This document shows, one piece after another, positions 1 to 64,000 of a stretch of DNA of 64,000 nucleotides. Both the position numbers and the translations under genes were made by a program. This DNA is from a virus (taxonomy: Duplodnaviria > Heunggongvirae > Uroviricota > Caudoviricetes): the IMG/VR virus record IMGVR_UViG_2721755711_000002, one strand, 5' to 3'. Within the stretch, counting starts at the first letter, position 1. Every line of letters starts with the position of its first letter. Under the pieces are notes generated by a model. That model did not search any database, had not been told where the DNA came from, and saw only the letters and a list, made by a program, of their open reading frames with translations.

Positions 1-47
1 AACGGGTCGTGATGCGGCCCGTTTGTGTTTTTAAAGGAAAGTCAATT

Positions 48-1076
48 ATGGGGTTATTTACCACGCGTCAGTTGCTCGGCTACACCGAGCAGAAAGTGAA
101 ATTCCGTGCGCTGTTTCTGGAGCTGTTTTTTCGTCGTACGGTCACTTTCCATACTCAGGAAGTGATGCTGGATAAAATCACCGGAAAAACACCGGTTGCG
201 GCATATGTGTCTCCGGTTGTGTCAGGTAAGGTACTGCGCAGTCGTGGTGGTGAAACCCGCGTGTTACGCCCCGGCTATGTTAAACCAAAACACCGGCTGG
301 ATTATCAGCAGGCGGTGGAGCGTCTTCCGGGGGAAGATCCGGCCCGTCTTAATGACCCGGCCTACCGTCGCCTGCGTATTCTGACTGACAACCTGAAACA
401 GGAAGAGCAGGCGATTGTGCAGGTGGAAGAAATGCAGGCGGTCAGCGCTGTTCTGCAGGGTAAGTACACCATGAGCGGTGAACAGTTTGAGACGGTGGAA
501 GTGGATTTTGGACGTTCTGCCGCCAATAACATTACGCAGGCAGGGGGACGCGAATGGTCAAAACAGAATGCTGACACCTTTGATCCGACGCATGATCTGG
601 ATGCGTACTGCGATTTTGCTTCCGGTACCATCAATATTGCGATTATGGACGGTACTGTCTGGCGTATGCTGAACGGTTTTAAGCTGTTTCGTGAAAAACT
701 GGATACCCGCCGTGGCTCAAAATCTGAACTGGAAACCGCGCTGAAAGATCTGGGTTCCGTGGTTTCTTTTAAAGGTTATTACGGTGATCTGGCCATCATG
801 GTGGCGAAAACAACGTATGTTGATGAAAACGGGGATGAGCAGCGTTATCTGCCGGAAGGCACACTGATTCTTGGAAACACTCAGGTGGAGGGTGTCCGTT
901 GTTATGGCGCAATCCAGGATAACCAGGCGCTGAGTGAAGGGATCACCTCTGCAATTCGTTATCCGAAACACTGGTTAGAGGTGGGGGACCCGGGGTGCGA
1001 ATATACCATGACGCAGTCTGCGCCGTTGATGGTGTTGCCGGATCCGGACGCGTTTGTGGTGGTTCAGGTGAAATAA
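48..1076 (+). CDS. E: Major capsid protein, lambda gpE family
   Basis: Strong similarity to lambda E (PGYVKPKH, DPAYRR, QVEEMQAVSAVL-GKYTM, KEKLDTRRGS-SELETA, IQSAPLM); start at ATG 48 (M14 of ORF 9..1076) with RBS aaaggaaa. Confidence 0.85.
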   Translation: MGLFTTRQLLGYTEQKVKFRALFLELFFRRTVTFHTQEVMLDKITGKTPVAAYVSPVVSGKVLRSRGGETRVLRPGYVKPKHRLDYQQAVERLPGEDPARLNDPAYRRLRILTDNLKQEEQAIVQVEEMQAVSAVLQGKYTMSGEQFETVEVDFGRSAANNITQAGGREWSKQNADTFDPTHDLDAYCDFASGTINIAIMDGTVWRMLNGFKLFREKLDTRRGSKSELETALKDLGSVVSFKGYYGDLAIMVAKTTYVDENGDEQRYLPEGTLILGNTQVEGVRCYGAIQDNQALSEGITSAIRYPKHWLEVGDPGCEYTMTQSAPLMVLPDPDAFVVVQVK

Positions 1077-1081
1077 GGTCA

Positions 1082-1103
1082 GGCGGGATATTCCCGCCTT
1101 TTT
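1082..1103 (+). terminator. Intrinsic terminator-like hairpin after capsid gene
   Basis: 7-bp GC stem ggcggga/tcccgcc, 3-nt loop, then TTTTT. Confidence 0.5.
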
Positions 1104-1126
1104 CTTTATCGCACAGGAGAGATGTG

Positions 1127-1513
1127 ATGACAAAAGAAGAAATAACAGCGCGTCTTCAGGAGCTGGCGGCAGTACTCGGGCGCGATGCCGATATTTCAGG
1201 CTCTAAAGCTGATCTTGAACAGCGCCTGGCGGAATGGGAAGAGGAGGCCGCCGGATTCGATGGGGAAGGGACAGAACAGGATGATGTGCATGATGAACAG
1301 CGTGATGCATCCGGAGGGGATGCCAGTAATGAGATGTATTCTGAGCGGGGACTCGTTCGGGTGCGCATGCTGAAAACGGCACATATGCCGTCCCGTGATG
1401 CGGTGACGGGCAAAATGTTGATGTTCGCCCTGGCCTCCAGTGTTGTGCTGGTTAATGAAGCCACAGTTCCTGCGTTGCTGGCGGACGGTCTGGCAGAAAA
1501 AATCCGGGAGTGA
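1127..1513 (+). CDS. DNA-packaging/head completion protein, lambda FI-like
   Basis: N-terminus MTKEEITARL...DLEQRLAE resembles lambda FI; RBS aggaga 1115-1120; position after E. Confidence 0.6.
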   Translation: MTKEEITARLQELAAVLGRDADISGSKADLEQRLAEWEEEAAGFDGEGTEQDDVHDEQRDASGGDASNEMYSERGLVRVRMLKTAHMPSRDAVTGKMLMFALASSVVLVNEATVPALLADGLAEKIRE

Positions 1514-1917
1514 TGATGTCCGATAATCTGTTCGATCAGGCCATGAGTGATGCGGATGACATCATCCTGGATACGATGGGGACGGAAATCAGCATATATC
1601 CGGGCGGCACGGAAAGAAAAATCCGTGCTGTTTTTGATGCCCCGGCAGATAACACCGGGATGAACACTGGCAGCGGCGAAATTCGTGATACTGCACCGGT
1701 GTTATTTACCCGGAGCGCATGGGTTGCCGGACTGAAAAAATATGACAGGGTCATGATCCACGGCGAACCCTACCAGGTGGTCGATCCTGGCTGGGATGAG
1801 TCAGGCACTGCGGGTCATGGTGTGATTACCATTACTCTTGCGCGGGGAGAACCCGGAAGAAGTACACCCGCCGCCCCTGTCCGACCGAGTAAACGTTATG
1901 ACAGTCAGAGAGCATGA
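1513..1917 (+). CDS. Head-tail joining protein, lambda FII-like
   Basis: DNLFD...MGT...IR-VFD...LF-R pattern as in lambda FII; start overlaps FI stop (ATG at 1513 or 1516). Confidence 0.6.
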   Translation: MMSDNLFDQAMSDADDIILDTMGTEISIYPGGTERKIRAVFDAPADNTGMNTGSGEIRDTAPVLFTRSAWVAGLKKYDRVMIHGEPYQVVDPGWDESGTAGHGVITITLARGEPGRSTPAAPVRPSKRYDSQRA

Positions 1918-2620
1918 ACGAAGCACTGTCCGGCAGCGACGGCTGGCACGAAACCTCGTCGTCGATATTGACGAGGATGATGTGCTGAAAATTATCGCTA
2001 AACTGGGTGGTTCAAAAAGCCAGATCCGTAAAGCCTGGGGCGTGGCGCTGAAAAGAGCCGCGTCCGCACTGCGGATGAAGGCCATGGCAGAGTTTAAAAA
2101 ACAGGTTGCGCCACGCAGCCAGAAAATGATCAAAAAACGTGTCCTGAATGCTTTTATCATTCGTCGAAATGGCGATGAGTTTGATGAGGTAAAGGTGTGG
2201 TTCGGCCTGAACGCCATCAAAGTGCGTGATCTGCGCGGACGCATCAGTGGGGGGCGACGCGGTGAACGCCATCAGCTGCGTGATGAACGGGGGCGTTTTG
2301 CACCGGCTTCCCGTCGCAGGAAAGCGCCGGAGATACGTTTTAAGCCCGCCGGGGAGGCAATACCGGTCACCACCTGGTCAGGTGACGAGGCTTTTGTTAA
2401 TGAGTTTGAGTCTGAAAACCGGCGCGGACGCATTTCACGACGTAAGACGGTACTGGTCCGGCAGGCATCCGGACGACGAAGGGTGCGCGAAGCGGAAATT
2501 GATATTTATGAAGCCATGCTGAACCGTATAGAGGATTTTGTTTTCCCTGATGCGGAAGCACTGATCCTGAAAAATTTTGAGCATGAACTGAAATTCCGGG
2601 TATTTAAGGGGATGGAATGA
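1898..2620 (+). CDS. Putative tail completion / head-tail adaptor protein (lambda Z or P2 R position)
   Basis: Position between FII-like and baseplate genes; basic protein; internal start at M21 of ORF 1838..2620. Confidence 0.35.
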   Translation: MTVREHERSTVRQRRLARNLVVDIDEDDVLKIIAKLGGSKSQIRKAWGVALKRAASALRMKAMAEFKKQVAPRSQKMIKKRVLNAFIIRRNGDEFDEVKVWFGLNAIKVRDLRGRISGGRRGERHQLRDERGRFAPASRRRKAPEIRFKPAGEAIPVTTWSGDEAFVNEFESENRRGRISRRKTVLVRQASGRRRVREAEIDIYEAMLNRIEDFVFPDAEALILKNFEHELKFRVFKGME

Positions 2621-3183
2621 TGGAACCATTGATGATGGGAACCTGGCATCAGGCAGTGATTGACAGTCTGAAACAAATTCCCTGGGTGGAAGATGCCGAT
2701 GAGTACCCGGAAAAAGTGACGCAACTGGTGACGCCTGCCGTGTTTGTGGATGTACCCGGCTGGGACAAGGCTCAGTTTGCCGACGGGCAGACACGGGTCA
2801 CGCTGAAATGCGATCTGTTTGTGGTGACTGATCGGGCCGGAAAGACGGAAAACGTGCCAAAACCGCAGATATTTGCCCGCTGTCTGGCAATGGATTTATC
2901 TGACTGGATTGATGGAGCCACGTTCGGGCTGGATAACGTTGATCCGGCGGTTTTTATTGATGCTGAGGTGGATACCTTCGACCGACTGCTGGACGACTAC
3001 ATCGTTTTCCGTGTCTCTTTTGAACAGGACATTCCGGTCGGCGAAGATCCGTTTGCGGCTCCGGCAGGTGTGCCGTTACAGGAAGTCTGGCTGGGTAAAG
3101 TACCGGAAACCGGTAAAAAGCATGTGCAGGATTATCGTCTTATCTGGAAAGCGGAGGGCACCGGCGATGAGTCTGGCGGATGA
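2617..3183 (+). CDS. Putative tail completion protein (lambda U or P2 S position)
   Basis: ATGA overlap with upstream gene; position immediately before gpV-like gene. Confidence 0.35.
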   Translation: MMEPLMMGTWHQAVIDSLKQIPWVEDADEYPEKVTQLVTPAVFVDVPGWDKAQFADGQTRVTLKCDLFVVTDRAGKTENVPKPQIFARCLAMDLSDWIDGATFGLDNVDPAVFIDAEVDTFDRLLDDYIVFRVSFEQDIPVGEDPFAAPAGVPLQEVWLGKVPETGKKHVQDYRLIWKAEGTGDESGG

Positions 3184-3790
3184 AGTGGCAGAGTTACGCC
3201 GCAGGGTGGCGGACATGATCCGTCGCGGCGTGGTGGAAGAGGTGATCCCGGGTAACCCGGTGATGGTTCGGGTGGATATCGGAGATGTGCTTTCGCCGCC
3301 GTTGCCCTGGATTCAGATGCAGTCCGGGCGTTACATGCAGGTCAGTAATTACCCGGCACCAGGAGATGCGGTCACGGTGATATCGGAGGCGGGCGATCTG
3401 CGTAACGGTCGTGTGTATCCAGGGGCGAATATTGACGCCATTCCTGTACCGGCGGGCAGTGAACACGAGCATGTTATTTTGTTTGATACCGGAACGGAAA
3501 TCCGTTACGACCGTAAAGCCAATGCCCTGTCCATCACGCTGGCTGAAGGCGGCAGCTATAAAATCACCGGCAGGGGAACGCTGGACGGTCCGGTGGAAAT
3601 CACGGATACCCTGACTGTGCAGGGAGAAACGAAGATTAATGCCGATACGCAGGTTCTGGGCAATATCGGTGCCTCACAGGAGATCACCGATAAAACCGGC
3701 AGCATGAGTAAAATTCGCGAAATTTATAATACTCATGATCACCCTGGCGACAGCGGGGGAACCACCCGTAAACCTAACCAGGAAATGTGA
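3167..3790 (+). CDS. Baseplate spike/assembly protein, P2 gpV-like
   Basis: C-terminal HDHPGDSGGTTRKP motif typical of P2 gpV; start at M99 of ORF 2873..3790. Confidence 0.8.
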   Translation: MSLADEVAELRRRVADMIRRGVVEEVIPGNPVMVRVDIGDVLSPPLPWIQMQSGRYMQVSNYPAPGDAVTVISEAGDLRNGRVYPGANIDAIPVPAGSEHEHVILFDTGTEIRYDRKANALSITLAEGGSYKITGRGTLDGPVEITDTLTVQGETKINADTQVLGNIGASQEITDKTGSMSKIREIYNTHDHPGDSGGTTRKPNQEM

Positions 3791-3812
3791 ACGCCGCACC
3801 GGCGTTTTTTTT
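3791..3812 (+). terminator. Intrinsic terminator-like hairpin between V-like and W-like genes (possible attenuator)
   Basis: acgccg-cac-cggcgt stem-loop followed by 8 T. Confidence 0.5.
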
Positions 3813-3824
3813 CGGAAAAATTTC

Positions 3825-4181
3825 ATGATTGGTATTGATTCCGCCACCGGCAGATATCTGCACGGTAACGAACATCTGCGTCAGTCCGTCACCGATATTT
3901 TGTCAACACCAGTCGGCAGCCGGGTACTTCTCAGGGAATACGGCAGCAGGCTGTTCAGTCTGCTTGATAACCCGCAGGATGATTTCACACGGGTGAGGAT
4001 TGTCCGTGAGACGGTTACCGCTCTTGAACGCTGGGAACCGAGACTGACGATCCGCCGTGTGGAGGTGAGCTTCGGCGGTGAGGGAAATGTCATGTTGACG
4101 CTTTTGGGCGTGAATAACGAAACACAGGAAACAATTCGTCTGGAGGAAATCAGAATTGACAACGTCTCAGGCCATTATTGA
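3825..4181 (+). CDS. Baseplate wedge protein, P2 gpW / gp25-like
   Basis: ILSTPVGSRVLLREYGS...WEPRL matches P2 W pattern; start at M31 of ORF 3735..4181. Confidence 0.75.
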   Translation: MIGIDSATGRYLHGNEHLRQSVTDILSTPVGSRVLLREYGSRLFSLLDNPQDDFTRVRIVRETVTALERWEPRLTIRRVEVSFGGEGNVMLTLLGVNNETQETIRLEEIRIDNVSGHY

Positions 4182-5070
4182 TTTGTCCGCGATACCTGTA
4201 CCGGATGCGGTGGAGGTGCCGGACACCGCTGTGCTGGTCACTCAGATAGTGGCGAAATATCAGGAACTGGACACGTTGTTTTCGGCCCTGGTGGAATCAG
4301 ATCCGGCGTATAAATGGGCGGAGGCGCTTGCTTTTCGGGTGGCGCTGATGCGCCAGCAGGTCAATGATGCAGTCCGGGCTGTACTGCTTGCCAGTGCCCG
4401 CAGGAACGATCTGGATCAGATTGGTGCGAATTTTCAGGTGCAACGTCTGGTGATTACTCCGGCAGATGACAGCACTATCCCGCCCACACCGGCGGTGTAT
4501 GAAGGGGATGATGCCTTTCGTGAGCGTATTCAGTTGTCGTGGGCGCGACTCAGTACAGCCGGTGCGAAAAATGCTTACCATTATTTTGCACAGAGTGCTG
4601 ATCCTGATGTGCTGGATGTGAAAGCCTACGGGCCGGAAACGCATTCACAGGAAGGGCGTGTTTTTCTTTATGTGTTATCGCGAACCGGAAACGGTACGGC
4701 ATCGCAACCCCTGCTGGATAAGGTGGCAGCGTCAGTCAATGATGATGAAATTCGACCTCTGACGGATTTTGTCAGTGTCCGTGCGGCAGAAATTATTCCC
4801 TACGATGTGGTTGCAGATATTCATATTCCCTACGGGCTGGATGGTGAACTGGTGATGAAAAATGCCCGTCAGGCGCTGCAGACATACACTGACAGTGTTC
4901 ACCGGATTGGTTCTGTGGCGTCCTGCTCCGGTATGGACGGAGCCCTGCATCAGACGGGGGTGATTACGGTGGCACTGAAATCGCCGGCCAGTGATATTGT
5001 TCCGGCGATGGGACAGGCTCCATGGTGTCGCTCAGTCACACTGAACAAGGTGGAGGCAACCGATGAATGA
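4156..5070 (+). CDS. Baseplate assembly protein, P2 gpJ-like
   Basis: IIDL...P-P-VVE, GANF...L-ITPADDSTIPPTPAV as in P2 J; apparent TTG start at 4156 with RBS ggagg. Confidence 0.8.
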   Translation: MTTSQAIIDLSAIPVPDAVEVPDTAVLVTQIVAKYQELDTLFSALVESDPAYKWAEALAFRVALMRQQVNDAVRAVLLASARRNDLDQIGANFQVQRLVITPADDSTIPPTPAVYEGDDAFRERIQLSWARLSTAGAKNAYHYFAQSADPDVLDVKAYGPETHSQEGRVFLYVLSRTGNGTASQPLLDKVAASVNDDEIRPLTDFVSVRAAEIIPYDVVADIHIPYGLDGELVMKNARQALQTYTDSVHRIGSVASCSGMDGALHQTGVITVALKSPASDIVPAMGQAPWCRSVTLNKVEATDE

Positions 5071-5644
5071 CATCATCAGAAGCATACTTCCTGTCAGCGC
5101 CAGCCGGGCAGAGCGGGTGGTGGACAGTACCGCCGGTGATATGCTGGCGGAAATCGCGGTCTGTCTGATCCGCTATGTAAAAAATCCCGATTTATGTCCG
5201 ACGGAATTGCTGCCATGGCTGGCCTGGGAAATGTCGGTGGACACCTGGAATGAACACTGGACGGAGGCGGAAAAAAGAGCGGCGATAAAACGTGCCGCTT
5301 ATATCCATCGTCACCGGGGAACAAAAGCCGCCCTGAACGAATCACTGACAGACAGCCCGTTCCGGTCACAGATTGTGGAGTGGTATGAGCAGACGCCACC
5401 AGGTGAACCCTATACCTTCCGGTTGAATGTGGAGCAGAAGGATTTACCGGTACAGATGAATGACTATCAGGATCTGAAGCATGCGGTGCTCCGTGCCAAA
5501 AATCTGCGCAGCTGGTTCAGTGTTCATCTTTACGGAAACAGCAGGGGGCGTGTTTTTGGTTACGGTTATGTGATGGCAACAGAAAAAGTCAGTGGTATCA
5601 GTGCTGATGATACCCGGGGTATCCGGGATGAGTGGGTGGAGTGA
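5063..5644 (+). CDS. Baseplate/tail protein, P2 gpI-like
   Basis: LLPWLAWE-SVD-W...W-E...KR pattern as in P2 I; ATGA-type overlap with J. Confidence 0.75.
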   Translation: MNDIIRSILPVSASRAERVVDSTAGDMLAEIAVCLIRYVKNPDLCPTELLPWLAWEMSVDTWNEHWTEAEKRAAIKRAAYIHRHRGTKAALNESLTDSPFRSQIVEWYEQTPPGEPYTFRLNVEQKDLPVQMNDYQDLKHAVLRAKNLRSWFSVHLYGNSRGRVFGYGYVMATEKVSGISADDTRGIRDEWVE

Positions 5645-5653
5645 GTTGTGGGT

Positions 5654-6880
5654 ATGCATGGACTAGTTTTGACAACAGCCGGGGCAGCCGAAATTGAAGC
5701 TGCATATCATGCCGGTGAGGTGGTGACCATCAGTCAGGTGATGATTGGTGACGGGGGCGGGAAAACACTGCCCTCAACGCCGGATGAGATGGCGGCGATG
5801 GTCATGTTGTGTGGTGAGTTTGGTCGGGAGCCCTTTTCAGGCGGCGTGGTGGACGAAGGTTTTATCAGCGGGGATATTGTCATTGACTGTCAGTCATACC
5901 CGGGTAAGACCCTGCGCGAGCTGGGAATGGTGAGTCATCGTGGTACGCTGATTGCGTATGGTCGTTATCCGGATACGTATTTACCGGCACAGACGGATTC
6001 CGTTATCAAGGAGGTGATACTGACACTGGTTCTTGCGCTTACACATACACAGAGTGTAACGCTGAATGTTGATCCGCACAGGGCGATTATCACGCAGGAG
6101 GCCGGAGATAAACGATATCTGCGTATCAGTGAAAATCTTGCTGATGTGAAAGACAGGGATGAGGCTGTTGAAAACCTCGGATTAAAACCTACGGTGGACA
6201 AGGCAAAAAATGCCGTTCAGCGTGATGGCGACACCATGACAGGAAAGCTGACGCTGCCCCAGACCTCCGGATTTGGTGTTAACACTGACAATGCCCTGGG
6301 CGGTAACTCAATTGCTCTCGGAGATAACGATACCGGTATAAAGCAAAACGGCGACGGCATTCTGGATGTTTATGCGAATGGTCAGCATGTATTTCGTTTT
6401 CAGAATGGCGTGGCGATGGCGTTAAAAAATATTCAGGCCGGAAATGGCAGAATGTTTACGCTATCCAGTTCTGACAGTTCCACGAAGAACGTAGGGTTTA
6501 ATTTATGGGGCAATCCATCCAGACCTGTAGTTGCAGAACTTGGTGATGATTCCGGCTGGCATTTCTACAGTCAGAGAAATACAGACGGTAGCGTCACATT
6601 CGCTGTAAACGGACAGATGACCCCATCAAACTACGCAAATTTTGATGCCCGCTATCAGACAAAAACAGGTGGCGTGCAGAATTTTCAGTACACCAGTGAG
6701 GTGTTTTACAACCCGGGAGGGAACGAACTCAGCTGGACGTTCCGCGCACCGTCTGGTTGTACCCTGTCCGGTATTCTGGTTCAGGATACCGGCAGAAACT
6801 CTGCGGATAATATCGGTGGTGTGTATTACAAACAGGCCCAGATTTATATAAATGGCGCATGGCGCTCAGTATCAGGTTAA
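5654..6880 (+). CDS. Tail fibre protein, P2 gpH-like N-terminus with P1/Mu-type C-terminal domain
   Basis: N-terminus VLTTAGAAEIEAA...MIGDGGG like P2 H; C-terminal TDNALGGNSIALGDNDTGIKQNGDGILDVYANGQ domain; last ~66 aa unique. Confidence 0.8.
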   Translation: MHGLVLTTAGAAEIEAAYHAGEVVTISQVMIGDGGGKTLPSTPDEMAAMVMLCGEFGREPFSGGVVDEGFISGDIVIDCQSYPGKTLRELGMVSHRGTLIAYGRYPDTYLPAQTDSVIKEVILTLVLALTHTQSVTLNVDPHRAIITQEAGDKRYLRISENLADVKDRDEAVENLGLKPTVDKAKNAVQRDGDTMTGKLTLPQTSGFGVNTDNALGGNSIALGDNDTGIKQNGDGILDVYANGQHVFRFQNGVAMALKNIQAGNGRMFTLSSSDSSTKNVGFNLWGNPSRPVVAELGDDSGWHFYSQRNTDGSVTFAVNGQMTPSNYANFDARYQTKTGGVQNFQYTSEVFYNPGGNELSWTFRAPSGCTLSGILVQDTGRNSADNIGGVYYKQAQIYINGAWRSVSG

Positions 6881-6893
6881 TTAAGGAAAAATA

Positions 6894-7421
6894 ATGGAAC
6901 TCGTAAACGTTACGCGTTACTACCCTGAAGACATGCCTTATGGTGAAGGCATTCAGTATTTCCGTAGTGAAGACGGGCAGGATTTTTATGAATCACTGGA
7001 TAAATTCACGAAGAAATACAAGCTGTGCACGCATCCTGAAACCGGCGTTATTTATTCAATGGCGGAAGACGTATCCCGGCTTTATCCGGCAGGTTTTACC
7101 ATTGTGGAAGTGGATGAACTGCCGGAAGGTTTTGGCATTGAAGCCAGCTGGTATTACAAAGACGGAGAAGTGCTGCCGGTGCCTGTTGATTACTCGCGAC
7201 TGGCAGAAAAAAAACGCCAGAGCCTGCTGAATGAAGCAAAGGACATCACCTCCGACTGGAAAACCGAGCTGGAGCTGGGCACCATCAGCGATGATGACAA
7301 AGCCCGTCTTACGCAATGGATGGCATATATCAAAGCGGTAAAGGCGCTGGATTTAAGTCAGGTCAGTGATGAATCATCTTATAATGCCATTGAGTGGCCA
7401 GTACCTCCACAGAACATCTGA
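6894..7421 (+). CDS. Tail fibre assembly protein (Tfa / P2 gpG-like)
   Basis: 175 aa directly downstream of fibre gene; C-terminal ...SYNAIEWPVPP shared with the second tfa at 14669..15217. Confidence 0.75.
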   Translation: MELVNVTRYYPEDMPYGEGIQYFRSEDGQDFYESLDKFTKKYKLCTHPETGVIYSMAEDVSRLYPAGFTIVEVDELPEGFGIEASWYYKDGEVLPVPVDYSRLAEKKRQSLLNEAKDITSDWKTELELGTISDDDKARLTQWMAYIKAVKALDLSQVSDESSYNAIEWPVPPQNI

Positions 7422-7440
7422 AAAAGAAGTTAATCAACAG

Positions 7441-7465
7441 ACCGCCTTTAAGGGCGGTTTTTTTA
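7441..7465 (+). terminator. Intrinsic terminator between tfa and sheath gene
   Basis: accgcc/ggcggt stem followed by 7 T; sheath RBS immediately downstream. Confidence 0.55.
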
Positions 7466-7477
7466 TGGGAGAAATGT

Positions 7478-8953
7478 ATGTCCGGACTACATGGTGTGGA
7501 AACCATTGAACTGACGACAGGCACGGTGGCCGTGCAGACCGTCTCCACGGCAGTGATTGGCCTCGTGGGGACAGCGCCGGACGCCTCCGGCGGTGTGTGT
7601 GCTTCCGGTACTGCCGGATCATGGTTGTTGAGTTCCGCGCTGGATTTTACAGCGAAAAAAGCCGGGCGGTCCGGCAATGAGATTTCAGTTGTGGCCAACG
7701 GAAGCACGCAGCAAAACGCAGAGACAACCGCGGCTCTGGAGGGAAACACCCTGACAATCACACTGGGCACAGATGAACATGGTGAGACGAATGCCACAGC
7801 GTCACGTGTGAAGGAGGTTGTGAATGCGCTGGAGGATTCACCGGTGATGGCCGATACCAGCATGCTGAATGCAGATTCTGTCGGGGAAGGAGTGGTATCT
7901 CCCTTTACCCTGACGTTGTCCGGCGGTGAGGATGAGGCATTTCCGGTTAATACGCCGGTGGTGGTGGCGGGGGCACTCACGCAGGCCGGAAAGCTGGGGG
8001 CTTCCGGAACGCTGTATCCTGCCCTGCGCGATATTTTTGACCAGACCGGTGCGCTGGTGATTGTGGTACGCGCGGAAAGCAAACCGAAAGCGAAGGAGAC
8101 CGAACAGCGTGCTGCAGTGATTAAGGCCATGGAGGCGCTGACGTGGAGTAAAGGCGTAACGGGCTACCAGCCGCGTATTCTTGTCGCCACCGGCTACAGC
8201 GAGGATGATGGTGTGGCAAAGGCGCTGGAAACGTATGCCGCGAAACTGCGGGCTGTTGCCTATATTGACTCCCCATCAATGGCAACGCCGCAGGATGTGG
8301 TTCAGCGCCGGACGTTATTTGGTGGGCGTGTTGAACTGCTTCGTCCGCGTGTGTCGGTGACGGATGACAGCGGACAAACAGTGTTTCGCCCGTATTCGGC
8401 ACGCGCAGCCGGACTACGTGCCCGTATTGATTATGAAAAAGGATGGTGGTGGTCCAAATCAAATCAGGACGTGATGAATATCACCGGTCTTGAGCAGGCG
8501 GATACATTTATTCTCGGGGAGCAGAACTGCACGGCAAACCTGCTGAACATGGAAAACATCTCCACCATTATTCGTCATGACGGTTTTAAACACTGGGGTA
8601 ACCGCCTGTGTACATCTCACAGCCAGTTGCGCTTTGAGTCCGTGCGCCGTACAGCTGATGTGATTGAAGACAGTGTTCAGGAATCCATGTTGCCTTATGT
8701 TGACCGTCCGATTGATCGGGATGTAGCGGACGATATTCTCGGCAGTATTAATGCCTACATGCGCCAGCTTAAAAATCTGGGCGCGATCCACGGTGGTAGC
8801 GCATGGCTGAACGACGAACTGAATACAGCAGAAACCCTGGCTGCCGGGCAGTTGTATATCGACTATGACTTCGGGCCGAAGTCACCACTGGAACGCCTGA
8901 CGCTGCGGACAATGATCAACAATAAACTGGCACGGGAGGAACTGACAGTATGA
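7478..8953 (+). CDS. Tail sheath protein (P2 FI-like)
   Basis: 491 aa, position before tube gene; start at M29 of ORF 7394..8953 with RBS gggaga. Confidence 0.8.
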   Translation: MSGLHGVETIELTTGTVAVQTVSTAVIGLVGTAPDASGGVCASGTAGSWLLSSALDFTAKKAGRSGNEISVVANGSTQQNAETTAALEGNTLTITLGTDEHGETNATASRVKEVVNALEDSPVMADTSMLNADSVGEGVVSPFTLTLSGGEDEAFPVNTPVVVAGALTQAGKLGASGTLYPALRDIFDQTGALVIVVRAESKPKAKETEQRAAVIKAMEALTWSKGVTGYQPRILVATGYSEDDGVAKALETYAAKLRAVAYIDSPSMATPQDVVQRRTLFGGRVELLRPRVSVTDDSGQTVFRPYSARAAGLRARIDYEKGWWWSKSNQDVMNITGLEQADTFILGEQNCTANLLNMENISTIIRHDGFKHWGNRLCTSHSQLRFESVRRTADVIEDSVQESMLPYVDRPIDRDVADDILGSINAYMRQLKNLGAIHGGSAWLNDELNTAETLAAGQLYIDYDFGPKSPLERLTLRTMINNKLAREELTV

Positions 8954-9468
8954 TGTCATGCGAGAAAAAACTGCTACGGGCATGGGCGCTCTTTCTGCCG
9001 GGTGGTATTCGCCTTCAGGGGGCACATGAGTACACGCCTCCGGCCATCAATATCACGAAGGTGGATATCAAAACCGGTGCGATGGATGCGCCGGTGTCAG
9101 TGGATGACGGTATGGAGGCGCTGACCTGCTCGTTTAAAATTTACGGATACGACGTGGCCATACTGACTCTGCTGGGATTGCAGGCAGGGATTTATTCGCC
9201 AGAAATTGTTGTCCGTCAGGCGTATCAGGTGGGCGGTGCAACAAGCGGTCTGGTGGAAACCCTTCAGGGAATGATCACCAGTATCACGCCGGATGCGCGT
9301 CCGTCCACCTCGCAGGCAGAAGCAGCGGTGTCGGTGGAAATGTCACTGAGTTATTACCGCCAGGCTGTCGATGGACTGGAGACCATCTGCATTATTCCGG
9401 AGCAGTTTGTACGGCGCATTAACGGTGTGAATGTGCTGTCGGATCTGAAAAAAATTATCCGGGTGTGA
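8950..9468 (+). CDS. Tail tube protein (P2 FII-like)
   Basis: 172 aa; ATGA overlap with sheath stop; PVSVDDGMEAL pattern like P2 FII. Confidence 0.75.
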   Translation: MMSCEKKLLRAWALFLPGGIRLQGAHEYTPPAINITKVDIKTGAMDAPVSVDDGMEALTCSFKIYGYDVAILTLLGLQAGIYSPEIVVRQAYQVGGATSGLVETLQGMITSITPDARPSTSQAEAAVSVEMSLSYYRQAVDGLETICIIPEQFVRRINGVNVLSDLKKIIRV

Positions 9469-9487
9469 TCTGGAGAAGTGGTCATTC

Positions 9488-9514
9488 AGGCGGTTCAGGC
9501 CGCCTTTTCTTTTT
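9488..9514 (+). terminator. Intrinsic terminator-like hairpin between tube and chaperone genes
   Basis: aggcgg-ttcagg-ccgcct hairpin followed by TTTTCTTTTT. Confidence 0.5.
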
Positions 9515-9528
9515 AAGAGGAAATCAAT

Positions 9529-9831
9529 ATGCCAGAGATAAACAGTATTCCCTGCAGCAGCGTGGAGATTGTGTTATCCGTGCCGTATGTCACTGCGTCA
9601 GGTCAGACAATCTCGCATGTCACCATGCGTGCACCCACCGTCCGCGATCGTCTGTTACATCGCCGGAGTACCAAGCCGGAAGCAGAAGCCGATCTGGATA
9701 TGATAGCCGGCCTGTGCGGAATGGATGCGGCGGACATGATGAATATGGAAGCGTGTGATTACCTGTCCCTGGAGCGGCAGTTTAATGTTTTTTTGCTGCC
9801 GCCGGTCAGGCGGAAGAAGACAGCATCCTGA
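9529..9831 (+). CDS. Tail assembly chaperone (P2 gpE-like), zero-frame product
   Basis: 100 aa between tube and tape measure; contains slippery heptamer near 3' end. Confidence 0.65.
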   Translation: MPEINSIPCSSVEIVLSVPYVTASGQTISHVTMRAPTVRDRLLHRRSTKPEAEADLDMIAGLCGMDAADMMNMEACDYLSLERQFNVFLLPPVRRKKTAS

Positions 9832-18588: not shown

Positions 18589-19335
18589 TTATTTTGCCTG
18601 TTTCATTTTTTCCACCCTCTCAAGCATTCTTTTTACATTTGATGGAGGATAGTTAAATTCATCGCCGTCTCCAAAAGAAATTTTTATAGGCTTCATTTTC
18701 ATAACCAATTCTTTCAGAACCGCTTTACCAATTTCAGTTTTTGGTACTATAAAACCATTTCCATACAAGCATGATTTATAAGTTTTATAATATTCACCAT
18801 TAATCAAAATTGGTGGATACTCTAATGGCCCATCAATTTGCACTGAATTATCGCAAAATCCATTGCCTTTAGATTTTGAAGCAATAAAAATAGCTATTGT
18901 CCCATCATCGCCATACATCAGGAATCTATTTTTACTAACACCTTCCAGTGGAGGTAATATTATCAGTGCACCATCAATATACCATTCAGCGTAATTCTTT
19001 GATTCATTGATTATGTTCTCATTAATTTCATTTAAAGATGAATATTCCCTGAATGCATTAGAATACCATTGTCGAACACATGATTCTGTTTTGCACTTCT
19101 CTCTTTCATTCCACAAGTCTGAAACAATTTTTCTAAAAGCTTTCTTATCAGCGCTCTCTAACTTTACTTTTTGATATAAAGAATTTAATTTATCATCAAG
19201 TTCAGATAATTCACTGTTGCTGCAAATTAACTTTTCAGAATATGATTTAGCTTTCGAGCAATCAAAAGATACCGCATTCGCAGTTCCGATTTGTAATAAA
19301 AAAGCAAACACTACAAATAATTTAAACTTAATCAT
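18589..19335 (-). CDS. Secreted protein with N-terminal DUF1311 / LprI-like domain (cargo gene)
   Basis: Signal peptide MIKFKLFVVFAFLLQIGTANA; FDCSKAKSYSEKLICSNSELSELDDKLNSLY pattern; AT-rich; RBS aggag. Confidence 0.55.
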   Translation of the reverse strand: MIKFKLFVVFAFLLQIGTANAVSFDCSKAKSYSEKLICSNSELSELDDKLNSLYQKVKLESADKKAFRKIVSDLWNEREKCKTESCVRQWYSNAFREYSSLNEINENIINESKNYAEWYIDGALIILPPLEGVSKNRFLMYGDDGTIAIFIASKSKGNGFCDNSVQIDGPLEYPPILINGEYYKTYKSCLYGNGFIVPKTEIGKAVLKELVMKMKPIKISFGDGDEFNYPPSNVKRMLERVEKMKQAK

Positions 19336-19667
19336 CCGTAATCTCCTTAAAAACAGGAGATTAAATTTTACCCATTCTTAATGTCCGTTCAAGTTCATAC
19401 TTTACAACCGCGCCCAGTTGAGTATGATTAAGCGCATGAGGCGTCGAAACCTCTTCTCAGTGCGGTCACAACCAACCCCGTTAGTGTTGGATTTTTTATG
19501 CCTGCTATTTAGTGATGGCACAATGTGCGGTCACATCCCCGAACAATGTCGGGAGGGCGACGAATACAACACCCGAAAGGGGAATAAGTCCGCGGCCTCA
19601 CTGAGCCGTTTCGAACCTCCCGGCTCCACTCCGATAGTGGAAATTCGAAAAAATCAGTGAGGTCGTT

Positions 19668-20237
19668 ATGACAATACAATTAATCCCCGTTTTCAACGGA
19701 ACTATCTCAAACGAAACCGCCCTACTCTGTAATGCTCGTGATCTGCACGCTTTTCTTGGTGTAGGTAAGGTTTTCGCAGCCTGGATTACATCCCGCATCG
19801 CAGAATACGGATTTACAGAAAATCAAGATTACATTTTGCTTTCCAAAACAGGAAAGCAATCGTTAGGAGGCAGAGGAGGACATAACCGCAAGGACTACCA
19901 CCTCACCCTAGACACCGCCAAAGAACTGGCAATGGTCGAGCGCAACGAAAAAGGACGCCAGATCCGCCGATACTTCATCGAGTGCGAGAAGAAGCTGCGC
20001 GAAGATACCACCAGCACACAATCCCCTCTGAATGTTGACATCATCATGCGCGTCAGAAACGGCTCGGTTACCCACATTGAGCACCACAAATCAGGCTCAG
20101 TTATCACCACAGAATGGGCAATTCACTTACTACGCAAAAGTGGATGGATTGTCATGCCACGCGATGAACTTCTTAACACGCCACTGGCCCAATTGATGCC
20201 CGAAAACTTGCCTCAAACCGGAACCTGCGTCCGGTAA
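19668..20237 (+). CDS. AntA/AntB-type antirepressor-like protein (cargo gene, opposite strand)
   Basis: N-terminal NARDLHAFLGVGKVFAAWITSRIAEYGF resembles AntA domain; RBS gtgagg. Confidence 0.5.
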   Translation: MTIQLIPVFNGTISNETALLCNARDLHAFLGVGKVFAAWITSRIAEYGFTENQDYILLSKTGKQSLGGRGGHNRKDYHLTLDTAKELAMVERNEKGRQIRRYFIECEKKLREDTTSTQSPLNVDIIMRVRNGSVTHIEHHKSGSVITTEWAIHLLRKSGWIVMPRDELLNTPLAQLMPENLPQTGTCVR

Positions 20238-20560
20238 CTGGTTCCGTTAAAAAACACAACATCGATGTTATAGGTGGGGTTCTCTGCCCCATCTACTTTT
20301 GAAATTGCCAGCGATGCAAAATACCCGGCATACTGTTGCTGAACCATGTTCACATAGTAGTCCGGGTAAATCTGCTGCACGATGCACTGCTGCGCTGGAA
20401 TGCCGTAATTCGCGTAAAACGGCGACTCCCCCAACCCCAGCTTTAACGTCTGAATGAGCGTCGTCAGCCAGCCGTAGGAGAAATCACCGTTGGTGTCAGA
20501 TTCTACTGCAACCCATTTTTTGTTGCCGTTCGCGTCGTTGACGCGGCCCCATGTTCTCAT
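20213..20560 (-). CDS. Hypothetical protein, possibly gp25/W-like baseplate wedge
   Basis: ~115 aa at the position expected for W between spike and J; weak motif support only. Confidence 0.3.
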   Translation of the reverse strand: MRTWGRVNDANGNKKWVAVESDTNGDFSYGWLTTLIQTLKLGLGESPFYANYGIPAQQCIVQQIYPDYYVNMVQQQYAGYFASLAISKVDGAENPTYNIDVVFFNGTSYRTQVPV

Positions 20561-20741
20561 CGCGCCCTCACCACCATCGGATCTGACCAACAAAATAACC
20601 AGACGCAAGAATCAGAAAGACCAACCAAATAAGCAAAAACTTCCAGGTGGATAATTTTTCAGCCATAACTCGAATCTCCCGAATCAGTTTGCTAAAATCA
20701 AACACGACTTCTCCTTGCCTTATTCAAGGTCAGAAACAAAA

Positions 20742-20769
20742 AGCCCCGACTGTTTGCCCAGTCGGGGCT
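20742..20769 (-). terminator. Intrinsic terminator-like hairpin downstream of spike gene
   Basis: 9-bp stem agccccgac/gtcggggct; U-run on - strand. Confidence 0.5.
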
Positions 20770-20807
20770 TTCGCTTTATGGATAGAATTTAAAGTGAAAT
20801 TAACCGG

Positions 20808-21521
20808 TTAACCCGGATTTGGTTGCTTCGACGTGATCGTGCTGCCGCCGCTTTGAACGCCAGTCACATCGTGGCTGTGGCCGCTGGCGCTCACGCCGTT
20901 GATAACTGCATCTTTCTCGACCTTAAGAGGGCCAATCAGCGAAGCGGTTGTATCCTTCATCTGGGCTTTGTCCTGGACGATCGGTCCGTTGAGGTGAATT
21001 TTCCCGTTCAGGAAAATATCTTCGGCCTCAAGGTAAACAGCTTTCGACTTTTGCCTGATTTCTTCCGGAGCCACCGTTACCGAGCTACTGCCGTCCTCTG
21101 TTTTGAGGATCGCGCCATCCGGACCGTACAAAACGATTTTTTGCGGATCTTCGTCGGACCAGTCCTTGTTTGCCAGTGGCACGAAAAACAGGGGAGTGAG
21201 CGACATCGAGTAAGAGAGCGTCGCCATACCAGTTCCCAACCCGGACACACCGCGCAGGGATACATCAGCGGCAATTGTTACTCCTCGATCGCCCGGCTGT
21301 ATCGGGTAACGGATATACGGGAATGTGGCGACAGGGATTGTTATCTGCGGAAAGTTGATCCCCTCGGGGAGCATATCAAACTGAACTGTCACTATCTGCC
21401 CGCTGACATCGACAACATGGCAGGGCAATTCACGGCCTTTAAGCTCGGCTTGCTGGTTACCAGAACTGGTCATCATCTCCGACAGCGTTCGGAGAAACGG
21501 TATTTTTTGAGCGTTTGACAT
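20808..21521 (-). CDS. Baseplate spike protein (Mu gp45 / P2 V-like)
   Basis: C-terminal SGHSHDVTGVQSGGSTIT motif typical of V/gp45 spikes. Confidence 0.6.
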   Translation of the reverse strand: MSNAQKIPFLRTLSEMMTSSGNQQAELKGRELPCHVVDVSGQIVTVQFDMLPEGINFPQITIPVATFPYIRYPIQPGDRGVTIAADVSLRGVSGLGTGMATLSYSMSLTPLFFVPLANKDWSDEDPQKIVLYGPDGAILKTEDGSSSVTVAPEEIRQKSKAVYLEAEDIFLNGKIHLNGPIVQDKAQMKDTTASLIGPLKVEKDAVINGVSASGHSHDVTGVQSGGSTITSKQPNPG

Positions 21522-22528
21522 TACACCCTCGCCCAGTTCTCAGCATATGCCTCGAATACCGTCACCCAGGCATCGCCATCGGCTGTCAGATACGAACCAA
21601 TGTGTCTGACCGATTTCACAAGAAATTTCCCGGTAAACGTGGTCGAGTTTTTGGAGATAACGCCAGGAGCCATTGTATTAGCCATCACAATCGACGCGGC
21701 GCCCGAATAAAGCCCCTCCGGCAAATTAACCACATCACCACATCTGATATCGCCCCTCATCGGGCATTTGAAGCTGACGGTAAACGGCGCTACCCATGTC
21801 GGCTGCCCGACCAGTTCATGGGCATGAATTGTTTTTGGCTCACCCCACTTTGCCGATGCGTTATCGTAGATTCGTATTCTGTCGGAAAGAATACTGATGG
21901 CGATTCCGCTATACCTTTCATTACGCATCATCGCAATAGAGGCGTTTTTTACGACCATTGCCAGAGAACCAATCTCTGTATATTTACCCGTCCACGGCTC
22001 TGGCAAAACTAGGTTGTCGCTGACTGTGCAATCAATCAATTTATTGGGATATGCTTTTTGCAAAGCGCGGACTAAAACATCGCCAACCCTTTCGCCTGCT
22101 TCCCCCTGCCCCTCAATTGAAAAAGGTTTACCGTCATCGGTTTTGCGTATGCTTGGATTTATTACCAGGTTTAAAGTCTGGTTCGTGCCGATCCAGTTGG
22201 CATAGGCCAGATAAATTTCACCATAGATTACCTCCCCCTGTTGATCCTTATTTGCCAGTGGTAACCCCTGAACAAAGCCTGCTTTCATACGGACCAGACA
22301 ACCCTGCAAGCTTACGCTTTGCTTCAGCATGTCAATTGGTAATCCATAGATCGTCAGCATCGTGCCCGAACAGACTACATCCAGGCCGGTTACTTCAAAG
22401 TCAAATTCAACATGCAACCCACATCCTGGTGTTTCACTGGTATCAAAAGGTCCAATGGGTTTTCCATTGCTATCCACTGGCGGCTTGCCTGTTTTAGGAT
22501 TAATAATTTCCAGTCGGTAATAACGCAT
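21521..22528 (-). CDS. Putative baseplate hub protein
   Basis: 335 aa upstream of spike gene, overlapping stop/start. Confidence 0.35.
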   Translation of the reverse strand: MRYYRLEIINPKTGKPPVDSNGKPIGPFDTSETPGCGLHVEFDFEVTGLDVVCSGTMLTIYGLPIDMLKQSVSLQGCLVRMKAGFVQGLPLANKDQQGEVIYGEIYLAYANWIGTNQTLNLVINPSIRKTDDGKPFSIEGQGEAGERVGDVLVRALQKAYPNKLIDCTVSDNLVLPEPWTGKYTEIGSLAMVVKNASIAMMRNERYSGIAISILSDRIRIYDNASAKWGEPKTIHAHELVGQPTWVAPFTVSFKCPMRGDIRCGDVVNLPEGLYSGAASIVMANTMAPGVISKNSTTFTGKFLVKSVRHIGSYLTADGDAWVTVFEAYAENWARV

Positions 22529-22794
22529 TACGAAACCTCAAACTGATTCGTACTTTCGCGAAAAACAAGTTTCCCCGGTGAGCAAGGCAGCGCCAGATTG
22601 ATGTCGTAACTGTCAGGTGACGCGATCAACGGCATGTACACAATCACGTCGCCAGAACTGTCTTTCAGTTCCAGGTAGTAACGATTTGCATACAGATTAA
22701 ACGGAACGCGGGCGAATGTTTCATATTCTCCAATTCTGGCCGTGAACTGAAACGGGCCTCGCCCGTCAGGTTTAAAAGGAATTAACGTTGTCAT
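22528..22794 (-). CDS. Hypothetical tail protein
   Basis: 88 aa ORF coupled within tail operon. Confidence 0.3.
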   Translation of the reverse strand: MTTLIPFKPDGRGPFQFTARIGEYETFARVPFNLYANRYYLELKDSSGDVIVYMPLIASPDSYDINLALPCSPGKLVFRESTNQFEVS

Positions 22795-23459
22795 AAGCCA
22801 ATACCAAACTCCTGCACGACCTGGTTCTTAATGCCTGACCACGATAGCGGCCCGTCTGACGGCATCCCTTTATCAAATTTATCCAGAACACTAGCCAGCG
22901 TCTTTACTGTTTGTTCGACAGACGACAATGGTTGCTCAAACTCAATCAGCCAGGTGTGCTGCACTTGCTTGTTCTGCTCAGAGAAACCAGATGTATCGAT
23001 AAACGACCGCATCAGGCAGCGCGTGTAGATAAACGAGGGAGTCATAACGGTATAACAACCGCCATACTGGTTATGCATATCAAGCGCCATTTTCAGCGCC
23101 GTAAACGTCATCCCCTTAGTGGTGTAGCCACCGTCCTCCGTTGATACCGGACGGATCATCTGCATGACTACCCGGTTAGGCTTCCTGACGGTCGCATTCG
23201 CTGCCGTTACCTGGTTATAGAAATTCAGGTTGCAAATATCCTGCTGGACCAGCGTTGTCCCGGCCATTGGCGTGAATGCCGCCATCGAGCGTGTATGAAT
23301 CTCTCCATGCAGCAGACCGTTCGCGATACTTAGTCCTTCGGTCAGAACAGCAATCGGCATCACCCCGCCGGGAATTTTCGACGCTATGCCATCAACTAAA
23401 AGAATGGGCGAAACTTCAAACGCCAGTTTGAAAGCTTGTCCAAAGTAATTAAGTGACAT
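22791..23459 (-). CDS. Hypothetical tail protein (downstream of tape measure)
   Basis: 222 aa, position only. Confidence 0.3.
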   Translation of the reverse strand: MSLNYFGQAFKLAFEVSPILLVDGIASKIPGGVMPIAVLTEGLSIANGLLHGEIHTRSMAAFTPMAGTTLVQQDICNLNFYNQVTAANATVRKPNRVVMQMIRPVSTEDGGYTTKGMTFTALKMALDMHNQYGGCYTVMTPSFIYTRCLMRSFIDTSGFSEQNKQVQHTWLIEFEQPLSSVEQTVKTLASVLDKFDKGMPSDGPLSWSGIKNQVVQEFGIGL

Positions 23460-23462
23460 CTT

Positions 23463-25436
23463 TTACCCCGGTATTTGTTGCGTTCCGGCGAGTTGTGCCA
23501 GTATGTCGGAACCCGGCGATTGTCGCACCTGAAGCTCAATTATTGCGCGGGCATTTTTGCCAGCACCCTGAAGGTTATCTCTGGCATTTCTTAGCTGATT
23601 CATAATACCAGGGTGTTGATCCAAAGCTCCCTGTATCTGAGGCAATAATTTAATTAAATATTTTACAGTCTCCATTCTCAAACTTAGATTTCCATCTCTA
23701 TCAATACGACCTCCGTTATATGCCGTAAGCATTTTTGCCACATCGCCTTTATAACGCCGGTTCAGATCATTTAAAAAGCGGCCAGCCGCAAGAGTGGATT
23801 TATTTGGGTCATAAACATCATCACCCACCAGACCATACTGTTTTGCGGTGCTATCCCAGAATTGCCACAACCCCTTAGCGAATCTACCTTTTTCATCTGG
23901 AGTTCCTCTTGCCAGAGGATTCCACGAAGATTCAACCTCCGCGATAGCTGACATCATATTTTTAGGAAGTCGATAAGTATTATTGGCTTGCTCTACAAAG
24001 TTCTGAATATTTCTCTTTAAATCATTAGGCATACGGTAATTTTTATATACATCATCCTGTTTATAAAACTCACCCGTATACTGATTTGTCATCGGGTTTG
24101 CTCCCGGCAACGCACCACCGAGATATTTATTCCCAAATGCCGCAAGAACTGGATCTGCCTGTTCAGCACCAACTCCGGTTCCGGGGAGATATTTATCTTC
24201 CCCACCGATCCATTTGATAGCTGACCATATTGCTTTTGCAATCCGGCTCACCGCCAGAGAAAAATCGTCAAGATCATTTTTAAATTGTTCGCTATTCAGC
24301 CACTTACCAAGTTTCTCCAGCCCTTCGCCAGCCTCAGTGAGAATTTTCTGAAAATTTCCACCATTCAGAAAACCTTCAATATTGGATGTCAGCCCATCAG
24401 ATGCACCTGTGATTAGTGGGTTATATCTGGCGAGAGCTGCATACCAGGAATTTGATATTCTGTTTCCATTTACCATCAGGTTACTCACCGTATCCTGATA
24501 ACCTGACTGCATAGCTGGCGTGAGGTAAGCACCGAGCAACCTGGTATTTGATGCAAATTTCTCGTTCAGTTGGGGGATCTTGTCCAGATTCGCTTCCACC
24601 TGGTTAGTTGTCGCGACATCAACAAATCCAAGCCCTTGTCCGTTGAGAATCCCCTGAGTAAGTCCTGAACCTTTATATTGCTTAACGAGAGATGCAAGCG
24701 CGCTCATAAGTTTGGGCAGATTCTTTGCTGCACCATCTCGAGGATCAATTCCAAGACTGACCAGACCAGCATAGTTTGGATCATTCGGATTTTTCTGTGC
24801 GTTCGCCAGATGCTGAACCAGTTCTTCTGTGCCAGAAAAATATGGCGAATAGGTGGCACGTGCGGCCTGCATCTGTGCGGTTTCCATACCCAGCCCCTGA
24901 GCCACGCTGTATTGCGCTGCAACCTTGCTCGCCATATATCCGTACCCGAAAGCACCGACCGAACCAAGCGCCGCAATTTTGCTCCCCCAGGATACAGTCG
25001 TTTTAAACAGCGTTTTCAGTCGTGAATTGGTCGTTTTAAGCGTTGAATTGATCTGCTTGTAAGTTTTCAGCGTCCCCTGAGCGTTTTTACCCAGACTACT
25101 GAGATACTTATCAAACATCGTTTCGCCGCGACCTTTATAGTTGCTCACCAGCGAATCAGGTGTTTTTCCGCTACCGACAAAGCTCCCTTTTTCATCCCTT
25201 AAACGTCCATCGGTGGGCGCAGGTGAAGATGGTTTCCTGGGAGCCTGATTGGCTTCTCCGCCCGAGGTTGCCTGCTGCGTGCCACCTCCTAGACCTGTAT
25301 TTGAAGGTATTTTAAGCGGCGTCCCCGCAGGGCCAATCATCAGCCCATTGCGATACTTTTCAAATATCGCCTCAAGTCGCTTAAGGTGTTCTTCATTAAC
25401 GTCCAGTGTCAGAACTGGCATCTGATTACCTGACAT
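23463..25436 (-). CDS. Tail tape measure protein with C-terminal lytic transglycosylase (SLT) domain
   Basis: 657 aa; C-terminal SAIAEVESSWNP...GLWQF...AYNGG resembles SLT catalytic region. Confidence 0.65.
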   Translation of the reverse strand: MSGNQMPVLTLDVNEEHLKRLEAIFEKYRNGLMIGPAGTPLKIPSNTGLGGGTQQATSGGEANQAPRKPSSPAPTDGRLRDEKGSFVGSGKTPDSLVSNYKGRGETMFDKYLSSLGKNAQGTLKTYKQINSTLKTTNSRLKTLFKTTVSWGSKIAALGSVGAFGYGYMASKVAAQYSVAQGLGMETAQMQAARATYSPYFSGTEELVQHLANAQKNPNDPNYAGLVSLGIDPRDGAAKNLPKLMSALASLVKQYKGSGLTQGILNGQGLGFVDVATTNQVEANLDKIPQLNEKFASNTRLLGAYLTPAMQSGYQDTVSNLMVNGNRISNSWYAALARYNPLITGASDGLTSNIEGFLNGGNFQKILTEAGEGLEKLGKWLNSEQFKNDLDDFSLAVSRIAKAIWSAIKWIGGEDKYLPGTGVGAEQADPVLAAFGNKYLGGALPGANPMTNQYTGEFYKQDDVYKNYRMPNDLKRNIQNFVEQANNTYRLPKNMMSAIAEVESSWNPLARGTPDEKGRFAKGLWQFWDSTAKQYGLVGDDVYDPNKSTLAAGRFLNDLNRRYKGDVAKMLTAYNGGRIDRDGNLSLRMETVKYLIKLLPQIQGALDQHPGIMNQLRNARDNLQGAGKNARAIIELQVRQSPGSDILAQLAGTQQIPG

Positions 25437-25739
25437 TCAATACCCCTCCCGGCGTCGTGCATTTACGCAGCTCACGAAACTGAGCTGCTGTTTTTACATT
25501 CAGACCGGAATTTGCCCAGATGTCGCTGAATCCGTCTCCGGCTGAGTAGTCGAGGATGTCGCTGATAACGTGCTCGCCGTCGCGCCAGAACTGGCGACAG
25601 GCTTCAATGTCGGCAATGAAGCAATCCATTCCGTAAGACTCAAGGATGAAGTGCGACTGTTCCACATTCCACTGACTACCAGCATCATCTGTTCCGTCTG
25701 CTCCGGTGTGTTTATCGACGAGACGCATGTAAAAAAAAC
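25426..25739 (-). other. -1 programmed frameshift site U UUU UUU (plus-strand A-run 25731-25738) with extension frame ending at 25426
   Basis: ORF 25426..25728 is in the -1 frame relative to ORF 25500..26129 and starts directly after the T8 run. Confidence 0.5.
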
Positions 25740-26117
25740 GAGTTCACCTGCCACATCATCAAATTCAACGATGCCGCGCTCTAGCGCCATATCAAGCGGG
25801 ATCGTGTCGTAGCCTTTCCCTTCGACTGGGTAAACCAGATTCGCAAGACGAATGATTTCATTCACGAGCGTATTGCGAACGCCCTTTTCGCCATCCCAGA
25901 TATTCATATCTGAGGAGATCCGTTCCAGCATAAGGCAGGCGATACGCGGCCCCGAAACGACGCCAAGACCTTCTGAAAAAATGGCAGAAAAGGTTTTACT
26001 CAGAATAAAGAAATGCTCTTTAAACACCTCTTTGCTGATCGGCGTGGCATGGATCCAGCCGTTCCCCTTTTCTGTCCGGACAGGAATAATCAGATTCAAA
26101 TTTCGCGCGATTTTCAT
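25500..26117 (-). CDS. Tail assembly chaperone (zero-frame product)
   Basis: Between tube and tape measure; contains slippery run. Confidence 0.45.
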   Translation of the reverse strand: MKIARNLNLIIPVRTEKGNGWIHATPISKEVFKEHFFILSKTFSAIFSEGLGVVSGPRIACLMLERISSDMNIWDGEKGVRNTLVNEIIRLANLVYPVEGKGYDTIPLDMALERGIVEFDDVAGELVFFTCVSSINTPEQTEQMMLVVSGMWNSRTSSLSLTEWIASLPTLKPVASSGATASTLSATSSTTQPETDSATSGQIPV

Positions 26118-26557
26118 ACCAGATCCCACATTTCAGAGTTGATGTAATACGTACCGGTAATGGTGATGGCTACACCAGGCTCGCCCCCGGCGAAGGTCAT
26201 ATCCTGCACGTTGGTGATCGCCGTGTTATAGATATCGAAGTCACCGAATACCGTGCTGTCGCTATACACTTTTGCGTCGCCGATCGTGGCGTTCTTTTCC
26301 CATTGAGCCTTGAATTGTTTTCCCAGCGCCTGGCTACGCAGCAGATGAACACGCGCCTGTAAAATCATGTATGGCTGCGGCGACTGCACGGCTCCCGTCA
26401 TGGCGGGTAAAAACTCCGTAATATTGCCCTGAAAGGACAATTCGACGCCTTCTTTTGCCAGAAATGAGGCGGACACATTCAGTTCGGAATGAGAGGTGAA
26501 TTTAACGCTGGCGCGAACCCGGTTAAGGGTGCCAACAGGGATCATTGGATTAGGCAC
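26114..26557 (-). CDS. Tail tube protein
   Basis: 147 aa, position between sheath-like gene and chaperone. Confidence 0.5.
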   Translation of the reverse strand: MPNPMIPVGTLNRVRASVKFTSHSELNVSASFLAKEGVELSFQGNITEFLPAMTGAVQSPQPYMILQARVHLLRSQALGKQFKAQWEKNATIGDAKVYSDSTVFGDFDIYNTAITNVQDMTFAGGEPGVAITITGTYYINSEMWDLV

Positions 26558-26568
26558 GGTTCAGTCCC

Positions 26569-27906
26569 TCACGAAAGCTGCATTGTCACATTGATGTTAA
26601 AAATGATTTCGACAAATCCGCGCATCGGCGTATAGGAGGCCGAAAGGCCCGCATAACGCCCGATACCGTAATCATTCGGATTCGTGTTGATATACTGGCG
26701 GAAAGGCACTGCATCGACGACAGGCTGGCCGTTGACCAGGCCGTAAGATACGCCCGTATTGAACACCGCCTGTGCGACCTGCTGTAGACGGTCGATCCCG
26801 TCCTGGTTGTAGTAAAGCGGGTTAATTGGGTTATTGCTGCCGTTGATCACCGTGTTGGCGAGCTGCATATCGACATTAATCTGCACCCAGTCCACGGAAT
26901 ACCAGTACGTCATATCGTTACCGTCACTGGTAACGCCTTTCACCAGAATCGTGTTGGAGATTCCGCCCTCAGCCCCCGTTTCGACGTAGTTAATATTCTG
27001 CTTCGTCATCGTGGCCAGAATGGAATTTTTGCCCTTGTGGGCGTTTACCGCCTGTAGATAGCGAAATGCCATCGGCGGCACCTTGTTGATTTCTGAAGGT
27101 GATGCGGAAACATAGTTCCACATTACGGCTGCTGCCGCGTTTGTCGCCGGGTACGTATCATCCGCCGTTGCAATAACCGACTTAATACCGGCATAAGGCG
27201 AAACGTAATTCGTGTCGTCCGGCGTTTTCGTCAGCACGAAGAAATACTGCATCGCTTCGTTGGCGGTGTGGAGTTTTGCCAGACTGATAAACTCCGCGTC
27301 GCCATCCCACGTCTGCGGTACCAGATAAGCGTAAAAACGCTGGAGCGGATCTTCCATATAAGATTTCAGCGCAGCGATTTCCTTACTGACTCCGCCTTTC
27401 TGTACTCCCAGCTCCAGCAGGTAAATCCCCACTGAATTTCCCTGGGCAAAAAACGTGTTTACTGCCGTCACCAGATTTTCACTGCCAGCAATAGAAAACT
27501 GCCCCAGCGTCACTGGAGAACCGGAAAGCTGAGAACCAGTAATAGTCCAGGTCAGTGTTTTTTCATCCGTGACGGTAGCAGTATATTCGCCATTCCACGC
27601 GTCGGGCGAACACCCGGAAACAACAATTTTCACCTCAGAACTGTTTTCGCGTCGGATGTTGCTCCCTTCCGGAAGCGTCATCGTTACGATGACGCTTGCC
27701 GCAGATCTTCCTGCGACAGCTGCCGACAAGGCAACAATCGGATTTTTAACCAGTTCGTTAATGTCCTGATTACGGGTGAGTAATACGGGTTTTCCCGGCT
27801 CATGAGTCGTGGAACCAAACGAGAGAACCGCAGACATCTGCTGCAAATTCGAGGGAATGGCCCCGATGGTCTGGGACACATTCACCGTGACGATATTAAA
27901 TCCCAT
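26569..27906 (-). CDS. Tail sheath protein
   Basis: 445 aa upstream of tube gene; position-based. Confidence 0.5.
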   Translation of the reverse strand: MGFNIVTVNVSQTIGAIPSNLQQMSAVLSFGSTTHEPGKPVLLTRNQDINELVKNPIVALSAAVAGRSAASVIVTMTLPEGSNIRRENSSEVKIVVSGCSPDAWNGEYTATVTDEKTLTWTITGSQLSGSPVTLGQFSIAGSENLVTAVNTFFAQGNSVGIYLLELGVQKGGVSKEIAALKSYMEDPLQRFYAYLVPQTWDGDAEFISLAKLHTANEAMQYFFVLTKTPDDTNYVSPYAGIKSVIATADDTYPATNAAAAVMWNYVSASPSEINKVPPMAFRYLQAVNAHKGKNSILATMTKQNINYVETGAEGGISNTILVKGVTSDGNDMTYWYSVDWVQINVDMQLANTVINGSNNPINPLYYNQDGIDRLQQVAQAVFNTGVSYGLVNGQPVVDAVPFRQYINTNPNDYGIGRYAGLSASYTPMRGFVEIIFNINVTMQLS

Positions 27907-28850
27907 TATTTAACCTCATATTTACAAATAACTTTTTCAATCAACTGCCGGGATATTTCCCGGGCGGTGCTCTGGTAGTAATTCACGTCAAAATCGACAA
28001 TCTTTTTCTTCGCCAGAGCGTTGATTTCAACCTGTCCCGACTTTGCGTCCTGAACCACCGGAATATTGGTTACACCAAACTTTTCCTCCTCCAGCGCCCT
28101 GTTCACCACCGAGTCGACAAGATCCAGCGCCATTTTGTTGCTGAATCCGTAAAGCGTCAGGCGAACCGAATCCTGGACTAGCTGGAACCGCTCACCTCCG
28201 AAAACAACGGGAGCCACCTGCAACGGAATACTGTTGCGAACATCCACCGCGATATACGGAGGGCGAAGGTTCTGCGGTACCAGGTAAGACGGATACACGG
28301 TCGCGGCATCTTTCATTTGCAGCCAGATCGGGATGCTGTTGGAGATGATCTGCTCGTCGCTGATATCCTCCTCGCAGTCGATAATCTGGGAACGCATGGT
28401 TGGTAAAATCGCCATGCCGCGATAATGAAAAATACCCGACTGCTGATAACGGCTCTCCATTCGTGAAAAAGCGAACTGGACGCCTCCGTACTCACCGAGA
28501 TAGATCGCATCGGGATTTTCCACATTAAAATCATCAACCTGCTGAACAGGCGTGAAAATAATGTTGTTCACATCCTTCGAGACAGACTCGTCCTGAATCG
28601 CAATAACCTGACGATGCAGGCTGCCTTTGATTTTCAGACGAGTTGGTGACTCAATATTCAGGCGACACAGTTCATCGCAACTGATGATTTCCGCATTAAC
28701 CCAATAGACAAAGCCATCCAGCGGCAGAACCTGCCGGACATAGAGCCTGAACGTGATTTCCTGGTCTGACGAGATGGTTTCAACTGCGGATTTAAGAACG
28801 GATGAGAGCTGCGAACTGTGCTGTTCGGCTAATTCCTCAAGACTCGGCAT
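27906..28850 (-). CDS. Hypothetical virion protein (head-tail region)
   Basis: 314 aa, translationally coupled in structural operon. Confidence 0.3.
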   Translation of the reverse strand: MPSLEELAEQHSSQLSSVLKSAVETISSDQEITFRLYVRQVLPLDGFVYWVNAEIISCDELCRLNIESPTRLKIKGSLHRQVIAIQDESVSKDVNNIIFTPVQQVDDFNVENPDAIYLGEYGGVQFAFSRMESRYQQSGIFHYRGMAILPTMRSQIIDCEEDISDEQIISNSIPIWLQMKDAATVYPSYLVPQNLRPPYIAVDVRNSIPLQVAPVVFGGERFQLVQDSVRLTLYGFSNKMALDLVDSVVNRALEEEKFGVTNIPVVQDAKSGQVEINALAKKKIVDFDVNYYQSTAREISRQLIEKVICKYEVK

Positions 28851-29292
28851 TGTTATCTATCCACGCTATAAAGCTGCCCTTAAACAGGCCACCGTCTATG
28901 AATGACGGGCGCCGCTCCCCGGTATATTTGTCCTTAAGCCTGGAGTTAACGCCCAGTAGCGCGGCCTGAGTTGGCACAGGGTTTCCGTTAATCGTCATCC
29001 CGGCCATTTCTTCAGTTTCCAGAAAAATATGGAAAATCTTCCCGGTCCCTTCCAGAAAATGCTCGCCAGGTAGCGGAGCCTTATACTTGAAGTGATTGAC
29101 CAACTGGTACGCCAGTTCAGTACCTGCCTCCTGGATAATCTCGTCCTTATGCATTTCCCAGAAGTGCGTAAAAATTTCGTATCGCTCCTCGAGGTCACAG
29201 GCCACGTCAAACGTGGTTTTTCCCGGTTCGTCGCCGTAGTCATACGGCTGGTCGATAACCCCAAAACAAAGTTTCATGGCGTGTAACCCCAT
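28837..29292 (-). CDS. Hypothetical head-tail connector/completion protein
   Basis: Position only. Confidence 0.3.
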   Translation of the reverse strand: MGLHAMKLCFGVIDQPYDYGDEPGKTTFDVACDLEERYEIFTHFWEMHKDEIIQEAGTELAYQLVNHFKYKAPLPGEHFLEGTGKIFHIFLETEEMAGMTINGNPVPTQAALLGVNSRLKDKYTGERRPSFIDGGLFKGSFIAWIDNNAES

Positions 29293-29714
29293 ACCGTGCC
29301 CATCTGCATCAGCACCGCAACAACCTGTCGTCCATACGGATCCTGTAACATCTGCAAATCCAGCAAAGACAGATTACTCAGCGCGTCGCTGATGGTGATC
29401 GAACCCGATGTCCCCTGGTCTGCTGCCGCGCTGACAAGCCCGGTAGCCAGTTTCCCAAGGTTGAGTTTTTTTCTCAGGTCGGCAAACCACGAGCCGGGAG
29501 CGAAATTCAGGAGAAATGAGGCGGCAGCGTTATAAACCGTTCGCACATAGATGATGGGTAAACGCTCCAGCCCCTGATCGTGAGGGATTAGCTCCATCGC
29601 AGACTGAAAGCAACATTCCAGCGTCGGATCATCGTCAGCAATAGCGTGAACCGGTACTTTCATGTCGTCACGAACAAAGCGAATAAACCCCTCCAGTGAC
29701 GGACGCAGGGTCAT
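29274..29714 (-). CDS. Hypothetical head-tail connector/completion protein
   Basis: Position only. Confidence 0.3.
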   Translation of the reverse strand: MTLRPSLEGFIRFVRDDMKVPVHAIADDDPTLECCFQSAMELIPHDQGLERLPIIYVRTVYNAAASFLLNFAPGSWFADLRKKLNLGKLATGLVSAAADQGTSGSITISDALSNLSLLDLQMLQDPYGRQVVAVLMQMGTVWGYTP

Positions 29715-30184
29715 TATTTTTTAACCTTAATATTTCGCTTTGTGCTGGGCGGATTTTCCTGTTCGGTGTTAACCGCTTCCCCGGTGATTTCCATTTCAAT
29801 ACCACCTGGTTGAGGTTTTTCGCCACTCTGAATCACTGCCTGATCCACTGCGTTATTCAGCGATACGGCGCTGGCTGCGAGAATTTCTTCTGACAGGGAT
29901 TCCAGATTTTCCGTTTTCTGCTCCGCGCAATCCTCAATGCGACCAACGCTCACAGGTTTATCGATGGAATAGCAGATACCAGAAAAATTCTTGTCCACCT
30001 TGTCACAACGCTGGAATCCGTAAGGCTCATGCTGTCGGATGATGTGGTCGATAATATCGGACTGATTTTCGATCATATGCTGACGTCCGGACGGAATTGT
30101 CACACCGAACGACTGCGTTTTTTCGGGGAGTTTGTAGTTGAACGTGTGCGGCTGACGTGAGCAGTTAGCGATGTAGAGCTTCAT
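29714..30184 (-). CDS. Hypothetical head protein
   Basis: Position only. Confidence 0.3.
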   Translation of the reverse strand: MKLYIANCSRQPHTFNYKLPEKTQSFGVTIPSGRQHMIENQSDIIDHIIRQHEPYGFQRCDKVDKNFSGICYSIDKPVSVGRIEDCAEQKTENLESLSEEILAASAVSLNNAVDQAVIQSGEKPQPGGIEMEITGEAVNTEQENPPSTKRNIKVKK

Positions 30185-30241
30185 AAATTTTTCCCACAAA
30201 AAAGGGGAGCATTTAGCTCCCCGCGTTATCAGGTTGAACGT

Positions 30242-31270
30242 TTATGCGTATTTGGCAGACAACAGGGTGATCCCCTCAGGGCGGAAGTTCCAGCCCGGCG
30301 TCGCGCGCATGGTATACAACGTGGTCAGGCCACCATCCGGCATAGGGGATGGTATTTCCGTCGGCGCTGCCATATCACAGAACATCACGTTGACGGCCTG
30401 CTGGTTAGGAACCAGCGTGGAGAAAATATTGGTGTTAATGGTATGACGCGCTTCCGGAACCTCAATCGTCGGGTTCGTAACGATGATCAGGTCATTACCA
30501 CCAGCGCCTTTACCGATCAGCGTGTCGTCCTGGCAGAAAATGATGTCGTCGCCTGTCGCCTTATCGGCGACATCTTTAACCATCGTTCCCACCGTTCCGG
30601 TACCACCACCAGGACGCTGATAACTGGTCAGCTCAACAATTCCTGTCCACTCCAGCGCCTTCATGAATCGCTGTGGACTCAGAATAACAGTCGTTAATGG
30701 CTGCCCCAGCAGCAACATGCGGGTTTTCTGGTCAGCAATCAGGCCAAGCATAAATTTAGCCATCTCGCCGGAATCCCAGGTGGTGTACGAATCGTTACCT
30801 TTGCTGTCGTTGCCCAGATTCAGCGTCACTGCATTCGGGGAGTTGGTGATCCCTTCGTTATTCTTCGCTTCAACACCGTACAGCAGCATATTACGCAACA
30901 TTTGAGCGTGTCCCTGGCGGTTAGCCAGGCGCAGGCCTTCAATCAGAGAATAGCCCCAGCGATCTGCTGCATCAGTATCGAGATAGCTGTATTGCGAGCG
31001 GGAAGAAATTCGGTAAGTCATCATCCCGTCATAGCCACCAGAGATACTGGAAGACGGTAACTGGCCCGGCAGAGACTGGCTGACCTGCGCCTGCGAGGTC
31101 ATGCGCAGATATTTCTGATAGACCATCAAATCACTGGAACTGATTTTTACTGCCGGAGCACCACCAGCCAGGACTTCAAACGCCCCGGAAGCCATGCTCT
31201 GTTGCACGATCATTTCCGGCAGCACCATTGACGGCGACACAATAGTAGTCGCAGGAGTAAATGCGCTCAT
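30242..31270 (-). CDS. Putative major capsid protein
   Basis: 342 aa, downstream of scaffold-like gene; RBS present. Confidence 0.5.
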   Translation of the reverse strand: MSAFTPATTIVSPSMVLPEMIVQQSMASGAFEVLAGGAPAVKISSSDLMVYQKYLRMTSQAQVSQSLPGQLPSSSISGGYDGMMTYRISSRSQYSYLDTDAADRWGYSLIEGLRLANRQGHAQMLRNMLLYGVEAKNNEGITNSPNAVTLNLGNDSKGNDSYTTWDSGEMAKFMLGLIADQKTRMLLLGQPLTTVILSPQRFMKALEWTGIVELTSYQRPGGGTGTVGTMVKDVADKATGDDIIFCQDDTLIGKGAGGNDLIIVTNPTIEVPEARHTINTNIFSTLVPNQQAVNVMFCDMAAPTEIPSPMPDGGLTTLYTMRATPGWNFRPEGITLLSAKYA

Positions 31271-31284
31271 TAATTAATATCCCC

Positions 31285-31902
31285 TTAAATTAAAAACAGG
31301 CCGCACGGTTTGCCGATTTCCCAGACAACGTTACCGCCATCCTCTTTTTTCACCGTCAGGTTTCCGTCAACTGAAACCATCAGCAGCTTAATATCCACTT
31401 TCGGATTAGTGCCGGGTGATCCCGAATAAACATCAATCATGTTTTTCGTCAGATCCCACACAAAACCACAGGCAGCAACGGTGTTATTTCCATCAGCCAG
31501 CGCAACAACTTCTGCACTGACAGGGAGAGGAATGCGGGCACCTGAACCGACGCGGTAATAGTGAACAAAGCCACCCGCGAGATATAACGGCACCGGATTA
31601 TCCGGCGTGGTAATGCCATGAAATGCCTGATTAAAGACAGTAAAGGCGTTACAGGCGTCCTTCGTGGCCTGCTTGATAACCGCCCCGTTAACGCTGTCTT
31701 TCGCGGGAGCGATGCACTCGATAACACCGACACCACCCCATACCGGTTCACTGATTTTGCTGTCCAGTCGTCCGGAGCAAAGTTGCAGACGAATTGCCGG
31801 ATCATCCTGCGCATCCCCCTGCATCAGCCCACGGGATTCGACGTTAAAAAGGCCACCAAATGCTCCACGGTTTTTAAACGGATGAAAGTTAATATCAGCC
31901 AT
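31285..31902 (-). CDS. Hypothetical head protein (decoration/structural)
   Basis: Position only. Confidence 0.3.
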   Translation of the reverse strand: MADINFHPFKNRGAFGGLFNVESRGLMQGDAQDDPAIRLQLCSGRLDSKISEPVWGGVGVIECIAPAKDSVNGAVIKQATKDACNAFTVFNQAFHGITTPDNPVPLYLAGGFVHYYRVGSGARIPLPVSAEVVALADGNNTVAACGFVWDLTKNMIDVYSGSPGTNPKVDIKLLMVSVDGNLTVKKEDGGNVVWEIGKPCGLFLI

Positions 31903-33217
31903 TGTTCAGGCTCCCTTGAGTGTTAATTTTTGCCAGACGACGCCCCGGAATTTTGAAGGCACTCAGCCAGACGTTCGGATCGCCCTGATATTCAGTAATG
32001 CGACGCCCGGCTTCATCGTTGCGGATACGTTTATGCAGTTGCCCCTGCGTACTCATCATTTCTTTTTCGATGGACTGACGGGCGGCACTGAAAATTGCGT
32101 CCTCAAGCACAGCCAGCGTTGCAGAATCCGCAATCGCGCGAATATTGACGTCCTTATGTGCCGGAGAGTGTTTCTGCATAGCGATTAGCGCACGCTTGCG
32201 GTAGTCCAGCGCATTTTCACCAGAAAACGGTGCTGGCGCGTTTTTACCGCAGGCACTGAATGCGGAGTCGGCTTTTGCCTGCGCTTCTGCCAGGGCAGAG
32301 TCATTGCGTTCTTTTTCTGCCTCCTCGTCAGCCTTACGCTGTTCTTCCGCTTCGGAATCAGCCTTTGCTTTCTCCTCAGCGTCTTTAGCTGCCGCCTCGT
32401 CAGCTTTGGCTTTTTCTTCCGCCTCCTTTGCCGCAGCTTCATCAGCTTTACGCTGTTCCTCTGCGGCTTCATCGGCTTTGGCCTTTTCTTCGGCCTCTTT
32501 TTTCGCCTGTTCTTCGGCATCCGCCCGCGCTTTGTCCCGCTGTTCCAGTGAGTCCATGCGCGTAACGACACCATCGATTTTCTGATTAATGCCTTGCAGG
32601 GCATCGCTCACAACCCCCTGTAACAGGGCCTGGAGTTCTTCTTTTTCCATCTCGATTTCACCTGTGTTTGTCACTTCAACCCCTGCGGGGATCCGGTCTT
32701 TATCCCACACGCCCAGCGAGCCGTGGGCTTTCGTCACCAGGGCGATGTGATCAACCAGGAAAGGAACGCCTTCGATTAAAAAATTGGTGTCACCTTCCTG
32801 TACTTCCACATTTCCTGATGTGCTGTTGAACACCACCGACGGGCTTGTCGAAACATCCCCCTCAGTGATTTCTTCAACAATGCTCTGGAGGTAAACGCGG
32901 CACACCGCCCATACCTCATCACCCCGGATATACGGCAGCATGACGCTACCGACGATCCGCGATTTAAAGTCCTCCTCCGTCAGAACTGCGTCGTCAGGAT
33001 GGTTTGCGATAACCGGAAGGCCATTGCATCGCCTTAAAAACTCCTCGTTCAGATAGAGCTTTGGATCACGCCAGACGTGCTCTTTCAGCCCGGCGCGATA
33101 GGCAAGCCCGGTTCCGGTTATTCGCAAATTCACCAGCCACATGTTGGAGAATTTCACCGGAGACGGTACGGTTCCGTCCCTGATGCGTTCTGCCACTTCA
33201 AGCTCGGTTAAACTCAC
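31895..33217 (-). CDS. Putative scaffold / prohead protease-scaffold protein with Ala-Glu-Lys repeat region
   Basis: 440 aa with repeated EEKAKADEAAAK units; between MuF-like gene and capsid gene. Confidence 0.45.
   Translation of the reverse strand: MSLTELEVAERIRDGTVPSPVKFSNMWLVNLRITGTGLAYRAGLKEHVWRDPKLYLNEEFLRRCNGLPVIANHPDDAVLTEEDFKSRIVGSVMLPYIRGDEVWAVCRVYLQSIVEEITEGDVSTSPSVVFNSTSGNVEVQEGDTNFLIEGVPFLVDHIALVTKAHGSLGVWDKDRIPAGVEVTNTGEIEMEKEELQALLQGVVSDALQGINQKIDGVVTRMDSLEQRDKARADAEEQAKKEAEEKAKADEAAEEQRKADEAAAKEAEEKAKADEAAAKDAEEKAKADSEAEEQRKADEEAEKERNDSALAEAQAKADSAFSACGKNAPAPFSGENALDYRKRALIAMQKHSPAHKDVNIRAIADSATLAVLEDAIFSAARQSIEKEMMSTQGQLHKRIRNDEAGRRITEYQGDPNVWLSAFKIPGRRLAKINTQGSLNNG
32290..32570. 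repeat. Imperfect tandem repeats inside scaffold gene
   Basis: Reiterated gcttc-tc-gctttggc-ttttcttc units; spurious mirror ORFs 32185..32604 and 32304..32585 arise here. Confidence 0.6.
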
Positions 33218-34031
33218 GTTTGCCCTTCTCCGTTAAAAATTCGTCGGGTAGTTTCTGAGGGGCGTAGATCGGCAGTGCATCGCAACTGCAATAAACCTCC
33301 TCCCCAGCAGCAGTGATTTCGTCATAAAAACCATATACGGGCTTAATCAGCCCCTGCTCCAGCGCCCACGAATTGCGGAGGAGATAAATTTTCTCGTCGC
33401 GCTCTTTGTGGTCCTGTCGGTATTTGTAGCCCGGACGCCGCCAGTTAGAATGCCAGCGCAGAGCAATCGCTCCACTCTGAACAGCCAGCAGATACTTAAC
33501 GTTGCTTGCCAGCTTATGCCCCTGGTCAATTGCCACCCGGCGACTGATAAAATCCATATCCTTCACGGACTTCTGAAAACCGGACTTCACTTCCCGGCGA
33601 TCAATTTCGCTCACCCCGTCAGGCGGAATGGACGTAACCCACCCCTGAAAACGCTGTATGGTTTTCTCGATGGCCTGTTCGCGGTTGAGTTTTATCAGGT
33701 TGGCACTGGCGAAAATTCGCCTGTCGAGTTCCTTGCGAAACTCAGGTTTCAGTTTTTCAACAGTGACTTTTTTAGGGCCGTCAGGAGGCTGCTCCCGTAA
33801 TGCCCCGCCGTCGATGACAAGACGGCTGTAGATGGCGGTGAGATGTTTTCTGGCTACGGTATCATCAGGGGTTTCTCGCTGAGCGGCTACACGGAGTTTC
33901 CGGCACCATTCGAGCAATGATTTTTCGCTATCCCACCCGTGATTTACGTAGTAGTTAACGGCATCCGTCAGAACCTCATATAGCGTCCTGATCCGTTTCT
34001 TCTTCCTCACCGCCCGGCTGGAAATTGCCAT
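33198..34031 (-). CDS. Head morphogenesis protein (Mu F / SPP1 gp7 family)
   Basis: Position after portal; start taken at M47 of ORF. Confidence 0.55.
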   Translation of the reverse strand: MAISSRAVRKKKRIRTLYEVLTDAVNYYVNHGWDSEKSLLEWCRKLRVAAQRETPDDTVARKHLTAIYSRLVIDGGALREQPPDGPKKVTVEKLKPEFRKELDRRIFASANLIKLNREQAIEKTIQRFQGWVTSIPPDGVSEIDRREVKSGFQKSVKDMDFISRRVAIDQGHKLASNVKYLLAVQSGAIALRWHSNWRRPGYKYRQDHKERDEKIYLLRNSWALEQGLIKPVYGFYDEITAAGEEVYCSCDALPIYAPQKLPDEFLTEKGKREFNRA

Positions 34032-35415
34032 CAGGCGTCTCCTGCTTCGGTGGTTCATAATTCGCCAGCGCGTCCACATCAATGATGAGTGGAGCTTCGC
34101 CATAGGTTTGCGTGGCATTAACAAGGCTTGCCAGCCATTCAGTGACGGCGGCACGGTTTTCAGGATCAACCTGTGGCGACACGGCAGAGAAAAGTGCTAT
34201 CGCCTGTTGAATCACTTTACTGTCGCTTTCCCGGCGTTTGTCCGGCGACTCCTCCACCAGCTCCTGCCATGTCGCGGTAAATTCACGTCGCCACTGGTAA
34301 AACGTGGTTTTATAGTCATCAGTTATGATGTCCGGGTAATCATTTTTCAGCGACTGATAAAATTCCTCGTTCCAGGCGATGTACTGCACCAGGCGTTCGA
34401 AATAATCCATCACAGGTTCAATCTGCTGGCGTACACCATCGATATACTGGCTGATAGCTTTCGAATCCTCAGTTCCTTCACCGAAACCATTCGAGAAAGC
34501 CTCCTCCTTGATGAGAATCGCGGGAACATCGCTACCTGATGCAATATCGGAAATAATGTTGTCGCGGGCGGCATTTAGCGCGCCATCGATGTTTTGTAAA
34601 TTCAGCGAGGTAACGTCCTCATCCTTCCCGATACTAAGCACACCTTTATTTTTTGCCTCTTTGACATTTTCCCTTTTTCGTCCCGTGGCGGCAGCCATGA
34701 TCCCGTCAAGTTTCGAACCGTTTTGCACAACTTTAGCTACCAGTACGCCCGCTTTCTGACTGACGAGATCATTCGCCTCCATCGTGTTGATATAGGATTT
34801 CAGGGAATAAAGAACGCGCTGAAACACGCTTCGCCCGGTGAATCCGAACGATGAACTCTGAAACTCCAGATAAATCGGTGTGCCGTTGAAAATTTTCAAC
34901 GTGCGTGACGGATGCCAGTCTTTTCCGCCAATCTTCAGCTTTTTATTGGCTTCCTGGAAAAACGGACTGTTTGGGTTCTGGTCAGTCACCATCGAACCGG
35001 AAGCGTTCAACGGATCCCACGCGTTGATATACACATCCTCTTCTGTCAGTCCGAACGTCGGAAGCGGTTCACGACATGAAACACTGTCGGTGCCCACGCC
35101 GATCGCTGCGGCACCGTAGCAACGAGACAGAAAAAACAGATTTTTAATCTTCTCGTTGACTTTCATACGTTCCCATACCTCCTGAAAACGCCGCACAACC
35201 CTCTCGTCAGGATCTGTCTCCACGTTATACTGTCGCGGCTTACACATCGCCATCAGTATGGGTTTTTCGACAAGTTTTCCGCCCAGAGGATGGAATTGCC
35301 ACAGCAGCTTACACAGTTCATAGCCGATATCGGTTCCCGGCTGAATTTCTTCAGCCTCAAGAATACGCATCAGTGCCGAACCGAGGCCGCCAGTAATCTC
35401 GATCTCTGCCATCAA
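33976..35415 (-). CDS. Portal protein
   Basis: 479 aa directly downstream of terminase large subunit; acidic C-terminus. Confidence 0.65.
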   Translation of the reverse strand: MMAEIEITGGLGSALMRILEAEEIQPGTDIGYELCKLLWQFHPLGGKLVEKPILMAMCKPRQYNVETDPDERVVRRFQEVWERMKVNEKIKNLFFLSRCYGAAAIGVGTDSVSCREPLPTFGLTEEDVYINAWDPLNASGSMVTDQNPNSPFFQEANKKLKIGGKDWHPSRTLKIFNGTPIYLEFQSSSFGFTGRSVFQRVLYSLKSYINTMEANDLVSQKAGVLVAKVVQNGSKLDGIMAAATGRKRENVKEAKNKGVLSIGKDEDVTSLNLQNIDGALNAARDNIISDIASGSDVPAILIKEEAFSNGFGEGTEDSKAISQYIDGVRQQIEPVMDYFERLVQYIAWNEEFYQSLKNDYPDIITDDYKTTFYQWRREFTATWQELVEESPDKRRESDSKVIQQAIALFSAVSPQVDPENRAAVTEWLASLVNATQTYGEAPLIIDVDALANYEPPKQETPDGNFQPGGEEEETDQDAI

Positions 35416-35430
35416 AAATATCCTGATTTT

Positions 35431-36759
35431 TTACAACGCCGCGTAATTACCGTGCGCAATGATCAATCCATAGGTGTAACAATCGAAAAGGTCATCAGCA
35501 CGTTTATGCGCGTCTTTGTCTGCCAGGTGGAACCCGGCGATTTGTTTGATGAGGTGGTTTGCGGTTGTGCGCTTGAATGAAACGGTTTTGTCGTAAGCCT
35601 CGCGGGTAATTTTGCATTTACCCTGGTAATGGTGGCTGGAAGCCAGCACCGCGCGCTCGTCTTTCCCTTTGCTGGTTAACGCTGATTTAATCGGCGTCAT
35701 ATCCCAGCCTTCGGTTTCCGCTTTCTGGTTGAGGATTGCGCCCATTGCGGCATCCTCCATGAATACCCCCTGACTCCCCAGGCGCGGGCGGCAGAGTTGC
35801 GCCAGCCGCTCGAGGTTGTCATAAACACCGGGGATATACTCAGGAAGCAGCGACGCTTTAATTTGCGTCACATCCCAGTCGATAACGGTCAGTTTCGGCT
35901 CATCGGAATACGTGGACTCATACGCGAAGTAAACCACGCCTGTCCCGTCGTTCTCCGTCCCGCCTTTCAGCGCCGTATCCATTACCGCAAAAATCATGTC
36001 GCAGTGTCGCGGCATCTCAACCGGCTGGCCATCCACCAGCAGCTTATCGACATCGAGTAACGCGTCTTTGGACCAGTCTACGAACTCTGCAAGATATTCC
36101 TGCTGCCAGACGCGCGGATCGGATTTCTTCTCCGTTTCCTCCAGTTCTTCTTTCGGAATATACGGATTCGATGAAGTTGGCGCATGGTGCATAACAAATC
36201 CCAGGGATTCATCGTGGCATATCGCGTAGAAAAAATTGCTCTCGTCGATACCGTTTGGTGTGGAAAATACCCACGCACAGCCGCGGTAATCGACAAGCGT
36301 CGGGCGTATCGCTCGGGGCCAGATTTCCTCGAGCATTTCCGGCGATTTAGTGAATGCGGCCTCATCAATCAGCACAGCGTGATATTTACGCCCACGCCCG
36401 GCCAGTTTGTTATTGTCCGTTACCCAAAAGTCGATGCGCCCCCCATTACGGAGAATGATGCGCTTTTCATTTTTTGACTGACTGAGGATCAGCGGTTGCA
36501 GAACGGCGCTAATTTCATCCCAGATTTCCTGGTACTGGCGGTATTGCGCGGTAAAAATCCCCACCCTACCCGCGATAAGTTGCCCAGTGGTAGGAACGGC
36601 AAATTTCCGCGTAGCGAAACTGGTAGCGATGTTCACCAGCATCACCGTTTTACCCCAGCGACGACCACAGCATACCGCGTGGAAGCGTTCCTCTATTGCC
36701 GCCGTCCATGCAGCTATTTGCCCCTCATGAGGTTTTGGGAGGTAGATTTCAATCGACAT
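35431..36759 (-). CDS. Terminase large subunit
   Basis: Walker A-like CGRRWGKT near N-terminus; 442 aa. Confidence 0.85.
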   Translation of the reverse strand: MSIEIYLPKPHEGQIAAWTAAIEERFHAVCCGRRWGKTVMLVNIATSFATRKFAVPTTGQLIAGRVGIFTAQYRQYQEIWDEISAVLQPLILSQSKNEKRIILRNGGRIDFWVTDNNKLAGRGRKYHAVLIDEAAFTKSPEMLEEIWPRAIRPTLVDYRGCAWVFSTPNGIDESNFFYAICHDESLGFVMHHAPTSSNPYIPKEELEETEKKSDPRVWQQEYLAEFVDWSKDALLDVDKLLVDGQPVEMPRHCDMIFAVMDTALKGGTENDGTGVVYFAYESTYSDEPKLTVIDWDVTQIKASLLPEYIPGVYDNLERLAQLCRPRLGSQGVFMEDAAMGAILNQKAETEGWDMTPIKSALTSKGKDERAVLASSHHYQGKCKITREAYDKTVSFKRTTANHLIKQIAGFHLADKDAHKRADDLFDCYTYGLIIAHGNYAAL

Positions 36760-37840
36760 TATCCACTCCCGGCATCGGCAGAGAGTTGTGGATAATTATT
36801 TCGTTATTCTCACCACCCACGCCTTTTTTGAGGTTTTCAATCTCAGTGCGCAGCTTTTCGTTGCGAAGCCTCAGTCCTTCAAGCTCCAGATCATTGCGAC
36901 TGTCAGTTGCACCACCAGCAGAACTTCCTTTCGTCGCCATTATCAGCTTGATAAGTTCGCGCCGGGCGGCAGCCTTATCCTCCAGCAGGATCTCAACACC
37001 AAATTTCCCGAGCTTTGCCCCTGCATATAATTGTCGCGCATCCCCATCAAGCAGAGTGGTATCAGCCATATAAAGCTGTCCCGTTCCCTCACCGCAGCAC
37101 TTCGGACAATCCGGATTGGGTATGGCGTTATCAACAAAGCCGAGGCCTCCATATTCCGGCTCGGGTTTGCCATCTCTGGAGGCCTGTGCCGCTGCCTTAT
37201 CGAATTCTGCAATATCACGCCACTGGTAGAGATGATTCTCGCCCCAGCAATAACGGCAGTTAACACGGCGAAATTGTGCCAACTGATTGGGGTCGGCCTG
37301 GACAATAGCCATCAACTGACTCACCAGTAAATCCAGGTCTGCGGTATAGCGTTTCTGATACTGATTGCGGAAGTAGCTGATAGCACGATAAACCCTGGCA
37401 TTTCTAAGCATACGGCTGGCGTTGCTGTTAGCTGTCGCACCTTGCCCCTCATAACCAGCCAGTCGGTATGCCTCTGTCGGCTTTTTCCCCTGAGCAACAA
37501 GCATCGCAAACTTAGCCTGCTGGTCAGAAATGCCGAATTCATCGGGGCAGAACGAAAATTCCTCCGCGTCGCCCTCATTCAGGCACGCATCGGATACTGG
37601 CTTTTTTTTCTGAGATTTTCCGTTCCGCTTTTGCGCAGTCTGCGCAGATTTTTTCTGCGCACTTTGTTGCGCAGTTTTGCGCATTTCTGTCTGCGCATTT
37701 TTCGGAGGTTTTTTGATGTAACGACGGGCTGTTGCGTAATTCAGTCCCCTTGCCTCACACCATGCCACCGGAGATACACCGGAGCGGGTGTATTCAGCAA
37801 TATATTCCTGCTGCAACGCCCCCCAGTCCGGTCTGCTCAT
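36749..37840 (-). CDS. Putative terminase small subunit
   Basis: N-terminal HTH-like region, Cys-rich segment; overlaps terL start. Confidence 0.5.
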   Translation of the reverse strand: MSRPDWGALQQEYIAEYTRSGVSPVAWCEARGLNYATARRYIKKPPKNAQTEMRKTAQQSAQKKSAQTAQKRNGKSQKKKPVSDACLNEGDAEEFSFCPDEFGISDQQAKFAMLVAQGKKPTEAYRLAGYEGQGATANSNASRMLRNARVYRAISYFRNQYQKRYTADLDLLVSQLMAIVQADPNQLAQFRRVNCRYCWGENHLYQWRDIAEFDKAAAQASRDGKPEPEYGGLGFVDNAIPNPDCPKCCGEGTGQLYMADTTLLDGDARQLYAGAKLGKFGVEILLEDKAAARRELIKLIMATKGSSAGGATDSRNDLELEGLRLRNEKLRTEIENLKKGVGGENNEIIIHNSLPMPGVDNVD

Positions 37841-37843
37841 TAG

Positions 37844-38095
37844 TTAGTCCTGATTTTTATCCACCCTGAGTAGTTCACGCAGGGCAAAGGCATCCCCTTT
37901 TCTGGCAAGCTTAAACAATGCCGCCCGTAGTTCGGCTTCACCTTTCGCTCTGCCCTTACGGATGGATGCGTAAAAATCTGTCATTGCTTCCCGATTTTCT
38001 TTCAGTCGGTTCAGATCAACATCCAGAACGTCAGCGATTTGTTGTGCAGTCATCCGGCACGCTGCCAGAGACTCGACTTTCGAATACGGAATCAT
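37844..38095 (-). CDS. Small DNA-binding-like protein
   Basis: 83 aa, HTH-like MTAQQIADVLDVD. Confidence 0.3.
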   Translation of the reverse strand: MIPYSKVESLAACRMTAQQIADVLDVDLNRLKENREAMTDFYASIRKGRAKGEAELRAALFKLARKGDAFALRELLRVDKNQD

Positions 38096-38963
38096 TTGTC
38101 ACCCCCATTGATATGCAGGGTGTCTTCTTCCTGTATTTTTCGTGAAGGATTTTTACTGCAGCGTTGTTCCAGGTGACCTGATGGTGAATGCGTTTATGGC
38201 TGGCCCCCATCAGTGAGATTTTTACGCACGAGGGCGCATACATGACGGAGTAAAAACTTTTAACGTAGGTTCCGGAATCCAGATACAGCTCGGTCATTCC
38301 GCCGCTGTTTTTCTGCGTCTGTTTCTGCCCTAACTGGACAGCACCGATCGTCATAAACAATTCACCACAGCGACCGAGATTCGTGTACGTATTCACATCC
38401 TCGTTAATGCGCCCCATGAATGAGAACGGTCGATCAACCGAACAGATAAAGCTGTTCATTGCCTTGCGTTTCACCCACGAAGCATGGCCGCCATTGTCAC
38501 CAAGAAAATCCCCGCCCTGCGACATAGCGATGGAAAGCGCGGGTATTGATTCGTAATACGCCAGCATTTCAGAAAGGATCGCATCCAGTTTCCTTATCGG
38601 GAAATAGGCCTGGTCATAGTTGCGATCCACCCGAAACTGGAACTCGTGATAATCATCATCGAGCTGAATGAAGTATTTACACCCGACCATTTTTGCCAGG
38701 TCGAAACAGGCATTACGGGCGTAAAAAATTGAGCGGCGGTCACCGAAATTATCGGCTTCGTCAAAACGACTGGCGATATCGGCTTTGGAAAACACCAGCA
38801 CCTGTTCACCAAATTCAGCTATGTACTGATGCCGTGTCTTATCTTCATCATCAACAACGATAAAAATTTTCCCGGTATAGCCAGCACGACGCAACGTCCG
38901 GTAAGTCAGAACTTTGTCCGGTCGCCCGTGAGTCAGAATAAAGGCGCAAAAATCATCACGCAT
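38031..38963 (-). CDS. Uncharacterised protein with DxD-like acidic motifs (FIVVDDEDK, QLDDDY); possible nucleotide-sugar transferase-like fold
   Basis: Motifs read from translation; coupled to ParB-like gene. Confidence 0.4.
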   Translation of the reverse strand: MRDDFCAFILTHGRPDKVLTYRTLRRAGYTGKIFIVVDDEDKTRHQYIAEFGEQVLVFSKADIASRFDEADNFGDRRSIFYARNACFDLAKMVGCKYFIQLDDDYHEFQFRVDRNYDQAYFPIRKLDAILSEMLAYYESIPALSIAMSQGGDFLGDNGGHASWVKRKAMNSFICSVDRPFSFMGRINEDVNTYTNLGRCGELFMTIGAVQLGQKQTQKNSGGMTELYLDSGTYVKSFYSVMYAPSCVKISLMGASHKRIHHQVTWNNAAVKILHEKYRKKTPCISMGVTNDSVFESRVSGSVPDDCTTNR

Positions 38964-39744
38964 ATTCCTCCTCCCCGCCATGCATGATCTCCACCATGCG
39001 CTGCGTCATCCGGACAAAACCATTTTCGATGGCTTGCTGATAATCAATGATCACCAGTGCCGACTCCTCAAAAAGGCCCTGAATTTCAGCGGGGGCGTGA
39101 GCGTAATAGTCTGCAATTCTGCTGAAATTAAACACCGTGTGGCGTTCTGCCGCGCACAGGAGGAATTTTTCGATATCAGGCTCAAGGGACGCCGTACGTA
39201 TCCGGCTGACCAGCTCCTGAGTTTTCGTATCGTCGTACAGTTCACTGATATCCGGTTCATCCCCTGACGGCTCATAAACAGGCGTATCAATTTTCGTCGT
39301 GTACGGCTCATCCTCATTCGCTGTACCTGGCAAAACATCCGTTAATAGTTCGTCAATTTCTGTCGGGCAGAATCCTGTCAGGGAGATATCAAAATCAGCA
39401 TTGATTAGGTCCGACAGCTCCATCCGTAACAGATCTTCATCCCAGCCAGCACTCATCGGCAGGCGATTATCAGCCAGGCGGTACGCCTTTTTCTGATCAT
39501 CCGTCAGACCAGACAGAACAATGACCGGAACCGAATCCATTTTGAGCGCCTCAGCCGCCATAACACGCCCGTGCCCCGCAATAATTTCACCCTTTTCATC
39601 AATCAGCACCGGATTTGTCCAGCCGAATTGCTTAATGCTTTCAACCAGCTGTGTCACCTGTTCAGGAGAGTGTGTCCTTGCATTGTGCACATACGGAGAC
39701 AACTCTTGTAACAGTCGATAGACAATATTCAATTTTTCGCTCAT
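38956..39744 (-). CDS. ParB-like nuclease domain protein
   Basis: N-terminal ...ARTHSPEQV...GHGRVMAA... ParB/Srx-like motifs; start at M55 of ORF with RBS gagg. Confidence 0.65.
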   Translation of the reverse strand: MSEKLNIVYRLLQELSPYVHNARTHSPEQVTQLVESIKQFGWTNPVLIDEKGEIIAGHGRVMAAEALKMDSVPVIVLSGLTDDQKKAYRLADNRLPMSAGWDEDLLRMELSDLINADFDISLTGFCPTEIDELLTDVLPGTANEDEPYTTKIDTPVYEPSGDEPDISELYDDTKTQELVSRIRTASLEPDIEKFLLCAAERHTVFNFSRIADYYAHAPAEIQGLFEESALVIIDYQQAIENGFVRMTQRMVEIMHGGEEEYA

Positions 39745-40142
39745 ACAACCTCGCTTTATGAATAAAAAACTAACAGCAGCCAGTGGAGAGCATTTATCAT
39801 TAACATTTACAGATAAGATGACGTACATCATTGAAACGCCATTCAGCCATATACCGGCAGCATTCGTAGTTGCACTCCGTAACTCTGCGACTAAGGTTAA
39901 AAACATGGCCCTCTTTCGCCACCGGCAAATCTTCCATGGATTTCCCCTGCCGGTTTTTTATTTTCGTCGATGCATAACATTGCATTTACATCAATACCGT
40001 CTATTGTCATAAGTATGTTGTACCGATGCTCGGGTGATATTGGCGGTCTTCGCCGGCCGGTTCTGTGTAGCTGTTCCCTGTGACCGGTTTTTTATTTCTC
40101 ACATTATCGCAGCCCCTCGCTGAAGGGCTGCTGTAATGTCTG

Positions 40143-40442
40143 TTACTCTGTAACAACCGCACCTTCCGGTAATTCCATGCCGGCAAATACCGGACAACCC
40201 GGATGACGATCATCTTCTGTTGCTTCCAGCATTGACTCACCAAACCACTGCGTCGTGGCGCGACCATCTGCAGCCTTGTAGTGGATCAAGTACTGGTTTT
40301 CGCCATCCGCATACTGCGCGCGGGCTTTAACCTCACCCCATTCATCACTGATGCGCATCTCCACCAGTTGAGACAACTCAAACTTAAACGGAGCAGCATC
40401 AGCACCAATTACAATCGGTTTGTTTTCTGTTTTTTCCATCAT
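40143..40442 (-). CDS. Hypothetical protein
   Basis: 99 aa; RBS aggag. Confidence 0.35.
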   Translation of the reverse strand: MMEKTENKPIVIGADAAPFKFELSQLVEMRISDEWGEVKARAQYADGENQYLIHYKAADGRATTQWFGESMLEATEDDRHPGCPVFAGMELPEGAVVTE

Positions 40443-40613
40443 CGTCTCCTGATATCGAAGCCCGTCGCCGCACCGGGCGCTGATCAACATTTGAGTATTC
40501 GCGGCGACAGAAAGAATTTATTTAATTGAGTAGCCACAAACACAGAATTTCATGCTTTCCGGACGCTGACACATCCTTCATTTTTCAGCAAAATATTCTG
40601 CTCTTACAGGCGA

Positions 40614-40796
40614 TCAGTTCTGCAGACACTGCCGAACACCGTCGACAATTTCACAGACCTGAGAAGCTGTATCAAAAAGCTGGCGCGCTTTATCCAGGCT
40701 GACACATCCCACCAGGAAAAAAGGCACCAGTATCGCTACCAGCGCCCATTTCACCGCCGTTCGAGGCATTCTGTGTGTCCAGTGTTTTCGGCTCAT
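40614..40796 (-). CDS. Small lipoprotein (o-spanin-like or Bor/Cor-like)
   Basis: Signal peptide with lipobox LVGC; short mature peptide. Confidence 0.45.
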   Translation of the reverse strand: MSRKHWTHRMPRTAVKWALVAILVPFFLVGCVSLDKARQLFDTASQVCEIVDGVRQCLQN

Positions 40797-41002
40797 GTCA
40801 CCACCAACGCACAGCCCAAATCAGAACAGCGACCGCCACAAGGCGAATTGCAAAGGCCGCAGCCCTTGTCAAATCAAGGCTCGCGGGAGTTTCCACTTCA
40901 ATACCTTTCATAATGGACAACCTCAAAAAGAATCTTTTATACTTTCCCACGAGGATTTTCTCCGTACTCACTACTCACAATTTCCTCTTTGACGTGAAAA
41001 CT

Positions 41003-41045
41003 AAAAACCCCGGACTGTTCCAGCAGCCGGGGTTTTGTTTTTTAT
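41003..41045. terminator. Bidirectional intrinsic terminator
   Basis: A-run, aaccccgg...ccggggtt hairpin, long T-run. Confidence 0.6.
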
Positions 41046-41323
41046 TTACTGCCTTGGGTGCGGCATCTGGCTATTTCATTCCTGGCTTTACTGTCACCGC
41101 GACAGATACAACGCACCGTGTCTCCGGTCAGCGTGGTAATGTAAGCCTCATCCTCTTTTTCTACCGGAATACATGGAATATCCCCGCCCAGGCAATACTC
41201 AATTTTTGCTGCAAGATGAGTGTCACGCGGATAGAACTCCAGACGATACATATTCCCCAGAACATGCACTTCTTCAACCTGACGACCATCTTTAGTTACC
41301 GTGATTTTTTTCAGTGCGTACAT
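41042..41323 (-). CDS. Hypothetical protein in lysis cassette
   Basis: 93 aa; strong RBS ggagg; no predicted membrane span. Confidence 0.35.
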   Translation of the reverse strand: MYALKKITVTKDGRQVEEVHVLGNMYRLEFYPRDTHLAAKIEYCLGGDIPCIPVEKEDEAYITTLTGDTVRCICRGDSKARNEIARCRTQGSK

Positions 41324-41393
41324 ACGTACCTCCGTTCTTTCGTTTTTTGAGCAATAAAAAAGCCGCTCATGGCGGCCCTGTATGTTTTGCAAG

Positions 41394-41771
41394 CTATCGC
41401 TTCAATTGAAAATGTGGGCCGTCTTTAAGCGTCCGCCAGTCACCGCCCCATTCGATGGCAGTTCCAAGCTCTGCGGCAGCTTGCTTAAATGCCTGTGCGA
41501 TTTTCTCGTACAGAGGCCAGTCCCATGACACCTGGCTGCCAACATAAGCCACAACATCCACAGCATCACCGGTCAGGTGGCGGCTGTTCATGGTCTGGCT
41601 CTTACCTTCTGCAACCAGCTGTTTCTGGCGATACTTACTGCGCAGACCTTCCGTAATACCGAAATCAACCTCCGTCAGCTCCAGCGCACGGCGAACAACA
41701 GCAACCAGCTGTGGTTTGACGCCCTCCAGATTTTTTTCACTGCGACGACTGAATCTGAATTTACCCGACAT
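41394..41771 (-). CDS. Endolysin, peptidase M15-like
   Basis: SRHLTGDAVD and WGGDW...DGPHF motifs; follows holin genes. Confidence 0.7.
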   Translation of the reverse strand: MSGKFRFSRRSEKNLEGVKPQLVAVVRRALELTEVDFGITEGLRSKYRQKQLVAEGKSQTMNSRHLTGDAVDVVAYVGSQVSWDWPLYEKIAQAFKQAAAELGTAIEWGGDWRTLKDGPHFQLKR

Positions 41772-41773
41772 GC

Positions 41774-42049
41774 TCACCTCCGGAATGAAAGGATTTTTGA
41801 AACGTTCCCGCGTGCACGTATCACCAGCACGCAGAACAGCAGATTAAGCCCCACCGCCAGCCAGTTCGCCGCTAACGGGCGACCGCACAGATAGCTGAGT
41901 GGTGCAAAGGCATAAAGCAGCATCAGTAGCCAGGCCAGCCATGACATCAGCGCTTTATGTCTGGAATCACGGCGACGATAAAAAAAGAGCGTCAGCACGA
42001 TAACCGTGCTTAACACCACATTCAGTAATCCGGGAAGGTTACTTAACAT
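41774..42049 (-). CDS. Holin/antiholin-like membrane protein
   Basis: 91 aa with 2-3 hydrophobic helices. Confidence 0.5.
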   Translation of the reverse strand: MLSNLPGLLNVVLSTVIVLTLFFYRRRDSRHKALMSWLAWLLMLLYAFAPLSYLCGRPLAANWLAVGLNLLFCVLVIRARGNVSKILSFRR

Positions 42050-42428
42050 TACCGCCTCCTCCCCGCAGACGGGAGAACAGCCCGAATACCAGCGATGCGA
42101 TATCCTGCTGGTGGATGAATGAGAGAATCTTCACCGACACCACCGATACCAGTACCGCGCAAAGCGCGTCGAGAGATGTGCTGTGGAGATTCAGTTTTTC
42201 AACCAGGTAAGACGCCATCACATCCGCCCCCAGCACGCCAACAATGAACGACACCAGAAAATGCGCTGCCACACGCCAGACAGAAATCTTCTGTGGTATC
42301 GTGGCCACAAACAGCGCCCCTGCGAATGCACCAAACACAATCCCGAAATCCGTTCCGGTAAACAGCCCGAATACCGTCGCCCCACCGAGCGCCGCAGCCG
42401 TGCCGGAACCGGATAAGGGTTCAGACAT
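42039..42428 (-). CDS. Holin-like membrane protein
   Basis: 129 aa, Gly/Ala-rich hydrophobic helices; RBS aggag. Confidence 0.55.
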   Translation of the reverse strand: MSEPLSGSGTAAALGGATVFGLFTGTDFGIVFGAFAGALFVATIPQKISVWRVAAHFLVSFIVGVLGADVMASYLVEKLNLHSTSLDALCAVLVSVVSVKILSFIHQQDIASLVFGLFSRLRGGGGNVK

Positions 42429-42521
42429 ACTTTTTCTCCTGTAAATAAAAAAGGGCCGCTGTCGGCCCGTAAAAAAACCCCCCGTCAAAGGCACCCACAG
42501 ATGCCTTTTGTGTGGTGCTAT

Positions 42522-42728
42522 TTATTGCTTTAGTGTCATTTGCGCTTCAATAAAGCGACGGCGGTTCTCCGCAATAACAAACGCCATTGCCAGCCCTTTG
42601 ACGGCTGCATCATGACCATACCGGGTCTGAGCAGCAGCAAACCTTCGTTCTATCGCTGCTACAGAATCAATGGCAGAATCTGCTATGCAATTTTCAAATT
42701 CAGTTATCACTTCTGTCGAAGAGGTCAT
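42522..42728 (-). CDS. Small hypothetical protein (uncertain)
   Basis: 68 aa; its ATG abuts the divergent plus-strand ATG within CATATG. Confidence 0.25.
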   Translation of the reverse strand: MTSSTEVITEFENCIADSAIDSVAAIERRFAAAQTRYGHDAAVKGLAMAFVIAENRRRFIEAQMTLKQ

Positions 42729-43409
42729 ATGTACTCCCTGAAAATTAGATGCCCGTACTGCCTTCATCAGGTTCATATTTCTCTGAATGAGGTCACCCAG
42801 TACCACAGCAGGCGCCCGGCTACAGAAAACAAGCTTTACGTGCAACAGCCGCGCACCTCTGAAATAACATCAGCAAAAGCATACTCAACAGACTTTTGCA
42901 CAGAATGTAACAACCCATTAATGATCGCATTCGAATGTTCAGTCAGTGAACTGGTGGACATGAAAAAAGCCATCAACAACAAAGCCTGGGTGCTGAATGC
43001 TCCACTTGAGGGAAGCATCAAAATCTATCCTGAACTCAGGCTGCCCGATGACTCCCCCCACTATCCCGAAAAAATTCGCGCAGTCTTCACCGAGTTGCAA
43101 GAGGATGTTCGGTCCGGCAGAACCGCCCCGCGTATCATTGTTGGCTGCCGTAGCGTCCTCGAGGTTGCCCTCCGTGCCCTGGGGTACGAAAAAGGCAATC
43201 TGCTGTCACGCATTGAACTGGCACGGCAGGACGGCATACTGACGGAATCAATGAGAAACTGGGCTCACCGAATCCGTATGGAAGGCAATGAGGCTGTGCA
43301 CGAGCTCGAGGCCAGTGGTGAACAGGCAAAAGAGTTTGTGGCGTTTCTCCGCCTGTTCCTTGAAGTGGCATTTGTGCTACCGGAACGCATTAAGGAACAG
43401 CAGCAATAA
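42729..43409 (+). CDS. Zinc-ribbon protein with C-terminal DUF4145-like domain (cargo gene, opposite strand)
   Basis: CPYC...CTEC pairs at N-terminus; C-terminal ...RNWAHRIRMEGNEAVHELE... resembles DUF4145; RBS gaagagg. Confidence 0.55.
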   Translation: MYSLKIRCPYCLHQVHISLNEVTQYHSRRPATENKLYVQQPRTSEITSAKAYSTDFCTECNNPLMIAFECSVSELVDMKKAINNKAWVLNAPLEGSIKIYPELRLPDDSPHYPEKIRAVFTELQEDVRSGRTAPRIIVGCRSVLEVALRALGYEKGNLLSRIELARQDGILTESMRNWAHRIRMEGNEAVHELEASGEQAKEFVAFLRLFLEVAFVLPERIKEQQQ

Positions 43410-43443
43410 AAATGCAGCGGGCTTTCAATGCCCGCTCAAATAA

Positions 43444-43602
43444 TCAGCTGTTGTTTTTGTTCCGGAATAAAGGCCGGAGCACGACCAGCGCCATCGCCAC
43501 CAGTACACCATCAGCCAGTACCGACATCAGCCGTCCGGTGAAATCCACCGCCACTACCAGAAACAGCAGGACGGCAGCCAGCGCAAGGCGTGCACTTTTC
43601 AC
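43444..43602 (-). CDS. Small two-helix membrane peptide (52 aa), coupled to TerB-like gene
   Basis: GTG start overlaps TerB-like stop (GTGA); translation KSARLALAAVLLFLVVAVDFTGRLMSVLADGVLVAMALVVLRPLFRNKNNS; below ORF-track size cutoff. Confidence 0.3.
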   Translation of the reverse strand: MKSARLALAAVLLFLVVAVDFTGRLMSVLADGVLVAMALVVLRPLFRNKNNS

Positions 43603-44024
43603 AGGTACTGCTCCAGCGGTAACTGCAGCGCCTGAGCAATTTTCTTGAGCTGTGCTTCTTCATCCGGACCAATGCCATCCTGGTCTGCGATATCCAGACA
43701 CAGGCACAGCACATTAACGGCATCATCAGTACCGGCGACATCAGCCAGTTGACGGAGGGCTTCAGCATTGGCAGAACGCGGCGATGCTTCATAACGGGCG
43801 CGGATATTCGCGCTCATCTGGGCAATCTCACCGGAGAACGGCGCAAAGGCAGGAAGTGCTGCAATGGTTTTCTCCAGTACCGCAATTTCTTTCGCGTCAC
43901 AGGTGTCGTCAGCGTATGCAATGGAATACGCGCCCCAGACGGTCGCCTCCACCGCGTCGCGGTTCTCCATTTTCTTCACTTCAGTAATAGCCTTACGGGT
44001 TTTCTTTTTGAAAATACCAAACAT
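43599..44024 (-). CDS. TerB-like domain protein
   Basis: ~141 aa; acidic helical protein (...DTCDAKEIAVLEKTIAAL...DIADQDGIGPDEEAQLKKIA) resembling TerB family. Confidence 0.5.
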   Translation of the reverse strand: MFGIFKKKTRKAITEVKKMENRDAVEATVWGAYSIAYADDTCDAKEIAVLEKTIAALPAFAPFSGEIAQMSANIRARYEASPRSANAEALRQLADVAGTDDAVNVLCLCLDIADQDGIGPDEEAQLKKIAQALQLPLEQYL

Positions 44025-44221
44025 CGTGACTTTTCCTTTTAGTGGGTGAGCCTCGCCCCGGGATGAGCAGCCCACAGAGAAAGTCACACTGACCATCCCG
44101 TAAGCTCCCCCCTGAAAGGCTCTGTGGTTTTTTGATGTGCGCCGGGCGTGGCGCAGATATGAAAAAGGCCACGCACGTGCGCAGCCTGATAATTTTCTGA
44201 ATCAGCGGAGTGTCAGCTGGT

Positions 44222-44749
44222 TTACCCTTTCACTTCTGAAAGGGATTTTTTGCCAAACGTCACTTCATTCATTGACATAAGTATGCTGTCTTTAATGTAT
44301 TCGCACACTTCATTAATTTTTGCGTTGGTATCCACATGCGAAAATGTCCTGGCCTGATAACCATCAACCGAAATCGTCATGTTGTCGCCATCAAGTAACA
44401 GAATACTCACTGTAATATTCACACTTACAGACTGGCGGGGATCATCATCAACAACCGTATATAAATTAAAAGTAACCCCATCCTGAAAATCTACCTGCAA
44501 ATCCTCCGGTTTCTCACAACAACTATCATGAGAAAGATAAACATAGGGATGGGAGTTACCGTCAATATCCAGCCATCGTGGTTTCGGCAATGCCAGTGAG
44601 TCTTCATAGGTCTTGACCAGCCTTTTTGCCATATCCCGCAGTCGCTGGATGTACTCCTGTCTGGCCTCCTGAATTTCAGCCTGCTTTGCCCGAATGTCTG
44701 CATATGTGATCACAGTCTCAATTCTCCTGTATACAGAAAAATAAAACAT
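44222..44749 (-). CDS. Hypothetical protein (AT-rich cargo gene)
   Basis: Start uncertain (M103 of ORF 44222..45055). Confidence 0.3.
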   Translation of the reverse strand: MFYFSVYRRIETVITYADIRAKQAEIQEARQEYIQRLRDMAKRLVKTYEDSLALPKPRWLDIDGNSHPYVYLSHDSCCEKPEDLQVDFQDGVTFNLYTVVDDDPRQSVSVNITVSILLLDGDNMTISVDGYQARTFSHVDTNAKINEVCEYIKDSILMSMNEVTFGKKSLSEVKG

Positions 44750-45112
44750 AATAATAGCCAACCGGGAAAAGATGAAAAATGCCATAACAGAACAGGCATT
44801 GCGCACGGATAAAAAAATGCCCGTCATGAGACGGGCTAAAACATTCATCATGCAAGAGTTAAGCAGGATTACTTGTATCGAATTATCGGTATCAGAATGA
44901 GTCGTCAACCTGCAACCGCAATTCTGGCGAATCGTAGGCCCCGGCACAGGCGACGACTCATTCTGATAACGCATACCATTAACAATGTAAAAAACACAGC
45001 ACTGAAACTGTAACCGATCAGGCATTACAGAATGAAGAAAATAAAATGTCCGCAACCAGATTCTTCACGAAAATGCGCCAGTGCTGATAAAACTATGACT
45101 CATCAGTTTTAC

Positions 45113-45189
45113 TGGAGAGCGGGTGACGGGAATCGAACCCGCATCATCAGCCTGGAAAGCTGAGGTAATAGCCATTATACGATACCCGC
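45113..45189 (-). tRNA. tRNA-Gly(UCC)-like gene, possibly degenerate
   Basis: GCGGGTATCGTATAATGGCTATTACCTCAGCTTTCCAGGCTGATGATGCGGGTTCGATTCCCGTCACCCGC...; resembles glyT as recalled but with an A7-C66 mismatch and TCTCCA instead of TCCA at the 3' end. Confidence 0.5.
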
Positions 45190-45407
45190 ATACTGTGCTG
45201 GCCTCCGGAATCACACGAATTACCAGGAAAGCCAGCACTGGTCTTTCCGGTGGCAAGCAACACCCCTGTGAACATAAAGACAACCACCTTCCGGACCAGT
45301 CAGAATACTAACGACAGTTTTTCAGACATCAAAAATATATTTGGTGTTCAGTTTTAAATATGTGTATACATCTGTATCAGAAATATACAACGTATATCAT
45401 CACTGAA

Positions 45408-46454
45408 TTAAAAATCTTTCGTTATTTCTCTGACCGTCTGATTAAAACGTTCCTCTTCCAGTTCCACGCCAATCGCCCTGCGTCCCAGCGACAGTGCCGC
45501 TTTTATTGTCGACCCCGACCCCATAAAAAAATCTGCGACCAAATCGCCAGGACGGCTGCTGGCAGTAATTATCTGACGCAACATATCCGCCGGTTTTTCA
45601 CAGGGATGTTTGCCCGGATAATACTGCACGGGCTTGTGCGTCCAGACATCCGTATAAGGAACGACAGCCGATACGGAAAAATAACGCCGCAGTGATTTGT
45701 ATTCCTCCAGCAGGCTGGCATATTGCCGGTTCAGTTCGCTGTATGTGCTGACCAGCTGGTGGTGTGGCTGCTCCAGTTCACCGCGCTGGTGTTTTTCTGC
45801 CACCACACGTGCAAACAGCGCCTGCAGTTTACTGTAATCGGCCTCATTCGGTAACTGCCACTGACTGGTACCAAACCAGTGCGAAGCCATGTTTTTCTTT
45901 CCGGTGGCTTCCGCTATCTGTTTTGACGTTATTCCCAGTGATTCACGCGCATCACGAAAGTAAGAAATCAGCGGGGCCATGACGTGCTGTTTTAGCTCAC
46001 GCCCCTTTGCCGCATAGCCGTCATTTTTGGGCTGGTATGGCCCCTGATAATGTTCAGCAAACAGAATGCGTTCTGTTGCCGGAAAATACGCCCGCAGGCT
46101 TTCCTTGTTGCACCCGTTCCAGCGCCCGAACGGCTTCGCCCAGATAATGTGGTTCAGCACATTAAAGCGTTCACGCATCATGATTTCGATATCAGATGCC
46201 AGGCGATGACCACAGAACAGGTAGAGACTTCCGGCAGGTTTCAGTACCCGCCAGAACTGCGCCAGACACTGAGCCAGCCATTTCAGGTAATCATCGTCGC
46301 CCTTCCACTGGTTATCCCAGCCCTCGGGCTTCACTTTAAAGTATGGCGGGTCTGTGACTATCAAATCGACAGAGTTTTCCGGTAAGGTCCGGATAAATTC
46401 CAGGCAATCAGCGTTGATTAACTCACAACTGGATATTTTTACAGTATTAGCCAT
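45408..46454 (-). CDS. Orphan DNA methyltransferase (amino-MTase, DPPY type)
   Basis: IVTDPPYF catalytic motif near N-terminus and FMGSGST SAM-binding motif near C-terminus; no adjacent restriction gene. Confidence 0.8.
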   Translation of the reverse strand: MANTVKISSCELINADCLEFIRTLPENSVDLIVTDPPYFKVKPEGWDNQWKGDDDYLKWLAQCLAQFWRVLKPAGSLYLFCGHRLASDIEIMMRERFNVLNHIIWAKPFGRWNGCNKESLRAYFPATERILFAEHYQGPYQPKNDGYAAKGRELKQHVMAPLISYFRDARESLGITSKQIAEATGKKNMASHWFGTSQWQLPNEADYSKLQALFARVVAEKHQRGELEQPHHQLVSTYSELNRQYASLLEEYKSLRRYFSVSAVVPYTDVWTHKPVQYYPGKHPCEKPADMLRQIITASSRPGDLVADFFMGSGSTIKAALSLGRRAIGVELEEERFNQTVREITKDF

Positions 46455-46604
46455 AGATCAGTAAGCACTTCTCTGATAGGCTCATACCGCTTTTGCGCAA
46501 AGCAGATGGGCCTGAGGTTTGCTTGTGATCCCAACACATGAGCAGATGGCTGGCAGGTGCCGCTAACACCCACCAGCCGCCCATTACCACAAATTAAAAA
46601 GCCT

Positions 46605-46802
46605 TCACTGAGGAAGGCGTCTGTAACAACCGAACTGATAATCTGCCAGACCCGCCATAACAAGCTGGGTCAGTATTAACTGGCAGCGTTCGCGTGAAAG
46701 GTAAGTATTCTGCGCAATTTCCCCGACGGTCGCCGGTTCGGTGACGCTTAATTCATTAAACACCACTCTGGCGGTTTCGGTCATATCCTGCTGTTTTAGC
46801 AT
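46605..46802 (-). CDS. Small winged-helix-like protein
   Basis: 65 aa; RBS aggga. Confidence 0.35.
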   Translation of the reverse strand: MLKQQDMTETARVVFNELSVTEPATVGEIAQNTYLSRERCQLILTQLVMAGLADYQFGCYRRLPQ

Positions 46803-46925
46803 GTCTTTTTCCCTTTTCCGGTTAACGTGACATACCAATAACTCTTGTCGAAAAAGCCAGCAAGCTGAAAGACCGGTATTCGTAACCACCAGCGCATTTA
46901 ACGTCCTGTACCGCTTTTTGGGCAC

Positions 46926-46952
46926 AAAAAAACCCGCTTGGCGGCGGGTTTT
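46926..46952. terminator. Bidirectional intrinsic terminator just downstream of Q-like gene (tR'-like position)
   Basis: A-run, aacccgc-ttggcg-gcgggtt hairpin, T-run. Confidence 0.55.
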
Positions 46953-47014
46953 GCTTACTTTGCCATCGCGTACAAAATCGGCAAAATATCAGATTTGCAT
47001 GAAATATATGCTTT

Positions 47015-47710
47015 TTAATCTACTTTTGCAATACTTTGCTTTGAAAATGCCGCCTTTTGTTCCGAACGCGTTCTCATTACCAACAATAAAGCCTCACTAT
47101 CCAGCTGGTGGAAAATGTGTTTCATTGCAACCCAGTGACCAGTAAATGTTTTGGACCAGTTTTTAGTTGTCACTCCCGCCAGTAATGCCAGCTCCTGGTA
47201 TTCATAACCTTCCCCGCCAAAAAGTTCTGCTTTTACTGCCTGCGCCGCCAGCCAGATTAATTTTTTCAGGCGTTCCCGTGTTTTCTCTGCAATTTTCCTG
47301 TTGCCAGAATGAGCCTTAAACTCTTCCCATGCCCAGCGGGTTATGGTGACCTGATACTCCCAGCAAATATTTCCGCTGTAACACCACAACAACCAGGTTT
47401 TATGAGGTTCTTCAAGAGACAGAACAGCCCGTCGCCATGAGGATGTCGAAAACTCAACCTGACTTACCAGAGGAATTGACGTCCCCTTCGCCAGCGATTG
47501 TTTCCCCGGGATTGGTGGATTATCCCGCGTGATCATTTTTCCAGTCACTTCATCGCGGTACCGGATTTTTTTACGCCTGTAACGCCCTGTATCGAACATG
47601 GCATTCTCCTGCCAGGCTTCAAGCTGACCTTTTGTTGCCCCACTCAAATCGGCGGTGGCGATAATGAGCTGCTCACGAACAAACTGTAAATACTGGTTAT
47701 TCATGCGCAC
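47015..47710 (-). CDS. Putative late-gene antiterminator (Q-like)
   Basis: 231 aa directly downstream of rusA and upstream of terminator and lysis region, as in lambdoid phages. Confidence 0.5.
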   Translation of the reverse strand: MRMNNQYLQFVREQLIIATADLSGATKGQLEAWQENAMFDTGRYRRKKIRYRDEVTGKMITRDNPPIPGKQSLAKGTSIPLVSQVEFSTSSWRRAVLSLEEPHKTWLLWCYSGNICWEYQVTITRWAWEEFKAHSGNRKIAEKTRERLKKLIWLAAQAVKAELFGGEGYEYQELALLAGVTTKNWSKTFTGHWVAMKHIFHQLDSEALLLVMRTRSEQKAAFSKQSIAKVD

Positions 47711-48066
47711 TCCAGCCCTGTGATTTTTATCCCCAACCGACCACCAGGAACGACCTGACCGCGCACAATATTGATTTCATCAAACTGCTCGTCGTCTATG
47801 AGAAGTCCGGCATGCGTCAGCGCATCCAGTGGTGCTTTCAGGATATTGTCCAGGTCACGACGGCGCTTATCCGGTGGCTCTGCAATAATCTTTATCGCCA
47901 GCCTTCCGGACAGGTTTAATTTCAGCCGCTGCTGGCGAACAATTAGCGCCACATCACGGCGATAACGCTTTCCGGCCTCCGAGATGAAATACGTATTGCC
48001 ATGACGTCGCCAGTAGGTATTCACCGTCGGCGGGTAAGGCAAAACAAATTCTATGCGTTCAGTCAT
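47701..48066 (-). CDS. rusA: Holliday junction resolvase RusA
   Basis: 121 aa; RusA family pattern (...RRDLDNILKAPLDAL...). Confidence 0.8.
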   Translation of the reverse strand: MTERIEFVLPYPPTVNTYWRRHGNTYFISEAGKRYRRDVALIVRQQRLKLNLSGRLAIKIIAEPPDKRRRDLDNILKAPLDALTHAGLLIDDEQFDEINIVRGQVVPGGRLGIKITGLECA

Positions 48067-49125
48067 TTATGCTTTCCACTTCAGGACACCCGAATTTCTC
48101 GCGTGCATTAAAAAACGAATCAGCAACAACAGCTGGCTGCCGTGTTTTTCTTCAAAATCTTTTACCCCGGCGTGCAGTTCGTTATGACATTTACGGCACA
48201 GCGGAATAACAAACAAATCGTCAGCCTTTGTCCCCATTCCTCCCAGTCCATGACCAATGATGTGATGCGGATCATCTGCCTGAGCGCCACACGTCATGCA
48301 TTTCTGCGTTTTTACCCAGCGCGTGTATACGGGCATCTCTTCCCGTTGTGGTTTCTGGCGCTGGAGATACTGAGCAGGTGCCTCCGGATCAACGGCGATG
48401 CTTACTACCGCCTTTTCCTGTGGTGGGGTTTGTTGCTGGTGGGTGTGAGGCAACGGCACAAGATTTTTTGTGCGCTGCTTCAATATGCTGGTTGCGGTCT
48501 GCTCTCCCGGTACGATGTCGCTTTCGCGGTAAACCGAGCGGATTTTTTCCGCACGTAACCCCAGAGAGCGACGTAATACTGCCTCCGGAAGCGCGTCCGC
48601 CACCTGATTGCAGAGCGCCCACCAGGATAATTCAGCCAGCGATAATTCCCGCTCCTGTGTGCCATTCATTGCATGGCGTATGACGTCAATCATCCATGCT
48701 GACAGGTTTTGGTGAGCAAGTTGCCCGAGTGATTCGGAAGTCTGGTCACGCAGCTGGTTGTCGCAGTGCCAGCACAACACCATCGCGCCGGTGCCGTAAC
48801 GATGTATGACGGTTTCGCTGTGATGGTAATCACCATGAGGCCACTGGCAGGATTTGACATGACACAACAACCAGTCAGACAGTGCACCAGCGCCGCCAGC
48901 AGCATGAATCACCCGCTCATCGCTGAAAAATGGCAGTAATGATTTATCTTCCGCCAGCGGCTGGCGAACGGCAGGAACAACTCCGGACGGCAGACCGCGC
49001 ATGCTTTTCGGTTCCGGCTCCACCAGCACCCTGCCGTTATGGAATACCTGCATGGATTCACGGCCTGGCTTAACGATAACCAGCCCAAGTTCCGGTACCA
49101 GAACAGGTCGAAGTAATACCCGCAC
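48067..49125 (-). CDS. DUF968-like nin-region protein
   Basis: C-terminal CMTCG...DPHHI...CRKCH motif. Confidence 0.6.
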   Translation of the reverse strand: MRVLLRPVLVPELGLVIVKPGRESMQVFHNGRVLVEPEPKSMRGLPSGVVPAVRQPLAEDKSLLPFFSDERVIHAAGGAGALSDWLLCHVKSCQWPHGDYHHSETVIHRYGTGAMVLCWHCDNQLRDQTSESLGQLAHQNLSAWMIDVIRHAMNGTQERELSLAELSWWALCNQVADALPEAVLRRSLGLRAEKIRSVYRESDIVPGEQTATSILKQRTKNLVPLPHTHQQQTPPQEKAVVSIAVDPEAPAQYLQRQKPQREEMPVYTRWVKTQKCMTCGAQADDPHHIIGHGLGGMGTKADDLFVIPLCRKCHNELHAGVKDFEEKHGSQLLLLIRFLMHARNSGVLKWKA

Positions 49126-49126
49126 G

Positions 49127-49399
49127 TTACCTCCAGATCCGTTGCTGGTATGTGCGGGATGGACGCGGTGGGCGTTCGGAGTAAGGAAGCCTGACGGAGA
49201 TTATCCAGTGACGATAATCGAGGCTGAGGGCTTTCCTAAACTCATACCCACGTCTGCGGTAGTTCTGTATCAGCCATTCGGCCTGTTCTTCAGTGCAGGG
49301 GGCATGCTGATACCAGTCATATTTGAATGTGTGAGAACGCCGCCCTTGCCTGCTGGCAGGGGCGGTATCAGAATTGTGATGTTTGGTATTGTGCGCCAT
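49127..49399 (-). CDS. Hypothetical nin-region protein
   Basis: 90 aa basic protein. Confidence 0.35.
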   Translation of the reverse strand: MAHNTKHHNSDTAPASRQGRRSHTFKYDWYQHAPCTEEQAEWLIQNYRRRGYEFRKALSLDYRHWIISVRLPYSERPPRPSRTYQQRIWR

Positions 49400-49516
49400 C
49401 GGTTTTCTCTGCTGGCGCAGCAGGTGCCAGTTGTTCAGGCTGGCCTGTGGATTGTAAACCAGAATACGTAAAACAAAAAACCCGCCGAAGCGGGTCTGGT
49501 TATTGATGAATTAACT

Positions 49517-49777
49517 TCACGGTTTGGGCTGGAAATTCTTATTCAGCGCTCTGCACTGCTCTTTGTCTTCTTCTTCATGGGCTTTAAATACAGAATAAGT
49601 ATCAGGGTCAAAAAACGAGATAGATTCTACTTCCCTCTTGGCTACAAGTATCCGAAAGTCTTCAAGGCTAAGGCCGCCAAGACCTTCCGCTACAATTCCT
49701 TCTGACTGATAATGTCGGCGGTAGTTTGTTGTGATGTTTGTAGTTAACGTACCCTTATCCCGATACCCGATACCCAC
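49517..49777 (-). CDS. Hypothetical protein (possible C-terminal continuation of 49755..50342)
   Basis: AT-rich; 23-nt overlap with upstream ORF. Confidence 0.25.
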   Translation of the reverse strand: MGIGYRDKGTLTTNITTNYRRHYQSEGIVAEGLGGLSLEDFRILVAKREVESISFFDPDTYSVFKAHEEEDKEQCRALNKNFQPKP

Positions 49778-50342
49778 TCAACAGCGGAAGAAGTTCAATA
49801 TGGGTAAAATCGCCGTTTTCAAAACTTGGGCAGATAACAATTCCAACGTAAAATTTTCTGGATGAGAGTGTTATAATGACGGGAAACTGCCTGACTGCTG
49901 CTTCCATAAGGAAGCTCTCTTCTGGACTTGTGGAAACAATTCTTGCGATAGCATCCAACCTGCGATCCCCTTTCTCTGTTCTTTTTTTGCGCCGCCAACC
50001 GCAAAATGCAGCAAGAGCAACAGATGTCATTCCCCAGACTGCAGATTTAAGATCCTTTATCGAATTTCCTCCATCAAAAGAGATAGGAAAAACTCTTTTC
50101 AGGGCATCAGGACCAAGATGAAAAAAATGCAGAATACCGTTAATCAACCAGCGGTATACCCCAAGGAAACCAAGGATCGTACAAACAACCCACGCAACAC
50201 AGACAAAAACAGCTCCCCAGGTTGCAACAAAAAAATAAGCGTCCCATCCCACAGAACGCTTATACCTATATCTTGTTTCCAAACAAAGAGTAACATAAAC
50301 ATAACCACTAATCAGTATGACAGCGATCAATAGCGTATTCAT
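49755..50342 (-). CDS. Membrane protein (AT-rich cargo gene)
   Basis: Three N-terminal hydrophobic helices; overlaps ORF 49517..49777 in another frame (possible frameshift or two genes). Confidence 0.35.
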   Translation of the reverse strand: MNTLLIAVILISGYVYVTLCLETRYRYKRSVGWDAYFFVATWGAVFVCVAWVVCTILGFLGVYRWLINGILHFFHLGPDALKRVFPISFDGGNSIKDLKSAVWGMTSVALAAFCGWRRKKRTEKGDRRLDAIARIVSTSPEESFLMEAAVRQFPVIITLSSRKFYVGIVICPSFENGDFTHIELLPLLSGYRVSG

Positions 50343-50344
50343 TC

Positions 50345-50551
50345 TTACCCTAGCTTTTTGTTTTCCAATGACTCAAGCTTGTCCAGCTGTTCTTTGATAG
50401 CCTTTCTGACCTTGTCGTTCTCAAGGTTAACCATGATGAAACCATCGTCGCTTACTTCGAACTTATCCTTGTTTTCTTTAAGAACTTTTGACAACCTGTT
50501 CGATGGTGTCTGTATGGTTCCATACCCTCTTATTGCATATGCGAGACTCAT
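50345..50551 (-). CDS. Hypothetical small protein
   Basis: 68 aa, Lys/Glu-rich. Confidence 0.3.
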   Translation of the reverse strand: MSLAYAIRGYGTIQTPSNRLSKVLKENKDKFEVSDDGFIMVNLENDKVRKAIKEQLDKLESLENKKLG

Positions 50552-50797
50552 TCTTACCTCCCATCTTACCGTTATCACCGTGTAGTGACACTGTTACATC
50601 CATGTATAAATGCTTTGATACTATGGCTATACCATTAAAATAAGTTTACCGGAAGACTTTGATCAACTACTTTTCACACCAGATACACAAATAATGTGAA
50701 ACACAACATAGAAATTGTCAAAACCGCCGGGTGGCGGGTGCGTTGAGGATGCCTGACACATCAGAGGTGGCGAGGGATTTCTCCCCCGCCAGGTCTC

Positions 50798-50953
50798 TTA
50801 CTCCTCAGATTCGTAAGCTGTGAAGACAGCGACCTCCGTCTGGCCGGTTCGGATTCGTACCTCGCAGAGGTCTTTCCTCGTTACCAGTGCCGTCACTATG
50901 ACGGTTAAACAGATGACGATCAGGGCGATTAACATCGCCTTTTGCTGCTTCAT
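50798..50953 (-). CDS. hok: Hok/Gef family type I toxin
   Basis: MKQQKAMLIALIVICLTVIVTALVTRKDLCEVRIRTGQTEVAVFTAYESEE; in-frame leader upstream (mok-like) and GC-rich stem-loops downstream. Confidence 0.8.
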   Translation of the reverse strand: MKQQKAMLIALIVICLTVIVTALVTRKDLCEVRIRTGQTEVAVFTAYESEE

Positions 50954-51243
50954 AGCCTGCTTCTCCTTGCCTTTCGGCACGTAAGAGGCTAACCTACATG
51001 TGTTCAGCATGGATTGAGCCTCAGATTAATGTTAAGCGTCTTGCAGGACGCGTAATGTTAACTGGGGCTTTTCTCTATCTGCCGTTGGTGTTCATGCCCG
51101 AGGCAGATAGCCTCAAGCACCCGCAGCAATTCTACTTAACTCTCCTTTTCCCGCAAACCGTTTTTATCCCCATCGGCAAATCGAATACACCACCAGCGCC
51201 ACCGCCATCGCAATTCCTACCGTTGTGAATGCTTCGGGCCAGG

Positions 51244-51807
51244 TCATCGCAAAACATCCTCCGCACTTATCAGTTCGTTCCGCTTCAGGTAGTCCATCGC
51301 CTTATCCGGCAATTTACAGTCCGGCTTCACTTTCTTCAGTTGACTGACCAATTGCTTAACCAGCATGGTTAATTCGTCAGTCTGTTTGCCTGGTACTGGT
51401 GGATTGTCGGTTGTACCATGACTGGCAGTACAGTTGGCACTTCCTCCCTTCTCCTCCCGCAGCGGTTCAGGCAACGCATCCAGTGATGCTTTCACAAACC
51501 ACGCTGCCTGTACTATAACGCCATGAATCCAGCGCAAATCAGCATCGCGATCGTTCTTTTTCATCTTTTCACCACTTAAAGCCTGGCTTATGTGGCTGCG
51601 AACCAGGTCTTCATGTAACTCCTTCGCATCCTCAATGGTGAAACCACCAGGCAGGCGAGCCGGAGTTACCGGAGAGTTGCCAGCCTTACGCATGGCCATT
51701 TCCACGATTTCAACCATATCTCCTGGTGGAATTTTACAAAGTTGCCCAATACATTTCTGCTGCCTGGCATATTCGAGAATGTGTTCCAGTTTGGTTCGAT
51801 TAATCAT
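51244..51807 (-). CDS. Hypothetical nin-region protein
   Basis: 187 aa. Confidence 0.35.
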   Translation of the reverse strand: MINRTKLEHILEYARQQKCIGQLCKIPPGDMVEIVEMAMRKAGNSPVTPARLPGGFTIEDAKELHEDLVRSHISQALSGEKMKKNDRDADLRWIHGVIVQAAWFVKASLDALPEPLREEKGGSANCTASHGTTDNPPVPGKQTDELTMLVKQLVSQLKKVKPDCKLPDKAMDYLKRNELISAEDVLR

Positions 51808-52397
51808 TATTTATCTCCCTTAAGCATGGTGGCGCGGCAGGCGTTCCAGCCATCAGCATATGTTTCAGTTACACCGTCGAGATGGCAGGTAAGCAAATCC
51901 ATTTCATCCGGCACTATCAGCACCGGCTGGACAGTGACATTGGCAAAGGCAGCACGCAACCCGGCCTTAATTTCCTCTACCTCATCAGCACTTGGAGATG
52001 AGTCTGACAGTGCATGATGGAATGCGTAAGCCATGTCGTCGTTTACTGCAACCGGCTCTGCTTCCAGTGATACCAGTGCAATCTGCGTCCTGACCCACGC
52101 CACCCGCTCCGGATTCATATGGCACATGTTGTTCCCTTTTTCTTCATAGTAATGCCCTTTACTCTCGTTAAATGGCAACACCTCATTCAGCCCGGCACTT
52201 CTGAAATCAGCGTGTAATTGTTCCAGTGCCGCTTCGCTGGAGGTACCGATTGATGTGAGATAATCGAAAAGATTGGCGCATAAACCATAATTTCGAGAAA
52301 ACACCCCACCTGGTTTCGCCCCATTACTCAGCCACAAATCATAAGCAATATAAAACCCGTAAAGCTGTTTTCTGATATTTTCTTTGGTTTCTTGCAT
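51807..52397 (-). CDS. Hypothetical nin-region protein
   Basis: 196 aa. Confidence 0.35.
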   Translation of the reverse strand: MQETKENIRKQLYGFYIAYDLWLSNGAKPGGVFSRNYGLCANLFDYLTSIGTSSEAALEQLHADFRSAGLNEVLPFNESKGHYYEEKGNNMCHMNPERVAWVRTQIALVSLEAEPVAVNDDMAYAFHHALSDSSPSADEVEEIKAGLRAAFANVTVQPVLIVPDEMDLLTCHLDGVTETYADGWNACRATMLKGDK

Positions 52398-52528
52398 TAT
52401 TTATTACCGCCCTTTCTGGCGGCCTCCTGGTGTTCTGAGGGTGCAGGAATCCCTCCGGTTAAGGATTTAATAAAATTCACTTCTGCTTTAAATTTTTCAG
52501 TGTTTTGTTGTCAGGTGTTTTATCGCCT

Positions 52529-52840
52529 TTATGCTTCAGCCTTATTTCTCAGCCATACACAAACAGGACCATCTTCAGTGTCATGAATGGAACCAATGAA
52601 CCAGCCTTCACCTTCCGGGCGCTCCGGTTTCCAGGAGGCAATATCGGGACCATCTGCGTCCAGATTAAAATCATCTTCATCCATAGTTCTGATGGTCCAT
52701 TGAAGATTATTTTCCTCCATCCATGCGTTAAACTCTTCCGTTGAAATATGTTCTCTACCATCACAGAATTTTTCATATTCAGGATGCGTCCAGCAGCCAT
52801 ATGTATCACGTTCTACCGGCATTTCTTTGATTTCGTTCAT
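52529..52840 (-). CDS. Hypothetical protein
   Basis: ~103 aa acidic protein. Confidence 0.3.
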   Translation of the reverse strand: MNEIKEMPVERDTYGCWTHPEYEKFCDGREHISTEEFNAWMEENNLQWTIRTMDEDDFNLDADGPDIASWKPERPEGEGWFIGSIHDTEDGPVCVWLRNKAEA

Positions 52841-53032
52841 AACATTAACTCCATTAAAATAATGCAAAACACATTAACCACACCACTACAACCGATGCTA
52901 TTAACACCCTGATTGCAAACAGTGGACTGATATGTCGAAAAGGATTTTCCCAGATAATAAAAGCCGCTGCCAGAAATGCACTGTTCAGGAATACAATAAC
53001 AAACAGCTCAATTTTGATTATCCAGAACATAT

Positions 53033-53329
53033 TCACTGCATCGCCTTCTGTAAAATAACCGCATGCCCCAGTTTCTCCGCCAGTGCCAGTTCTGCCTTAG
53101 CACCTGCCGACCGCTGCCAGCCATTCAGCATATAAATCGCATCCACGCAACGTATCATCGCCATGCAGATATCCATGTACTGCAACTGAGTCAGTCCGTC
53201 CGGAAGTACTGCCGGGTTTAAGACGGTATGCCCTTCACGTTTCAGTTCCTCTTCCGCCTTGTGAAACGCCTCACGGTTGAAATTTTTATATCCCGTCATT
53301 GGGCCAGCAATATAAACTCTCACCCTCAC
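53033..53329 (-). CDS. DUF4406-like protein (nucleoside deoxyribosyltransferase-like)
   Basis: N-terminal VYIAGPMTG motif. Confidence 0.55.
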   Translation of the reverse strand: MRVRVYIAGPMTGYKNFNREAFHKAEEELKREGHTVLNPAVLPDGLTQLQYMDICMAMIRCVDAIYMLNGWQRSAGAKAELALAEKLGHAVILQKAMQ

Positions 53330-53661
53330 TCCTGAACTCTCCTGTCGAAATAAACGTAGTTATTCACTGTGCGCAACGGCATTCCAAATTTTATGGCGAT
53401 TTCTCTCCTGGACACGCCACGCTGATGCAGTTGTCGCGCCAGCTCAATATCGCTCTGAAGATATTTTGCTGACTGGTGAAAATCACCACGCAGAATCAGA
53501 CTTATTCCCATCTCCCGGGCTTTCGTCCTGACAGCCGCCTCACTACGACCAATCAGACTGCCGATGCTTTTTACCTTCATTGTTCCCGCGCACTGCCGCA
53601 GAATAAGGATTTCAGCCCGCACCCAGCCACGCCATCTCACTTCACATCCTCTCTGGAACAA
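53326..53661 (-). CDS. Hypothetical HTH-like protein
   Basis: Two HTH-like segments. Confidence 0.3.
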   Translation of the reverse strand: MFQRGCEVRWRGWVRAEILILRQCAGTMKVKSIGSLIGRSEAAVRTKAREMGISLILRGDFHQSAKYLQSDIELARQLHQRGVSRREIAIKFGMPLRTVNNYVYFDRRVQE

Positions 53662-54422
53662 TTCATCTGCCGTACAATATCCCGGTGCTTGTTAAGCTCC
53701 CGCAGCGCCGCGCAGACTCGCTCCCACTTCCGGACATGATTTTTCGCCCGACGCAGTTCGCGGTTTGCCATGTGCAGCGATGGTAAAATCAGGTCATTCG
53801 CACGCGTTTCGGTAAACGATGGCAGCGACTGCACAATGTCCGCCACAGTTTCTGTTTTAATATCTTCCTGTGTTGCAACCTCCTGTACTGGTAACGCAAC
53901 CCCCGCTGGCTGAGGAAAGGCTTTACCATCAGTTTTCGCTACCGATACAAATTTCGGCTCTGCTGGTAAATTTTCCCCGGTTTCTTTTACCAGCATCCAC
54001 TTACACCCCTTCCCCTGTCCCAGCTTAATCGCCATGCCATCGCGGCAAAGCTTTTCCATCGCAGAAACCAGCGACCTGACGCAATCAGCACGCCCCACAG
54101 CAATTGCAATCTCAGCGGTGGTCATTGCCCCACCATGAGCAAGTGTGGACAGGATGTCGCAGCGATTCAGTGGCTCACGGTCTTTTCTGCTGACCACCAT
54201 GCGGGATTTTCTTTCCGCTTTACACACCGGCACTGTTTTTTCTTTCACGCCACTTTGTCGTTCTGAAACAGACCAGTAACCATTAACCGATACAACTTCT
54301 CCCTGCTCTTCGTACTCCCGCAACATTTTAATCGCCTCAGCCGGTGCAATGCCCAAACTGGTAGCAAGCTCAGTGCACGTCACCTTTTGCATCGCTTTTA
54401 ACGTATCAATCAACGTTTCCAT
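53637..54422 (-). CDS. Putative replication protein at lambda P position (winged-helix repeats; not lambda P-like)
   Basis: Directly downstream of O-like gene; no ATPase motif seen. Confidence 0.35.
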   Translation of the reverse strand: METLIDTLKAMQKVTCTELATSLGIAPAEAIKMLREYEEQGEVVSVNGYWSVSERQSGVKEKTVPVCKAERKSRMVVSRKDREPLNRCDILSTLAHGGAMTTAEIAIAVGRADCVRSLVSAMEKLCRDGMAIKLGQGKGCKWMLVKETGENLPAEPKFVSVAKTDGKAFPQPAGVALPVQEVATQEDIKTETVADIVQSLPSFTETRANDLILPSLHMANRELRRAKNHVRKWERVCAALRELNKHRDIVRQMNCSREDVK

Positions 54423-54467
54423 TAAAATTTCTCCCGTTAAAAATTATTTACCAATCTCAAACAAAAC

Positions 54468-55433
54468 TTACCCCCTGAACCCTGGTGGAATTTCGGTGTC
54501 CGGTTCAGAAATGTGATTCACACAACGCTGCGCGGGACCACGCCACAGTCGAATAACCAGCTCATCCCATTTTTCACGGAGTTTTTCCGGGCTCTTGATG
54601 TTTTTTATCCAGAACGGATCCCGTTGTGCCCGACTGAACATTTCGCAAATTTGTCTGTGACTTCTTCCATCCAGCATCCGCATTGTGCGCACATCATTGG
54701 CCCACGTAGTCCAGTTGGGCTCTTTCGGTCGCGTGATCTCACCATCATCGCTCGCAGCCTGCTCGTACAGGTTTAAAACCCGCCCCCAGATCCACTGCGC
54801 ACACGTCAAATCCTCCCGGGTTCCCCACTGGCGTTTTTTTACACTGAACACAGCTGCGTCAGGATGGCGGGTTAAAAACTCCTGTTCAGCCGTCTGCTCG
54901 TCCGGTTGCGAAGCGTCCGGACAAGAGAGTTTTTTATTCTCTGTAGTAATCTCTGTTGTATTCTCTGTAGGATCATCGGGCCATTTTGACCTGATGACAT
55001 TGGGTCGTTTTGAACCAATGGAGTGTGTCATTTTGGCATCTTCCATCGTGTCATTTTGACCTGATGGAGCGGCGCATTTTGACCTGATGGATTCGCTCAA
55101 TTTGCCATCATCTAAAAGCTTGCTCTCGTAATTGATCGTGTAGAAATTAGTCATATCGCGCTTTGATTTATTGAGCTTTTCGCAACGCAAAAGCCCCAGC
55201 GTTTTCAGACTTGCAAATGCACGTTTTAACGTTGACTCTGACCAGAACGGGAACTGTTCCAGCCATTGTTCCGTTGTGTTATAAATCCAGCGAACACCAT
55301 CACATTCCATGCCGGAACTGGTATCTCTCAACCAGTAATGCAGCTGCTGCAACACGATGGCTTCGTTCAGACCAATTTTCATCGCCAGCTGCGTGTTTAT
55401 AACCAGCGGGCGTTCAGCAAAAAGGAGCTTCAT
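54468..55433 (-). CDS. Replication initiation protein, lambda O-like
   Basis: C-terminal WGTREDLTCAQWIWG...WANDVRTMRMLDGRSHRQICEMF...SPEKLREKWDEL parallels lambda O. Confidence 0.75.
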   Translation of the reverse strand: MKLLFAERPLVINTQLAMKIGLNEAIVLQQLHYWLRDTSSGMECDGVRWIYNTTEQWLEQFPFWSESTLKRAFASLKTLGLLRCEKLNKSKRDMTNFYTINYESKLLDDGKLSESIRSKCAAPSGQNDTMEDAKMTHSIGSKRPNVIRSKWPDDPTENTTEITTENKKLSCPDASQPDEQTAEQEFLTRHPDAAVFSVKKRQWGTREDLTCAQWIWGRVLNLYEQAASDDGEITRPKEPNWTTWANDVRTMRMLDGRSHRQICEMFSRAQRDPFWIKNIKSPEKLREKWDELVIRLWRGPAQRCVNHISEPDTEIPPGFRG

Positions 55434-55453
55434 CCCACCCCCATAACACGTTA

Positions 55454-55879
55454 TCAATGCGCGACCACGGCATTTCCCGCCGGGCCGCCACGATTCATCT
55501 GATTGAAACCAGCAATCGCCACTGCGACAAAATCATCAGCGTCTCTCACCAGTCGTTCCCGCGTCTCCACCAGTTCCCGAAACCAGGCTGAACTGTGGCT
55601 GCGCATTCGGGCCACCAGCAGAGGTGGCATTGCTTTTTCGATCGCTGGTAACAACGCCTGAATTTTTTTAACCGCATCAGGAGTGTCTTTCTCCACCCAG
55701 CGGAAAATTTTCTGGGTGTTACGGCCCAGGGCTTCCGGATGGCTGTCGTCGTACAATTCCGGGAACGTCATACCGAGTTCGAAATACGCTTTGGTAATTT
55801 TCGCAGCCGGTACTTTCTCGCCGTCTGGATGCGCCCAGGCATTCATCGCCATGCGGATGTGTTCATGCTTGATTTTCAT
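55454..55879 (-). CDS. Putative CII-like regulatory protein
   Basis: Position between cro-like gene and O-like gene. Confidence 0.35.
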   Translation of the reverse strand: MKIKHEHIRMAMNAWAHPDGEKVPAAKITKAYFELGMTFPELYDDSHPEALGRNTQKIFRWVEKDTPDAVKKIQALLPAIEKAMPPLLVARMRSHSSAWFRELVETRERLVRDADDFVAVAIAGFNQMNRGGPAGNAVVAH

Positions 55880-56135
55880 GAATCAACTCCGGCGCATTTG
55901 ATGTGTTAACCTTACATCCAACAGGTAAACCGTCGGTTGGGTTAGGGTATTTATCAGGGCGCAATTCATGCGGAGTCACTCCCCAGCCAAGCGCCTCACA
56001 TGCTGGAATGACCTCCTCCGCAGGAACTCGTTTTTTAAACCACCCACTTATAGTTTGTGGAGTTTTACCAAGACGACGCCCTAACTCTGATTGGCTCATT
56101 ATCGACAGGATTTTCACTTGAGTACTTTTTTGCAT
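55863..56135 (-). CDS. Cro-like HTH regulator
   Basis: HTH SQSELGRRLGKTPQTISGW; divergent from repressor; RBS ggaggg. Confidence 0.55.
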   Translation of the reverse strand: MQKSTQVKILSIMSQSELGRRLGKTPQTISGWFKKRVPAEEVIPACEALGWGVTPHELRPDKYPNPTDGLPVGCKVNTSNAPELIHENQA

Positions 56136-56147
56136 GTTTCCCTCCAA

Positions 56148-56255
56148 ACTTTACGATGGCACCGATAATTACAAATTTAATTTTAATTTTCAACTTCTAT
56201 TTGTAATGCCACTTATCAATTTTTTCTGTAGGATTGCAGGATTAGTTTTCGAGGG
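56148..56255. promoter_or_regulatory. Divergent promoter/operator region (OR-like)
   Basis: Perfect 9-bp inverted repeat attacaaat (56168-56176) / atttgtaat (56200-56208); same acaaatttaat core as OL-like site. Confidence 0.5.
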
Positions 56256-56261
56256 GTGGTG

Positions 56262-56654
56262 ATGATCTTTGTAAAACGCCTTCAGCAGGTGTTGCAGGAA
56301 TTGAATATAAACCAGTCAGAGCTGGGAAGACGTCTTGGTGTAAAACCCCAATCCGTGCAAGGTTGGTTGAAAGGCGTGATGCCAAGAATGGATAAATTGG
56401 AAAAATTAGCAGAGCTCTCACAACATCCCGTCCATTGGTTCTTTATGGAAGAAGAAACTCTCGGCGATAAGATGGCTGTATCCAGTAATGACAACCAACC
56501 GCAACTTACAGAACAACAACGAAAAATCATATCGCTTTTAGATGAGTTACCTCAAAGCGACGCAGAGCAGATCATTCGGGATATGGAGCAAAAACGCGAT
56601 TTCTATAAACGCAAACTTGAAGAGTTACTGCGGCAGAAAAACAAAACTGCCTGA
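56262..56654 (+). CDS. Prophage repressor (CI-like, HTH; no peptidase domain)
   Basis: HTH NQSELGRRLGVKPQSVQGW; divergent from cro-like gene. Confidence 0.6.
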   Translation: MIFVKRLQQVLQELNINQSELGRRLGVKPQSVQGWLKGVMPRMDKLEKLAELSQHPVHWFFMEEETLGDKMAVSSNDNQPQLTEQQRKIISLLDELPQSDAEQIIRDMEQKRDFYKRKLEELLRQKNKTA

Positions 56655-56700
56655 TGCGTTCCTTTTCTGGAACGAGCATCAGGCAAATGACTAACAGATT

Positions 56701-57060
56701 TTATAATCCCACCAGGCTTTCCAAGGGGATACCAAATTGATTATGAAGACGGCGAATCATTGGTAACGTAAGGCTTCTGGTGCCATTCAACACCTCGTAA
56801 ACCCGATTTTTTTTTCCAATTGCGGGTTCCAAATCTTTCACGGTCAGCCCCTGCTGTTCCATGCGAAATCTTATAGCTTCAATTGGGGATGGTGGCTCAA
56901 TGGGATAATGTTTTTTTTCATATTCCGCTATTAGCAAACACATCACCTCAAAGAAATCCCCCTCAGGCGTGTTAATTTCCGGCTCATTGTCGAACATGGG
57001 CTCAACAGCACGCAACGCGGCTTCATAATCTTGCTCTGTACGAATAGGTTTGATGTTCAT
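56701..57060 (-). CDS. higA: Antitoxin HigA (HTH)
   Basis: 119 aa, C-terminal HTH; directly downstream of HigB-like toxin. Confidence 0.7.
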   Translation of the reverse strand: MNIKPIRTEQDYEAALRAVEPMFDNEPEINTPEGDFFEVMCLLIAEYEKKHYPIEPPSPIEAIRFRMEQQGLTVKDLEPAIGKKNRVYEVLNGTRSLTLPMIRRLHNQFGIPLESLVGL

Positions 57061-57062
57061 GC

Positions 57063-57365
57063 TTACTCCAGTTCAATGGTATCAGCATCAATGGCATCGT
57101 ATTCCTTGTGGTTTCCGATGAATTTAACAAATACCCATCCTCGCTGATACGCAATTGCAACAATTAAACGGTAATGATTACCTTTTATGTTGAATACCAC
57201 GCGCCGGTTTTTCAATATACTGGCCGTTCGGTATTGTGCCTTAATGTCTGCCGGGCTTTTCCAGTCAGCCTTTGCTGCCTCATCCACCCATGCCCTTAGC
57301 GGTTGTTCTGCATCGGGATTCTCCGCCCAAAAATCCCTAAGCGTTTTAACTGAGATGATCTTCAT
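57063..57365 (-). CDS. higB: Toxin HigB (RelE/ParE superfamily)
   Basis: 100 aa; ...NIKGNHYRLIVAIAYQRGWVFVKFIGNHKEYD resembles HigB C-terminus; toxin-first order. Confidence 0.7.
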   Translation of the reverse strand: MKIISVKTLRDFWAENPDAEQPLRAWVDEAAKADWKSPADIKAQYRTASILKNRRVVFNIKGNHYRLIVAIAYQRGWVFVKFIGNHKEYDAIDADTIELE

Positions 57366-57399
57366 AACTGTATGGTAGTCCCATTTCGGGACTAATGCA

Positions 57400-57470
57400 A
57401 TCGGCCTCAGCTACAAATTTAATGATAAATATATTGACCAATTAAATTTTAATTTGTAGATTATACTCAC
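57400..57470. promoter_or_regulatory. OL/pL-like operator-promoter for rightward early operon (and/or higBA control region)
   Basis: Inverted repeat ctacaaatt (57411-57419) / aatttgtag (57451-57459) flanking TTGACC (57434-57439), TAGATT 17 bp downstream. Confidence 0.45.
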
Positions 57471-57640
57471 CAACCAACTCCCCGCCCCACAGAACGCAGG
57501 GCAATACTTCGAGTTACCAGGCAGTGGTCAGGGGTTAAGTAGCCAGCCCGAGGCGTAAGAACATGACGGCAGGGTTCAACTTTAACTATGCAGCAGGTTT
57601 TTGTTCCGCCACCCCGGCGTTAAAGGGAAATGAGGTCAGC

Positions 57641-57793
57641 ATGGATACTATCGATCTTGGCAACAACAAATCTCTGGTATACGGCGTGTTTCCAAACCAG
57701 GACGGTACGTTCACCGCGATGACGTATACCAAAAGCAAAACGTTTAAAACCGAAGCTGGCGCGCGTCGCTGGTTAGCCAGAAATACTGACTGA
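57641..57793 (+). CDS. Small early protein
   Basis: 50 aa from M27 of ORF 57563..57793; first gene after pL-like promoter. Confidence 0.3.
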   Translation: MDTIDLGNNKSLVYGVFPNQDGTFTAMTYTKSKTFKTEAGARRWLARNTD

Positions 57794-57804
57794 TGAGGTT
57801 AACG

Positions 57805-58440
57805 ATGGAATTTAAAGACTTACCGCTATCAATCCAGGAGATTGCAGCACACACACTACGTCAACATCTGAACGAAGCTATGGCTGAATCTGCAAAGAAA
57901 GAAACCATTGATAACATGGCTCGTAATGTGCACGATGCGTTTACCGGATTGTATTTCTGTGCGTCTGTAAATAAACACGACCCAGAGAGTGTGGCAAAGA
58001 AAATTGCAGAAACGACAGTGCAAAACATCAATACGAAACAAACCGAAGACGAAATTGACCAGCCTGCCAGTGAACAAAAGAAAGAAAAATCGCCATATGC
58101 GGGGAACATGTTTGTTTATGACAAACTTATCCGAATTCGTGGCGAAATTCCGACTGAATACCTGGCAAAAATTCACCAGGCATTACTTAAAAATCTGGAA
58201 ACGGAAGTATTTGATGGCAACACCAACGGCTCCTTCGTGGTGTCAGCCCTCACAAAAGAGTGGGATACAGATAATCGCCGGAATGTTGCTACATGGTTAT
58301 TCAGCAACAAAGCTGCTGCCCTGGAAGCTGCGGCCTGTATTTGCGACCTGCTAAGGACAGACCGCAAATACAACCTGGATGTGTATAGCTATATTTATGC
58401 TGAACACTATCCGCTCTGGATTGACTGGTTTAAAGGGTAA
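57805..58440 (+). CDS. Hypothetical early protein
   Basis: ~211 aa. Confidence 0.35.
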   Translation: MEFKDLPLSIQEIAAHTLRQHLNEAMAESAKKETIDNMARNVHDAFTGLYFCASVNKHDPESVAKKIAETTVQNINTKQTEDEIDQPASEQKKEKSPYAGNMFVYDKLIRIRGEIPTEYLAKIHQALLKNLETEVFDGNTNGSFVVSALTKEWDTDNRRNVATWLFSNKAAALEAAACICDLLRTDRKYNLDVYSYIYAEHYPLWIDWFKG

Positions 58441-58602
58441 CACCTGCGGGACCGAGCCGACCAGCACCACGATTATTTTATCCTCCATTAAGGGGTGAAT
58501 TAAAAATGGAGACCAACACGCTGCTACGTGTGGTCGTGCGCCGGACACGGATAACCTTCCGGCATGCTCTTTAACAATCTGGATATCCACAACAGCAATA
58601 AC

Positions 58603-59121
58603 CTACGGATTGCTGCTCAATGCTCTACCTATCTCTTCTTCAGATGGGGGCGGTATATAGTCATCATTGCGTTCAAATTTAAAGCGCGAATCACATTTCA
58701 GGCATTTAGAAATATGGAACTTATCATGCTCACCAATTTCAACAGGTTGAAGTATTGCTATTACACCATGCTGATAGCAATTGGGACAGGCATAGTAAAA
58801 ACATGTGTCTTCTTCGTCGAGGCTGTTCCTGAAAGCATAGACAAAATGCCCAAAACCAGTTTTGTGTATCGTATAGCATTCAAGTTTTCGATTACGCTCG
58901 TCAATTTCATGACATTTTTGCTTAAGCAAGAGTATTTCCTCGTACTGAAGCGCGAGCGTTTTCGCTAGCTCTGCGTTCTGTATTTGTAAGTCTGCCAGTT
59001 GGCGACGCATTTCGTAGACAGCCTTTTCACGTTCAGATTGGCTTTTTGCATCAAGTATTACCTGTAATAAATCAATCGAGACTTTAATTGCCGTTATTGA
59101 TGAAGTTATTCCAGATAGCAT
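58603..59121 (-). CDS. Coiled-coil protein with C-terminal Cys-rich zinc-finger-like motifs (cargo gene, opposite strand)
   Basis: CPNC...CLKC motifs; AT-rich; antisense to early operon; start uncertain. Confidence 0.35.
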   Translation of the reverse strand: MLSGITSSITAIKVSIDLLQVILDAKSQSEREKAVYEMRRQLADLQIQNAELAKTLALQYEEILLLKQKCHEIDERNRKLECYTIHKTGFGHFVYAFRNSLDEEDTCFYYACPNCYQHGVIAILQPVEIGEHDKFHISKCLKCDSRFKFERNDDYIPPPSEEEIGRALSSNP

Positions 59122-59656
59122 TCTTAACTCTCTTTGTTGTTGGGGTATCCGGATTATACAAATTTCTTGTCGTTGGGGAATGACGGAAACCACCTCGCCT
59201 GACGTGGTTAAAAGCAGGCACACAACGCGAAAGCGCACGGCGAAGGTTTCTTTTCCTTAGAAGGCTTGTCGTTAGATTTCTTCGACCGTGCACTTCCGGT
59301 TGTGGCAATCCGCGAAATGGCGCGGCGGTAAGTATGGCGGGTTATCCTTACCCCCATTGTGGCACCGGGTTGGCAGGTTGACCATACGCTTAAGTGACAA
59401 CCCCGCTACAACACTCCATGTTGATTTGTACCTTTGGCGGCATCAGTTTCATTGCTGGCTGATGTCCGCCCTTTTTAAAGTGAATTTTGTGATGCGGTGA
59501 ATGCGGCTCAGCGCACGCGGAACAGTTAAAAAGCGATTAGTTCCCCCGTATCGGGTGTTTATGGGTTCCCTGTATCCGGCGTTAATTGTTAACTGGTTAA
59601 CGTCACCTGGAGGCACCAGGCACCGCATCACAAAATTCATTGTTGAGGACGCGATA

Positions 59657-59845
59657 ATGGAAACGTTATTACTCAATTCCACTACGCCTGAAACTCGTTT
59701 TGAAATTGGCGTTATCACTGGCGATAAAACTTTTATTGAGGATGCCATTAACCAGATAAAGCATGAGCCGGATTCATTAAATAAGGTTTGCATTGTTTCA
59801 ATGATGGCCCGTTCACGCCTGATGCAAAAAGGATACTGGCAATGA
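59657..59845 (+). CDS. Small hypothetical protein
   Basis: 62 aa; RBS gagga. Confidence 0.3.
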   Translation: METLLLNSTTPETRFEIGVITGDKTFIEDAINQIKHEPDSLNKVCIVSMMARSRLMQKGYWQ

Positions 59846-60045
59846 ATACCACATTTGCACTTGTTCTGACGGTTTTTCTTGTTTCCGGTGAACCAGTTGA
59901 CATGGTTACTGGCGTATACAGCTCAATGAAAGAATGCATGGCTGCCGCAGATGAACAGAAAATTCCCGGTAACTGTTATCCGGTCGATAAAGTTATTCGC
60001 ATGGATAATAACGAAGTCCCGGCAGGACTTAAAACAGCACCGTAA
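59842..60045 (+). CDS. Small secreted/membrane protein
   Basis: N-terminal hydrophobic segment; ATGA coupling to upstream ORF. Confidence 0.35.
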   Translation: MNTTFALVLTVFLVSGEPVDMVTGVYSSMKECMAAADEQKIPGNCYPVDKVIRMDNNEVPAGLKTAP

Positions 60046-60122
60046 TTAATATCCGGTTTCATTTTTATATGTCAGAAATGGCAGGGATTTGTTCACCCTA
60101 AAAATAGTTACGAGGTTTATCA

Positions 60123-62579
60123 ATGAGCGCTGATAAAGAAGAAATTGCACTATATTACGAAGCCAAAAATGACAAAGTCAGAAAACGCCTTGGGATTAAA
60201 GGCGGTTTTTACTGGCGCACAGCAAAAAAATTATCGGTTGCAATATCACGCGGTGTTGTCGCAATGGACGATGCCGGATTTGACGAAGAGGATTTTAAAA
60301 AACCTGTTCGCGTCCATTTACCCATTGTGAATGACCTTCCTCCGGAAGGCGTGTTTGATACCGAATTCTGCAATCGATACGAAAAAGGCGGGGAAGATGG
60401 TATAACAATGGTATTTATTGAGACATCTCACTCTGCGCAGGACAAACCAGCCAGCACTGACAATACCAACGTCAACGGCGAAGACATGACGGAGATTGAG
60501 GAGAACATGCTCCTGCCGGTTTCAGGTCAGATTCTGCCTGTTCGATGGCTGGCACAGCACGGCAGCGAAAAACCGATCACACACGTTTCGCGGGACGAAC
60601 TGCGCGCATTACATAACGCACAGGATGAAAAACTTCCCGCCGTTACCGCTCTGGCCATCTCAAATAAAGCAGCGCAACTCGAACCGCTGGAAATTCGCGA
60701 TCTCCACAAACTGGTTCGTGACACGGACAAAGTTTTCCCTAATCCTGGTAATTCAGACCTGGGACTGATGACTGCTTTTTTCGAAGCATACCTGGGCGCT
60801 GACTACACCGATCGCGGTCTGCTGACAAAAGAGTGGATGAAAGGAAATCGTGTTTCACGCATTACCCGCACGGCTTCCGGTGCTAATGCCGGTGGAGGAA
60901 ACAAAACCGATCGCAATCCTAATTTAGTACACACCTTCGATACGCTGGATGTGGAGATTGCAGCGGCCACACTTCCGATGGATTTTAATATTTATGAAAT
61001 TCCGGGCAGCGTTTATCGTCGCGCAAAAGAAGTCGTCCGGAAGAAAGAAAGCCCGTTCAAAGAATGGTCCGCAGCACTTCGCGCAATCCCGGGTATCCTG
61101 GATTATTCCCGCGCCGCTATTTTTGCGCTTATCCGGAGCGCACACCCTGAATTTTATCATTACCCGGGACGCCTTCAGGGGTATATCAACGCCTACTTAA
61201 CGGAGACTGATCACGAGAACCCCAGCAAGGAAACTCTCACTGCTGCACGACATACACCGGAAAAAGATATCCTGGAAGAAGTTAACCGCGAGCTGGCTGC
61301 CGGGCAAGAAACAGAAGAAGAAAAAAATGATGAAGAAAAACCGCAACCGTCTGGCGTACTGGCAGATGAACAGGCAACGGCTGAAACAATGGAACCGGAT
61401 ACAACTGAACATCGCCAGGACACGCAATCGCTGGATACTCAGGAACAGGTAGATCCAGTTAATCAGGTGAAAGTTACCGCTGACGAAGTAAACAAAATTA
61501 TGCAGGCAGCCAATATCGGCCAGCCTGACGCCGATAAGTTGCTTGCGGCCTCTCGCGGTGAATTTGTTGCAGGGATTAGCGACCCGAATGATCCGAAATG
61601 GGTGAAGGGGATTGAAACCCGCGATTCAGTGAATCAGAACCAGCAAGAAACGGAACAGAACGACCAGAAAGCGGAACAAAACAGCCCAAATGCGTTACAA
61701 AACGAGCCAGAAACGAAACAACATGAACCAGCAGCGCAACAGGAACCGGAAAAAGCCTGCACCGTCTGCGGTCAGACCGGCAGCGGCAACTTCCCTGATT
61801 GTGGCGCGGTGATGGGCGACGCAACATACCTGGAAACATTCGATGAAGAGAATCAGGTTGAAGTTCAGGAAAATGATCCGGAGGAAATGGAAGGCGCTGA
61901 ACATCCACACAAGGAGAATGCTGGCAGCGCTCAGGACCACGCCAGCGATAATGAAACTGGCGAGGCGGCAGATCACTCAATTAAGGTGAACGGTCATCAC
62001 GAAATCACATCCACCAGCAGGACGTGTGACCATCTCATGATCGACCTCGAAACCATGGGAAAAAATCCTGATGCCCCGATTATCTCAATAGGTGCAATAT
62101 TTTTCGATCCGCAAACCGGAGATATGGGACCGGAATTTAGTAAGACTATCGATCTGGAAACTGCTGGCGGAGTCATTGATCGGGACACCATTAAATGGTG
62201 GCTGAAGCAATCACGCGAAGCGCAATCTGCCATTATGACCGATGAAATCCCGTTAGATGATGCACTGTTACAATTGCGAGAATTTATCGACGAAAACTCC
62301 GGTGAATTTTTTGTTCAGGTCTGGGGAAATGGAGCCAACTTCGACAACACGATTTTGCGCCGTTCATACGAACGGCAGGGGATCCCCTGCCCGTGGCGTT
62401 ACTACAACGATCGCGATGTACGCACAATTCTTGAACTGGAAAAAGCCATAGACTTCGATGCCAGAACGGCTATTCCATTCGAAGGCGTACCCCACAATGC
62501 GCTGGACGATGCCCGTCACCAGGCAAAACAAGTTTCAGCTATCTGGCAAAAACTGATCCCGAGTCAGGCTGATTTTTAA
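60123..62579 (+). CDS. Large early protein, RecE-like N-terminal region with C-terminal DEDDh-type 3'-5' exonuclease-like domain
   Basis: 818 aa; C-terminal motifs [25 protein letters not shown]; N-terminal block [17 protein letters not shown]...[10 protein letters not shown] resembles RecE as recalled. Confidence 0.5.
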
Positions 62580-62643
62580 TGTTCAACCCCGGTCGTCGCC
62601 CACCAGCTATAGTGGTGGCGACCATGATTAGCGAACGACGCTC

Positions 62644-62892
62644 ATGGCAAGACTTATTCTGCTCACTGAGTGGGCAAAAGAGGAATTCAGCGATCCGGTC
62701 CCGACTCCGGGCACGTTAAGTAAATACGCTAAAGCCGGAATGATATTTCCTCTCCCCAAAAAAGTTGGAAGACACTGGCGAGTGGATCCACGAGCTCGCT
62801 TTGTCGGAATGGTAAACAAGCCGGAGGTGATCGCCACAGATCACCCTGCTTTGAAGAGGATACTGGAAGATGGCGCGCCCGCGAAAATATAA
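62644..62892 (+). CDS. xis: Excisionase (Xis-like)
   Basis: 82 aa immediately upstream of and overlapping int; LTEW...FPLP pattern like lambda Xis. Confidence 0.55.
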   Translation: MARLILLTEWAKEEFSDPVPTPGTLSKYAKAGMIFPLPKKVGRHWRVDPRARFVGMVNKPEVIATDHPALKRILEDGAPAKI

Positions 62893-64000
62893 AACCGAAG
62901 TTCCGGGACTATCTCCGTATTTTGACAAAAGAAATAACAAAGTTTACTGGCGTTACAGGCATCCCATAACAGGCAAAAATCACGGTCTCGGCAGTATTGA
63001 CCAGAAACTGGCAGAAACTATTGCAGCAGAAGCGAACAGCCGTCTTGCCAGGCAGCAAATGGAACAAATGCTCAGTCTGCAGGAGAAAATTATTAATGAT
63101 ACCGGCGGTTCATCAACCGTTTCCATTTTTCTGAATAATTACAGAAAAATTCAACAGGAAAGATATGAAAACGGAGAGATCAAACTCAACACGCTGAAAC
63201 AAAAAGCGGCCCCTCTCAGGGTATTTGATGAACGTTTTGGCACCAGACCGTTAGATGCCATAACTGTAAAAGATGTGGTATCGGTGCTGGAAGAGTACAA
63301 GGCCAGAGGACATAACAGAATGGGGCAAATTTTCAGGAAGGTACTGATCGATGTTTTCCGGGAAGCTCAGCAAACAGGCGATGTTCCGCCAGGCTTTAAC
63401 CCTGCAGAATCGGCAAAAAAACCGCAGGTGCGGATATCAAGACAGCGACTGACTTTTGATGAGTGGATGATGATTTATAACGCAGCGGAAAAGGATGGTT
63501 ACTTTTTACAGCGCGGCATGCTGCTGGCACTGATGACAGGCCAGCGCCTTTCAGATATTTGCAAAATGCAATTTTCGGATATCCGGGATGGTTATCTTCA
63601 TGTCGAACAGCAAAAAACAGGAACCCGGATTGCCATCCCTCTTGCTCTGCGTTGCAATAAATTAAATCTCACCCTGGATGATGTGGTGTCATCCTGTCGC
63701 GATTGCGTTCTTAGTCCGTGGCTATTGCACCACCATCATGCGAAAGGGACAGCCAAGCGCGGCGGGATGGTTAAGCCAGCAACGTTAACAGTTGCATTTA
63801 AAAAAGCGCGGGATTCTGTAGATTACAACTGGTGCGCTAATGGTACCCCACCCTCTTTCCATGAACAGCGATCATTGTCGGAGCGCTTGTTCAGGGAGCA
63901 AGGGATCGACACCCAAATTTTGCTGGGCCATTCGAATCAAAAAATGACCGATATTTACAACGATGCACGTGGTAAGGAGTGGAAAAAACTGGTCATTTGA
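62870..64000 (+). CDS. int: Tyrosine integrase, lambda Int family
   Basis: Strong similarity to lambda Int including C-terminal LLGHSNQKMTDIYNDARGKEWKK; stop at window end. Confidence 0.9.
   Translation: MARPRKYKTEVPGLSPYFDKRNNKVYWRYRHPITGKNHGLGSIDQKLAETIAAEANSRLARQQMEQMLSLQEKIINDTGGSSTVSIFLNNYRKIQQERYENGEIKLNTLKQKAAPLRVFDERFGTRPLDAITVKDVVSVLEEYKARGHNRMGQIFRKVLIDVFREAQQTGDVPPGFNPAESAKKPQVRISRQRLTFDEWMMIYNAAEKDGYFLQRGMLLALMTGQRLSDICKMQFSDIRDGYLHVEQQKTGTRIAIPLALRCNKLNLTLDDVVSSCRDCVLSPWLLHHHHAKGTAKRGGMVKPATLTVAFKKARDSVDYNWCANGTPPSFHEQRSLSERLFREQGIDTQILLGHSNQKMTDIYNDARGKEWKKLVI

Follow-up and report, generated by a model that had tools for sequence, protein, structure and literature searches.

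Two lambdoid prophages joined head-on through truncated side tail fibre genes: a rare deletion or an assembly error

The window, by which we mean the whole 64,000-nt stretch of viral DNA analysed here, carries two phage virion modules that converge on each other, raising the question of how they came to meet. The original prediction held that either two prophages abut tail-to-tail or a rearrangement fused them. Pfam and PHROG matches place both convergent modules at the positions it gave, with neither a host gene nor a tRNA or att-like sequence in between. We find that the window very probably consists of pieces of two separate, ordinary lambdoid prophages: the late half of a lambda-head/P2-tail prophage (prophage A) and a complete ompW-type lambdoid myovirus prophage of the Rac-SA53/phiP27 kind (prophage B), joined at a secondary breakpoint rather than at attachment sites, with the terminal accessory side-fibre gene of each cut after codon 211 and the stumps set head-on with zero bases between them. 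Prophage A occupies positions 1-14012 on the plus strand and comprises a lambda-type head end and a complete P2-type contractile tail. Prophage B spans 14013-64000 with its late genes on the minus strand, and its lambda-type integrase ends exactly at base 64000, which is the last base of the stop codon; the window does not reach the left flank of A or either outer att site.

The head genes of prophage A are the major capsid protein E (ORF from 9, ATG at 48, to 1076; Pfam Phage_cap_E, 8e-65), FI (995-1513; Packaging_FI, 3.7e-15) and the head-tail attachment protein FII (1510-1917; Phage_attach, 2.1e-13), all on the plus strand and in the order of a lambda-type head module. Residue for residue, the capsid protein matches one that in lambda-like prophages is normally followed by lambda siphovirus tails. 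The Nu1/A terminase, W, portal B, protease C and decoration protein D of A, together with its early region, fall to the left of base 1, outside the window; a relative in E. coli A10 carries these Nu1/A-to-D genes upstream. Pfam and PHROG matches assign 1838-13355 (+) to a P2-type contractile tail that begins with the tail completion protein, phrog_1072, V, W (GPW_gp25), J (Baseplate_J) and I (Tail_P2_I). These are followed, also on the plus strand, by the tail-collar fibre H (5648-6880), a Tfa (Caudo_TAP; 6894-7421), sheath (7394-8953), tube (8950-9468), chaperone E (TAC_7; 9529-9831), tape measure (9949-11604), U (GpU), tail X and D (GPD; 12279-13355). As in P2/phiCTX-type tails, V-W-J-I, H with its chaperone, sheath FI, tube FII, E, T, U, X and D are present, all as intact open reading frames.

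A lambda-type head on a P2-type tail was correctly recognized as a mosaic, yet the combination is not unusual: at least 80% of the A module is present in 69 complete E. coli genomes and some part of it in 846, and complete lambdoid prophages containing it are found at ompW or zinT. The lambda-head/P2-tail prophages of E. coli STEC316 (at ompW) and E. coli A10 (at zinT) share the gene order of A, running E, FI, FII, tail completion, V, W, J, I, H, G, sheath, tube, E, T, U, X, D and a phage_tail_N fibre, with the A10 prophage at 85-92% nucleotide identity. More distant are isolated lambdoid phages that carry P2-type tails, among them Citrobacter phage Chris1 and Hafnia phage yong2, to whose sheath proteins that of A is 61% identical. 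The tail half of A is closest to a prophage at ompW in E. coli PapRG-04-4, whose tail module is 98.3-98.8% identical but whose head region differs. Intact relatives of A end in a fibre of 474-490 amino acids, a DUF4376 chaperone gene and a small cargo, followed by ompW' or zinT; unlike them, A has a side fibre cut at codon 211 and lacks the chaperone, the cargo and the att site.

The virion module of prophage B (14669-37840, minus strand; Pfam and PHROG) reads outward from the joint as a Tfa (Caudo_TAP) that adjoins the side-fibre stump at the module start, 14669, a primary fibre (15220-16713), baseplate genes including Baseplate_J and the hub (16710-18546 and 20808-23459), an SLT tape measure (23463-25436), sheath (26569-27906), major head protein (30242-31270), protease/scaffold and MuF-like head morphogenesis genes, portal (33976-35415), TerL (35431-36759) and TerS (36749-37840), all on the minus strand, with cargo genes at 18589-20237 (LprI-like, AntA on the plus strand). 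The predicted range of 14669-37840 is right for the virion set but not for the element, which starts at 14013 and reaches the integrase. Beyond TerS lie a TAGT and ParB_N pair (38031-39906), an M15 endolysin with two holins (41394-42494), a tRNA-Gly gene (45117-45189), a DNA methylase (45408-46454), Q (47015-47710), DUF968, a replication region, YdaT, an HTH repressor (56256-56654), a RecE-like exonuclease (60123-62579), a probable excisionase (62644-62892; named from its position, which matches the excisionase preceding the PapRG-04-4 integrase) and the lambda-type integrase (62870-64000).

This arrangement, a collinear TerS-to-fibre module accompanied by lambdoid lysis, Q, replication, immunity and integrase regions, is that of Rac-SA53/phiP27-like myoviruses. 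From TerS to the side-fibre N-terminus, B is collinear with Rac-SA53 (KU052037), to which its module is 95.7% identical over 90% of the length, and with the prophage at the Rac site of E. coli F2_407_2_2, at 98.6-99.8%. The early and integrase regions are of the ompW type in B, as opposed to the ttcA/Rac type of the Rac-SA53 relatives, and share 93.5% nucleotide identity with the PapRG-04-4 prophage beside ompW, in which the integrase gene sits 45 nt from ompW and, as in B, measures 1131 nt. Two further differences set B apart from the Rac-SA53 group: the cargo slot beside terS holds TAGT and ParB_N where that group has LT-IIa toxin genes, and the side fibre of B is truncated. Both virion modules belong to common prophage types, and nothing suggests a new kind of element.

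The end of module A had been placed at 13355, but a truncated side tail fibre gene at 13380-14015 (+; Pfam phage_tail_N, 9.5e-57; 211 codons) continues A, and its counterpart in B lies at 13980-14645 (-; phage_tail_N, 3.4e-62; 211 native codons plus 10). The TAA stop of the A stump comes from B sequence, and the 10 additional B codons are readthrough into the antisense strand of A. In alignments, intact relatives of the A fibre, which have 474-490 codons against 211 here, read on TCA GAA after codon 211. Up to the joint, the B fibre is 99.8% identical to that of F2_407_2_2, and the A fibre 93-99% to that of PapRG-04-4. At 14012|14013, nucleotides 1-633 of the A fibre meet the reverse complement of nucleotides 1-633 of the B fibre, zero bases intervene and at most 1 nt (T) is common to both sides. 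The facing fibre genes were rightly called homologous, and they constitute a spacer-free, 633-nt imperfect inverted repeat far beyond chance. The result is a 1.27-kb near-palindrome (13373-14652) centred on the joint, the arms of which are 84% complementary overall and 92% over the inner 425 nt. At its centre, an 8-nt asymmetric stretch, CCTGTAAA, adjoins a 35-bp perfect stem, such that mismatches at fibre positions 630, 631 and 633 follow 35 perfectly matched nucleotides and then the genes break. These adjacent inverted repeats have the structure of a long palindrome, with a predicted single-strand hairpin free energy of -618 kcal/mol. The primary fibres share a second inverted repeat, 399 nt long at 88% (6284-6682 against 15379-15777). 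Gone from both prophages at the joint are the distal fibre half, the DUF4376 chaperone gene and the att site, leaving gpD and Tfa as the only immediate neighbours. The remaining genes of both modules are intact, with almost no indels relative to relatives of 98-99.8% identity, which points to a recent event and to sequence of good quality.

The sequence does not support the proposal that two prophages simply abut tail-to-tail. It is most improbable that nothing has been lost here, whether because two intact prophages abut at att sites or because a single functional phage or satellite-helper unit carries two virion modules. Tandem and nested prophages without intervening host DNA are common (PMC8112680), including at one locus, L054, among B relatives, but both terminal fibre genes of the window end at codon 211 of 474, everything distal to that codon is gone, and no complete terminal gene, chaperone gene, att repeat or intergenic spacer is left at the boundary. 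Each module is moreover a full head-and-tail set in its own right, of a type that many genomes carry by itself. We rejected this reading as contradicted by the sequence; the database homologues listed do not present 211-residue stumps as a normal, recurrent form of the gene. In relatives of B with an identical Tfa, a 474-residue fibre and DUF4376 are present in all ten of ten, followed by host DNA or the integrase of another prophage. The ompW prophage clusters described by Nakamura et al. 2021 (PMC8112680) resemble the window in having an ompW-type integrase and adjacent prophages without host DNA, but they are joined at att sites or by collinear homologous exchange, whereas the window joint is a head-on fusion of truncated genes without att.

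Breakage at the same codon position in both fibre genes is what a site-specific agent would be expected to produce, for example a recombinase or nuclease acting at the conserved boundary between N-terminal anchor and shaft, through a misaligned invertase of the Gin, Cin or Pin kind or through two cuts and end joining. The joint contains the string CCTGTAAAC, which resembles the left half of Mu gix, and the bases seen at the joint would follow from a 2-nt staggered exchange at GT/AT cores. However, the gix-like string arises from the joint itself and is missing from the intact genes, as is the 12-2-12 dyad from intact fibre sequence; a six-frame search of the window yielded no serine-invertase motif (GYxRVSxxxQ-type), and relatives carry no invertase gene beside these fibres. 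Nor did the joint occur a second time in 5,426 genomes, despite up to 16 copies of the fibre family per genome. We consider such a programmed event very unlikely. The invertible fibre segments of Mu (G/Gin), P1 (C/Cin) and e14 (P/Pin) likewise place inverted repeats within temperate-phage tail fibre genes, but the window differs from these switches in having no adjacent serine invertase, and its inverted copies are the constant N-terminal phage_tail_N anchors of two phages, with nothing between them, rather than the variable C-terminal parts of one; alternative C-terminal cassettes are absent. It is similarly hard to credit that the joint is both real and non-chance, in that a position-specific agent (nuclease, recombinase or structure-guided replication bypass) at the anchor/shaft boundary of 'prophage tail fibre N-terminal' genes welds two prophages into a non-excisable pair. 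In such a pair, induction of B would send headful packaging, in situ, across the late genes of B and on into the A virion genes and beyond, a lateral-transduction layout.

Homologous recombination cannot have been the source of the joint. Two routes could put a break at the same codon in both genes, namely a hairpin-guided deletion or the dropping of an inverted repeat in assembly. We infer, with slightly less than even confidence, that hairpin-guided deletion between two convergent adjacent prophages produced it. Under this model, A and B would once have been convergent neighbours, for instance because one had integrated into or beside the fibre end of the other. In relatives, the A-type and B-type fibre-plus-chaperone cassettes (roughly 2 kb) are 91.5% identical over 2 kb; facing each other, they would have made up a long inverted repeat whose arms a short spacer separated. 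At replication, this repeat could fold into a hairpin and synthesis could slip across the base of the stem, removing the spacer and the inner att sites along with the distal fibre half and DUF4376 gene of each prophage. Such a slip would make the cut points mirror images lying just outside the mismatch cluster. Glickman and Ripley in 1984 and Weston-Hafer and Berg in 1989 reportedly found deletion end points at hairpin stem bases in E. coli. As to the neighbours themselves, prophage clusters without host DNA, integration of one prophage into another and prophage-prophage rearrangements at ompW are documented, and prophage-prophage recombination and the chromosome inversions that result from it involve ompW prophages (PMC8112680).

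Several observations stand against hairpin-guided deletion. Slippage normally uses short direct repeats, and at most 1 nt is in common here; the 92% flanks, including the 35-bp perfect stretch, could pair as well, which leaves the position of the stem base unexplained. None of 5,426 complete E. coli assemblies shows the joint or a progenitor in which the fibre ends of A and B lie about 5.5 kb apart or less, and the known relatives, which sit at ompW and zinT for A and at ompW, the Rac site and the pphA site for B, were not seen convergent and adjacent. Long palindromes are also costly: a perfect one of 460 bp is lethal to SbcCD+ E. coli, which tolerates only an interrupted form, by way of repair (PMC4245961). 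The model palindromes of the Leach laboratory, which are SbcCD substrates, share with the window close inverted arms and a hairpin, and the 8-nt centre here resembles an interrupted palindrome; the arms of the joint are natural diverged alleles (84% overall, 92% inner) as opposed to an engineered perfect repeat.

The expected cost of a near-palindrome in vivo (PMC4245961) also favours the second route, an assembly or scaffolding artefact, which we regard as a serious possibility at somewhat below even chance. Both prophages would then have complete side-fibre cassettes whose identical distal parts act as a repeat, and contigs stopping at the repeat boundary would have been joined without it, or one of them misoriented. 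Mirror-image breaks exactly at the last differing bases (630, 631 and 633) are the pattern of a repeat boundary, and the side-fibre gene is a habitual contig-breaking point: nearly all homologues among the 120 matches listed are annotated 'partial', and one 187-kb draft contig ends at nucleotide 630 of such a gene. The joint is reached by no standard recombination route, its flanking genes are all pristine, and it is unique among all collections searched, being missing from GTDB species representatives, IMG/VR and JGI metagenome contigs as three contig collections; no database record was found for the two joint-specific proteins. On the other side, contigs from a De Bruijn graph cannot hold a joint missing from the reads, and their ends carry k-1 repeat bases, of which there are none here; scaffolders normally insert Ns, of which the window has 0; and technical fold-back chimeras yield identical arms, whereas these arms are two distinct natural alleles. 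The prediction that a rearrangement fused the modules fits the sequence, but it holds only if the joint exists in the cell, and an assembly mis-join is almost as likely.

The joint is either a rare deletion or an assembly error. If hairpin-guided deletion made it, neither prophage would be able to excise alone from the joint end, the primary fibres and virion genes of both would stay intact, and the leftover 1.27-kb near-palindrome is predicted to be a chronic site of SbcCD cleavage. An assembly error would serve as a warning that side tail fibre repeats can yield false 'fused prophage' calls. A real joint would be a naturally occurring instance in which a long inverted repeat formed by two prophages collapsed to a near-palindrome, with both prophages locked in place and a fragile chromosomal site left behind, and studies of palindrome instability and prophage domestication would gain a useful natural example.

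The window consists of prophage DNA throughout: it carries no host genes, no Ns and one tRNA gene, tRNA-Gly (45117-45189), in agreement with the original prediction that no host DNA separates its two virion modules. The sign of the GC skew changes near 14 kb, matching the switch of coding strand there. On the plus strand, Pfam and PHROG identify the genes of module A (1-14012) as those for the lambda capsid protein E (48-1076), FI, FII and then a tail completion protein and a complete P2/phiCTX-type tail (baseplate proteins V, W, J and I, a tail-collar fibre with its chaperone, sheath, tube, chaperone E, tape measure protein, U, X and D), and every one of these is an intact ORF. Complete E. 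coli lambdoid prophages share this architecture: in strain A10, Nu1, A, W, portal, protease and D precede it and its end is near zinT, and in strains STEC316 and PapRG-04-4 it terminates at an ompW remnant. At least 80% of module A is present in 69 of 5,426 complete E. coli genomes and part of the module in 846. Its capsid protein matches, residue for residue, a protein that usually lies upstream of a lambda siphovirus tail, which places the head-tail seam directly after FII. Among isolated phages, Citrobacter phage Chris1 and Hafnia phage yong2 come nearest, at a sheath identity of 61%, and Chris1, like A, is a lambdoid phage bearing a P2-type tail. The lambda-type head on a P2-type tail is indeed the mosaic it was taken to be, of a kind already known from E. 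coli prophages and Chris1; a literature search pairing "lambda-like head" with "P2-like tail" returned nothing.

Lambda-type prophages of several E. coli genomes carry a single cassette in place of Nu1, A, W and a portion of the portal gene (comparison loci L064, bases 1-5000, and L068, L070 and L071, bases ~1400-7100 of each). The cassette encodes a RepA-type helicase (AAA_25), SSB, a second Phage_cap_E capsid protein, a decoration protein and a small terminase, and in L071 a portal stump of 241 aa is retained. It looks like a capsid-forming satellite within the head operon of a helper prophage.

Module B (14013-64000) has its late genes on the minus strand. Over 90% of their length these genes share 95.7% identity with phage Rac-SA53, and their identity to an E. 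coli F2_407_2_2 prophage is 98.6-99.8%. They encode TerS, TerL, portal, a MuF-like head morphogenesis protein, protease/scaffold, major head protein, sheath, SLT tape measure protein, baseplate hub and J, and a fibre with its chaperone. Beyond them come a TAGT/ParB_N cargo pair, the lysis genes for holins and an M15 endolysin, a DNA methylase gene, Q, DUF968, and then the regions for replication and immunity (YdaT/HTH), followed by the genes for a RecE-like exonuclease and a lambda-type integrase (62870-64000), the latter with its stop codon ending at base 64000. The integrase region shares 93.5% identity with one in PapRG-04-4 that is sited 45 nt from ompW, and the integrase gene is 1131 nt long in both; this makes B a complete ompW-type prophage save for its fibre end. 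That the window ends on the integrase stop codon suggests that a predicted provirus boundary determined where it was cut, with ompW and the att site located just past base 64000. Prophages at ompW, and clusters built upon them, are well described (PMC8112680).

Between the lysis genes and terS of B (38031-39906, minus strand), a TET-associated glycosyltransferase gene (PF20691; also phrog_842, "beta-glucosyl-HMC-alpha-glucosyltransferase") overlaps that of a ParB_N/Srx-domain protein. This pair is kept in the F2_407_2_2 relative, and Rac-SA53 has LT-IIa toxin genes in that slot; no TET/JBP gene was seen, and the pair may be DNA-modification cargo. Downstream of Q, the tRNA-Gly (anticodon tcc) adjoins an N6/N4 DNA methylase gene (45117-46454). 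Within the baseplate region, a cargo island (18589-20237) encodes an LprI-like lysozyme-inhibitor family protein, a name taken from annotation in a relative, and, on the opposite strand, an AntA antirepressor; relatives hold other cargo in this slot, such as an HSDR_N-domain protein. In comparison locus L065 (20265-21701, corresponding to window 33976-35415), the homologue of the B portal (Pfam Phage_portal_3) is named "anti-CBASS protein Acb1 family protein" in RefSeq, probably an over-extended family name.

The modules do end, as predicted, in homologous fibre genes that face each other. Both belong to the "prophage tail fibre N-terminal" family; that of A (13380-14015, plus strand) is its second fibre gene and follows gpD, and that of B (13980-14645, minus strand) follows the chaperone gene of the primary fibre. 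In intact relatives this side-fibre gene is 474-490 codons long, and after it come a DUF4376 chaperone gene, small cargo and the att site; all 10 of the B relatives that have an identical chaperone protein carry it as an intact 474-aa gene. In the window, the two genes read GCG AAT CGC CTG (A) and GCG AAT CGT TTA (B) at codons 208-211, and their codon-211 ends meet directly at 14012|14013 in opposite orientations. At most one T is shared there, and the natural continuation, TCA GAA/GAG..., is absent from both, so that a reading in which nothing was lost at the joint is scarcely credible. Nor do the prophages simply abut tail-to-tail, the other option first raised: the terminal genes are truncated and the att sequence is gone, which rules out an att boundary here.

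The joint region forms an imperfect inverted repeat of 633 nt with 104 mismatches and no spacer, of which the inner 425 nt are 92% complementary; the central 8 nt are asymmetric and flanked by 35 perfectly matched bases. A hairpin of -618 kcal/mol is predicted for the single strand. The break directly follows the sole mismatch cluster (positions 630, 631 and 633) within the last 39 bases. The B arm is 99.8% identical to F2_407_2_2, and the A arm is 99% identical to PapRG-04-4 over its first 200 nt and a natural mosaic beyond; a technical fold-back sequencing chimera is ruled out because the two arms are different natural alleles. The primary fibres also contain an inverted repeat between modules (6284-6682 and 15379-15777; 399 nt, 88%). 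The C-terminal end of the B fibre and its chaperone gene (14694-16005) match the primary fibre cassette of the PapRG-04-4 P2-type tail at 96% identity, indicating that receptor-binding cassettes move between both tail types.

Recombination pathways fail to give this structure: homologous recombination would produce collinear hybrid genes from inverted copies and a deletion or duplication from direct copies, and resolution of a Holliday junction joins only adjacent arms, never both N-terminal arms. An invertase switch is ruled out by the lack of a serine-invertase motif in the window, of an invertase beside the side-fibre genes in relatives, and of anything between the repeats or any variable cassettes. 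The gix-like string CCTGTAAAC arises solely from the joint itself and is rejected as an invertase site. That some site-specific agent made the joint is very improbable.

Fusion of the prophages by a rearrangement, as first proposed, agrees with the sequence provided that the joint is physical. Whichever route produced it, the joint is very probably a secondary breakpoint, away from any att site, that connects two ordinary prophages. Under random illegitimate joining, mirror-image breaks in both genes would be a coincidence of ~1 in 1,000, and the process must therefore be able to set the break at an equal position in both. One route, to which we give close to an even chance, is in-cell deletion. 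A and B would once have been convergent and adjacent, with their fibre cassettes, which are 91.5% alike across 2 kb in relatives, forming a long inverted repeat. Hairpin bases are established deletion end points; a hairpin in such a repeat would put mirror positions side by side, and the centre would then be lost through slippage or bypass at the base of the stem during replication. The progenitor layout could arise if one phage integrated within or next to the end of another, an event on record for ompW prophages (PMC8112680). Against this route, however, no such layout was seen in the 5,426 genomes, the joint has at most 1 nt of shared homology, and SbcCD should cleave the near-palindrome that is left each time it is replicated. 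A perfect 460-bp palindrome is lethal, and one with a 20-bp interruption is tolerated via repair (PMC4245961).

No second copy of the joint turned up in the collections searched. GTDB species representatives lack an exact 52-mer across it, and IMG/VR and JGI metagenome contigs lack an exact 26-mer; relaxing the pattern to 17 bases brought up only chance matches in unrelated taxa, and in the 5,426 genomes no megablast match extended across the joint. Exact protein look-up returned no record of the two joint-specific proteins, of gpD or of the tape measure protein. Lengths of database homologues are scattered and do not support codon 211 as a recurrent truncation point; one draft contig terminates at nt 630 of such a side-fibre gene, compatible with chance expectation. 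Assembly artefact is a serious alternative, if somewhat below an even chance: contigs would have stopped at a repeat boundary, and the repeat would have been dropped or a contig flipped on joining. The distal cassettes, if identical in the strain, would halt contigs at the identity boundary and give exactly the observed picture, and the side-fibre gene is often a contig end in draft genomes. However, graph assemblers cannot invent a joint absent from the reads, their contig ends retain k-1 repeat bases, and the sequence is free of Ns and otherwise clean; homopolymer or indel noise, sought in the window as a sign of poor long-read assembly, was not seen.

Both prophage types, prophage clusters free of host DNA and tail-fibre mosaicism are already known; the unusual feature is the head-on truncated joint only, which may not be physical. 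If it is real, neither prophage would have an att site at its joint end, making solo excision impossible. Both would retain primary fibres and intact virion genes and would have lost the accessory side fibre, and induced B would package in situ, starting at the terS region and passing through the B late genes into A.

What the first reader, a model, noticed from the sequence alone, without database searches (positions are those of the whole stretch)
38031..39744. ParB-like nuclease coupled to an uncharacterised DxD-motif protein just upstream of the terminase genes
The ParB-like gene overlaps a 310-aa protein with acidic DxD-like motifs (FIVVDDEDK, QLDDDY) reminiscent of nucleotide-sugar transferases. 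ParB-like nucleases beside terminases are often paired with DNA-modifying enzymes, so this pair could be a DNA modification or anti-restriction module acting at packaging. The 390-bp non-coding stretch 39745-40142 upstream may hold the packaging site.
Basis: inference. Interest (0 to 1): 0.6.

Follow-up and report, generated by a model that had tools for sequence, protein, structure and literature searches.

The report
Prophage sugar-transferase with ParB-like partner
Just before its DNA-packaging genes, this E. coli prophage carries a tightly coupled gene pair, a sugar-transferring enzyme from a DNA-glycosylating family and a ParB-like helper, but no enzyme to make the modified base such transferases normally need, so what receives the sugar is an open and testable question.

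Summary
Two minus-strand genes overlap by 8 nt. One encodes a 262-aa ParB/Srx-fold protein (38956-39744). The other encodes a 310-aa protein (38031-38963) that belongs to the TAGT family, "TET-associated glycosyltransferase" (Pfam PF20691, 6e-35).

The pair is a widespread, near-obligate two-gene cassette:
- It is in 1250 of 5426 complete E. coli genomes.
- Across about 80 other species, 70 of 71 TAGT loci have the partner directly upstream.
- In the reverse test, 80 of 80 partner loci have TAGT directly downstream.
- The cassette usually sits just upstream of terminase genes, whichever terminase family is present.

The partner is very acidic. It has a ParB nucleotide-binding domain, a disordered linker with invariant Y..P.Y residues, and a C-terminal domain with no Pfam or PDB match.

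No TET/JBP dioxygenase, hydroxymethylase or C5-methyltransferase was found in this prophage. None recurs near relatives.

My best reading (about 0.5) is a late-expressed DNA glycosylation module in which the ParB-like protein tethers or activates the transferase on phage DNA. The acceptor is unknown. The guess that the packaging site lies in the upstream gap is not supported.

The parts
38956..39744 (-). Gene for the 262-aa ParB/Srx-fold partner protein (K-12 Rac ynaK family)
   Evidence: ORF. Pfam ParB_N 1.8e-6. PHROG 620 3e-86. PGAP names it 'ParB/Srx family N-terminal domain-containing protein'. pI about 4.4, net charge about -26.
39340..39744 (-). Partner residues 1-135: ParB nucleotide-binding domain plus helix-helix segment (N21-x-R23, S36, G57-H-G-R60)
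   Evidence: AF2 pLDDT 80-93. Foldseek best hits are M. xanthus ParB-CDP, Noc, B. subtilis ParB-CDP and KorB. Closest phage relatives are the N-termini of ParB-methyltransferase fusions. N21, S36 and G57 are invariant.
39244..39339 (-). Partner residues 136-167: disordered acidic linker with the motif Y148-x-x-K-I-x-x-P155-x-Y157-x-P-x-G-x-x-P164
   Evidence: pLDDT below 50 for residues 137-167. Y148, P155 and Y157 are invariant in 56 sequences from many phyla.
38959..39243 (-). Partner residues 168-262: conserved helical C-terminal domain (FL..AA.RH.VF....IA.YYAHA....Q.L.E.SALVIID...AIE.G) with no described family
   Evidence: No Pfam or PDB sequence match. More conserved than the ParB domain (44% against 32% mean pairwise identity). 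Found with TAGT in 70/71 and 80/80 loci.
38956..38963 (-). 8-nt stop/start overlap (ATGCGTGA) between the partner and TAGT genes, consistent with translational coupling
   Evidence: Sequence. A 4-20 nt overlap is seen in 64 of 70 distant loci, most often 11 nt.
38031..38963 (-). Gene for the 310-aa GT-A glycosyltransferase of the TAGT family (PGAP name: GREB1-related protein)
   Evidence: PF20691 6e-35 at 121.5 bits. PHROG 842 1e-102. AF2 pLDDT 91.2, pTM 0.86. GT-A hits in the PDB. TAGT proteins are the best hits in BFVD, TM up to 0.87. The last roughly 22-30 residues are a non-conserved tail.
38652..38660 (-). Codons for D102-D103-D104, the DxD metal / nucleotide-sugar motif (QLDDDY)
   Evidence: Invariant or at least 90% conserved. 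The motif follows beta-strand 97-102 in the model.
38841..38852 (-). Codons for D38-D39-E40-D41, the first acidic cluster (VVDDED) after beta-strand 32-38
   Evidence: D38 and D41 are invariant in 14 sequences and D41 is at least 90% conserved in 100.
37844..38053 (-). Small ORF of 69 aa (83 aa from the ATG at 38095) resembling part of a small terminase subunit. It overlaps the TAGT tail.
   Evidence: PHROG 309 1.7e-22, profile positions 145-218 of 319. PGAP annotates a CDS here. Sequence.
36749..37840 (-). Terminase small subunit gene
   Evidence: Pfam Terminase_2 7.6e-9 and PHROG 51 2e-71.
35431..36759 (-). Terminase large subunit gene
   Evidence: Pfam Terminase_6N and PHROG 2 7e-35.
39745..40142 (-). 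398-nt untranslated stretch upstream of the pair. Not shown to belong to the module.
   Evidence: Contains a hairpin at 40101-40139 and a 14-nt direct repeat AAATAAAAAACCGG at 39950-39963 and 40084-40097. No promoter-like site on the coding strand. Similarity to most related prophages ends at about 39770-39785.

Best explanation
The pair is a self-contained, translationally coupled two-gene cassette in the late (Q-dependent, minus-strand) transcription unit of a lambdoid E. coli prophage.

Gene 2 encodes a basic, catalytically intact GT-A glycosyltransferase of the TAGT family. Gene 1 encodes its dedicated acidic partner, which has three parts: a ParB-type nucleotide-binding domain, a disordered linker with an invariant Y..P.Y motif, and a previously undescribed C-terminal domain.

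My proposed mechanism is inferred, not shown. The linker and C-terminal domain dock the transferase. The ParB domain, like those fused to phage DNA methyltransferases and like the ParB activators of phage thymine dioxygenases, acts as a nucleotide-gated clamp or activator that holds the enzyme on duplex DNA. Newly replicated phage DNA would then receive a sugar from a nucleotide-sugar donor late in infection, before or during packaging. This would protect it from host nucleases or mark it.

Unlike described TAGT systems, the module works without a TET/JBP dioxygenase or hydroxymethylase. The acceptor is therefore not the usual 5-hydroxymethyl-pyrimidine and is unknown.

What is shown: gene structure, family and fold, conserved catalytic motifs, near-obligate pairing, position next to terminase genes, and absence of a hydroxylase. 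What is inferred: physical complex, late expression, DNA as target, and biological role. I put the module identity at about 0.9 and DNA as the acceptor at about 0.5.
For: Family and fold:
- PF20691 6e-35 and PHROG 842 1e-102.
- AF2 pLDDT 91.2.
- GT-A hits in the PDB.
- TAGT proteins, including a T-even-type beta-glucosyl-HMC alpha-glucosyltransferase, in BFVD.
- DxD and other acidic or basic residues are conserved across 100 relatives.

Pairing:
- The partner lies directly upstream in 70/71 loci from about 80 species of many phyla.
- TAGT lies directly downstream in 80/80 loci retrieved with the partner's C-terminal domain.
- The stop/start overlap is conserved.
- The pair is also found in Lactobacillus phage phi jlb1 and haloarchaeal virus HHTV-2.

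DNA context:
- Terminase families account for most of the 59 first large downstream ORFs.
- Where the partner lacks the ParB domain, the pair follows DNA polymerase A, a beta-clamp or a primase-helicase.

The ParB domain:
- It is closest to the N-termini of phage ParB-methyltransferase fusions and to CTP-binding ParB, Noc and KorB structures.
- Its layout, nucleotide-binding domain / helix-helix / disordered linker / C-terminal domain with no HTH, matches the ParB activators of phage T-dioxygenases, which are needed on dsDNA (PMC13229309).

Substrate logic:
- TAGT is basic (median pI 8.7) and the partner is acidic (pI 4.4).
- TAGT is about 50% identical across bacteria and archaeal viruses. 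This argues for an acceptor that does not vary between hosts, such as DNA.
Against: - No source of a hydroxymethylated base exists in the prophage. Pfam and PHROG scans of its larger ORFs found no Tet_JBP, ThyS-type hydroxymethylase or C5-methyltransferase.
- None recurs near relatives.
- No glycosyltransferase is known to glycosylate an unmodified DNA base.
- The partner is strongly acidic and has no recognisable DNA-binding domain.
- The eukaryotic relative GREB1 glycosylates a protein, not DNA (PMC7968844).
- The authors of the phage glycosyltransferase survey regard glycosyltransferases without a neighbouring 5mYOX or ThyS as less obviously DNA-directed.
- No experimental data exist for any member of this subfamily.
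Confidence: 0.5

Rival explanations
1. Protein glycosylation. TAGT glycosylates its own partner, for example on the invariant tyrosines of the disordered linker as glycogenin does to itself. Alternatively it glycosylates another protein, and the ParB domain only regulates or localises the reaction.
For: Y148 and Y157 are invariant in a disordered, otherwise variable linker across 56 diverse sequences. Partner and enzyme are near-obligately paired and co-conserved. A co-conserved partner would also explain why the enzyme varies so little between hosts. GREB1, a TAGT relative, O-GlcNAcylates a protein. Glycogenin is among the structural hits.
Against: Invariant Y and P residues are equally typical of a docking peptide. 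The ParB domain type is otherwise attached to DNA-modifying enzymes. All neighbours are DNA replication or packaging genes. Fusions of TAGT to sugar-tailoring enzymes fit either model.
Confidence: 0.17
2. Canonical TAGT chemistry. The enzyme adds sugar to 5hmC, 5hmU or an already glucosylated base that is made by genes elsewhere. The source could be an unrecognised hydroxylase, a co-resident element, or a superinfecting T-even phage whose DNA is thereby altered (exclusion).
For: All biochemically characterised relatives act on hydroxymethyl-pyrimidines or on glucosyl-hmC. PHROG labels the family as the T-even second glucosyltransferase. Phage 5mYOX enzymes are often missed by the Pfam Tet_JBP model.
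Against: No candidate of suitable size and family was found in the prophage. No third gene is conserved with the pair in 80 loci; the best non-terminase cluster is in only 14 loci. Tet_JBP was not among the 25 listed families, all those matched by two or more of 150 upstream proteins; 52 single-member families were not displayed. E. coli DNA has no hmC or hmU. The genes lie in the late operon, which should be silent in a lysogen, so exclusion of incoming phage is unlikely.
Confidence: 0.1
3. Small-molecule target. TAGT glycosylates a nucleotide, nucleoside or immune signalling molecule as a counter-defence, and the ParB domain acts as the nucleotide-binding sensor.
For: A nucleoside-binding GT-A enzyme (AvpGT with Ara-A) is among the structural hits. 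ParB-fold domains bind diverse NTPs. A universal metabolite would also explain the enzyme's conservation.
Against: This does not explain the near-constant position at the replication/packaging boundary. It does not explain the sharing of the ParB domain type with DNA methyltransferases. Neither protein matches the TAGT or any non-methylase model in the defence-system library; the partner's ParB domain matches only the ParB part of a type II methyltransferase model.
Confidence: 0.07
4. Two unrelated functions that happen to be adjacent: a ParB-like nuclease or partition protein, and a glycosyltransferase for cell-surface conversion. Alternatively, a decaying remnant.
For: Older annotations call the first gene a partition protein or nuclease. 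K-12 Rac retains a ynaK remnant.
Against: 70/71 and 80/80 co-occurrence with conserved overlap. No ParA, HTH or parS features were found. TAGT has no signal peptide or membrane segment in the model. Purifying selection is strong: 60-65% identity to homologues from distant bacteria such as Sphingomicrobium.
Confidence: 0.03

Closest known systems
TAGT family (Pfam PF20691; TET/JBP-associated glycosyltransferases of Iyer et al. 2013), including the T2/T6 beta-glucosyl-HMC alpha-glucosyltransferase and metavirome GT-A DNA glycosyltransferases (Pyle et al. 2024)
   Same: Clear sequence membership (121.5 bits against a cut-off of 27.5). GT-A fold with DxD. Closest predicted viral structures are TAGT proteins. 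Relatives are fused to sugar-tailoring enzymes, as in DNA glycan pathways.
   Different: No TET/JBP, C5-methyltransferase or hydroxymethylase in the phage or recurrently near relatives. Forms a tight subfamily (at least 39% identity among the best 150 representatives) that is near-obligately paired with a dedicated ParB-like partner. The acceptor is unknown.
ParB-dependent phage thymine dioxygenases (5mYOX176/ParB176; O'Toole et al. 2026, PMC13229309)
   Same: The partner has the same layout: ParB nucleotide-binding domain, short helix-helix, about 30-50 aa of disordered linker, C-terminal domain, no DNA-binding HTH. The nucleotide-contact residues have similar spacing: N21/R23/S36/R60 here against N14/R16/S29/R56. 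The closest solved structures are the same, M. xanthus and C. crescentus ParB.
   Different: The partnered enzyme is a glycosyltransferase, not a dioxygenase. Homology of the C-terminal domains could not be tested because no sequences were available. Activation is inferred here and was measured there.
Phage ParB-domain DNA methyltransferase fusions (PHROG 498; PADLOC MTase_II PDLC03229; surveyed in PMC12704722)
   Same: The ParB domain is closely related (5.6e-49 and 5.7e-37; 40-58% identity by tblastn). Several of these genes lie within a few hundred bases of the start of the phage record.
   Different: There the enzyme is covalently fused and methylates canonical bases. Here the enzyme is a separate polypeptide, recruited (by inference) through a dedicated C-terminal domain, and transfers a sugar.
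GREB1 (animal O-GlcNAc transferase with a TAGT-like domain; PMC7968844)
   Same: Homologous GT domain. NCBI names the E. coli protein 'GREB1-related'.
   Different: GREB1 is a 1949-aa protein with zinc-binding and inactive helicase domains, and it acts on a protein. None of those domains is present here.
Chromosome and plasmid partition ParB (ParABS), Noc, KorB
   Same: Same N-terminal CTPase fold with the GxxR motif.
   Different: No HTH/parS-binding domain, no ParA partner, a different C-terminal domain, and a strongly acidic protein.

Membership tests
TAGT (PF20691) | Sequence match above the curated Pfam threshold | tested here: met
   121.5 bits against a cut-off of 27.5, covering residues 14-228 and profile positions 4-205 of 205.
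TAGT (PF20691) | GT-A (Fringe-like) fold with conserved DxD | tested here: met
   AF2 pLDDT 91.2. PDB hits are all GT-A. BFVD TAGT hits reach TM 0.87. D102-D104 are conserved.
TAGT (PF20691) | Genomic association with a TET/JBP (5mYOX) dioxygenase or another source of 5-hydroxymethyl-pyrimidine | tested here: not met
   None in the prophage. None in five Pfam-annotated contexts. Tet_JBP was not among the 25 listed families, all those matched by two or more of 150 upstream proteins from about 60 loci; single-member families were mostly not displayed.
TAGT (PF20691) | Transfers sugar to a hydroxymethylated DNA base or to its sugar | not testable with these tools
   Needs biochemistry or nucleoside mass spectrometry.
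ParB/Srx superfamily (PF02195) | N-terminal domain match and fold with the GxxR box II | tested here: met
   28.4 bits against a cut-off of 26.3. PHROG 620 3e-86. G57-H-G-R60. Foldseek hits to ParB-CDP, Noc and KorB.
Partition ParB (ParABS) | Central HTH/parS-binding domain, ParA-binding motif and neighbouring parA | tested here: not met
   TIGR00180 scores 35.4 bits against a cut-off of 58.45. After residue 135 the model is a disordered linker followed by an unrelated helical domain. No parA is annotated in the near-identical region.
ParB/Srx superfamily | Nucleotide (CTP/ATP) binding or hydrolysis; nuclease activity | not testable with these tools
   Contact residues are conserved in most members but lost in some (L088, L090).
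5mYOX-associated ParB activators (PMC13229309) | Layout of nucleotide-binding domain, helix-helix, disordered linker and C-terminal domain, with no DNA-binding domain | tested here: met
   AF2 secondary structure and pLDDT profile compared with the description.
5mYOX-associated ParB activators (PMC13229309) | Encoded next to, and required by, a 5-methylpyrimidine dioxygenase | tested here: not met
   The neighbour is TAGT in 70/71 and 80/80 loci. No dioxygenase was found.
T-even beta-glucosyl-HMC alpha-glucosyltransferase (PHROG 842 label) | Acts in a phage that makes hmC (dCMP hydroxymethylase) and alpha-glucosyl-hmC | tested here: not met
   No such genes in this lambdoid prophage. T-even phages were not retrieved by tblastn at 1e-5. 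The structural match to the PKO111 enzyme is only TM 0.59.
GREB1 | Multidomain protein with N-terminal zinc-binding and inactive helicase domains, and protein O-GlcNAc transferase activity | tested here: not met
   The protein is a single 310-aa GT domain. Activity is not testable.

The most novel reading that the evidence does not exclude
The cassette installs a sugar directly on phage DNA without any prior hydroxymethylation. The acceptor would be a canonical base or another position not yet known to be glycosylated. A GT-A enzyme would be held on the duplex by a ParB-type clamp through a dedicated adaptor domain. This would be a new chemical class of DNA modification. It would be encoded by about a quarter of complete E. 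coli genomes and by phages of many bacterial phyla and of haloarchaea. It would have stayed invisible so far because the genes are silent in lysogens.
Probability: 0.28. Interest if true: 0.9.

Novelty: new variant of a known kind. Interest (0 to 1): 0.6.

Why it matters
Phage DNA glycosylation is understood only as a second step after a hydroxymethyl group has been put on cytosine or thymine. This TAGT subfamily has no such first step. Yet it is strongly conserved, always paired with its own ParB-like adaptor, and present in 1250 of 5426 complete E. coli genomes and in phages from Lactobacillus to haloarchaea.

Either a new acceptor chemistry on DNA exists, or a family named for DNA modification does something else in most of its members. 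Both outcomes would change how these genes are annotated.

The question is directly testable in E. coli with inducible prophages. It would also extend the recent finding that ParB-fold proteins act as activators of DNA-modifying enzymes from dioxygenases to glycosyltransferases.

Tried and rejected
1. I first assumed the window equals NZ_AP042701.1 because the 2.4-kb query matched it 100%. Alignment showed it matches only from about 25.3 to 42.5 kb. I therefore annotated the early region from the window's own ORFs.
2. I searched for a TET/JBP dioxygenase, hydroxymethylase or C5-methyltransferase. I looked in the prophage, in Pfam-annotated neighbourhoods of relatives, by clustering all ORFs of 80 loci, and by a Pfam scan of 150 upstream proteins. 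None was found. That scan lists only the 25 most frequent families, so single occurrences could be hidden.
3. Rosetta-stone ParB-TAGT fusions: none. The long relatives are TAGT fused to a SAM methyltransferase, a sulfotransferase, a second TAGT or a P-loop kinase-like domain.
4. Identity of the partner's C-terminal domain: there are no significant Pfam or PDB sequence matches, and the AF2 monomer model is low-confidence there, so I attempted no fold assignment.
5. Packaging site in 39745-40142: rejected as unsupported. Similarity to related prophages ends at about 39770-39785. Only a short repeat and a hairpin are present. No Rfam family matches there.
6. A PDB sequence search with the TAGT profile gave no hits. 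The AlphaFold-database fold library was unavailable. Iyer et al. 2013 was not held, and the supplement with 5mYOX-ParB sequences was not held. A direct comparison of C-terminal domains was therefore impossible.
7. Literature searches for ynaK, GREB1 with prophage, DNA glycosyltransferase with ParB, and glucosyl-HMC with ParB and terminase found no study of this cassette.
8. Complex prediction was not possible with the tools.
Full report
**Observation.** Both genes exist as described, on the minus strand.
- The ParB-like ORF runs to 39906, but its conserved start is the ATG at 39744, giving 262 aa.
- The second gene starts at the ATG at 38963, giving 310 aa. The first ATG of its ORF, at 38981, would give 316 aa.
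- NCBI's pipeline uses these same starts for a 100%-identical copy in E. coli OkiPb01716.
- The genes overlap by 8 nt (ATGCGTGA), and a GGAGGAGG ribosome-binding site lies inside the end of the first gene.
- FIVVDDEDK is at residues 34-42 and QLDDDY at residues 100-105.
- The untranslated gap 39745-40142 is 398 nt.

**Context.** The window is E. coli DNA.
- Bases 1 to about 14,000 belong to a P2-like prophage on the plus strand.
- The rest is a lambdoid prophage read on the minus strand. Its genes, from the far end, are:
  - integrase (62870 to the window end) and exonuclease (60123-62579);
  - cI-like repressor (56256-56654, plus strand) and O-like replication protein (54468-55457);
  - DUF968 (48067-49125), RusA (47701-48066) and Q antiterminator (47015-47710);
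  - an N6/N4 DNA methyltransferase (45408-46454), accessory genes and the lysis genes (41394-42494);
  - four small ORFs, then the pair;
  - a small terS-like ORF, terS (36749-37840), terL (35431-36759), portal (33976-35415) and the tail genes.
- I first assumed identity to NZ_AP042701.1 throughout. That was wrong: only about 25.3-42.5 kb match.
- The pair therefore sits at the end of the lysis region and the head of the packaging genes, within the Q-dependent late transcription unit. Late expression is inferred from gene order only.

**The 310-aa protein.**
- It is a clear member of Pfam PF20691, TAGT or "TET-associated glycosyltransferase" (6e-35, 121.5 bits against a cut-off of 27.5), and of PHROG 842 (1e-102). 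NCBI names it "GREB1-related protein".
- An AlphaFold2 model built on 100 relatives is confident (pLDDT 91.2, pTM 0.86).
- Its solved structural neighbours are all GT-A glycosyltransferases, including ColGalT1, K4CP, SpsA, GnT-I, glycogenin and TarS. The E-values are about 1e-5 and the TM-scores 0.3-0.47, so it is a divergent GT-A.
- Among predicted viral structures the best matches are TAGT proteins (TM up to 0.87). They include a T-even-type beta-glucosyl-HMC alpha-glucosyltransferase (TM 0.59).
- D41, D102-D104, Y105, N187, D189, R258, H260 and several basic residues are invariant or at least 90% conserved across relatives of 39-83% identity.
- The DDD follows a beta-strand, where a GT-A DxD is expected.
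- From memory of SpsA (D39, D98/D99, D191), D38/D41, D102-104 and D189 sit at equivalent places. That comparison is recalled, not tested here.
- The last 22-30 residues are an unconserved tail that overlaps the next ORF.
- The subfamily is large: 1330 representatives at 50% clustering with E up to 1e-3, and 497 with E up to 1e-30.
- Some relatives are fused to a class-I SAM methyltransferase, a carbohydrate-type sulfotransferase, a second TAGT, or a P-loop kinase-like domain identified by eye from its GxxxxGKS motif. Such fusions suggest that the product is a glycan that can be further decorated.

**The ParB-like protein.** It has three parts.
- *Residues 1-135* form a ParB/Srx nucleotide-binding domain plus a helix-helix segment.
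  - Model confidence is pLDDT 80-93.
  - The best solved matches are M. xanthus ParB-CDP, Noc, B. subtilis ParB-CDP, KorB and PadC.
  - N21, S36 and G57 are invariant and R60 is nearly so. Two distant members have lost the arginine.
  - The closest phage relatives of this domain are the N-termini of DNA methyltransferases: PHROG 498 5.6e-49 and PADLOC MTase_II model 5.7e-37. By tblastn it matches 401 phage records, and 17 of the 40 sampled rows are annotated as methylases.
- *Residues 137-167* are predicted to be disordered. They nevertheless carry Y148, P155 and Y157, which are invariant in 56 sequences from many phyla.
- *Residues 168-262* form a helical C-terminal domain.
  - It has no significant Pfam or PDB sequence match.
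  - It is more conserved than the ParB domain: 44% against 32% mean pairwise identity. TAGT itself is 50%.
- The protein is very acidic (pI about 4.4, net charge about -26), whereas TAGT is basic (median pI 8.7).
- There is no HTH domain. The protein also fails the partition-ParB model: TIGR00180 scores 35 bits against a cut-off of 58.

**The pair is one module.**
- The 2.4-kb region is found in 1250 of 5426 complete E. coli genomes. K-12 Rac ynaK belongs to this ParB family.
- A profile scan of one genome per species returned 80 loci. They span Enterobacterales, Bacteroidota, Firmicutes, Verrucomicrobiota, Acidobacteriota, a Fonsibacter MAG, Saccharibacteria and an archaeon.
- Of the 71 loci with at least 700 nt of upstream sequence, 70 have the partner's C-terminal domain directly upstream. 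In 62 the ParB domain is in the same ORF. In 64 of the 70 the stop overlaps the TAGT start by 4-20 nt, most often 11 nt.
- In the reverse test, 80 viral contigs retrieved with the C-terminal domain all have TAGT downstream, adjacent or overlapping in 74 and within about 1 kb in the other 6, and 78 have the ParB domain in the same ORF.
- The same arrangement occurs in Lactobacillus phage phi jlb1 and haloarchaeal virus HHTV-2. It also holds for TAGT-methyltransferase and TAGT-sulfotransferase fusions.
- Downstream, terminase families account for most of the 59 first large ORFs: Terminase_6N 26, Terminase_3 16, GpA 7, Terminase_2 3 and TerL 1. These counts may overlap.
- Where the partner lacks a ParB domain, the pair directly follows DNA polymerase A, a beta-clamp or a primase-helicase.
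- Clustering all ORFs of the 80 loci found no third gene conserved with the pair. The best non-terminase cluster is in 14 loci.

**No hydroxylase.**
- TAGT enzymes characterised so far add sugar to 5hmC, 5hmU or glucosyl-hmC.
- This prophage has no Tet_JBP, thymidylate-synthase-type hydroxymethylase or C5-methyltransferase. E. coli DNA offers no such base.
- Five Pfam-annotated neighbourhoods of relatives have none.
- Among 150 upstream proteins of 195-460 aa from about 60 loci, the families seen at least twice include IstB, N6_N4 methylase, PAPS reductase, DnaA and RecT. C5 methylase appears in 2. Tet_JBP is not among them.
- Two caveats apply. That output lists only the top 25 of 77 families. 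Phage 5mYOX enzymes can also escape the Pfam model.

**Mechanism.** The best-supported reading has four parts.
- It is a late-expressed DNA glycosylation module.
- The partner's linker and C-terminal domain bind TAGT. This is inferred from near-obligate co-occurrence, translational coupling and complementary charge.
- The ParB domain serves as a nucleotide-gated clamp or activator. It does so where it is fused to phage methyltransferases (PMC12704722). It also does so where a ParB with the same layout is required for a phage thymine dioxygenase to act on dsDNA (PMC13229309).
- TAGT varies little from E. coli prophages to archaeal viruses, while terminases, capsids and hosts differ. The acceptor should therefore be something invariant. 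The candidates are DNA, the co-conserved partner, or a universal metabolite.

The neighbours, replication genes upstream and packaging genes downstream, favour DNA.

The main objection is chemical. No glycosyltransferase is known to use an unmodified DNA base, and the partner has no DNA-binding domain.

My probabilities are:
- DNA target: about 0.5
- Glycosylation of the partner or another protein: 0.17
- Canonical hydroxymethyl-base acceptor from an unseen source: 0.10
- Small-molecule acceptor: 0.07
- Unrelated or decayed genes: 0.03

**The upstream gap.** Most related prophages and phages that share ParB-TAGT-terS lose similarity at about 39770-39785. The gap is therefore not inherited with the packaging genes. 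It holds a hairpin (40101-40139), a 14-nt direct repeat and no promoter-like site on the coding strand. It has no Rfam match. Nothing supports a packaging site there.

**Comparison and novelty.** The protein families are known and annotated. ParB genes near phage DNA-modification genes have been noted before (Iyer 2013, as cited). [quoted passage not shown]

The analysis here adds three points:
- This TAGT subfamily is a self-sufficient two-gene cassette.
- Its partner carries a dedicated, undescribed adaptor domain.
- The cassette is independent of any hydroxylase.

I found no study of it. I rate it a new variant of a known kind.

**Limits.** There are no experimental data. I made no complex prediction. 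The model of the C-terminal domain is poor. I could not compare it with 5mYOX-associated ParB sequences. The absence of a dioxygenase rests on Pfam and PHROG models.

Noticed in passing
window 1-14000: The first ~14 kb are the end of a different, P2-like prophage on the plus strand (tail sheath, late control and capsid genes in related E. coli records). It abuts the lambdoid prophage, so the window holds two prophages side by side. GC skew changes sign at about 14 kb.
   Followed up: partly
window 18589-20237: A small island sits inside the tail/baseplate genes and replaces a different insert in the closest relative. That relative carries a 'type I restriction endonuclease' CDS there. In the window the island holds three things: a 248-aa protein with a signal peptide (18589-19335, minus strand); an Rfam sRNA-Xcc1 match (19548-19632, plus strand, 72 bits); and a 189-aa ORF that looks like an anti-repressor by eye (19668-20237, plus strand).
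   Followed up: partly
window 45408-46454: An N6/N4 DNA methyltransferase (Pfam 7.5e-45) lies downstream of the Q antiterminator and separate from the ParB-TAGT pair. The prophage therefore carries two candidate DNA-modifying functions.
   Followed up: partly
window 42540-45189: Accessory genes lie between the methyltransferase and the lysis genes: a plus-strand DUF4145 protein (42540-43409), a TerB-like protein (43599-44096), an unknown ORF (44222-45055; the PHROG 5091 match covers only residues 115-268) and tRNA-Gly(tcc) at 45117-45189.
   Followed up: partly
window 50948-51122: A strong Rfam match to the sok antitoxin RNA (113.5 bits) indicates a hok/sok-type toxin-antitoxin locus in the prophage early region.
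   Followed up: no
window 39950-39963 and 40084-40097: There is an exact 14-nt direct repeat, AAATAAAAAACCGG, 134 nt apart in the gap upstream of the ParB-like gene. An 18-nt imperfect hairpin at 40101-40139 lies just after the stop of the preceding ORF. The function of both is unknown.
   Followed up: partly
window 37844-38095: A 69-83 aa ORF between TAGT and terS matches only the middle of a small-terminase profile (PHROG 309, positions 145-218). It may be a separate DNA-binding piece of the small terminase. It overlaps the unconserved C-terminal tail of TAGT.
   Followed up: partly
P0248, P0251, P0281, P0286, P0267, P0268, P0270, P0307, P0319; loci L088, L090, L119: Relatives of the transferase are fused to a SAM methyltransferase, a carbohydrate-type sulfotransferase, a second TAGT or a P-loop kinase-like N-terminus. 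One partner protein (L119) carries a SAM methyltransferase in front of its ParB domain. These fusions hint at decorated glycans.
   Followed up: partly
loci L094-L173, upstream regions: PAPS-reductase-like genes occur upstream of the pair in 4 of about 60 loci, and DNA polymerase III beta-clamp genes occur next to it in several. I did not examine whether these are functionally linked.
   Followed up: no

Follow-up and report, generated by a model that had tools for sequence, protein, structure and literature searches.

Genes and signals between Q and the lysis cassette

The block described here lies between a Q antiterminator gene and a lysis cassette in the window, the 64,000-nucleotide stretch of viral DNA from which all coordinates are counted (IMGVR_UViG_2721755711_000002). 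It is a variable cargo slot in the late operon of an E. coli-type lambdoid prophage; Q, its promoter and its terminator delimit the slot on one side and a holin gene delimits it on the other. All features that the first-pass annotation had listed are present where it had placed them, on the minus strand except for the zinc-ribbon/DUF4145 gene, which is on the plus strand; features below are on the minus strand unless stated otherwise. The Q gene (47015–47710) encodes a 231-aa protein that matches Pfam PF06323 (E 4.9e-89) and phrog_304 (E 1.5e-105). A consensus scan identified a putative pR'-like sigma-70 promoter, TTGCAA-17-TATATT, that overlaps the end of Q (47003–47031, position read from the sequence). 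It is followed, downstream of Q, by a predicted tR'-like intrinsic terminator at 46926–46952, where a terminator had already been proposed and where a 9-bp stem followed by a U7 run folds at -13 to -14 kcal/mol. Five more intrinsic-terminator hairpins are located within the block. The scan returned 18 terminator-like sites compared to 7.4 ± 2.6 in shuffled sequence, and six late-strand hairpins fold well. The lysis cassette directly downstream of the slot (41394–42428) consists of two holins and an endolysin. The first holin gene, whose start we correct to 42428, encodes a Phage_holin_8 protein (42039–42428; PF16931, E 2.5e-22), the second a Phage_holin_3_7 protein (41774–42049; PF05449, E 5e-20) and the third gene an M15 peptidase (41394–41777; PF13539, E 2.9e-12; phrog_465, E 3.5e-75). 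An intrinsic terminator stands directly upstream of the first holin gene (42453–42468, -12.8 kcal/mol, z -3.5).

The first two genes after the tR'-like terminator form what their conserved adjacency indicates is a linked backbone. The first encodes a 65-aa TrmB-like protein (46605–46802) that belongs to phrog_331 (E 4.5e-47) and is followed by a weak terminator-like hairpin (46601–46618, -8.9 kcal/mol). This gene had been described as encoding a small winged-helix protein; the gene is real and RefSeq names its homologue in phage phiP27 'TrmB family', but the label itself is weakly supported, as the Pfam TrmB match (E 0.0059) falls below the cut-off. It adjoins the methyltransferase gene in 76 of 80 related IMG/VR loci and is missing only where the contig ends less than about 200 bases upstream. 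The second gene (45408–46454) encodes a 348-aa DNA methyltransferase with matches to Pfam N6_N4_Mtase (E 7.5e-45) and PADLOC MTase_II (E 3.7e-153). Its motifs are in the order of a beta-class N6-adenine enzyme, with DPPY at residues 34–37 and FMGSG (FxGxG) at residues 310–314. The earlier description of an orphan DPPY methyltransferase was borne out: Pfam, PADLOC and PHROG annotation over the slot revealed no cognate restriction endonuclease, the neighbours being the 65-aa gene and a tRNA gene, and in the annotated related loci no endonuclease gene flanks the methyltransferase either. A type II restriction-modification system was rejected, since nothing in the slot matches a nuclease family.

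The window methyltransferase is 86% identical to the enzyme of phage 1720a-02, which has been described as 'very similar' to M.EcoGII, a non-specific adenine methyltransferase from a prophage of E. coli O104:H4 (PMC5778455). We provisionally assign it to the M.EcoGII type through this link, and the resemblance, which runs through the 1720a-02 enzyme rather than the M.EcoGII sequence itself, extends to a beta-class architecture, a length of 348–349 aa, an N-terminal DPPY, a C-terminal FxGxG, a prophage location and the lack of an endonuclease partner. Because enzymes of this type are silent in lysogens and thought to protect phage DNA (PMC5778455), the methyltransferase would act in counter-defence, not in defence. 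The backbone probably shields the phage's own DNA from restriction.

Next to the methyltransferase gene lies a tRNA-Gly(UCC) gene with an encoded CCA end (45117–45189), which had been recognised as tRNA-like and was found by ARAGORN and by the Rfam tRNA model (52.5 bits). GGA accounts for 19–22% of Gly codons in the late and early genes of the prophage and 13% in the cargo genes. The tRNA, which is ordinary cargo of phage late regions, would supply this codon, heavily used by the phage. The gene that follows encodes a 163-aa protein of phrog_5091 (44222–44713). The first-pass annotation had noted an AT-rich hypothetical gene, in agreement with a local GC content of 41–44%. Its translation probably begins at the GTG at 44713, which yields 163 aa instead of the 277 aa of the whole reading frame. 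The gene has terminators on both sides, one upstream (44819–44836, -15.0 kcal/mol, z -5.8) and one after it (44166–44187, -14.9 kcal/mol), and a promoter-like site, TTTTCA-16-TATTAT, was picked up by consensus scan at 44751–44778. It is probably a self-contained unit. The fold of its product points to a role in binding, not in catalysis.

The next two genes were correctly described as a TerB-like gene coupled to a small membrane peptide. The TerB-domain protein (43599–44024, 141 aa; Pfam TerB 29 bits, cut-off 24.4; phrog_632, E 9.5e-64) is 85.1% identical over its full length to TciA of phage P1, of which it is an orthologue. The 52-aa DUF3927 membrane peptide (43444–43602; Pfam DUF3927, E 7.3e-14; phrog_1470, E 1.5e-24) is 48% identical to P1 TciB, and its start overlaps the TerB stop codon by ATGA. 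No tciC equivalent follows the pair, a terminator hairpin standing directly after DUF3927. This hairpin (43416–43436) is common to the convergent DUF3927 and zinc-ribbon/HEPN genes and folds on either strand (minus, -14.4 kcal/mol; plus, -15.0 kcal/mol). No PADLOC model matched the pair. In P1, tciA and tciB lie downstream of the repressor-controlled ban promoter, and homologues of the TerB protein occur in virulent phages too. The pair most likely has a membrane-associated function in the lytic phase.

A variable slot in common with Shiga toxin phages

The block had been placed in the position that holds stx genes in Stx phages, and alignment with phiP27 substantiates this. Two stretches of the window, 41400–42523 (endolysin and holins) and 45426–46951 (methyltransferase, small gene and terminator), are homologous to phiP27 with a DNA identity of 87–92% on both flanks, and the tRNA-Ile, tRNA-Arg, stxA2e and stxB2e genes of phiP27 are found exactly between its two corresponding stretches. 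One IMG/VR locus (L030) likewise combines flanks like those of the window with stx in between, and in phage 1720a-02 stx2 follows directly downstream of the same methyltransferase gene. On the Q side, homology ends at the tR'-like terminator, at 46951 for phiP27 and E. coli EC11 and at 46948 for E. coli E9. In the 47 IMG/VR loci that include both anchors, methyltransferase and holin are 506–2183 bp apart, and the slot between them contains only tRNA sets, the TerB/DUF3927 pair (14 loci) or stx (one locus). The slot of the window, at about 2980 bp, is the largest by comparison with these loci. It contains no stx genes, as every open reading frame in it was assigned to another family by Pfam and PHROG annotation; tblastn searches with Stx sequences covered the related loci, and the window was judged by these family assignments. 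By its flanks, then, this is the same variable slot that carries the Shiga toxin genes of phiP27, and separately mobile accessory genes appear to be stacked in it.

The zinc-ribbon/DUF4145 gene and its divergent partner

The opposite-strand gene (42729–43409, plus strand, bounds set from homologues) encodes, as had been proposed, a zinc-ribbon/DUF4145 protein. The 226-aa product has a Cys4 zinc ribbon at its N terminus and a HEPN-like DUF4145 domain at its C terminus, and its gene runs antisense to the late operon. Residues C8, C11, C57 and C60 are conserved without exception across 19 homologues, and beta-hairpins are predicted at residues 3–18 and 48–71 in the structure model. In the C-terminal domain R183 and H191 (R-x7-H) are fully conserved in A1 and almost so in A4, and align with the RIVGNQAVH segment of RAZR (PD-T7-4), the ring-activated zinc-finger RNase that acts against phages. 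The window protein matches the PADLOC PD-T7-4 model weakly (E 1.1e-3, 16.4 bits) and in its HEPN part only, and as a sole query it found no RAZR chain. A 34-sequence family profile reaches the RAZR structure chain 9y9c_OA with an E value of 6.3e-7, the next PDB match being at 0.11, and intermediate relatives match PD-T7-4 at E values down to 7e-8. A Foldseek search of the PDB gave nothing significant. Conservation is 39% in the zinc-ribbon part and 72% in the HEPN part, a pattern as reported for RAZR. We read these data as placing the protein in a distant sister clade of RAZR rather than as its orthologue, and through this homology it is the only block gene that looks like a true defence gene. 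By analogy with RAZR, it may be expressed in the lysogen as an abortive-infection RNase whose activity is triggered once the variable zinc-ribbon domain has bound a protein from an incoming phage. The promoter scan revealed no consensus sigma-70 site on the plus strand upstream of the gene.

Divergent from this putative RNase gene is a 68-aa gene that the first reading had overlooked (42522–42728). It is the only new element in the block, and its start abuts that of the zinc-ribbon/HEPN gene (CAT directly followed by ATG), so that it lies on the strand of the late transcript. Its product matches no Pfam, NCBIfam or PHROG family, and small genes homologous to it are arranged likewise in seven further prophage contexts. 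The small gene encodes 68–81 aa and is intact in seven of the eight contexts. Compared with a Salmonella homologue, the 68-aa gene differs at 7, 7 and 37 sites in the first, second and third codon positions; 28 of the codon changes are synonymous and 12 non-synonymous. In all eight contexts the RNase gene runs antisense to the lytic genes on its flanks, and the small gene is in the sense orientation in the seven where it is intact.

We tentatively propose, as a possibility well short of a favoured one, that the 68-aa gene is a dedicated partner of the RAZR-like RNase, the RNase guarding the lysogen and the small protein neutralising it at prophage induction. On induction, lytic transcription would run antisense across the RNase gene and yield the small protein; since this would neutralise the RNase, the prophage's own ring-shaped proteins, such as portal, would not trigger suicide. 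If this is true, phages in which the small gene has no RNase gene beside it, the Mu-like contig L100 for one, would use it as an anti-defence gene.

The two genes could instead form a toxin-antitoxin addiction module that stabilises the prophage; the small protein would then be an essential antitoxin, and the module would not be a phage-sensing defence. HEPN proteins are common toxins and the pair stays closely linked even in distant hosts, in keeping with such a module. We nevertheless consider it unlikely, as the genes are divergent and form no operon, so that they are not co-transcribed in the manner of such modules, and as each persists without the other. In three contigs of one lineage (L088–L090) the RNase gene is intact beside a decayed small gene that has an in-frame stop and no start codon, and in the Mu-like phage the small gene stands on its own. 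Moreover RAZR, the closest characterised relative, is non-toxic when overproduced alone.

Origin of the block and comparison with known systems

The block is mostly ordinary. We think it likely that it is a variable slot holding four kinds of element of separate origin, namely the backbone, in which we count tRNA-Gly(UCC) with the small gene and the methyltransferase, the 163-aa gene, the TerB pair and the RNase module, each with the role proposed above. The backbone would be transcribed only when Q lets RNA polymerase pass the terminators, and the methyltransferase would at that stage modify the DNA of the progeny phages and so guard it from restriction.

The first-pass annotation saw the set as resembling a defence or exclusion cassette. 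This survives for the zinc-ribbon/DUF4145 gene, with its distant RAZR/PD-T7-4 homology, fails for the methyltransferase, the small gene and the tRNA, and is not supported for the TerB pair; the PADLOC profiles that had been suggested as a check matched the methyltransferase and, weakly, the DUF4145 protein. That the whole block is one coordinated island whose genes jointly protect the lysogen could be argued from the presence of all the genes in one slot, from the match of the methyltransferase to type II methylase models, from a 2013 survey in which DUF4145 genes were occasionally coupled with TerD-type systems, and from the link between Ter operons and phage inhibition, which makes a defence role for the TerB pair possible. 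The modules, however, occur independently in related prophages, and therefore do not constitute one system: the TerB pair is found without the DUF4145 gene in the 14 of 47 loci that carry it, the DUF4145 module is found elsewhere without TerB, E. coli EC11 lacks 42525–43468 and E. coli E9 lacks 44170–45117. Of 5426 complete E. coli genomes, 2639 have the methyltransferase region and five have the two-gene DUF4145 module. Together with the absence of an endonuclease partner and the TerB homologues of virulent phages, this renders a single island very improbable. It is just as hard to credit that the block is ordinary housekeeping for lytic growth only, with the opposite-strand gene an RNA-processing or DNA-binding factor; the PHROG label of the DUF4145 family is 'DNA binding protein' and the methyltransferase, tRNA and TerB pair plausibly serve the lytic phase, but the RNase gene is homologous to a proven defence protein, is antisense to lytic transcription in every context, as expected for prophage-expressed genes, and is rare and patchy and therefore not a core function.

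The stx2e locus of phiP27 (NC_003356) has, in the same order as the window, an antiterminator, a terminator, the small TrmB-like gene, the methyltransferase, tRNAs, cargo, Phage_holin_8, Phage_holin_3_7 and the M15 endolysin. It differs in its cargo, which in the window is five other protein genes in place of stx, in its tRNAs (Ile and Arg rather than Gly(UCC)), and in its Q gene, which is of another type and is separated from the small gene by a GIY-YIG nuclease gene. The dmt-tRNA-tciABC region of P1 likewise contains a DNA methyltransferase, tRNAs, opposite-strand small genes, tciA and tciB in the same order, and its tciA and tciB overlap as does the window pair. In P1, however, Dmt is another, larger enzyme, tciC and another tRNA are present, and the region follows the C1-controlled ban promoter rather than lying in a Q-dependent late operon. 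The morons of lambda, such as bor, are accessory genes that have entered the late region and are expressed from the prophage; some lie on the opposite strand and bring a promoter and a terminator of their own. The window slot resembles them in its inserted accessory genes, one of them on the opposite strand, but its proteins are unrelated and several such genes are stacked.

For the RNase module, the closest comparison is RAZR (PD-T7-4; PMC13017515; PDB 9Y9C). In both proteins a linker joins a Cys4 zinc ribbon at the N terminus to a HEPN-like DUF4145 domain at the C terminus, both have the R-x2-GN-x-AVH motif with the R-to-H spacing of R146 and H154 of RAZR, and both have a variable zinc ribbon; their sizes are similar (226 aa in the window, about 211 in RAZR). 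The sequence relation is distant, with only 16.4 bits to the PADLOC model, and the window protein has a longer loop between its Cys pairs and an extra predicted helix. It also has the conserved divergent 68-aa partner, whereas RAZR, which oligomerises on ring-shaped phage proteins, cleaves RNA and causes abortive infection, was described as a single gene (PMC13017515). HepS of prophage Gifsy-1, a single HEPN-domain abortive-infection protein on a lambdoid-type prophage (PMC13043305), faces the same problem, that a prophage must not set off its own defence. HepS belongs to another HEPN family without a zinc ribbon, and there self-targeting is avoided by a non-triggering tail-tip variant rather than by a partner gene.

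The Shiga toxin slot and its contents

The block at 42428-47015 lies between the Q gene and the holin gene, and the first-pass annotation had placed it in the slot that holds stx genes in Stx phages. This position is supported by the direct homology of both flanks with the stx-carrying phage phiP27 (blastn). The first homologous stretch covers the endolysin and holins (window 41400-42523, 87% identity) and the second covers the methyltransferase gene, the small TrmB-like gene and the terminator (45426-46951, 92%), while tRNA-Ile, tRNA-Arg, stxA2e and stxB2e sit between the two in phiP27. The Stx2 phage 1720a-02 carries the same small gene and methyltransferase gene directly upstream of stx2A.

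We compared 80 IMG/VR loci encoding this methyltransferase. The TrmB-like small gene is located beside the methyltransferase gene in 76 of them, and in the remaining 4 the contig ends within ~200 bases upstream. The same holin is also present in 47 of the 80 loci, where the methyltransferase-holin distance ranges from 506 to 2183 bp and the gap contains tRNA sets alone (Gly; Thr+Gly; Ile/Arg/Arg; Lys), the TerB/DUF3927 pair (14 loci) or stx (1 locus). The slot in the window, at ~2980 bp, exceeds every slot among these 47. Thus, the same flanks enclose toxin genes in phiP27 and stacked accessory genes in the window, and the Shiga toxin slot of lambdoid phages emerges as a general, recombination-prone docking site, with implications for the movement of stx from one phage backbone to another. 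In E. coli EC11, an ompC-like porin gene in opposite orientation separates the antiterminator gene from the TrmB-like small gene (locus L003, 6965-8068, plus strand); therefore, a second cargo position exists upstream of the terminator module.

Pfam, PHROG and tRNA searches recovered all the genes first listed for the slot, with revised gene starts and one gene, of 68 aa, that had been overlooked. On the minus strand, which carries the late genes of this lambdoid prophage, the Q antiterminator gene (47015-47710; Pfam PF06323, E 4.9e-89) is overlapped at its end by a promoter-like site (47031-47003, sequence scan) and followed by a 9-bp hairpin and seven U (46952-46926, folding at -13 to -14 kcal/mol). 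Next on this strand are the 65-aa gene (46605-46802; phrog_331, with a weak Pfam TrmB match), a 348-aa DPPY methyltransferase gene (45408-46454; N6_N4_Mtase, E 7.5e-45), tRNA-Gly(UCC) (45117-45189), an AT-rich gene with a conserved core of 163 aa (44222-44713), and a TerB gene (43599-44024) that overlaps a 52-aa DUF3927 gene (43444-43602) by ATGA. The 226-aa zinc-ribbon/DUF4145 gene (42729-43409) is on the plus strand; the 68-aa gene (42522-42728) and the lysis cassette of two holins and an M15 endolysin (42428 down to 41394) return to the minus strand. Terminator-like hairpins are enriched across the region (18 versus 7.4 ± 2.6 in shuffles), and six late-strand hairpins are convincing folds.

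Independent modules of the block

The modules stacked in the block are independent of one another and do not make up one defence cassette. E. coli EC11 has the same arrangement but lacks 42525-43468, which holds the 68-aa and DUF4145 genes, and E. coli E9 lacks 44170-45117, which holds the 163-aa gene. Among 5426 complete E. coli genomes searched, none reached 80% coverage of the block; the methyltransferase region was matched in 2639 and the DUF4145 module in only 5. The earlier view of a defence or exclusion cassette fails for the block as a single unit, and it is supported, by distant homology, for the DUF4145 gene alone. DUF4145 genes are occasionally coupled with TerD-type systems, according to a 2013 survey; a single system of TerB and DUF4145 is rejected here because the two modules are found independently.

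The methyltransferase is 86% identical to the phage 1720a-02 enzyme, which was named as very similar to M.EcoGII, a non-specific adenine methyltransferase that is silent in the lysogen, harmful if expressed constitutively and, as suggested there, turned on at prophage excision (PMC5778455). PADLOC matches to the window enzyme were limited to methylase models, and the PADLOC search of the window found no endonuclease gene beside it. On the basis of these matches and the M.EcoGII likeness we read the enzyme as a putative late-expressed protection of phage DNA, which would make it counter-defence and not host defence. The tRNA-Gly(UCC) reads GGA, which accounts for 19-22% of glycine codons in the late and early genes of the prophage. 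This share exceeds that in E. coli genes, and the tRNA therefore suits the role usually played by phage tRNAs. The homology with E9 runs ~20 bases past the tRNA-Gly into the tRNA-Thr of E9 (window 45190-45212, minus strand), and the window seems to retain just the remnant of a second tRNA gene, which is intact in relatives.

The TerB protein shares 85% identity with P1 TciA, and the DUF3927 peptide shares 48% with TciB. The likeness extends to gene order, as P1 (locus L101, 66733-74155) also has a methyltransferase gene, tRNAs, two opposite-strand small genes, tciA and tciB, which suggests that the arrangement itself, beyond the genes alone, may have been exchanged between P1-like and lambdoid phages. 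In P1, tciA and tciB are downstream of the C1-controlled ban promoter (GenBank record). TerB homologues are also found in virulent phages (Erwinia jumbo phages and Salmonella phages of ~70 kb), and none of the PADLOC models matched the TerB/DUF3927 pair. Together with the P1 likeness, these data point to a membrane-associated function in lytic growth. The literature mentions ter operons linked to phage inhibition, and given this an exclusion role for the pair is possible.

Outside the block, a full-length sok antisense RNA (50948-51122, minus strand; 113.5 bits versus a gathering score of 59) implies a putative hok/sok-type toxin locus in the early-right (nin-like) region; a HOK_GEF gene occupies a comparable position in the related prophage L095/L096. 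A 195-aa ORF (49755-50342, minus strand; phrog_3630) with hydrophobic N-terminal segments, located in a stretch of 40-43% GC in the same region, may be a further accessory insertion. A 60-aa ORF downstream of the endolysin gene (40614-40796, minus strand; phrog_7528) begins like a signal peptide and has an LVGC lipobox; it may encode the outer-membrane spanin, for which no clear inner-membrane partner was seen. The examined right end (59500-64000) is still prophage, with exonuclease, dicB, excisionase and integrase-type genes that share 91-94% identity with E. coli prophages, and does not contain the attachment site.

The RAZR-like gene and its small partner

The zinc-ribbon/DUF4145 label given to the protein encoded at 42729-43409 is borne out, and the protein shares this architecture with RAZR (PD-T7-4), an abortive-infection RNase whose zinc-finger domain drives assembly around ring-shaped phage proteins and which cleaves RNA via R146 and H154 of the DUF4145 domain (PMC13017515, 2026). 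The PADLOC PD-T7-4 model matched the window protein with an E of 1.1e-3, and family members found by profile match it down to E 7e-8, some nearly full length. A broader profile of 34 sequences, with the window protein at its head, had the RAZR cryo-EM chain 9y9c_OA as its top PDB match (E 6.3e-7, the next at 0.11), and the R-x2-GN-x-AVH motifs of the profile and the chain align; RAZR was missed in PDB-sequence searches by the window protein alone and by a 19-sequence profile. The zinc-ribbon part shows 39% mean identity versus 72% for the HEPN part, and it is the variable part in RAZR as well. We judge the link to RAZR, as drawn from these profiles, to be distant but real and file the window protein as a probable distant sister clade, not an orthologue. 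A consensus scan found no convincing plus-strand promoter for this putative RNase gene; a weak TTGTGT-17-TAGTGT, seen by eye at ~42509-42537 (plus strand), is not relied on as one.

The start of the 68-aa gene abuts the RNase gene start codon (CAT/ATG), with a Shine-Dalgarno-like sequence before both. Compared with a Salmonella homologue, its nucleotide differences at codon positions 1, 2 and 3 number 7, 7 and 37, and its codon changes are 28 synonymous and 12 non-synonymous, an excess that indicates a true protein-coding gene. The predicted protein has no family match in Pfam, NCBIfam or PHROG. Homologues of 66-81 aa have the same arrangement beside RNase homologues elsewhere: Salmonella prophages carry them between lysis genes and Nu1 terminase gene, a Pantoea prophage between antiterminator and holin, and metagenomic lambdoid prophages between Q and holin and just downstream of a cro-like gene; a Mu-like Paraburkholderia prophage has them too. 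In 8 of 8 contexts, window included, the RNase gene runs antisense to the lytic genes on either side of it, and the partner gene is intact and in sense with them in 7 of the 8.

The pairing is not obligate, which argues against a classical toxin-antitoxin pair, and we reject that as the main reading. In one lineage the RNase homologue is intact and the partner has decayed, with an in-frame stop and no start codon (L088, 3844-4008, minus strand; also L089 and L090); two other genes, one with an NMT1_3 domain and one for an 86-aa lipoprotein-like protein, share the slot in these contigs. In a Mu-like contig (L100, 3001-3261, plus strand) a homologue 73% identical to the Paraburkholderia one is located just upstream of gemA/mor with no DUF4145 gene beside it, and thus the small gene can travel alone.

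A distant RAZR relative sits inside a prophage late operon, which raises the question of how a prophage can encode a sensor of phage structural proteins and yet avoid self-triggering at induction. The conserved small partner gene offers a testable candidate answer: its protein, made only in the phage's own lytic growth, would keep the prophage from triggering the RNase, a role we consider rather unlikely. Gifsy-1 HepS shows that the problem is a real one for HEPN defences carried by prophages, and it is solved there in another way (PMC13043305). Set against known systems, the locus is of a known kind, assembled from members of known families; its methyltransferase, tRNA and TciA/TciB homologues have precedents in Stx phages and P1 and come as no surprise, and only the rare RAZR-like module, together with the conserved partner gene, merits experiment.

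Follow-up and report, generated by a model that had tools for sequence, protein, structure and literature searches.

Temperate phages carry a putative RAZR-like zinc-ribbon HEPN RNase gene joined at its start codon to a conserved partner gene

Two divergent genes in a 64,000-nucleotide stretch of tailed-phage DNA (Caudoviricetes; hereafter the window) form, as comparative sequence analysis shows, a conserved two-gene module, in which a putative RNase of the RAZR-like zinc-ribbon HEPN type and a small, undescribed partner protein are encoded head to head from abutting start codons. They belong to a lambdoid (phiP27-like) Escherichia prophage, and the same 981 bp recur in 5 of 5,426 complete E. 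coli genomes at 94-97.5% identity. The original prediction for this DNA, made from a single sequence, had singled out the large gene. It did not recognize the small open reading frame as a conserved partner gene of the large one. The two genes and the signals around them are as follows.

42522..42728, minus strand: small partner gene, encoding an acidic protein of 68 aa with three predicted helices
42729..43409, plus strand: large gene, encoding 226 aa that comprise a Cys4 zinc ribbon at the N-terminus, a conserved linker and a DUF4145/HEPN domain at the C-terminus
42726..42731: CATATG junction of the abutting start codons (CATnATG, CATnnATG or overlapping CATG in relatives)
42719..42724, plus strand: large-gene Shine-Dalgarno sequence AAGAGG, separated from the ATG by 4 nt and identified by direct reading
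42734..42739, minus strand: small-gene Shine-Dalgarno sequence AGGGAG, separated from the ATG by 5 nt and likewise read directly
42443..42468, minus strand: strong intrinsic terminator, GGGCCGACAGCGGCCC then TTTTTTATTT, separating the small gene from the holin gene that follows it
43416..43436: G+C-rich hairpin immediately beyond the large-gene stop, a terminator with a T-run on the minus strand
47015..47710, minus strand: Q-like antiterminator, upstream in the late region

The large protein has the two N-terminal Cys pairs that the prediction had described, C8/C11 and C57/C60. They form a zinc ribbon interrupted by a variable insert, and are followed by a conserved linker (YPEL..PDDSPhYPEKIR) and a C-terminal region that had been called DUF4145-like. 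A profile search bears out that call, matching residues 137-202 to Pfam DUF4145 (PF13643; HEPN clan CL0291) at 44.1 bits (E 2.3e-11) against a gathering cut-off of 23.1 bits, and the protein has the four-helix fold that marks HEPN membership. DUF4145 is indeed tied to restriction and abortive-infection proteins (PMC3710099), as had also been claimed, and its best-studied zinc-ribbon member is RAZR/PD-T7-4 (PMC13017515). R183, N187 and H191 of the large protein vary little or not at all (alignments A1 and A6). The R183-x7-H191 spacing lies outside the canonical HEPN Rx4-6H and is the same as that of R146 and H154 in RAZR.

All four cysteines are invariant in 61 diverse relatives, and M1, C8, P9, C11, C57, C60 and P63 are kept in 18 full-length homologs, down to 43% identity. 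The family profile phrog_1305 matches residues 2-225, and an exhaustive profile search returned 2,360 representative clusters, 102 of them at E <= 1e-30 and mostly full length. An AF2 model (pLDDT 79) predicts a β-ribbon over residues 2-71 with a disordered insert, a helix, the linker and a five-helix C-terminal domain. The two halves evolve at very different rates, with 24-53% identity in the zinc-ribbon half versus 75% in the HEPN core.

RAZR/PD-T7-4 (ring-activated zinc-finger RNase) is an abortive-infection RNase composed of a Cys4 zinc ribbon and a DUF4145/HEPN domain, in which R146 and H154 are required (PMC13017515). It cleaves RNA non-specifically once assembled around phage portal or recombinase rings. 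It is activated when a 24-mer ring assembles around phage portal or Gp77 rings, is not toxic alone even when overproduced, and has a specificity set by its zinc finger domain (PMC13017515). It has been described as a single-gene system (PMC9519451, PMC13017515). The window protein resembles it in size (~220 aa), in the succession of N-terminal Cys4 ribbon, conserved linker and C-terminal DUF4145/HEPN domain, in a putative catalytic Arg/His pair 7 residues apart, and in its fast-evolving zinc-ribbon half. A fast ribbon set against a slow HEPN core fits the role of the RAZR zinc finger in setting specificity. The relationship is nevertheless distant: PD-T7-4 is the best PADLOC match, but a weak one (E 5.9e-4, 17.4 bits) that covers only the linker and HEPN domain (residues 99-225). 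Relatives of the large protein match PD-T7-4 in PADLOC at 1e-6 to 3e-9, and PDB sequence and profile searches with the large protein retrieved no RAZR chain. The window clade differs further in the long variable insert between the two zinc-ribbon knuckles and in its conserved divergent partner gene, with an abutting start and an antisense position within lytic operons. From these comparisons we conclude that the large protein most plausibly represents a sister clade of RAZR, not RAZR proper; we treat it as a putative RNase with a presumed role in defense. DefensePredictor system DS-38 ("HEPN + zinc finger", WP_001313577.1) was considered as an identity and rejected, being a 366-aa protein of unrelated architecture with an N-terminal HEPN domain and C-terminal zinc fingers.

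The start codons of the two genes lie back to back, as the original prediction had noted. Positions 42718-42740 read gaagaggtCAT followed directly by ATGtactccctg, and the boundary between the two start codons falls between these parts, so that the ATG of the large gene begins at 42729 on the plus strand, that of the small gene occupies 42728-42726 on the minus strand, and the gap at 42728/42729 is 0 nt. The prediction held that at least one start must be mis-assigned or else that the pair is regulated by antisense overlap. A wrong start could in principle be argued for the large gene, for which PGAP/RefSeq calls a 149-aa product from the internal Met78 in 4 of 5 E. coli genomes and whose plus-strand frame in the window is open upstream to 42540. 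Yet residues 1-77 are conserved, with invariant M1, C8, P9, C11, C57 and C60, M1, C8 and C11 being unchanged throughout the 18 homologs. The phrog_1305 match begins at residue 2, and in three relatives (L004, L010 and L012) an upstream stop fixes the conserved ATG as the first available start. The Met of the small protein likewise aligns across its family, and extensions upstream of it are not conserved. The 149-aa RefSeq call is therefore a truncation, whereas the 225-aa call in E. coli strain A34 is, by the same alignments, right, and we regard a mis-assigned start as scarcely credible. In A34 (locus L002) RefSeq annotates the same back-to-back pair, at 6042..6248 on the minus strand and 6249..6926 on the plus strand. 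The other branch of the prediction, regulation by antisense overlap, survives as a plausible reading and is strengthened by the way in which the translation signals of the two genes are embedded in one another.

Each start codon is preceded by a Shine-Dalgarno (SD) sequence made from the first codons of the opposite gene. Small-gene codons 2-4 (Thr-Ser-Ser) contain the reverse complement of AAGAGG, the large-gene SD, which pairs with the anti-SD at a duplex energy of -6.5 kcal/mol and has equivalent sites in relatives. Large-gene codons 2-4 (Tyr-Ser-Leu) in turn contain the reverse complement of AGGGAG, the small-gene SD, with a duplex energy of -7.7 kcal/mol. Equivalent embedded SDs are present in most relatives. 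All 8 intact close relatives have xCC (Ser or Thr) as large-gene codon 3 even though its third position is four-fold degenerate, which indicates selection on the SD of the small gene.

The distance between the two starts is also conserved, ranging from -2 to +2 nt in ~19 distinct loci and measuring ~19-29 nt in three more. Among closer relatives it is 0 nt in E. coli, 1 nt in Trabulsiella, Budvicia and L019, 2 nt in L010, and -2 nt in the Pantoea loci, where the start codons overlap as CATG. The same CATG overlap with a divergent open reading frame is found in the distant loci L020, L021, L032, L033, L035, L044, L061/65 and L080. The divergent frame lies ~19-29 nt away in L025-27, L028/29 and L030, and both SDs stand side by side inside the spacer where this measures ~19-23 nt (L026, L030). 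The persistence of the -2 to +2 nt spacing past synonymous saturation places the arrangement far beyond chance.

Mutual embedding of the SDs has a direct consequence for transcription. Any SD-dependent mRNA of either gene would have to start inside the coding sequence of the other, and the two mRNAs would thus be complementary over at least ~25-30 nt. As the embedded SDs imply, this predicted overlap must cover both SDs and both start codons, and each gene's putative promoter must lie within the other gene's coding sequence. No convincing sigma-70 promoter was found on either strand by a consensus scan or a PWM scan: the former gave one site, at chance level, and the only recurrent signal of the latter, TGnCAGAAT at -55, coincides with conserved Asp-Ser codons. 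An Rfam search of 42400-43500 returned no known RNA.

The small gene is itself well conserved. By tblastn, a small open reading frame at 45-65% identity lies directly upstream of the large gene and divergent from it in every related locus fetched. Its synonymous sites are saturated (pS ~0.75) versus a pN of ~0.25, and dN/dS is ~0.06-0.13 where measurable; the gene is therefore protein-coding under purifying selection and is not a pure antisense RNA. The product carries the motif DS..DS..IER.FA.AQ...G..A..GLAMAF.IAENRRR, and an AF2 model (pLDDT 87) predicts a three-helix bundle with helices at residues 2-12, 19-37 and 39-67. Its pI is 5.7, and 22 of 27 small proteins have a pI below 7, a mostly acidic character that is unusual for a small DNA-binding repressor. 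The window protein has no match in Pfam, NCBIfam or PADLOC and none to helix-turn-helix (HTH) or other DNA-binding families. Its family amounts to only 16 clusters among 5.8 billion proteins, 0 of them with a Pfam domain.

A metagenome scan with a broader alignment added 80 more fetched loci; this locus search used alignment A6, since A5, with 61 sequences, spanned too much diversity. Distant relatives of the large gene (24-35% identity) again have a divergent open reading frame of 60-90 aa. When 14 close small proteins were aligned by hhalign with 11 of these distant positional frames, the two profiles matched over 61 columns (Prob 94.5%, E 7e-8), which indicates that the partner is ancient and not a local accident.

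All genes flanking the pair in the window lie on the minus strand, so that the large gene is antisense to the late operon, as originally proposed, and to its Q-dependent transcript. Their order on that strand is the Q-like antiterminator, a weak isrK-like element, a DNA methyltransferase, tRNA-Gly, TerB and DUF3927, then the gene pair, two holins and an M15 endolysin. The large gene occupies the moron zone, the site of stx in Stx phages. The terminator after the small gene has an equivalent hairpin and T-run in six other diverged loci, L002, L003, L004, L005, L019 and L030. On the opposite side, the hairpin at 43416..43436 closes the TerB/DUF3927 unit on the minus strand and is followed on the plus strand only by a weak, distant T-run. 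Terminators would insulate the cassette in lambdoid contexts, where Q-modified polymerase would read through them. Mu-like and P2-like contexts have no antitermination, and there translational coupling ties the small gene to the next lytic gene. Conservation of the terminator after the small gene in lambdoid contexts suggests that transcription of this gene does not require antitermination and takes place in the lysogen too, and fits a steady-state regulator or antitoxin as well as a lytic-phase antidote.

The orientation of the pair relative to its surroundings is fixed. Neighbors were annotated in every locus with enough flank, and in 11 of 11 different insertion sites the flanking lytic genes run in the same direction as the small gene and against the large one, an agreement with a probability of ~0.001 or less if orientation were random. 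The rule spans cultured Stx phages as well as Mu-like, lambdoid and P2-like elements. The sites are:

1, E. coli: between DUF3927 and holin
2, Budvicia: between Q and endolysin
3, Pantoea: between Q and endolysin
4, L010: between spanin and small terminase
5, L020: before baseplate J, with a stop/start overlap
6, L021: before Mor and tail lysozyme
7, Mu-like L026/L028/L029: between Ner-like/orf162 and transposase A
8, L061: before DUF1367/NinG
9, Shigella phage 75/02 Stx: after DnaC-like and Ren
10, PhiR12_3
11, Paracoccus Pben1: tail region, between tape measure and tail fiber

In L020 and L026/L029 the small gene overlaps the start of the next lytic gene. Its position directly before transposase A in Mu-like phages had raised the idea that the pair is a Mu-type c/ner immunity switch, which is ruled out by L028: upstream of the pair this element carries both a Ner-like gene and a CI-like S24 repressor of its own, placing the pair inside the early operon and not at the switch.

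Several cultured phages carry the same arrangement. Shigella phage 75/02 Stx encodes gp19 (224 aa, "DNA binding protein") and gp20 (81 aa), which are annotated in RefSeq with a 2-nt overlap, and 48 of the 5,426 complete E. coli genomes contain this gp19/gp20 type. The same two-gene layout is found in PhiR12_3, an E. coli phage from ECOR13, and in Paracoccus phage Pben1, and POCJ13 and PhiR5_2 carry a gp19-like homolog of the large gene by tblastn, in which the large gene alone was compared. We treat gp20 as the positional counterpart of the window small protein, with sequence homology not established, as it reaches E 0.006 against the small-protein profile of the distant group and has no match to alignment A8. 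The head-to-head layout was thus already annotated in cultured phages and had been passed over without remark.

Co-inheritance is not absolute. Intact large genes stand beside degenerate small genes in L009/L023, L040 and L041, which indicates that the partner is not always required, and Klebsiella phage 2b and Burkholderia phi644-2 have an intact large gene without a partner. Relatives that lack the partner frame lie mostly among housekeeping genes; as these are at the same time the more remote relatives, phylogenetic distance confounds the contrast.

We propose that the pair is a self-contained cassette of two genes, carried by temperate phages, in which the zinc ribbon would serve as a sensor and the DUF4145/HEPN domain, with its R-x7-H pair, as an RNase effector. 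In the lysogen, the large gene would be expressed from a promoter inside the small gene and would abort superinfection by other phages, while the complementary 5' ends would allow whichever transcript is in excess to block the other. Once the resident prophage turns lytic, antisense transcription would run across the RNase gene, and polymerase collision together with an RNA duplex over the ribosome-binding site would silence it. Lytic transcription would also yield the small protein, which may neutralize pre-existing RNase or shut its promoter. The phage's own portal or other ring-forming proteins would then fail to trigger suicide, amounting to self-immunity.

This chain builds on features that can be read directly: two real genes, their domain identities, a conserved junction with embedded SDs, and a constant orientation. 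To these it adds a presumed RNase activity, a presumed defense function, antisense control and an inhibitory role of the small protein toward the RNase. Against it stand the ability of RAZR to work as a single gene and its lack of toxicity alone, the weak similarity to PD-T7-4 (E 6e-4), the loci with an intact large gene beside a degenerate partner, the conserved terminator after the small gene, and the failure of the scans to find convincing promoters on either strand. Weighing these points, we put the whole chain, from RNase defense in the lysogen to silencing by lytic antisense transcription and the small protein, at a little short of an even chance. We advance more tentatively, and as rather less than probable, a further proposal in which the pair acts as a minimal bistable on/off switch. 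It would turn on the shared start-codon palindrome (CATG or CATATG), with the ribosome-binding site of each gene in the first codons of the other and its promoter in the other's body. The small product would then be the first member of a protein family that inhibits RAZR-type HEPN RNases, and its carrier phage would gain self-immunity, with cross-immunity to related RNases of other lysogens a further possibility.

The small protein might instead be a gene regulator that represses a large-gene promoter located inside its own coding sequence or acts on the overlapping RNAs, with repression clearing convergent transcription from the lytic operon. Such a role would suit the placement of the large-gene promoter, which must be inside the small gene, and the Mu-like phages, where convergent firing would impede transposase expression; the conserved C-terminal RRR motif and a terminator that suggests a transcription unit of its own point the same way. 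We nonetheless consider it unlikely, since the protein matches no HTH or other DNA-binding family, is modeled as a helical hairpin bundle and not an HTH, and belongs to a mostly acidic family, and since L028 is already equipped with Ner-like and CI-like regulators upstream. That the pair is an obligate two-component defense system, with the small protein as a subunit or adaptor needed to sense or activate and both genes co-expressed from one bidirectional control region, seems to us quite improbable. Strict co-inheritance across very different insertion sites and long evolutionary distances speaks for it, as does the frequency of small accessory subunits in defense systems, but a head-to-head layout with complementary 5' ends disfavors co-expression, some large genes have stayed intact although their partner is degenerate or missing, RAZR acts without one (PMC13017515), and the fixed orientation toward lytic operons would be left without explanation.

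There is a slim chance that the pair works as a toxin-antitoxin-like module, in which the small protein, or its mRNA as a type I style antisense, is a labile antidote whose loss on infection frees the RNase. This runs counter to the divergent, non-operonic arrangement of the genes, to a partner that is not an MNT nucleotidyltransferase, to the survival of the large gene without an intact partner in L009/L023, and to the absence of toxicity from overproduced RAZR. Genome compaction could also have brought the starts together without regulatory meaning, the small frame being an unrelated lytic gene beside a moron; phage genomes are tightly packed and morons commonly lie antisense to late operons. 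This chance is very slight, because the same two homologous genes stay together through 11 insertion sites, their spacing outlasts synonymous saturation, and the four-fold degenerate positions contributing to the partner's SD are maintained. Divergent overlaps are, moreover, the rarest class in prokaryotes, numbering 331 versus 12,737 co-directional overlaps in 58 genomes (PMC2174442).

The closest regulatory parallels of the proposed cassette are systems with face-to-face promoters or 5'-antisense control, such as IS10 RNA-IN/RNA-OUT, coliphage 186 pR/pL, P2 Pe/Pc and type I toxin-antitoxin systems such as symE/SymR. They resemble it in convergent promoters and in complementary 5' ends over the ribosome-binding site, which lead to mutual or one-way repression. 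Here, in contrast, both predicted RNAs are mRNAs for conserved proteins, and the predicted overlap spans both ribosome-binding sites and both start codons, with a shared palindrome. Prophage-borne defense coupled to an element that spares the phage's own lytic cycle, a coupling that is only proposed for the window pair, is also known from several systems. In P22 SieB/Esc, self-immunity is provided by Esc, an internal translation product. BstA has a cognate self-immunity element, aba, a DNA element inside bstA (PMC8585504), and TerI is countered by anti-TerI1/2, whose genes are ordinary ones (bioRxiv 10.1101/2025.02.27.640495). None of these has a head-to-head start-codon overlap, and none has a HEPN RNase. 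HepS, a HEPN nuclease encoded by the Gifsy-1 prophage (PDB 9oik), detects a structural protein of the invading phage. Type II HEPN-MNT (HepT/MntA) toxin-antitoxin systems, marked by an adjacent, co-directional nucleotidyltransferase antitoxin, differ from the window pair, whose genes diverge and form no operon, whose partner is no nucleotidyltransferase, and whose HEPN protein carries a putative zinc-ribbon sensor.

The mechanism of RAZR has only just been explained, and RAZR has been treated as a stand-alone protein; the large sister clade described here, borne by temperate phages that include Stx phages, is accompanied by a conserved partner gene in a layout that ranks among the rarest in bacteria. 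Database annotation can be corrected as a result, as the large gene is cut to 149 aa in most RefSeq E. coli records and is elsewhere labeled "DNA binding protein" or carries no annotation. The presence of the pair in cultured phages and ECOR strains makes the hypothesis directly testable. If the partner is an off-switch, it would explain how a prophage can carry a sensor of ring proteins without killing itself on induction. It would also be a natural inhibitor of a HEPN RNase, and the pair would constitute a very compact, portable genetic toggle.

The start of the large gene is misplaced in most RefSeq annotations of E. coli. Four of the five E. coli genomes carry a RefSeq/PGAP call that begins at the internal Met78 and yields a 149-aa product (WP_162534621.1), from which the zinc ribbon is consequently missing. 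Only strain A34 is annotated with the full-length gene. The coordinates of these calls, and of relatives in two phages, are as follows.

Positions of the large gene and its relatives
Window 42960: Met78 start position of the large gene
L001 (E. coli prophage, NZ_CP098183.1) 8481-8930: Met78-start call by RefSeq/PGAP
L002 (strain A34, NZ_CP028741.1) 6249-6926: full-length call, WP_240766019.1
L103 (Klebsiella phage 2b LV-2017, KY271395.1) 2261-2890: unannotated RAZR-like gene, flanked by those for spanin and small terminase
L105 (Paracoccus phage vB_PbeS_Pben1) 1770-2567: large gene in the tail-gene region, true frame 266 aa

The RAZR-like gene of Klebsiella phage 2b LV-2017 lies antisense to the late operon, and no partner ORF of at least 45 aa was found beside it. 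In vB_PbeS_Pben1, the GenBank record splits the large gene into several short, wrongly oriented CDS; a 68-aa partner with a CATG overlap is visible in this tail-gene region. The family is publicly labelled “DNA binding protein” (phrog_1305 and gp19 of Shigella phage 75/02 Stx, NC_029120.1), a label that probably stems from the zinc ribbon and does not convey the HEPN/RAZR relationship.

The pair also occurs in a Mu-like element of metagenome origin, at its left end (L028 2368-3806). There, a CI-like HTH-S24 repressor gene is divergent from a Ner-like gene, which is followed by orf162, the pair, and transposase A; this gene order places the putative defence cassette within an early operon. RelE/ParE-type and HicB-type toxin-antitoxin modules adjoin the pair in 75/02 Stx (L102 1392-1953) and at a further locus (L019 3256-4685), an arrangement suggestive of small hotspots for defence genes or morons. 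In the window, a separate small moron encoding TerB (tellurite-resistance family) and DUF3927 lies upstream (43444-44024, minus strand) and has its own terminator at 43416-43436. DUF4145 genes have been recorded beside Ter-type anti-phage systems (PMC3710099).

Elsewhere in the late region, a weak isrK-like Rfam match (46927-46998, minus strand; E 0.07, 23.8 bits where the gathering threshold is 50) lies directly downstream of the Q-like gene 47015..47710 and could indicate where the late promoter and its leader lie. The window carries a single tRNA-Gly(tcc) (45117-45189, minus strand), whereas the 97% identical L001 prophage encodes both tRNA-Gly and tRNA-Thr.

Natural variants affect both members of the pair. 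The small gene has degenerated at two loci (L009 5700-6010 and L023 2787-2909): its ATG is changed to ATA, a stop follows after approximately 31 codons, and an inserted 281-aa gene takes the place of its downstream portion. The adjacent large gene (63% identity) is intact. In A34, 6 nt are deleted from large-gene codons 2-3 (L002 6249-6260; MLLKIK versus MYSLKIK), and with them the Shine-Dalgarno sequence of the small gene is lost. This deletion provides a natural variant suited to a test of the coupling.

Follow-up and report, generated by a model that had tools for sequence, protein, structure and literature searches.

The window, by which we mean the whole 64,000-nucleotide stretch of DNA analysed here, holds the late region of a lambdoid prophage on its minus strand. 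In this region lie two overlapping genes, tciA and tciB, with a conserved leader ahead of them and a terminator behind them. The features of the locus are as follows.

44166 to 44187, minus strand: terminator-like hairpin (AGGCTGCGCACGTGCGTGGCCT plus TTTTCATATC), found by scanning, at the upstream edge of the conserved cassette
44025 to 44164, minus strand: conserved leader of about 130–140 nt upstream of tciA, a candidate structured RNA
43599 to 44024, minus strand: tciA, encoding a TerB-like protein of 141 amino acids, predicted to be cytoplasmic (ATG at 44024, TGA at 43601–43599)
43444 to 43602, minus strand: tciB, encoding a DUF3927 peptide of 52 amino acids, predicted to be a membrane peptide (GTG at 43602–43600, TGA at 43446–43444)
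43416 to 43436, minus strand: intrinsic terminator, found by scanning and folding, which closes the cassette 8 nt past the tciB stop codon

The stop codon of tciA and the start codon of tciB share the letters GTGA, giving a 4-nt overlap, and a GGAG located 8 nt upstream of the GTG provides a putative ribosome-binding context for the small gene. The original prediction, made from the letters of this DNA, had described a TerB-like frame with its stop codon, the GTGA overlap, a 52-codon frame and a hairpin with a U-run at 43416–43436, all of which we recover at the same positions on the minus strand. The hairpin is GC-rich and folds with −19.6 kcal/mol (z = −3.1 against shuffled sequences).

Comparison with protein families identifies both products. 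The 52-residue product matches Pfam DUF3927 (PF13064) over residues 4–49 with 51.9 bits against a cutoff of 25 (E = 7e-14), and PHROG 1470, ‘TciB-like’, with E = 1.5e-24. TciA matches PHROG 632, ‘tellurite resistance’, with E = 5e-64, and Pfam TerB (PF05099) with E = 1.4e-6 (29.0 bits against a gathering score of 24.4), the latter in a partial alignment of TciA residues 11–57 to model positions 60–106. The exact 52-residue protein is already present in NCBI as ‘DUF3927 family protein [Escherichia coli]’, occurring in 183 contigs. Among 5426 complete genomes of E. coli, 380 have a match to the cassette DNA and 164 hold most of the query, and RefSeq labels all the matches listed as ‘tellurite resistance TerB family protein’ followed by ‘DUF3927 family protein’. 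The element is thus almost certainly the tciA–tciB cassette of the phage P1 type, which has been catalogued before. The small frame had been called unannotated; this is correct for the list of open reading frames used at that time, whereas NCBI, RefSeq, Pfam and PHROG all contain it. The DUF3927 family itself is narrow and stands alone, as a profile search of 1.8 billion representative proteins returned only 96 clusters, nearly all of them 45–70 amino acids long.

We further compared the cassette across viral and bacterial genomes. Conservation of the small frame in homologous loci had been named beforehand as a check, and it is borne out. Fourteen genome loci retain the intact 3′ end of TciA together with the DNA beyond it; TciB adjoins TciA in every one of them, and the junction reads ctGTGA or TGATG/TAATG. 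In the close, near-identical IMG/VR loci, tciB is intact with the GTGA overlap in 79 of 80, and the lone exception (L083) is cut by a rearrangement. We then collapsed 240 more distant viral loci into 88 distinct TciA proteins, reaching down to about 30% identity. TciB adjoins TciA in 76 of these 88, including 35 whose TciA is only 30–40% identical to that of the window. At 70 of the 76 distant loci, the overlap between the tciA stop and the tciB start measures 1 or 4 nt, in agreement with the predicted coupling. TciA is at least 75% identical across Enterobacterales genera. When three distant TciB proteins were looked up individually, two lay directly 3′ of an annotated TerB gene, and the third is preceded by an uncharacterised gene fragment, whose end it overlaps.

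A short frame with a GTG start, below typical cutoffs for open reading frames, might have arisen by chance, so that only the TerB-like gene would be real. This explanation is excluded for practical purposes by the profile matches, by the conservation of the locus and by selection on the protein. The ratio dN/dS of tciB against its homologues lies between 0.14 and 0.66, with synonymous sites saturated in distant pairs, and the gene is conserved across genera with an invariant motif described below. tciB is under purifying selection, and the 52-codon frame is a genuine conserved gene, though not a new one. Because its start always overlaps or abuts the stop of tciA, as in translational coupling, a single mRNA probably yields both products together. 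The Shine-Dalgarno sequence before tciB is weak in many loci (GGAC, GGAT or GGAA), and we found no mRNA structure hiding the tciB start beyond that of shuffled sequences (z = 0.43).

The AlphaFold model of TciA (pLDDT 86, pTM 0.82) is a six-helix bundle preceded by a disordered, basic N-terminal tail (MFGIFKKKTRK...). Its best structural matches are 2h5n and 2ou3; a PDB sequence search with the TciA profile had found no solved TerB structure, and the fold search was used instead. According to this model, TciA has the TerB-like helical-bundle fold. Two acidic motifs of the ADGxxDxxE type and the N-terminal MFxxFKKK are kept in the family down to about 30% identity. In the first ADG, the window TciA has an Asp in place of the Gly of its relatives.

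TciB contains two hydrophobic segments at approximately residues 6–19 and 25–42, in line with the two hydrophobic helices that had been proposed, joined by the turn VDFTG(R). Lys and Arg residues are found at both termini and concentrate, across the family, at positions 2–5, 24 and 47–49. All of 22 diverse members share Asp20 and Asp31, and nearly all share Phe21 and Ser27. The family motif runs from a hydrophobic helix through a VDFT(S/G) turn, an S..xDG element and a second helix to WP and a basic tail; in the window TciB, R43 replaces the usual W. The charge pattern is consistent with an N-in/C-in hairpin whose outer turn is very short. Since the first hydrophobic segment is short (about 14 residues), it may possibly be read as an N-terminal signal peptide instead.

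Natural fusions were rejected as evidence for an interaction between the two proteins. The long DUF3927 matches are chimeras or frameshifts (with a His-phosphatase fragment, an ABC fragment or a frameshifted TciA), and the sole TciA–TciB fusion, P0172, comes from a single contig and resembles a read-through artefact. An AlphaFold model of P0172 gave pLDDT 50–70 for the TciB part and pTM 0.64 with no confident docking, a result that, lacking alignment depth for TciB, is uninformative rather than negative.

The closest described relative is tciABC of phage P1, annotated in 2004. The window TciA and TciB are 85% and 46% identical to their P1 counterparts, respectively. Common to both are the stop/start overlap, a two-helix TciB with the VDFT...S...DG...WP motif, and accessory status. 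In P1, a genome-wide CRISPRi screen found tciA, tciB and tciC to be non-essential (PMC10695390), the cassette not being required to form plaques, and about half of the subgroup-1 phage-plasmids have lost the tci operon (PMC9603915). On the other hand, the two cassettes differ in several respects. The overlap is GTGA (−4) in the window and TGATG (−1) in P1. P1 carries tciC, encoding a 35-residue peptide with a single transmembrane segment, whereas the window has a terminator right after tciB, and a tblastn search of the window for TciC gave no significant match (best E 0.53, elsewhere in the window). The P1 cassette belongs to the C1-controlled ban operon, while that of the window is found behind Q, in the late region of a lambdoid prophage. 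The conserved leader is present in the window and absent from P1.

The gene order around the cassette is as follows, reading along the late region.

DUF968 gene
RusA gene
antiterminator Q gene (47710 to 47015)
DNA methylase gene
tRNA-Gly gene
uncharacterised open reading frame (phrog_5091)
tciA–tciB and its terminator
DUF4145 gene, convergent
two holin-family genes
M15 endolysin gene
terminase gene

The cassette therefore occupies the slot between the Q antiterminator and the lysis genes of a lambdoid E. coli prophage. This interval is known to accept cargo genes, or ‘morons’, such as stx (PMC4104026), and the same slot holds the cassette in prophages of Nissabacter, Citrobacter and other Enterobacterales. 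An adjoining tRNA gene is common in the lambdoid loci, and is seen in P1 and an Erwinia phage. We rejected tRNA adjacency as a general rule: a tRNA lies within 1.5 kb in just 6 of 89 diverse loci, so this adjacency reflects the insertion slot and not the cassette. A search for a sigma-70 promoter of tciA gave one weak match only, abutting the upstream terminator, and located no promoter. Expression of tciAB in the window would come from the Q-antiterminated late transcript, reading through the flanking terminators.

This position directly upstream of holin and endolysin genes in lambdoid prophages suggests that TciB might set the timing of lysis, as a holin- or antiholin-like class II protein with two transmembrane segments under the control of TciA. 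The two hydrophobic helices and the charged termini, predicted to face inward, are compatible with the class II holin pattern, but 52 residues is less than typical for holins and TciB matched none of the holin families of Pfam and PHROG. Two holin-family genes are already present in the window, where the terminator and a convergent gene separate the cassette from the lysis cassette. Moreover, no lysis genes adjoin the pair in P1, in Erwinia jumbo phages or in Pantoea phage LIET2. We consider a role in lysis timing very unlikely.

The distribution of the cassette extends beyond prophages. We found TciA homologues in 91 deposited phage genomes, strictly virulent ones included; among the virulent carriers are N4-like Salmonella phages, Erwinia jumbo phages, Pseudomonas Nickievirus and Pantoea phage LIET2. 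The genome authors of the lytic N4-like phage Pollock have already called the role of TciA unknown (PMC4319500). In the three checked virulent-phage loci having a small downstream frame (Erwinia phage Caitlin, Pseudomonas phage ZY21 and Pantoea phage LIET2), this frame is a TciB homologue located 3′ of TciA.

We notice that the partner of TciA can be exchanged. Twelve of the distinct TciA proteins come without TciB, and in 10 of these cases another small membrane protein, with a single pass, occupies the junction. The replacement partner, phrog_27356, is about 67 residues long and starts −10 to +2 nt from the TciA stop. It has one N-terminal hydrophobic helix, a Cys-containing, extracytoplasmic-looking domain and a conserved C..WYGYQTER..GCMVK..GW.PR motif, matches no Pfam family and is unrelated to TciB. 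No small membrane gene follows TciA in PMBT3, in Vibrio phage BUCT194 and at loci L198 and L247. As the hairpin peptide is swapped for an unrelated single-pass protein in some lineages, what stays constant is that a TerB-like protein is co-translated with some small membrane protein, and the latter can be replaced.

These observations bear on the interpretation initially given to the pair, that of a membrane-acting toxin or abortive-infection system. In such a system, TciB would depolarise the membrane, be restrained by TciA, and be released on phage attack or loss of the element. The order of the genes, soluble protein first and membrane peptide second, and their overlap resemble type II toxin–antitoxin operons, and every TciB found had a partner gene upstream of it, whereas TciA does occur alone. 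The accessory location in prophages and phage-plasmids, from which the cassette is often lost, would also suit such a system, as would the occurrence of TerB domains in the Bunzi and Shango anti-phage defence systems reported in the literature. However, neither protein matched any PADLOC model (Bunzi, Shango and TerY-P included) at E ≤ 0.1. The pair is also kept in strictly virulent phages, jumbo and N4-like phages included, in which a suicide module protecting lysogens is not expected. The swap of the partner fits a TerB protein that needs a membrane partner better than a specific pair of toxin and antidote, and the invariant buried Asp/Ser/Thr motif of TciB speaks more for a specific structure than for a peptide that disrupts membranes in a generic way. 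The toxin interpretation thus finds no positive support, and we regard it as unlikely. The literature searched contained no direct experimental report on the function of TciA or TciB.

We next consider the pair beside other systems with TerB domains. TciA resembles the TerB proteins of ter operons (terZABCDE), and the TerB-like superfamily in general, in its Pfam TerB match, its helical bundle and its paired acidic ADGxxDxxE motifs. The partner in ter operons is the multi-pass TerC, whereas that in the window is a peptide of 52 residues, and a search around tciAB found none of the TerZ, TerA, TerC, TerD and TerE neighbours, so that the cassette is not part of a ter operon. The label ‘tellurite / colicin / cell division’ attached to tciA derives solely from its homology to terB. 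TerB is reported to be membrane-associated, and the TerB protein of Bunzi has transmembrane helices (bioRxiv 10.1101/2022.05.11.491447). DjlA combines a transmembrane helix, a TerB-like domain and a J domain, the last of which TciA does not have. In DjlA and the Bunzi TerB protein, a single chain places the TerB-like domain at the cytoplasmic face of the inner membrane, whereas tciA and tciB are separate genes. By analogy, TciA and TciB would achieve the same placement with two co-translated chains.

A phage TerB homologue tethered by TciB could also serve as a decoy against host defence, mimicking or titrating the TerB systems of the host (ter, Bunzi and Shango). Host TerB systems inhibit phages; many virulent phages carry the cassette, apparently in early or accessory regions and not beside lysis genes, and the conservation of TciA across Enterobacterales genera is very high. 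Nevertheless, TciA has no HMM similarity detectable to components of Bunzi or Shango, and the literature searched contains no experimental hint of a decoy. To our knowledge, ter operons are missing from most hosts that carry the cassette, which likewise counts against this idea. We judge the decoy rather improbable.

Upstream of tciA, the leader is present in 111 of 331 loci, in 57 variants. The DNA beyond the upstream hairpin is highly diverse among the leader-bearing loci, and in related loci the leader is preceded by an equivalent hairpin and T-run whose stem has another sequence. Three helices, all on the minus strand, find support in an alignment of 24 variants.

44154–44150 with 44143–44139, minus strand: helix P0
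44127–44120 with 44079–44072, minus strand: helix A
44111–44102 with 44053–44044, minus strand: helix X, which crosses helix A and so gives an H-type pseudoknot

In the helices, 93% of the alignment cells are paired, compared with 35–53% in slid controls. The helices have a covariation score of 0.164, a value that 0 of 500 shuffles reached (their mean was 0.106). Both sides have changed in seven pairs, although the 24 variants are closely related (74–100% identity) and such counts are not independent events. The compensatory changes include that from CCACAGAG/CUCUGUGG to CCAUGGAG/CUCCAUGG or to CCGCAGAG/UCUGCGG. Taken as a single sequence, the window leader folds no more stably than its shuffles (z = −0.47). 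The Shine-Dalgarno sequence AAGGA lies just 3′ of helix X, and an invariant CCUUU in the leader loop could pair with it.

Among the genomic leader copies with enough downstream DNA, 108 of 112 have tciA 78–81 nt past the search pattern. At L449, a full copy stands before another gene, one encoding a signal-peptide protein. We also considered whether the leader is one of the known prophage sRNAs (AgvB, AsxR, STnc100 or Pas) and rejected this, since no Rfam family matches it; the preprint on Pas names TerB merely as a neighbour gene within 10 kb. With its covarying helices, the leader is a candidate cis-regulatory RNA, which possibly tunes translation.

On the basis of these comparisons, we propose that TciA and TciB form a membrane-tethered TerB module that acts in phage development, perhaps for protection of the envelope or against superinfection. 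Taken as a whole, this statement seems to us evenly poised between right and wrong; for its central part, we think it likelier that TciA and TciB form a complex at the membrane than that they do not. In this model, TciB would insert into the inner membrane as an N-in/C-in hairpin and serve as the membrane partner, or anchor, of the cytoplasmic TciA, giving a split version of the ‘transmembrane helix plus TerB-like domain’ layout. The buried Asp residues of TciB, together with the acidic motifs of the TerB-like bundle, may bind a cation or a small ligand. The complex would work at the inner membrane during phage development.

What it does there is our guess, drawn by analogy. TciAB may protect the infected cell from insults directed at the membrane, such as the entry of a superinfecting phage or pore-forming colicins. 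The analogy comes from ter operons, to which inhibition of phages and resistance to colicins have been ascribed, and it is a weak one, because no TerC, TerD or TerZ is found near tciAB. Small inner-membrane proteins for superinfection immunity, such as Imm of phage T4, are made during infection and are dispensable in the laboratory. TciB is likewise a very small phage membrane protein but comes with a soluble TerB-like partner, and we know of no sequence relationship between TciB and T4 Imm. For the standalone TerB of Erwinia jumbo phages, a role in competition with superinfecting phages has been suggested (PMC7824862).

In its widest form, the proposal is that TciA with a miniature membrane partner, either TciB or the interchangeable phrog_27356 protein, makes up a widespread membrane module of temperate and virulent phages of Gammaproteobacteria, which may for instance block superinfection or blunt host defences that act on the membrane. 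The pseudoknotted leader RNA, itself not described before, would control translation of the module in lambdoid prophages in response to a signal such as a metal ion, temperature or an sRNA. We put this extended version forward as a speculation that is unlikely to hold in full.

The gene pair itself adds little to what is already catalogued, being recorded as tciAB of P1, DUF3927 and PHROGs 632 and 1470, and annotated in RefSeq. The value of our survey lies in the finding that a small membrane protein is co-translated with the soluble TerB-like protein in almost every case, a pairing that extends from prophages of E. coli to lytic phages of the jumbo and N4-like kinds. Such near-universal pairing suggests that a specific complex forms at the membrane. 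In addition, the leader with its covarying helices is a candidate for a new cis-regulatory RNA. The pairing also offers a simple, testable handle on the role of the TerB domain, including that in the ter, Bunzi and Shango systems.

In the window's copy of tciA, which encodes the TerB-like protein, codon 40 (43906-43908) specifies Asp where the first of the conserved ADG motifs normally has its Gly (YADDTCD vs YADGTCD); this Gly is kept in 13 of the 15 aligned relatives.

The membrane peptide TciB is absent from loci L184-L192, L238, L316 (Pseudomonas phage AF) and L329, in which a protein of ~67 aa directly follows the TciA-like gene, with its start located at -10 to +2 nt relative to the TciA stop. 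This protein, phrog_27356, has a single TM helix at its N-terminus and shows the conserved motif C..WYGYQTER..GCMVK..GW.PR. It matches no Pfam family, and its ORF in phage AF carries no annotation. The phrog_27356 protein looks like an alternative membrane partner for TciA. The Vibrio phage BUCT194 locus displays another arrangement: two TerB-family genes lie in tandem (1-1395 and 1501-2177 of that locus), one TerB-family gene is followed by an annotated membrane protein of 339 aa, and an 83-aa soluble ORF overlaps the downstream end of the TciA-like gene in place of TciB.

On both sides of tciAB, the window contains further genes:

42540-43409, + strand: convergent DUF4145 gene, flanked by the terminator of tciAB and the holin genes
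44222-45055, minus strand: long ORF upstream of tciA, with a PHROG 5091 match

The true start of the DUF4145 gene is probably internal to its interval. The gene matches PHROG 1305, together with a weak PADLOC match to PD-T7-4 (E 1e-3), and its role is possibly defence. Since it lies downstream of tciB in only a handful of the E. coli genomes listed, it is likely cargo separate from tciAB. As for the upstream ORF, the match to PHROG 5091, a group of unknown function, is limited to residues 115-268, and a terminator-like hairpin is found inside the frame at 44819-44836. This mechanical ORF probably overstates the length of the real gene.

tRNA genes near the cassette and Rfam matches elsewhere in the window are as follows:

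45117-45189 in the window, and in P1 (L001), Erwinia phage Caitlin (L018), L019 and several lambdoid loci: tRNA-adjacent tciAB
50948-51122, minus strand: sok antitoxin RNA (Rfam, 113 bits)
19548-19632, + strand: sRNA-Xcc1 (Rfam, 72 bits)

Phage tRNA genes often adjoin tciAB, in lambdoid prophages, P1 and an Erwinia jumbo phage. Among 89 diverse loci, however, only 6 have a tRNA within 1.5 kb, so the adjacency is probably a consequence of the cargo slot and not of a functional connection. In one close relative (L050, 3129-3304), the sRNA STnc100 (Rfam, 94 bits) is positioned just downstream of tciB and ahead of the lysis genes. In a 2026 preprint, TerB is one of the conserved neighbours given for the prophage sRNAs PasA and PasC. 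The sok match implies a putative hok/sok module in the early region of the prophage.

The region 5' of tciA contains the following features:

44025-44164, minus strand: conserved leader of ~130 nt upstream of tciA
44166-44187, minus strand: hairpin beside the leader
44107-44112, minus strand: G-run within the leader, on the 5' side of helix X

The leader contains three covarying helices, one of which makes a pseudoknot, and no Rfam family matches it. In helix X (44111-44102 paired with 44053-44044), the window's variant has G instead of the usual T, giving one mismatch, and the length of the G-run differs between the near-identical loci L071, L072 and L089 (GGGGGG, GGGGGGG or GGGGGGGG). The upstream contexts of the leader and tciAB are highly varied, and the leader moves together with the cassette. 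We consider it a candidate for a new cis-regulatory RNA. From position 4781 of locus L449 onward, a full copy of the leader, including the SD, precedes a different gene, which encodes a signal-peptide protein (MLKNVLAACMAAFVFLSASASA...). The tciA leader can thus be recombined onto other cargo.
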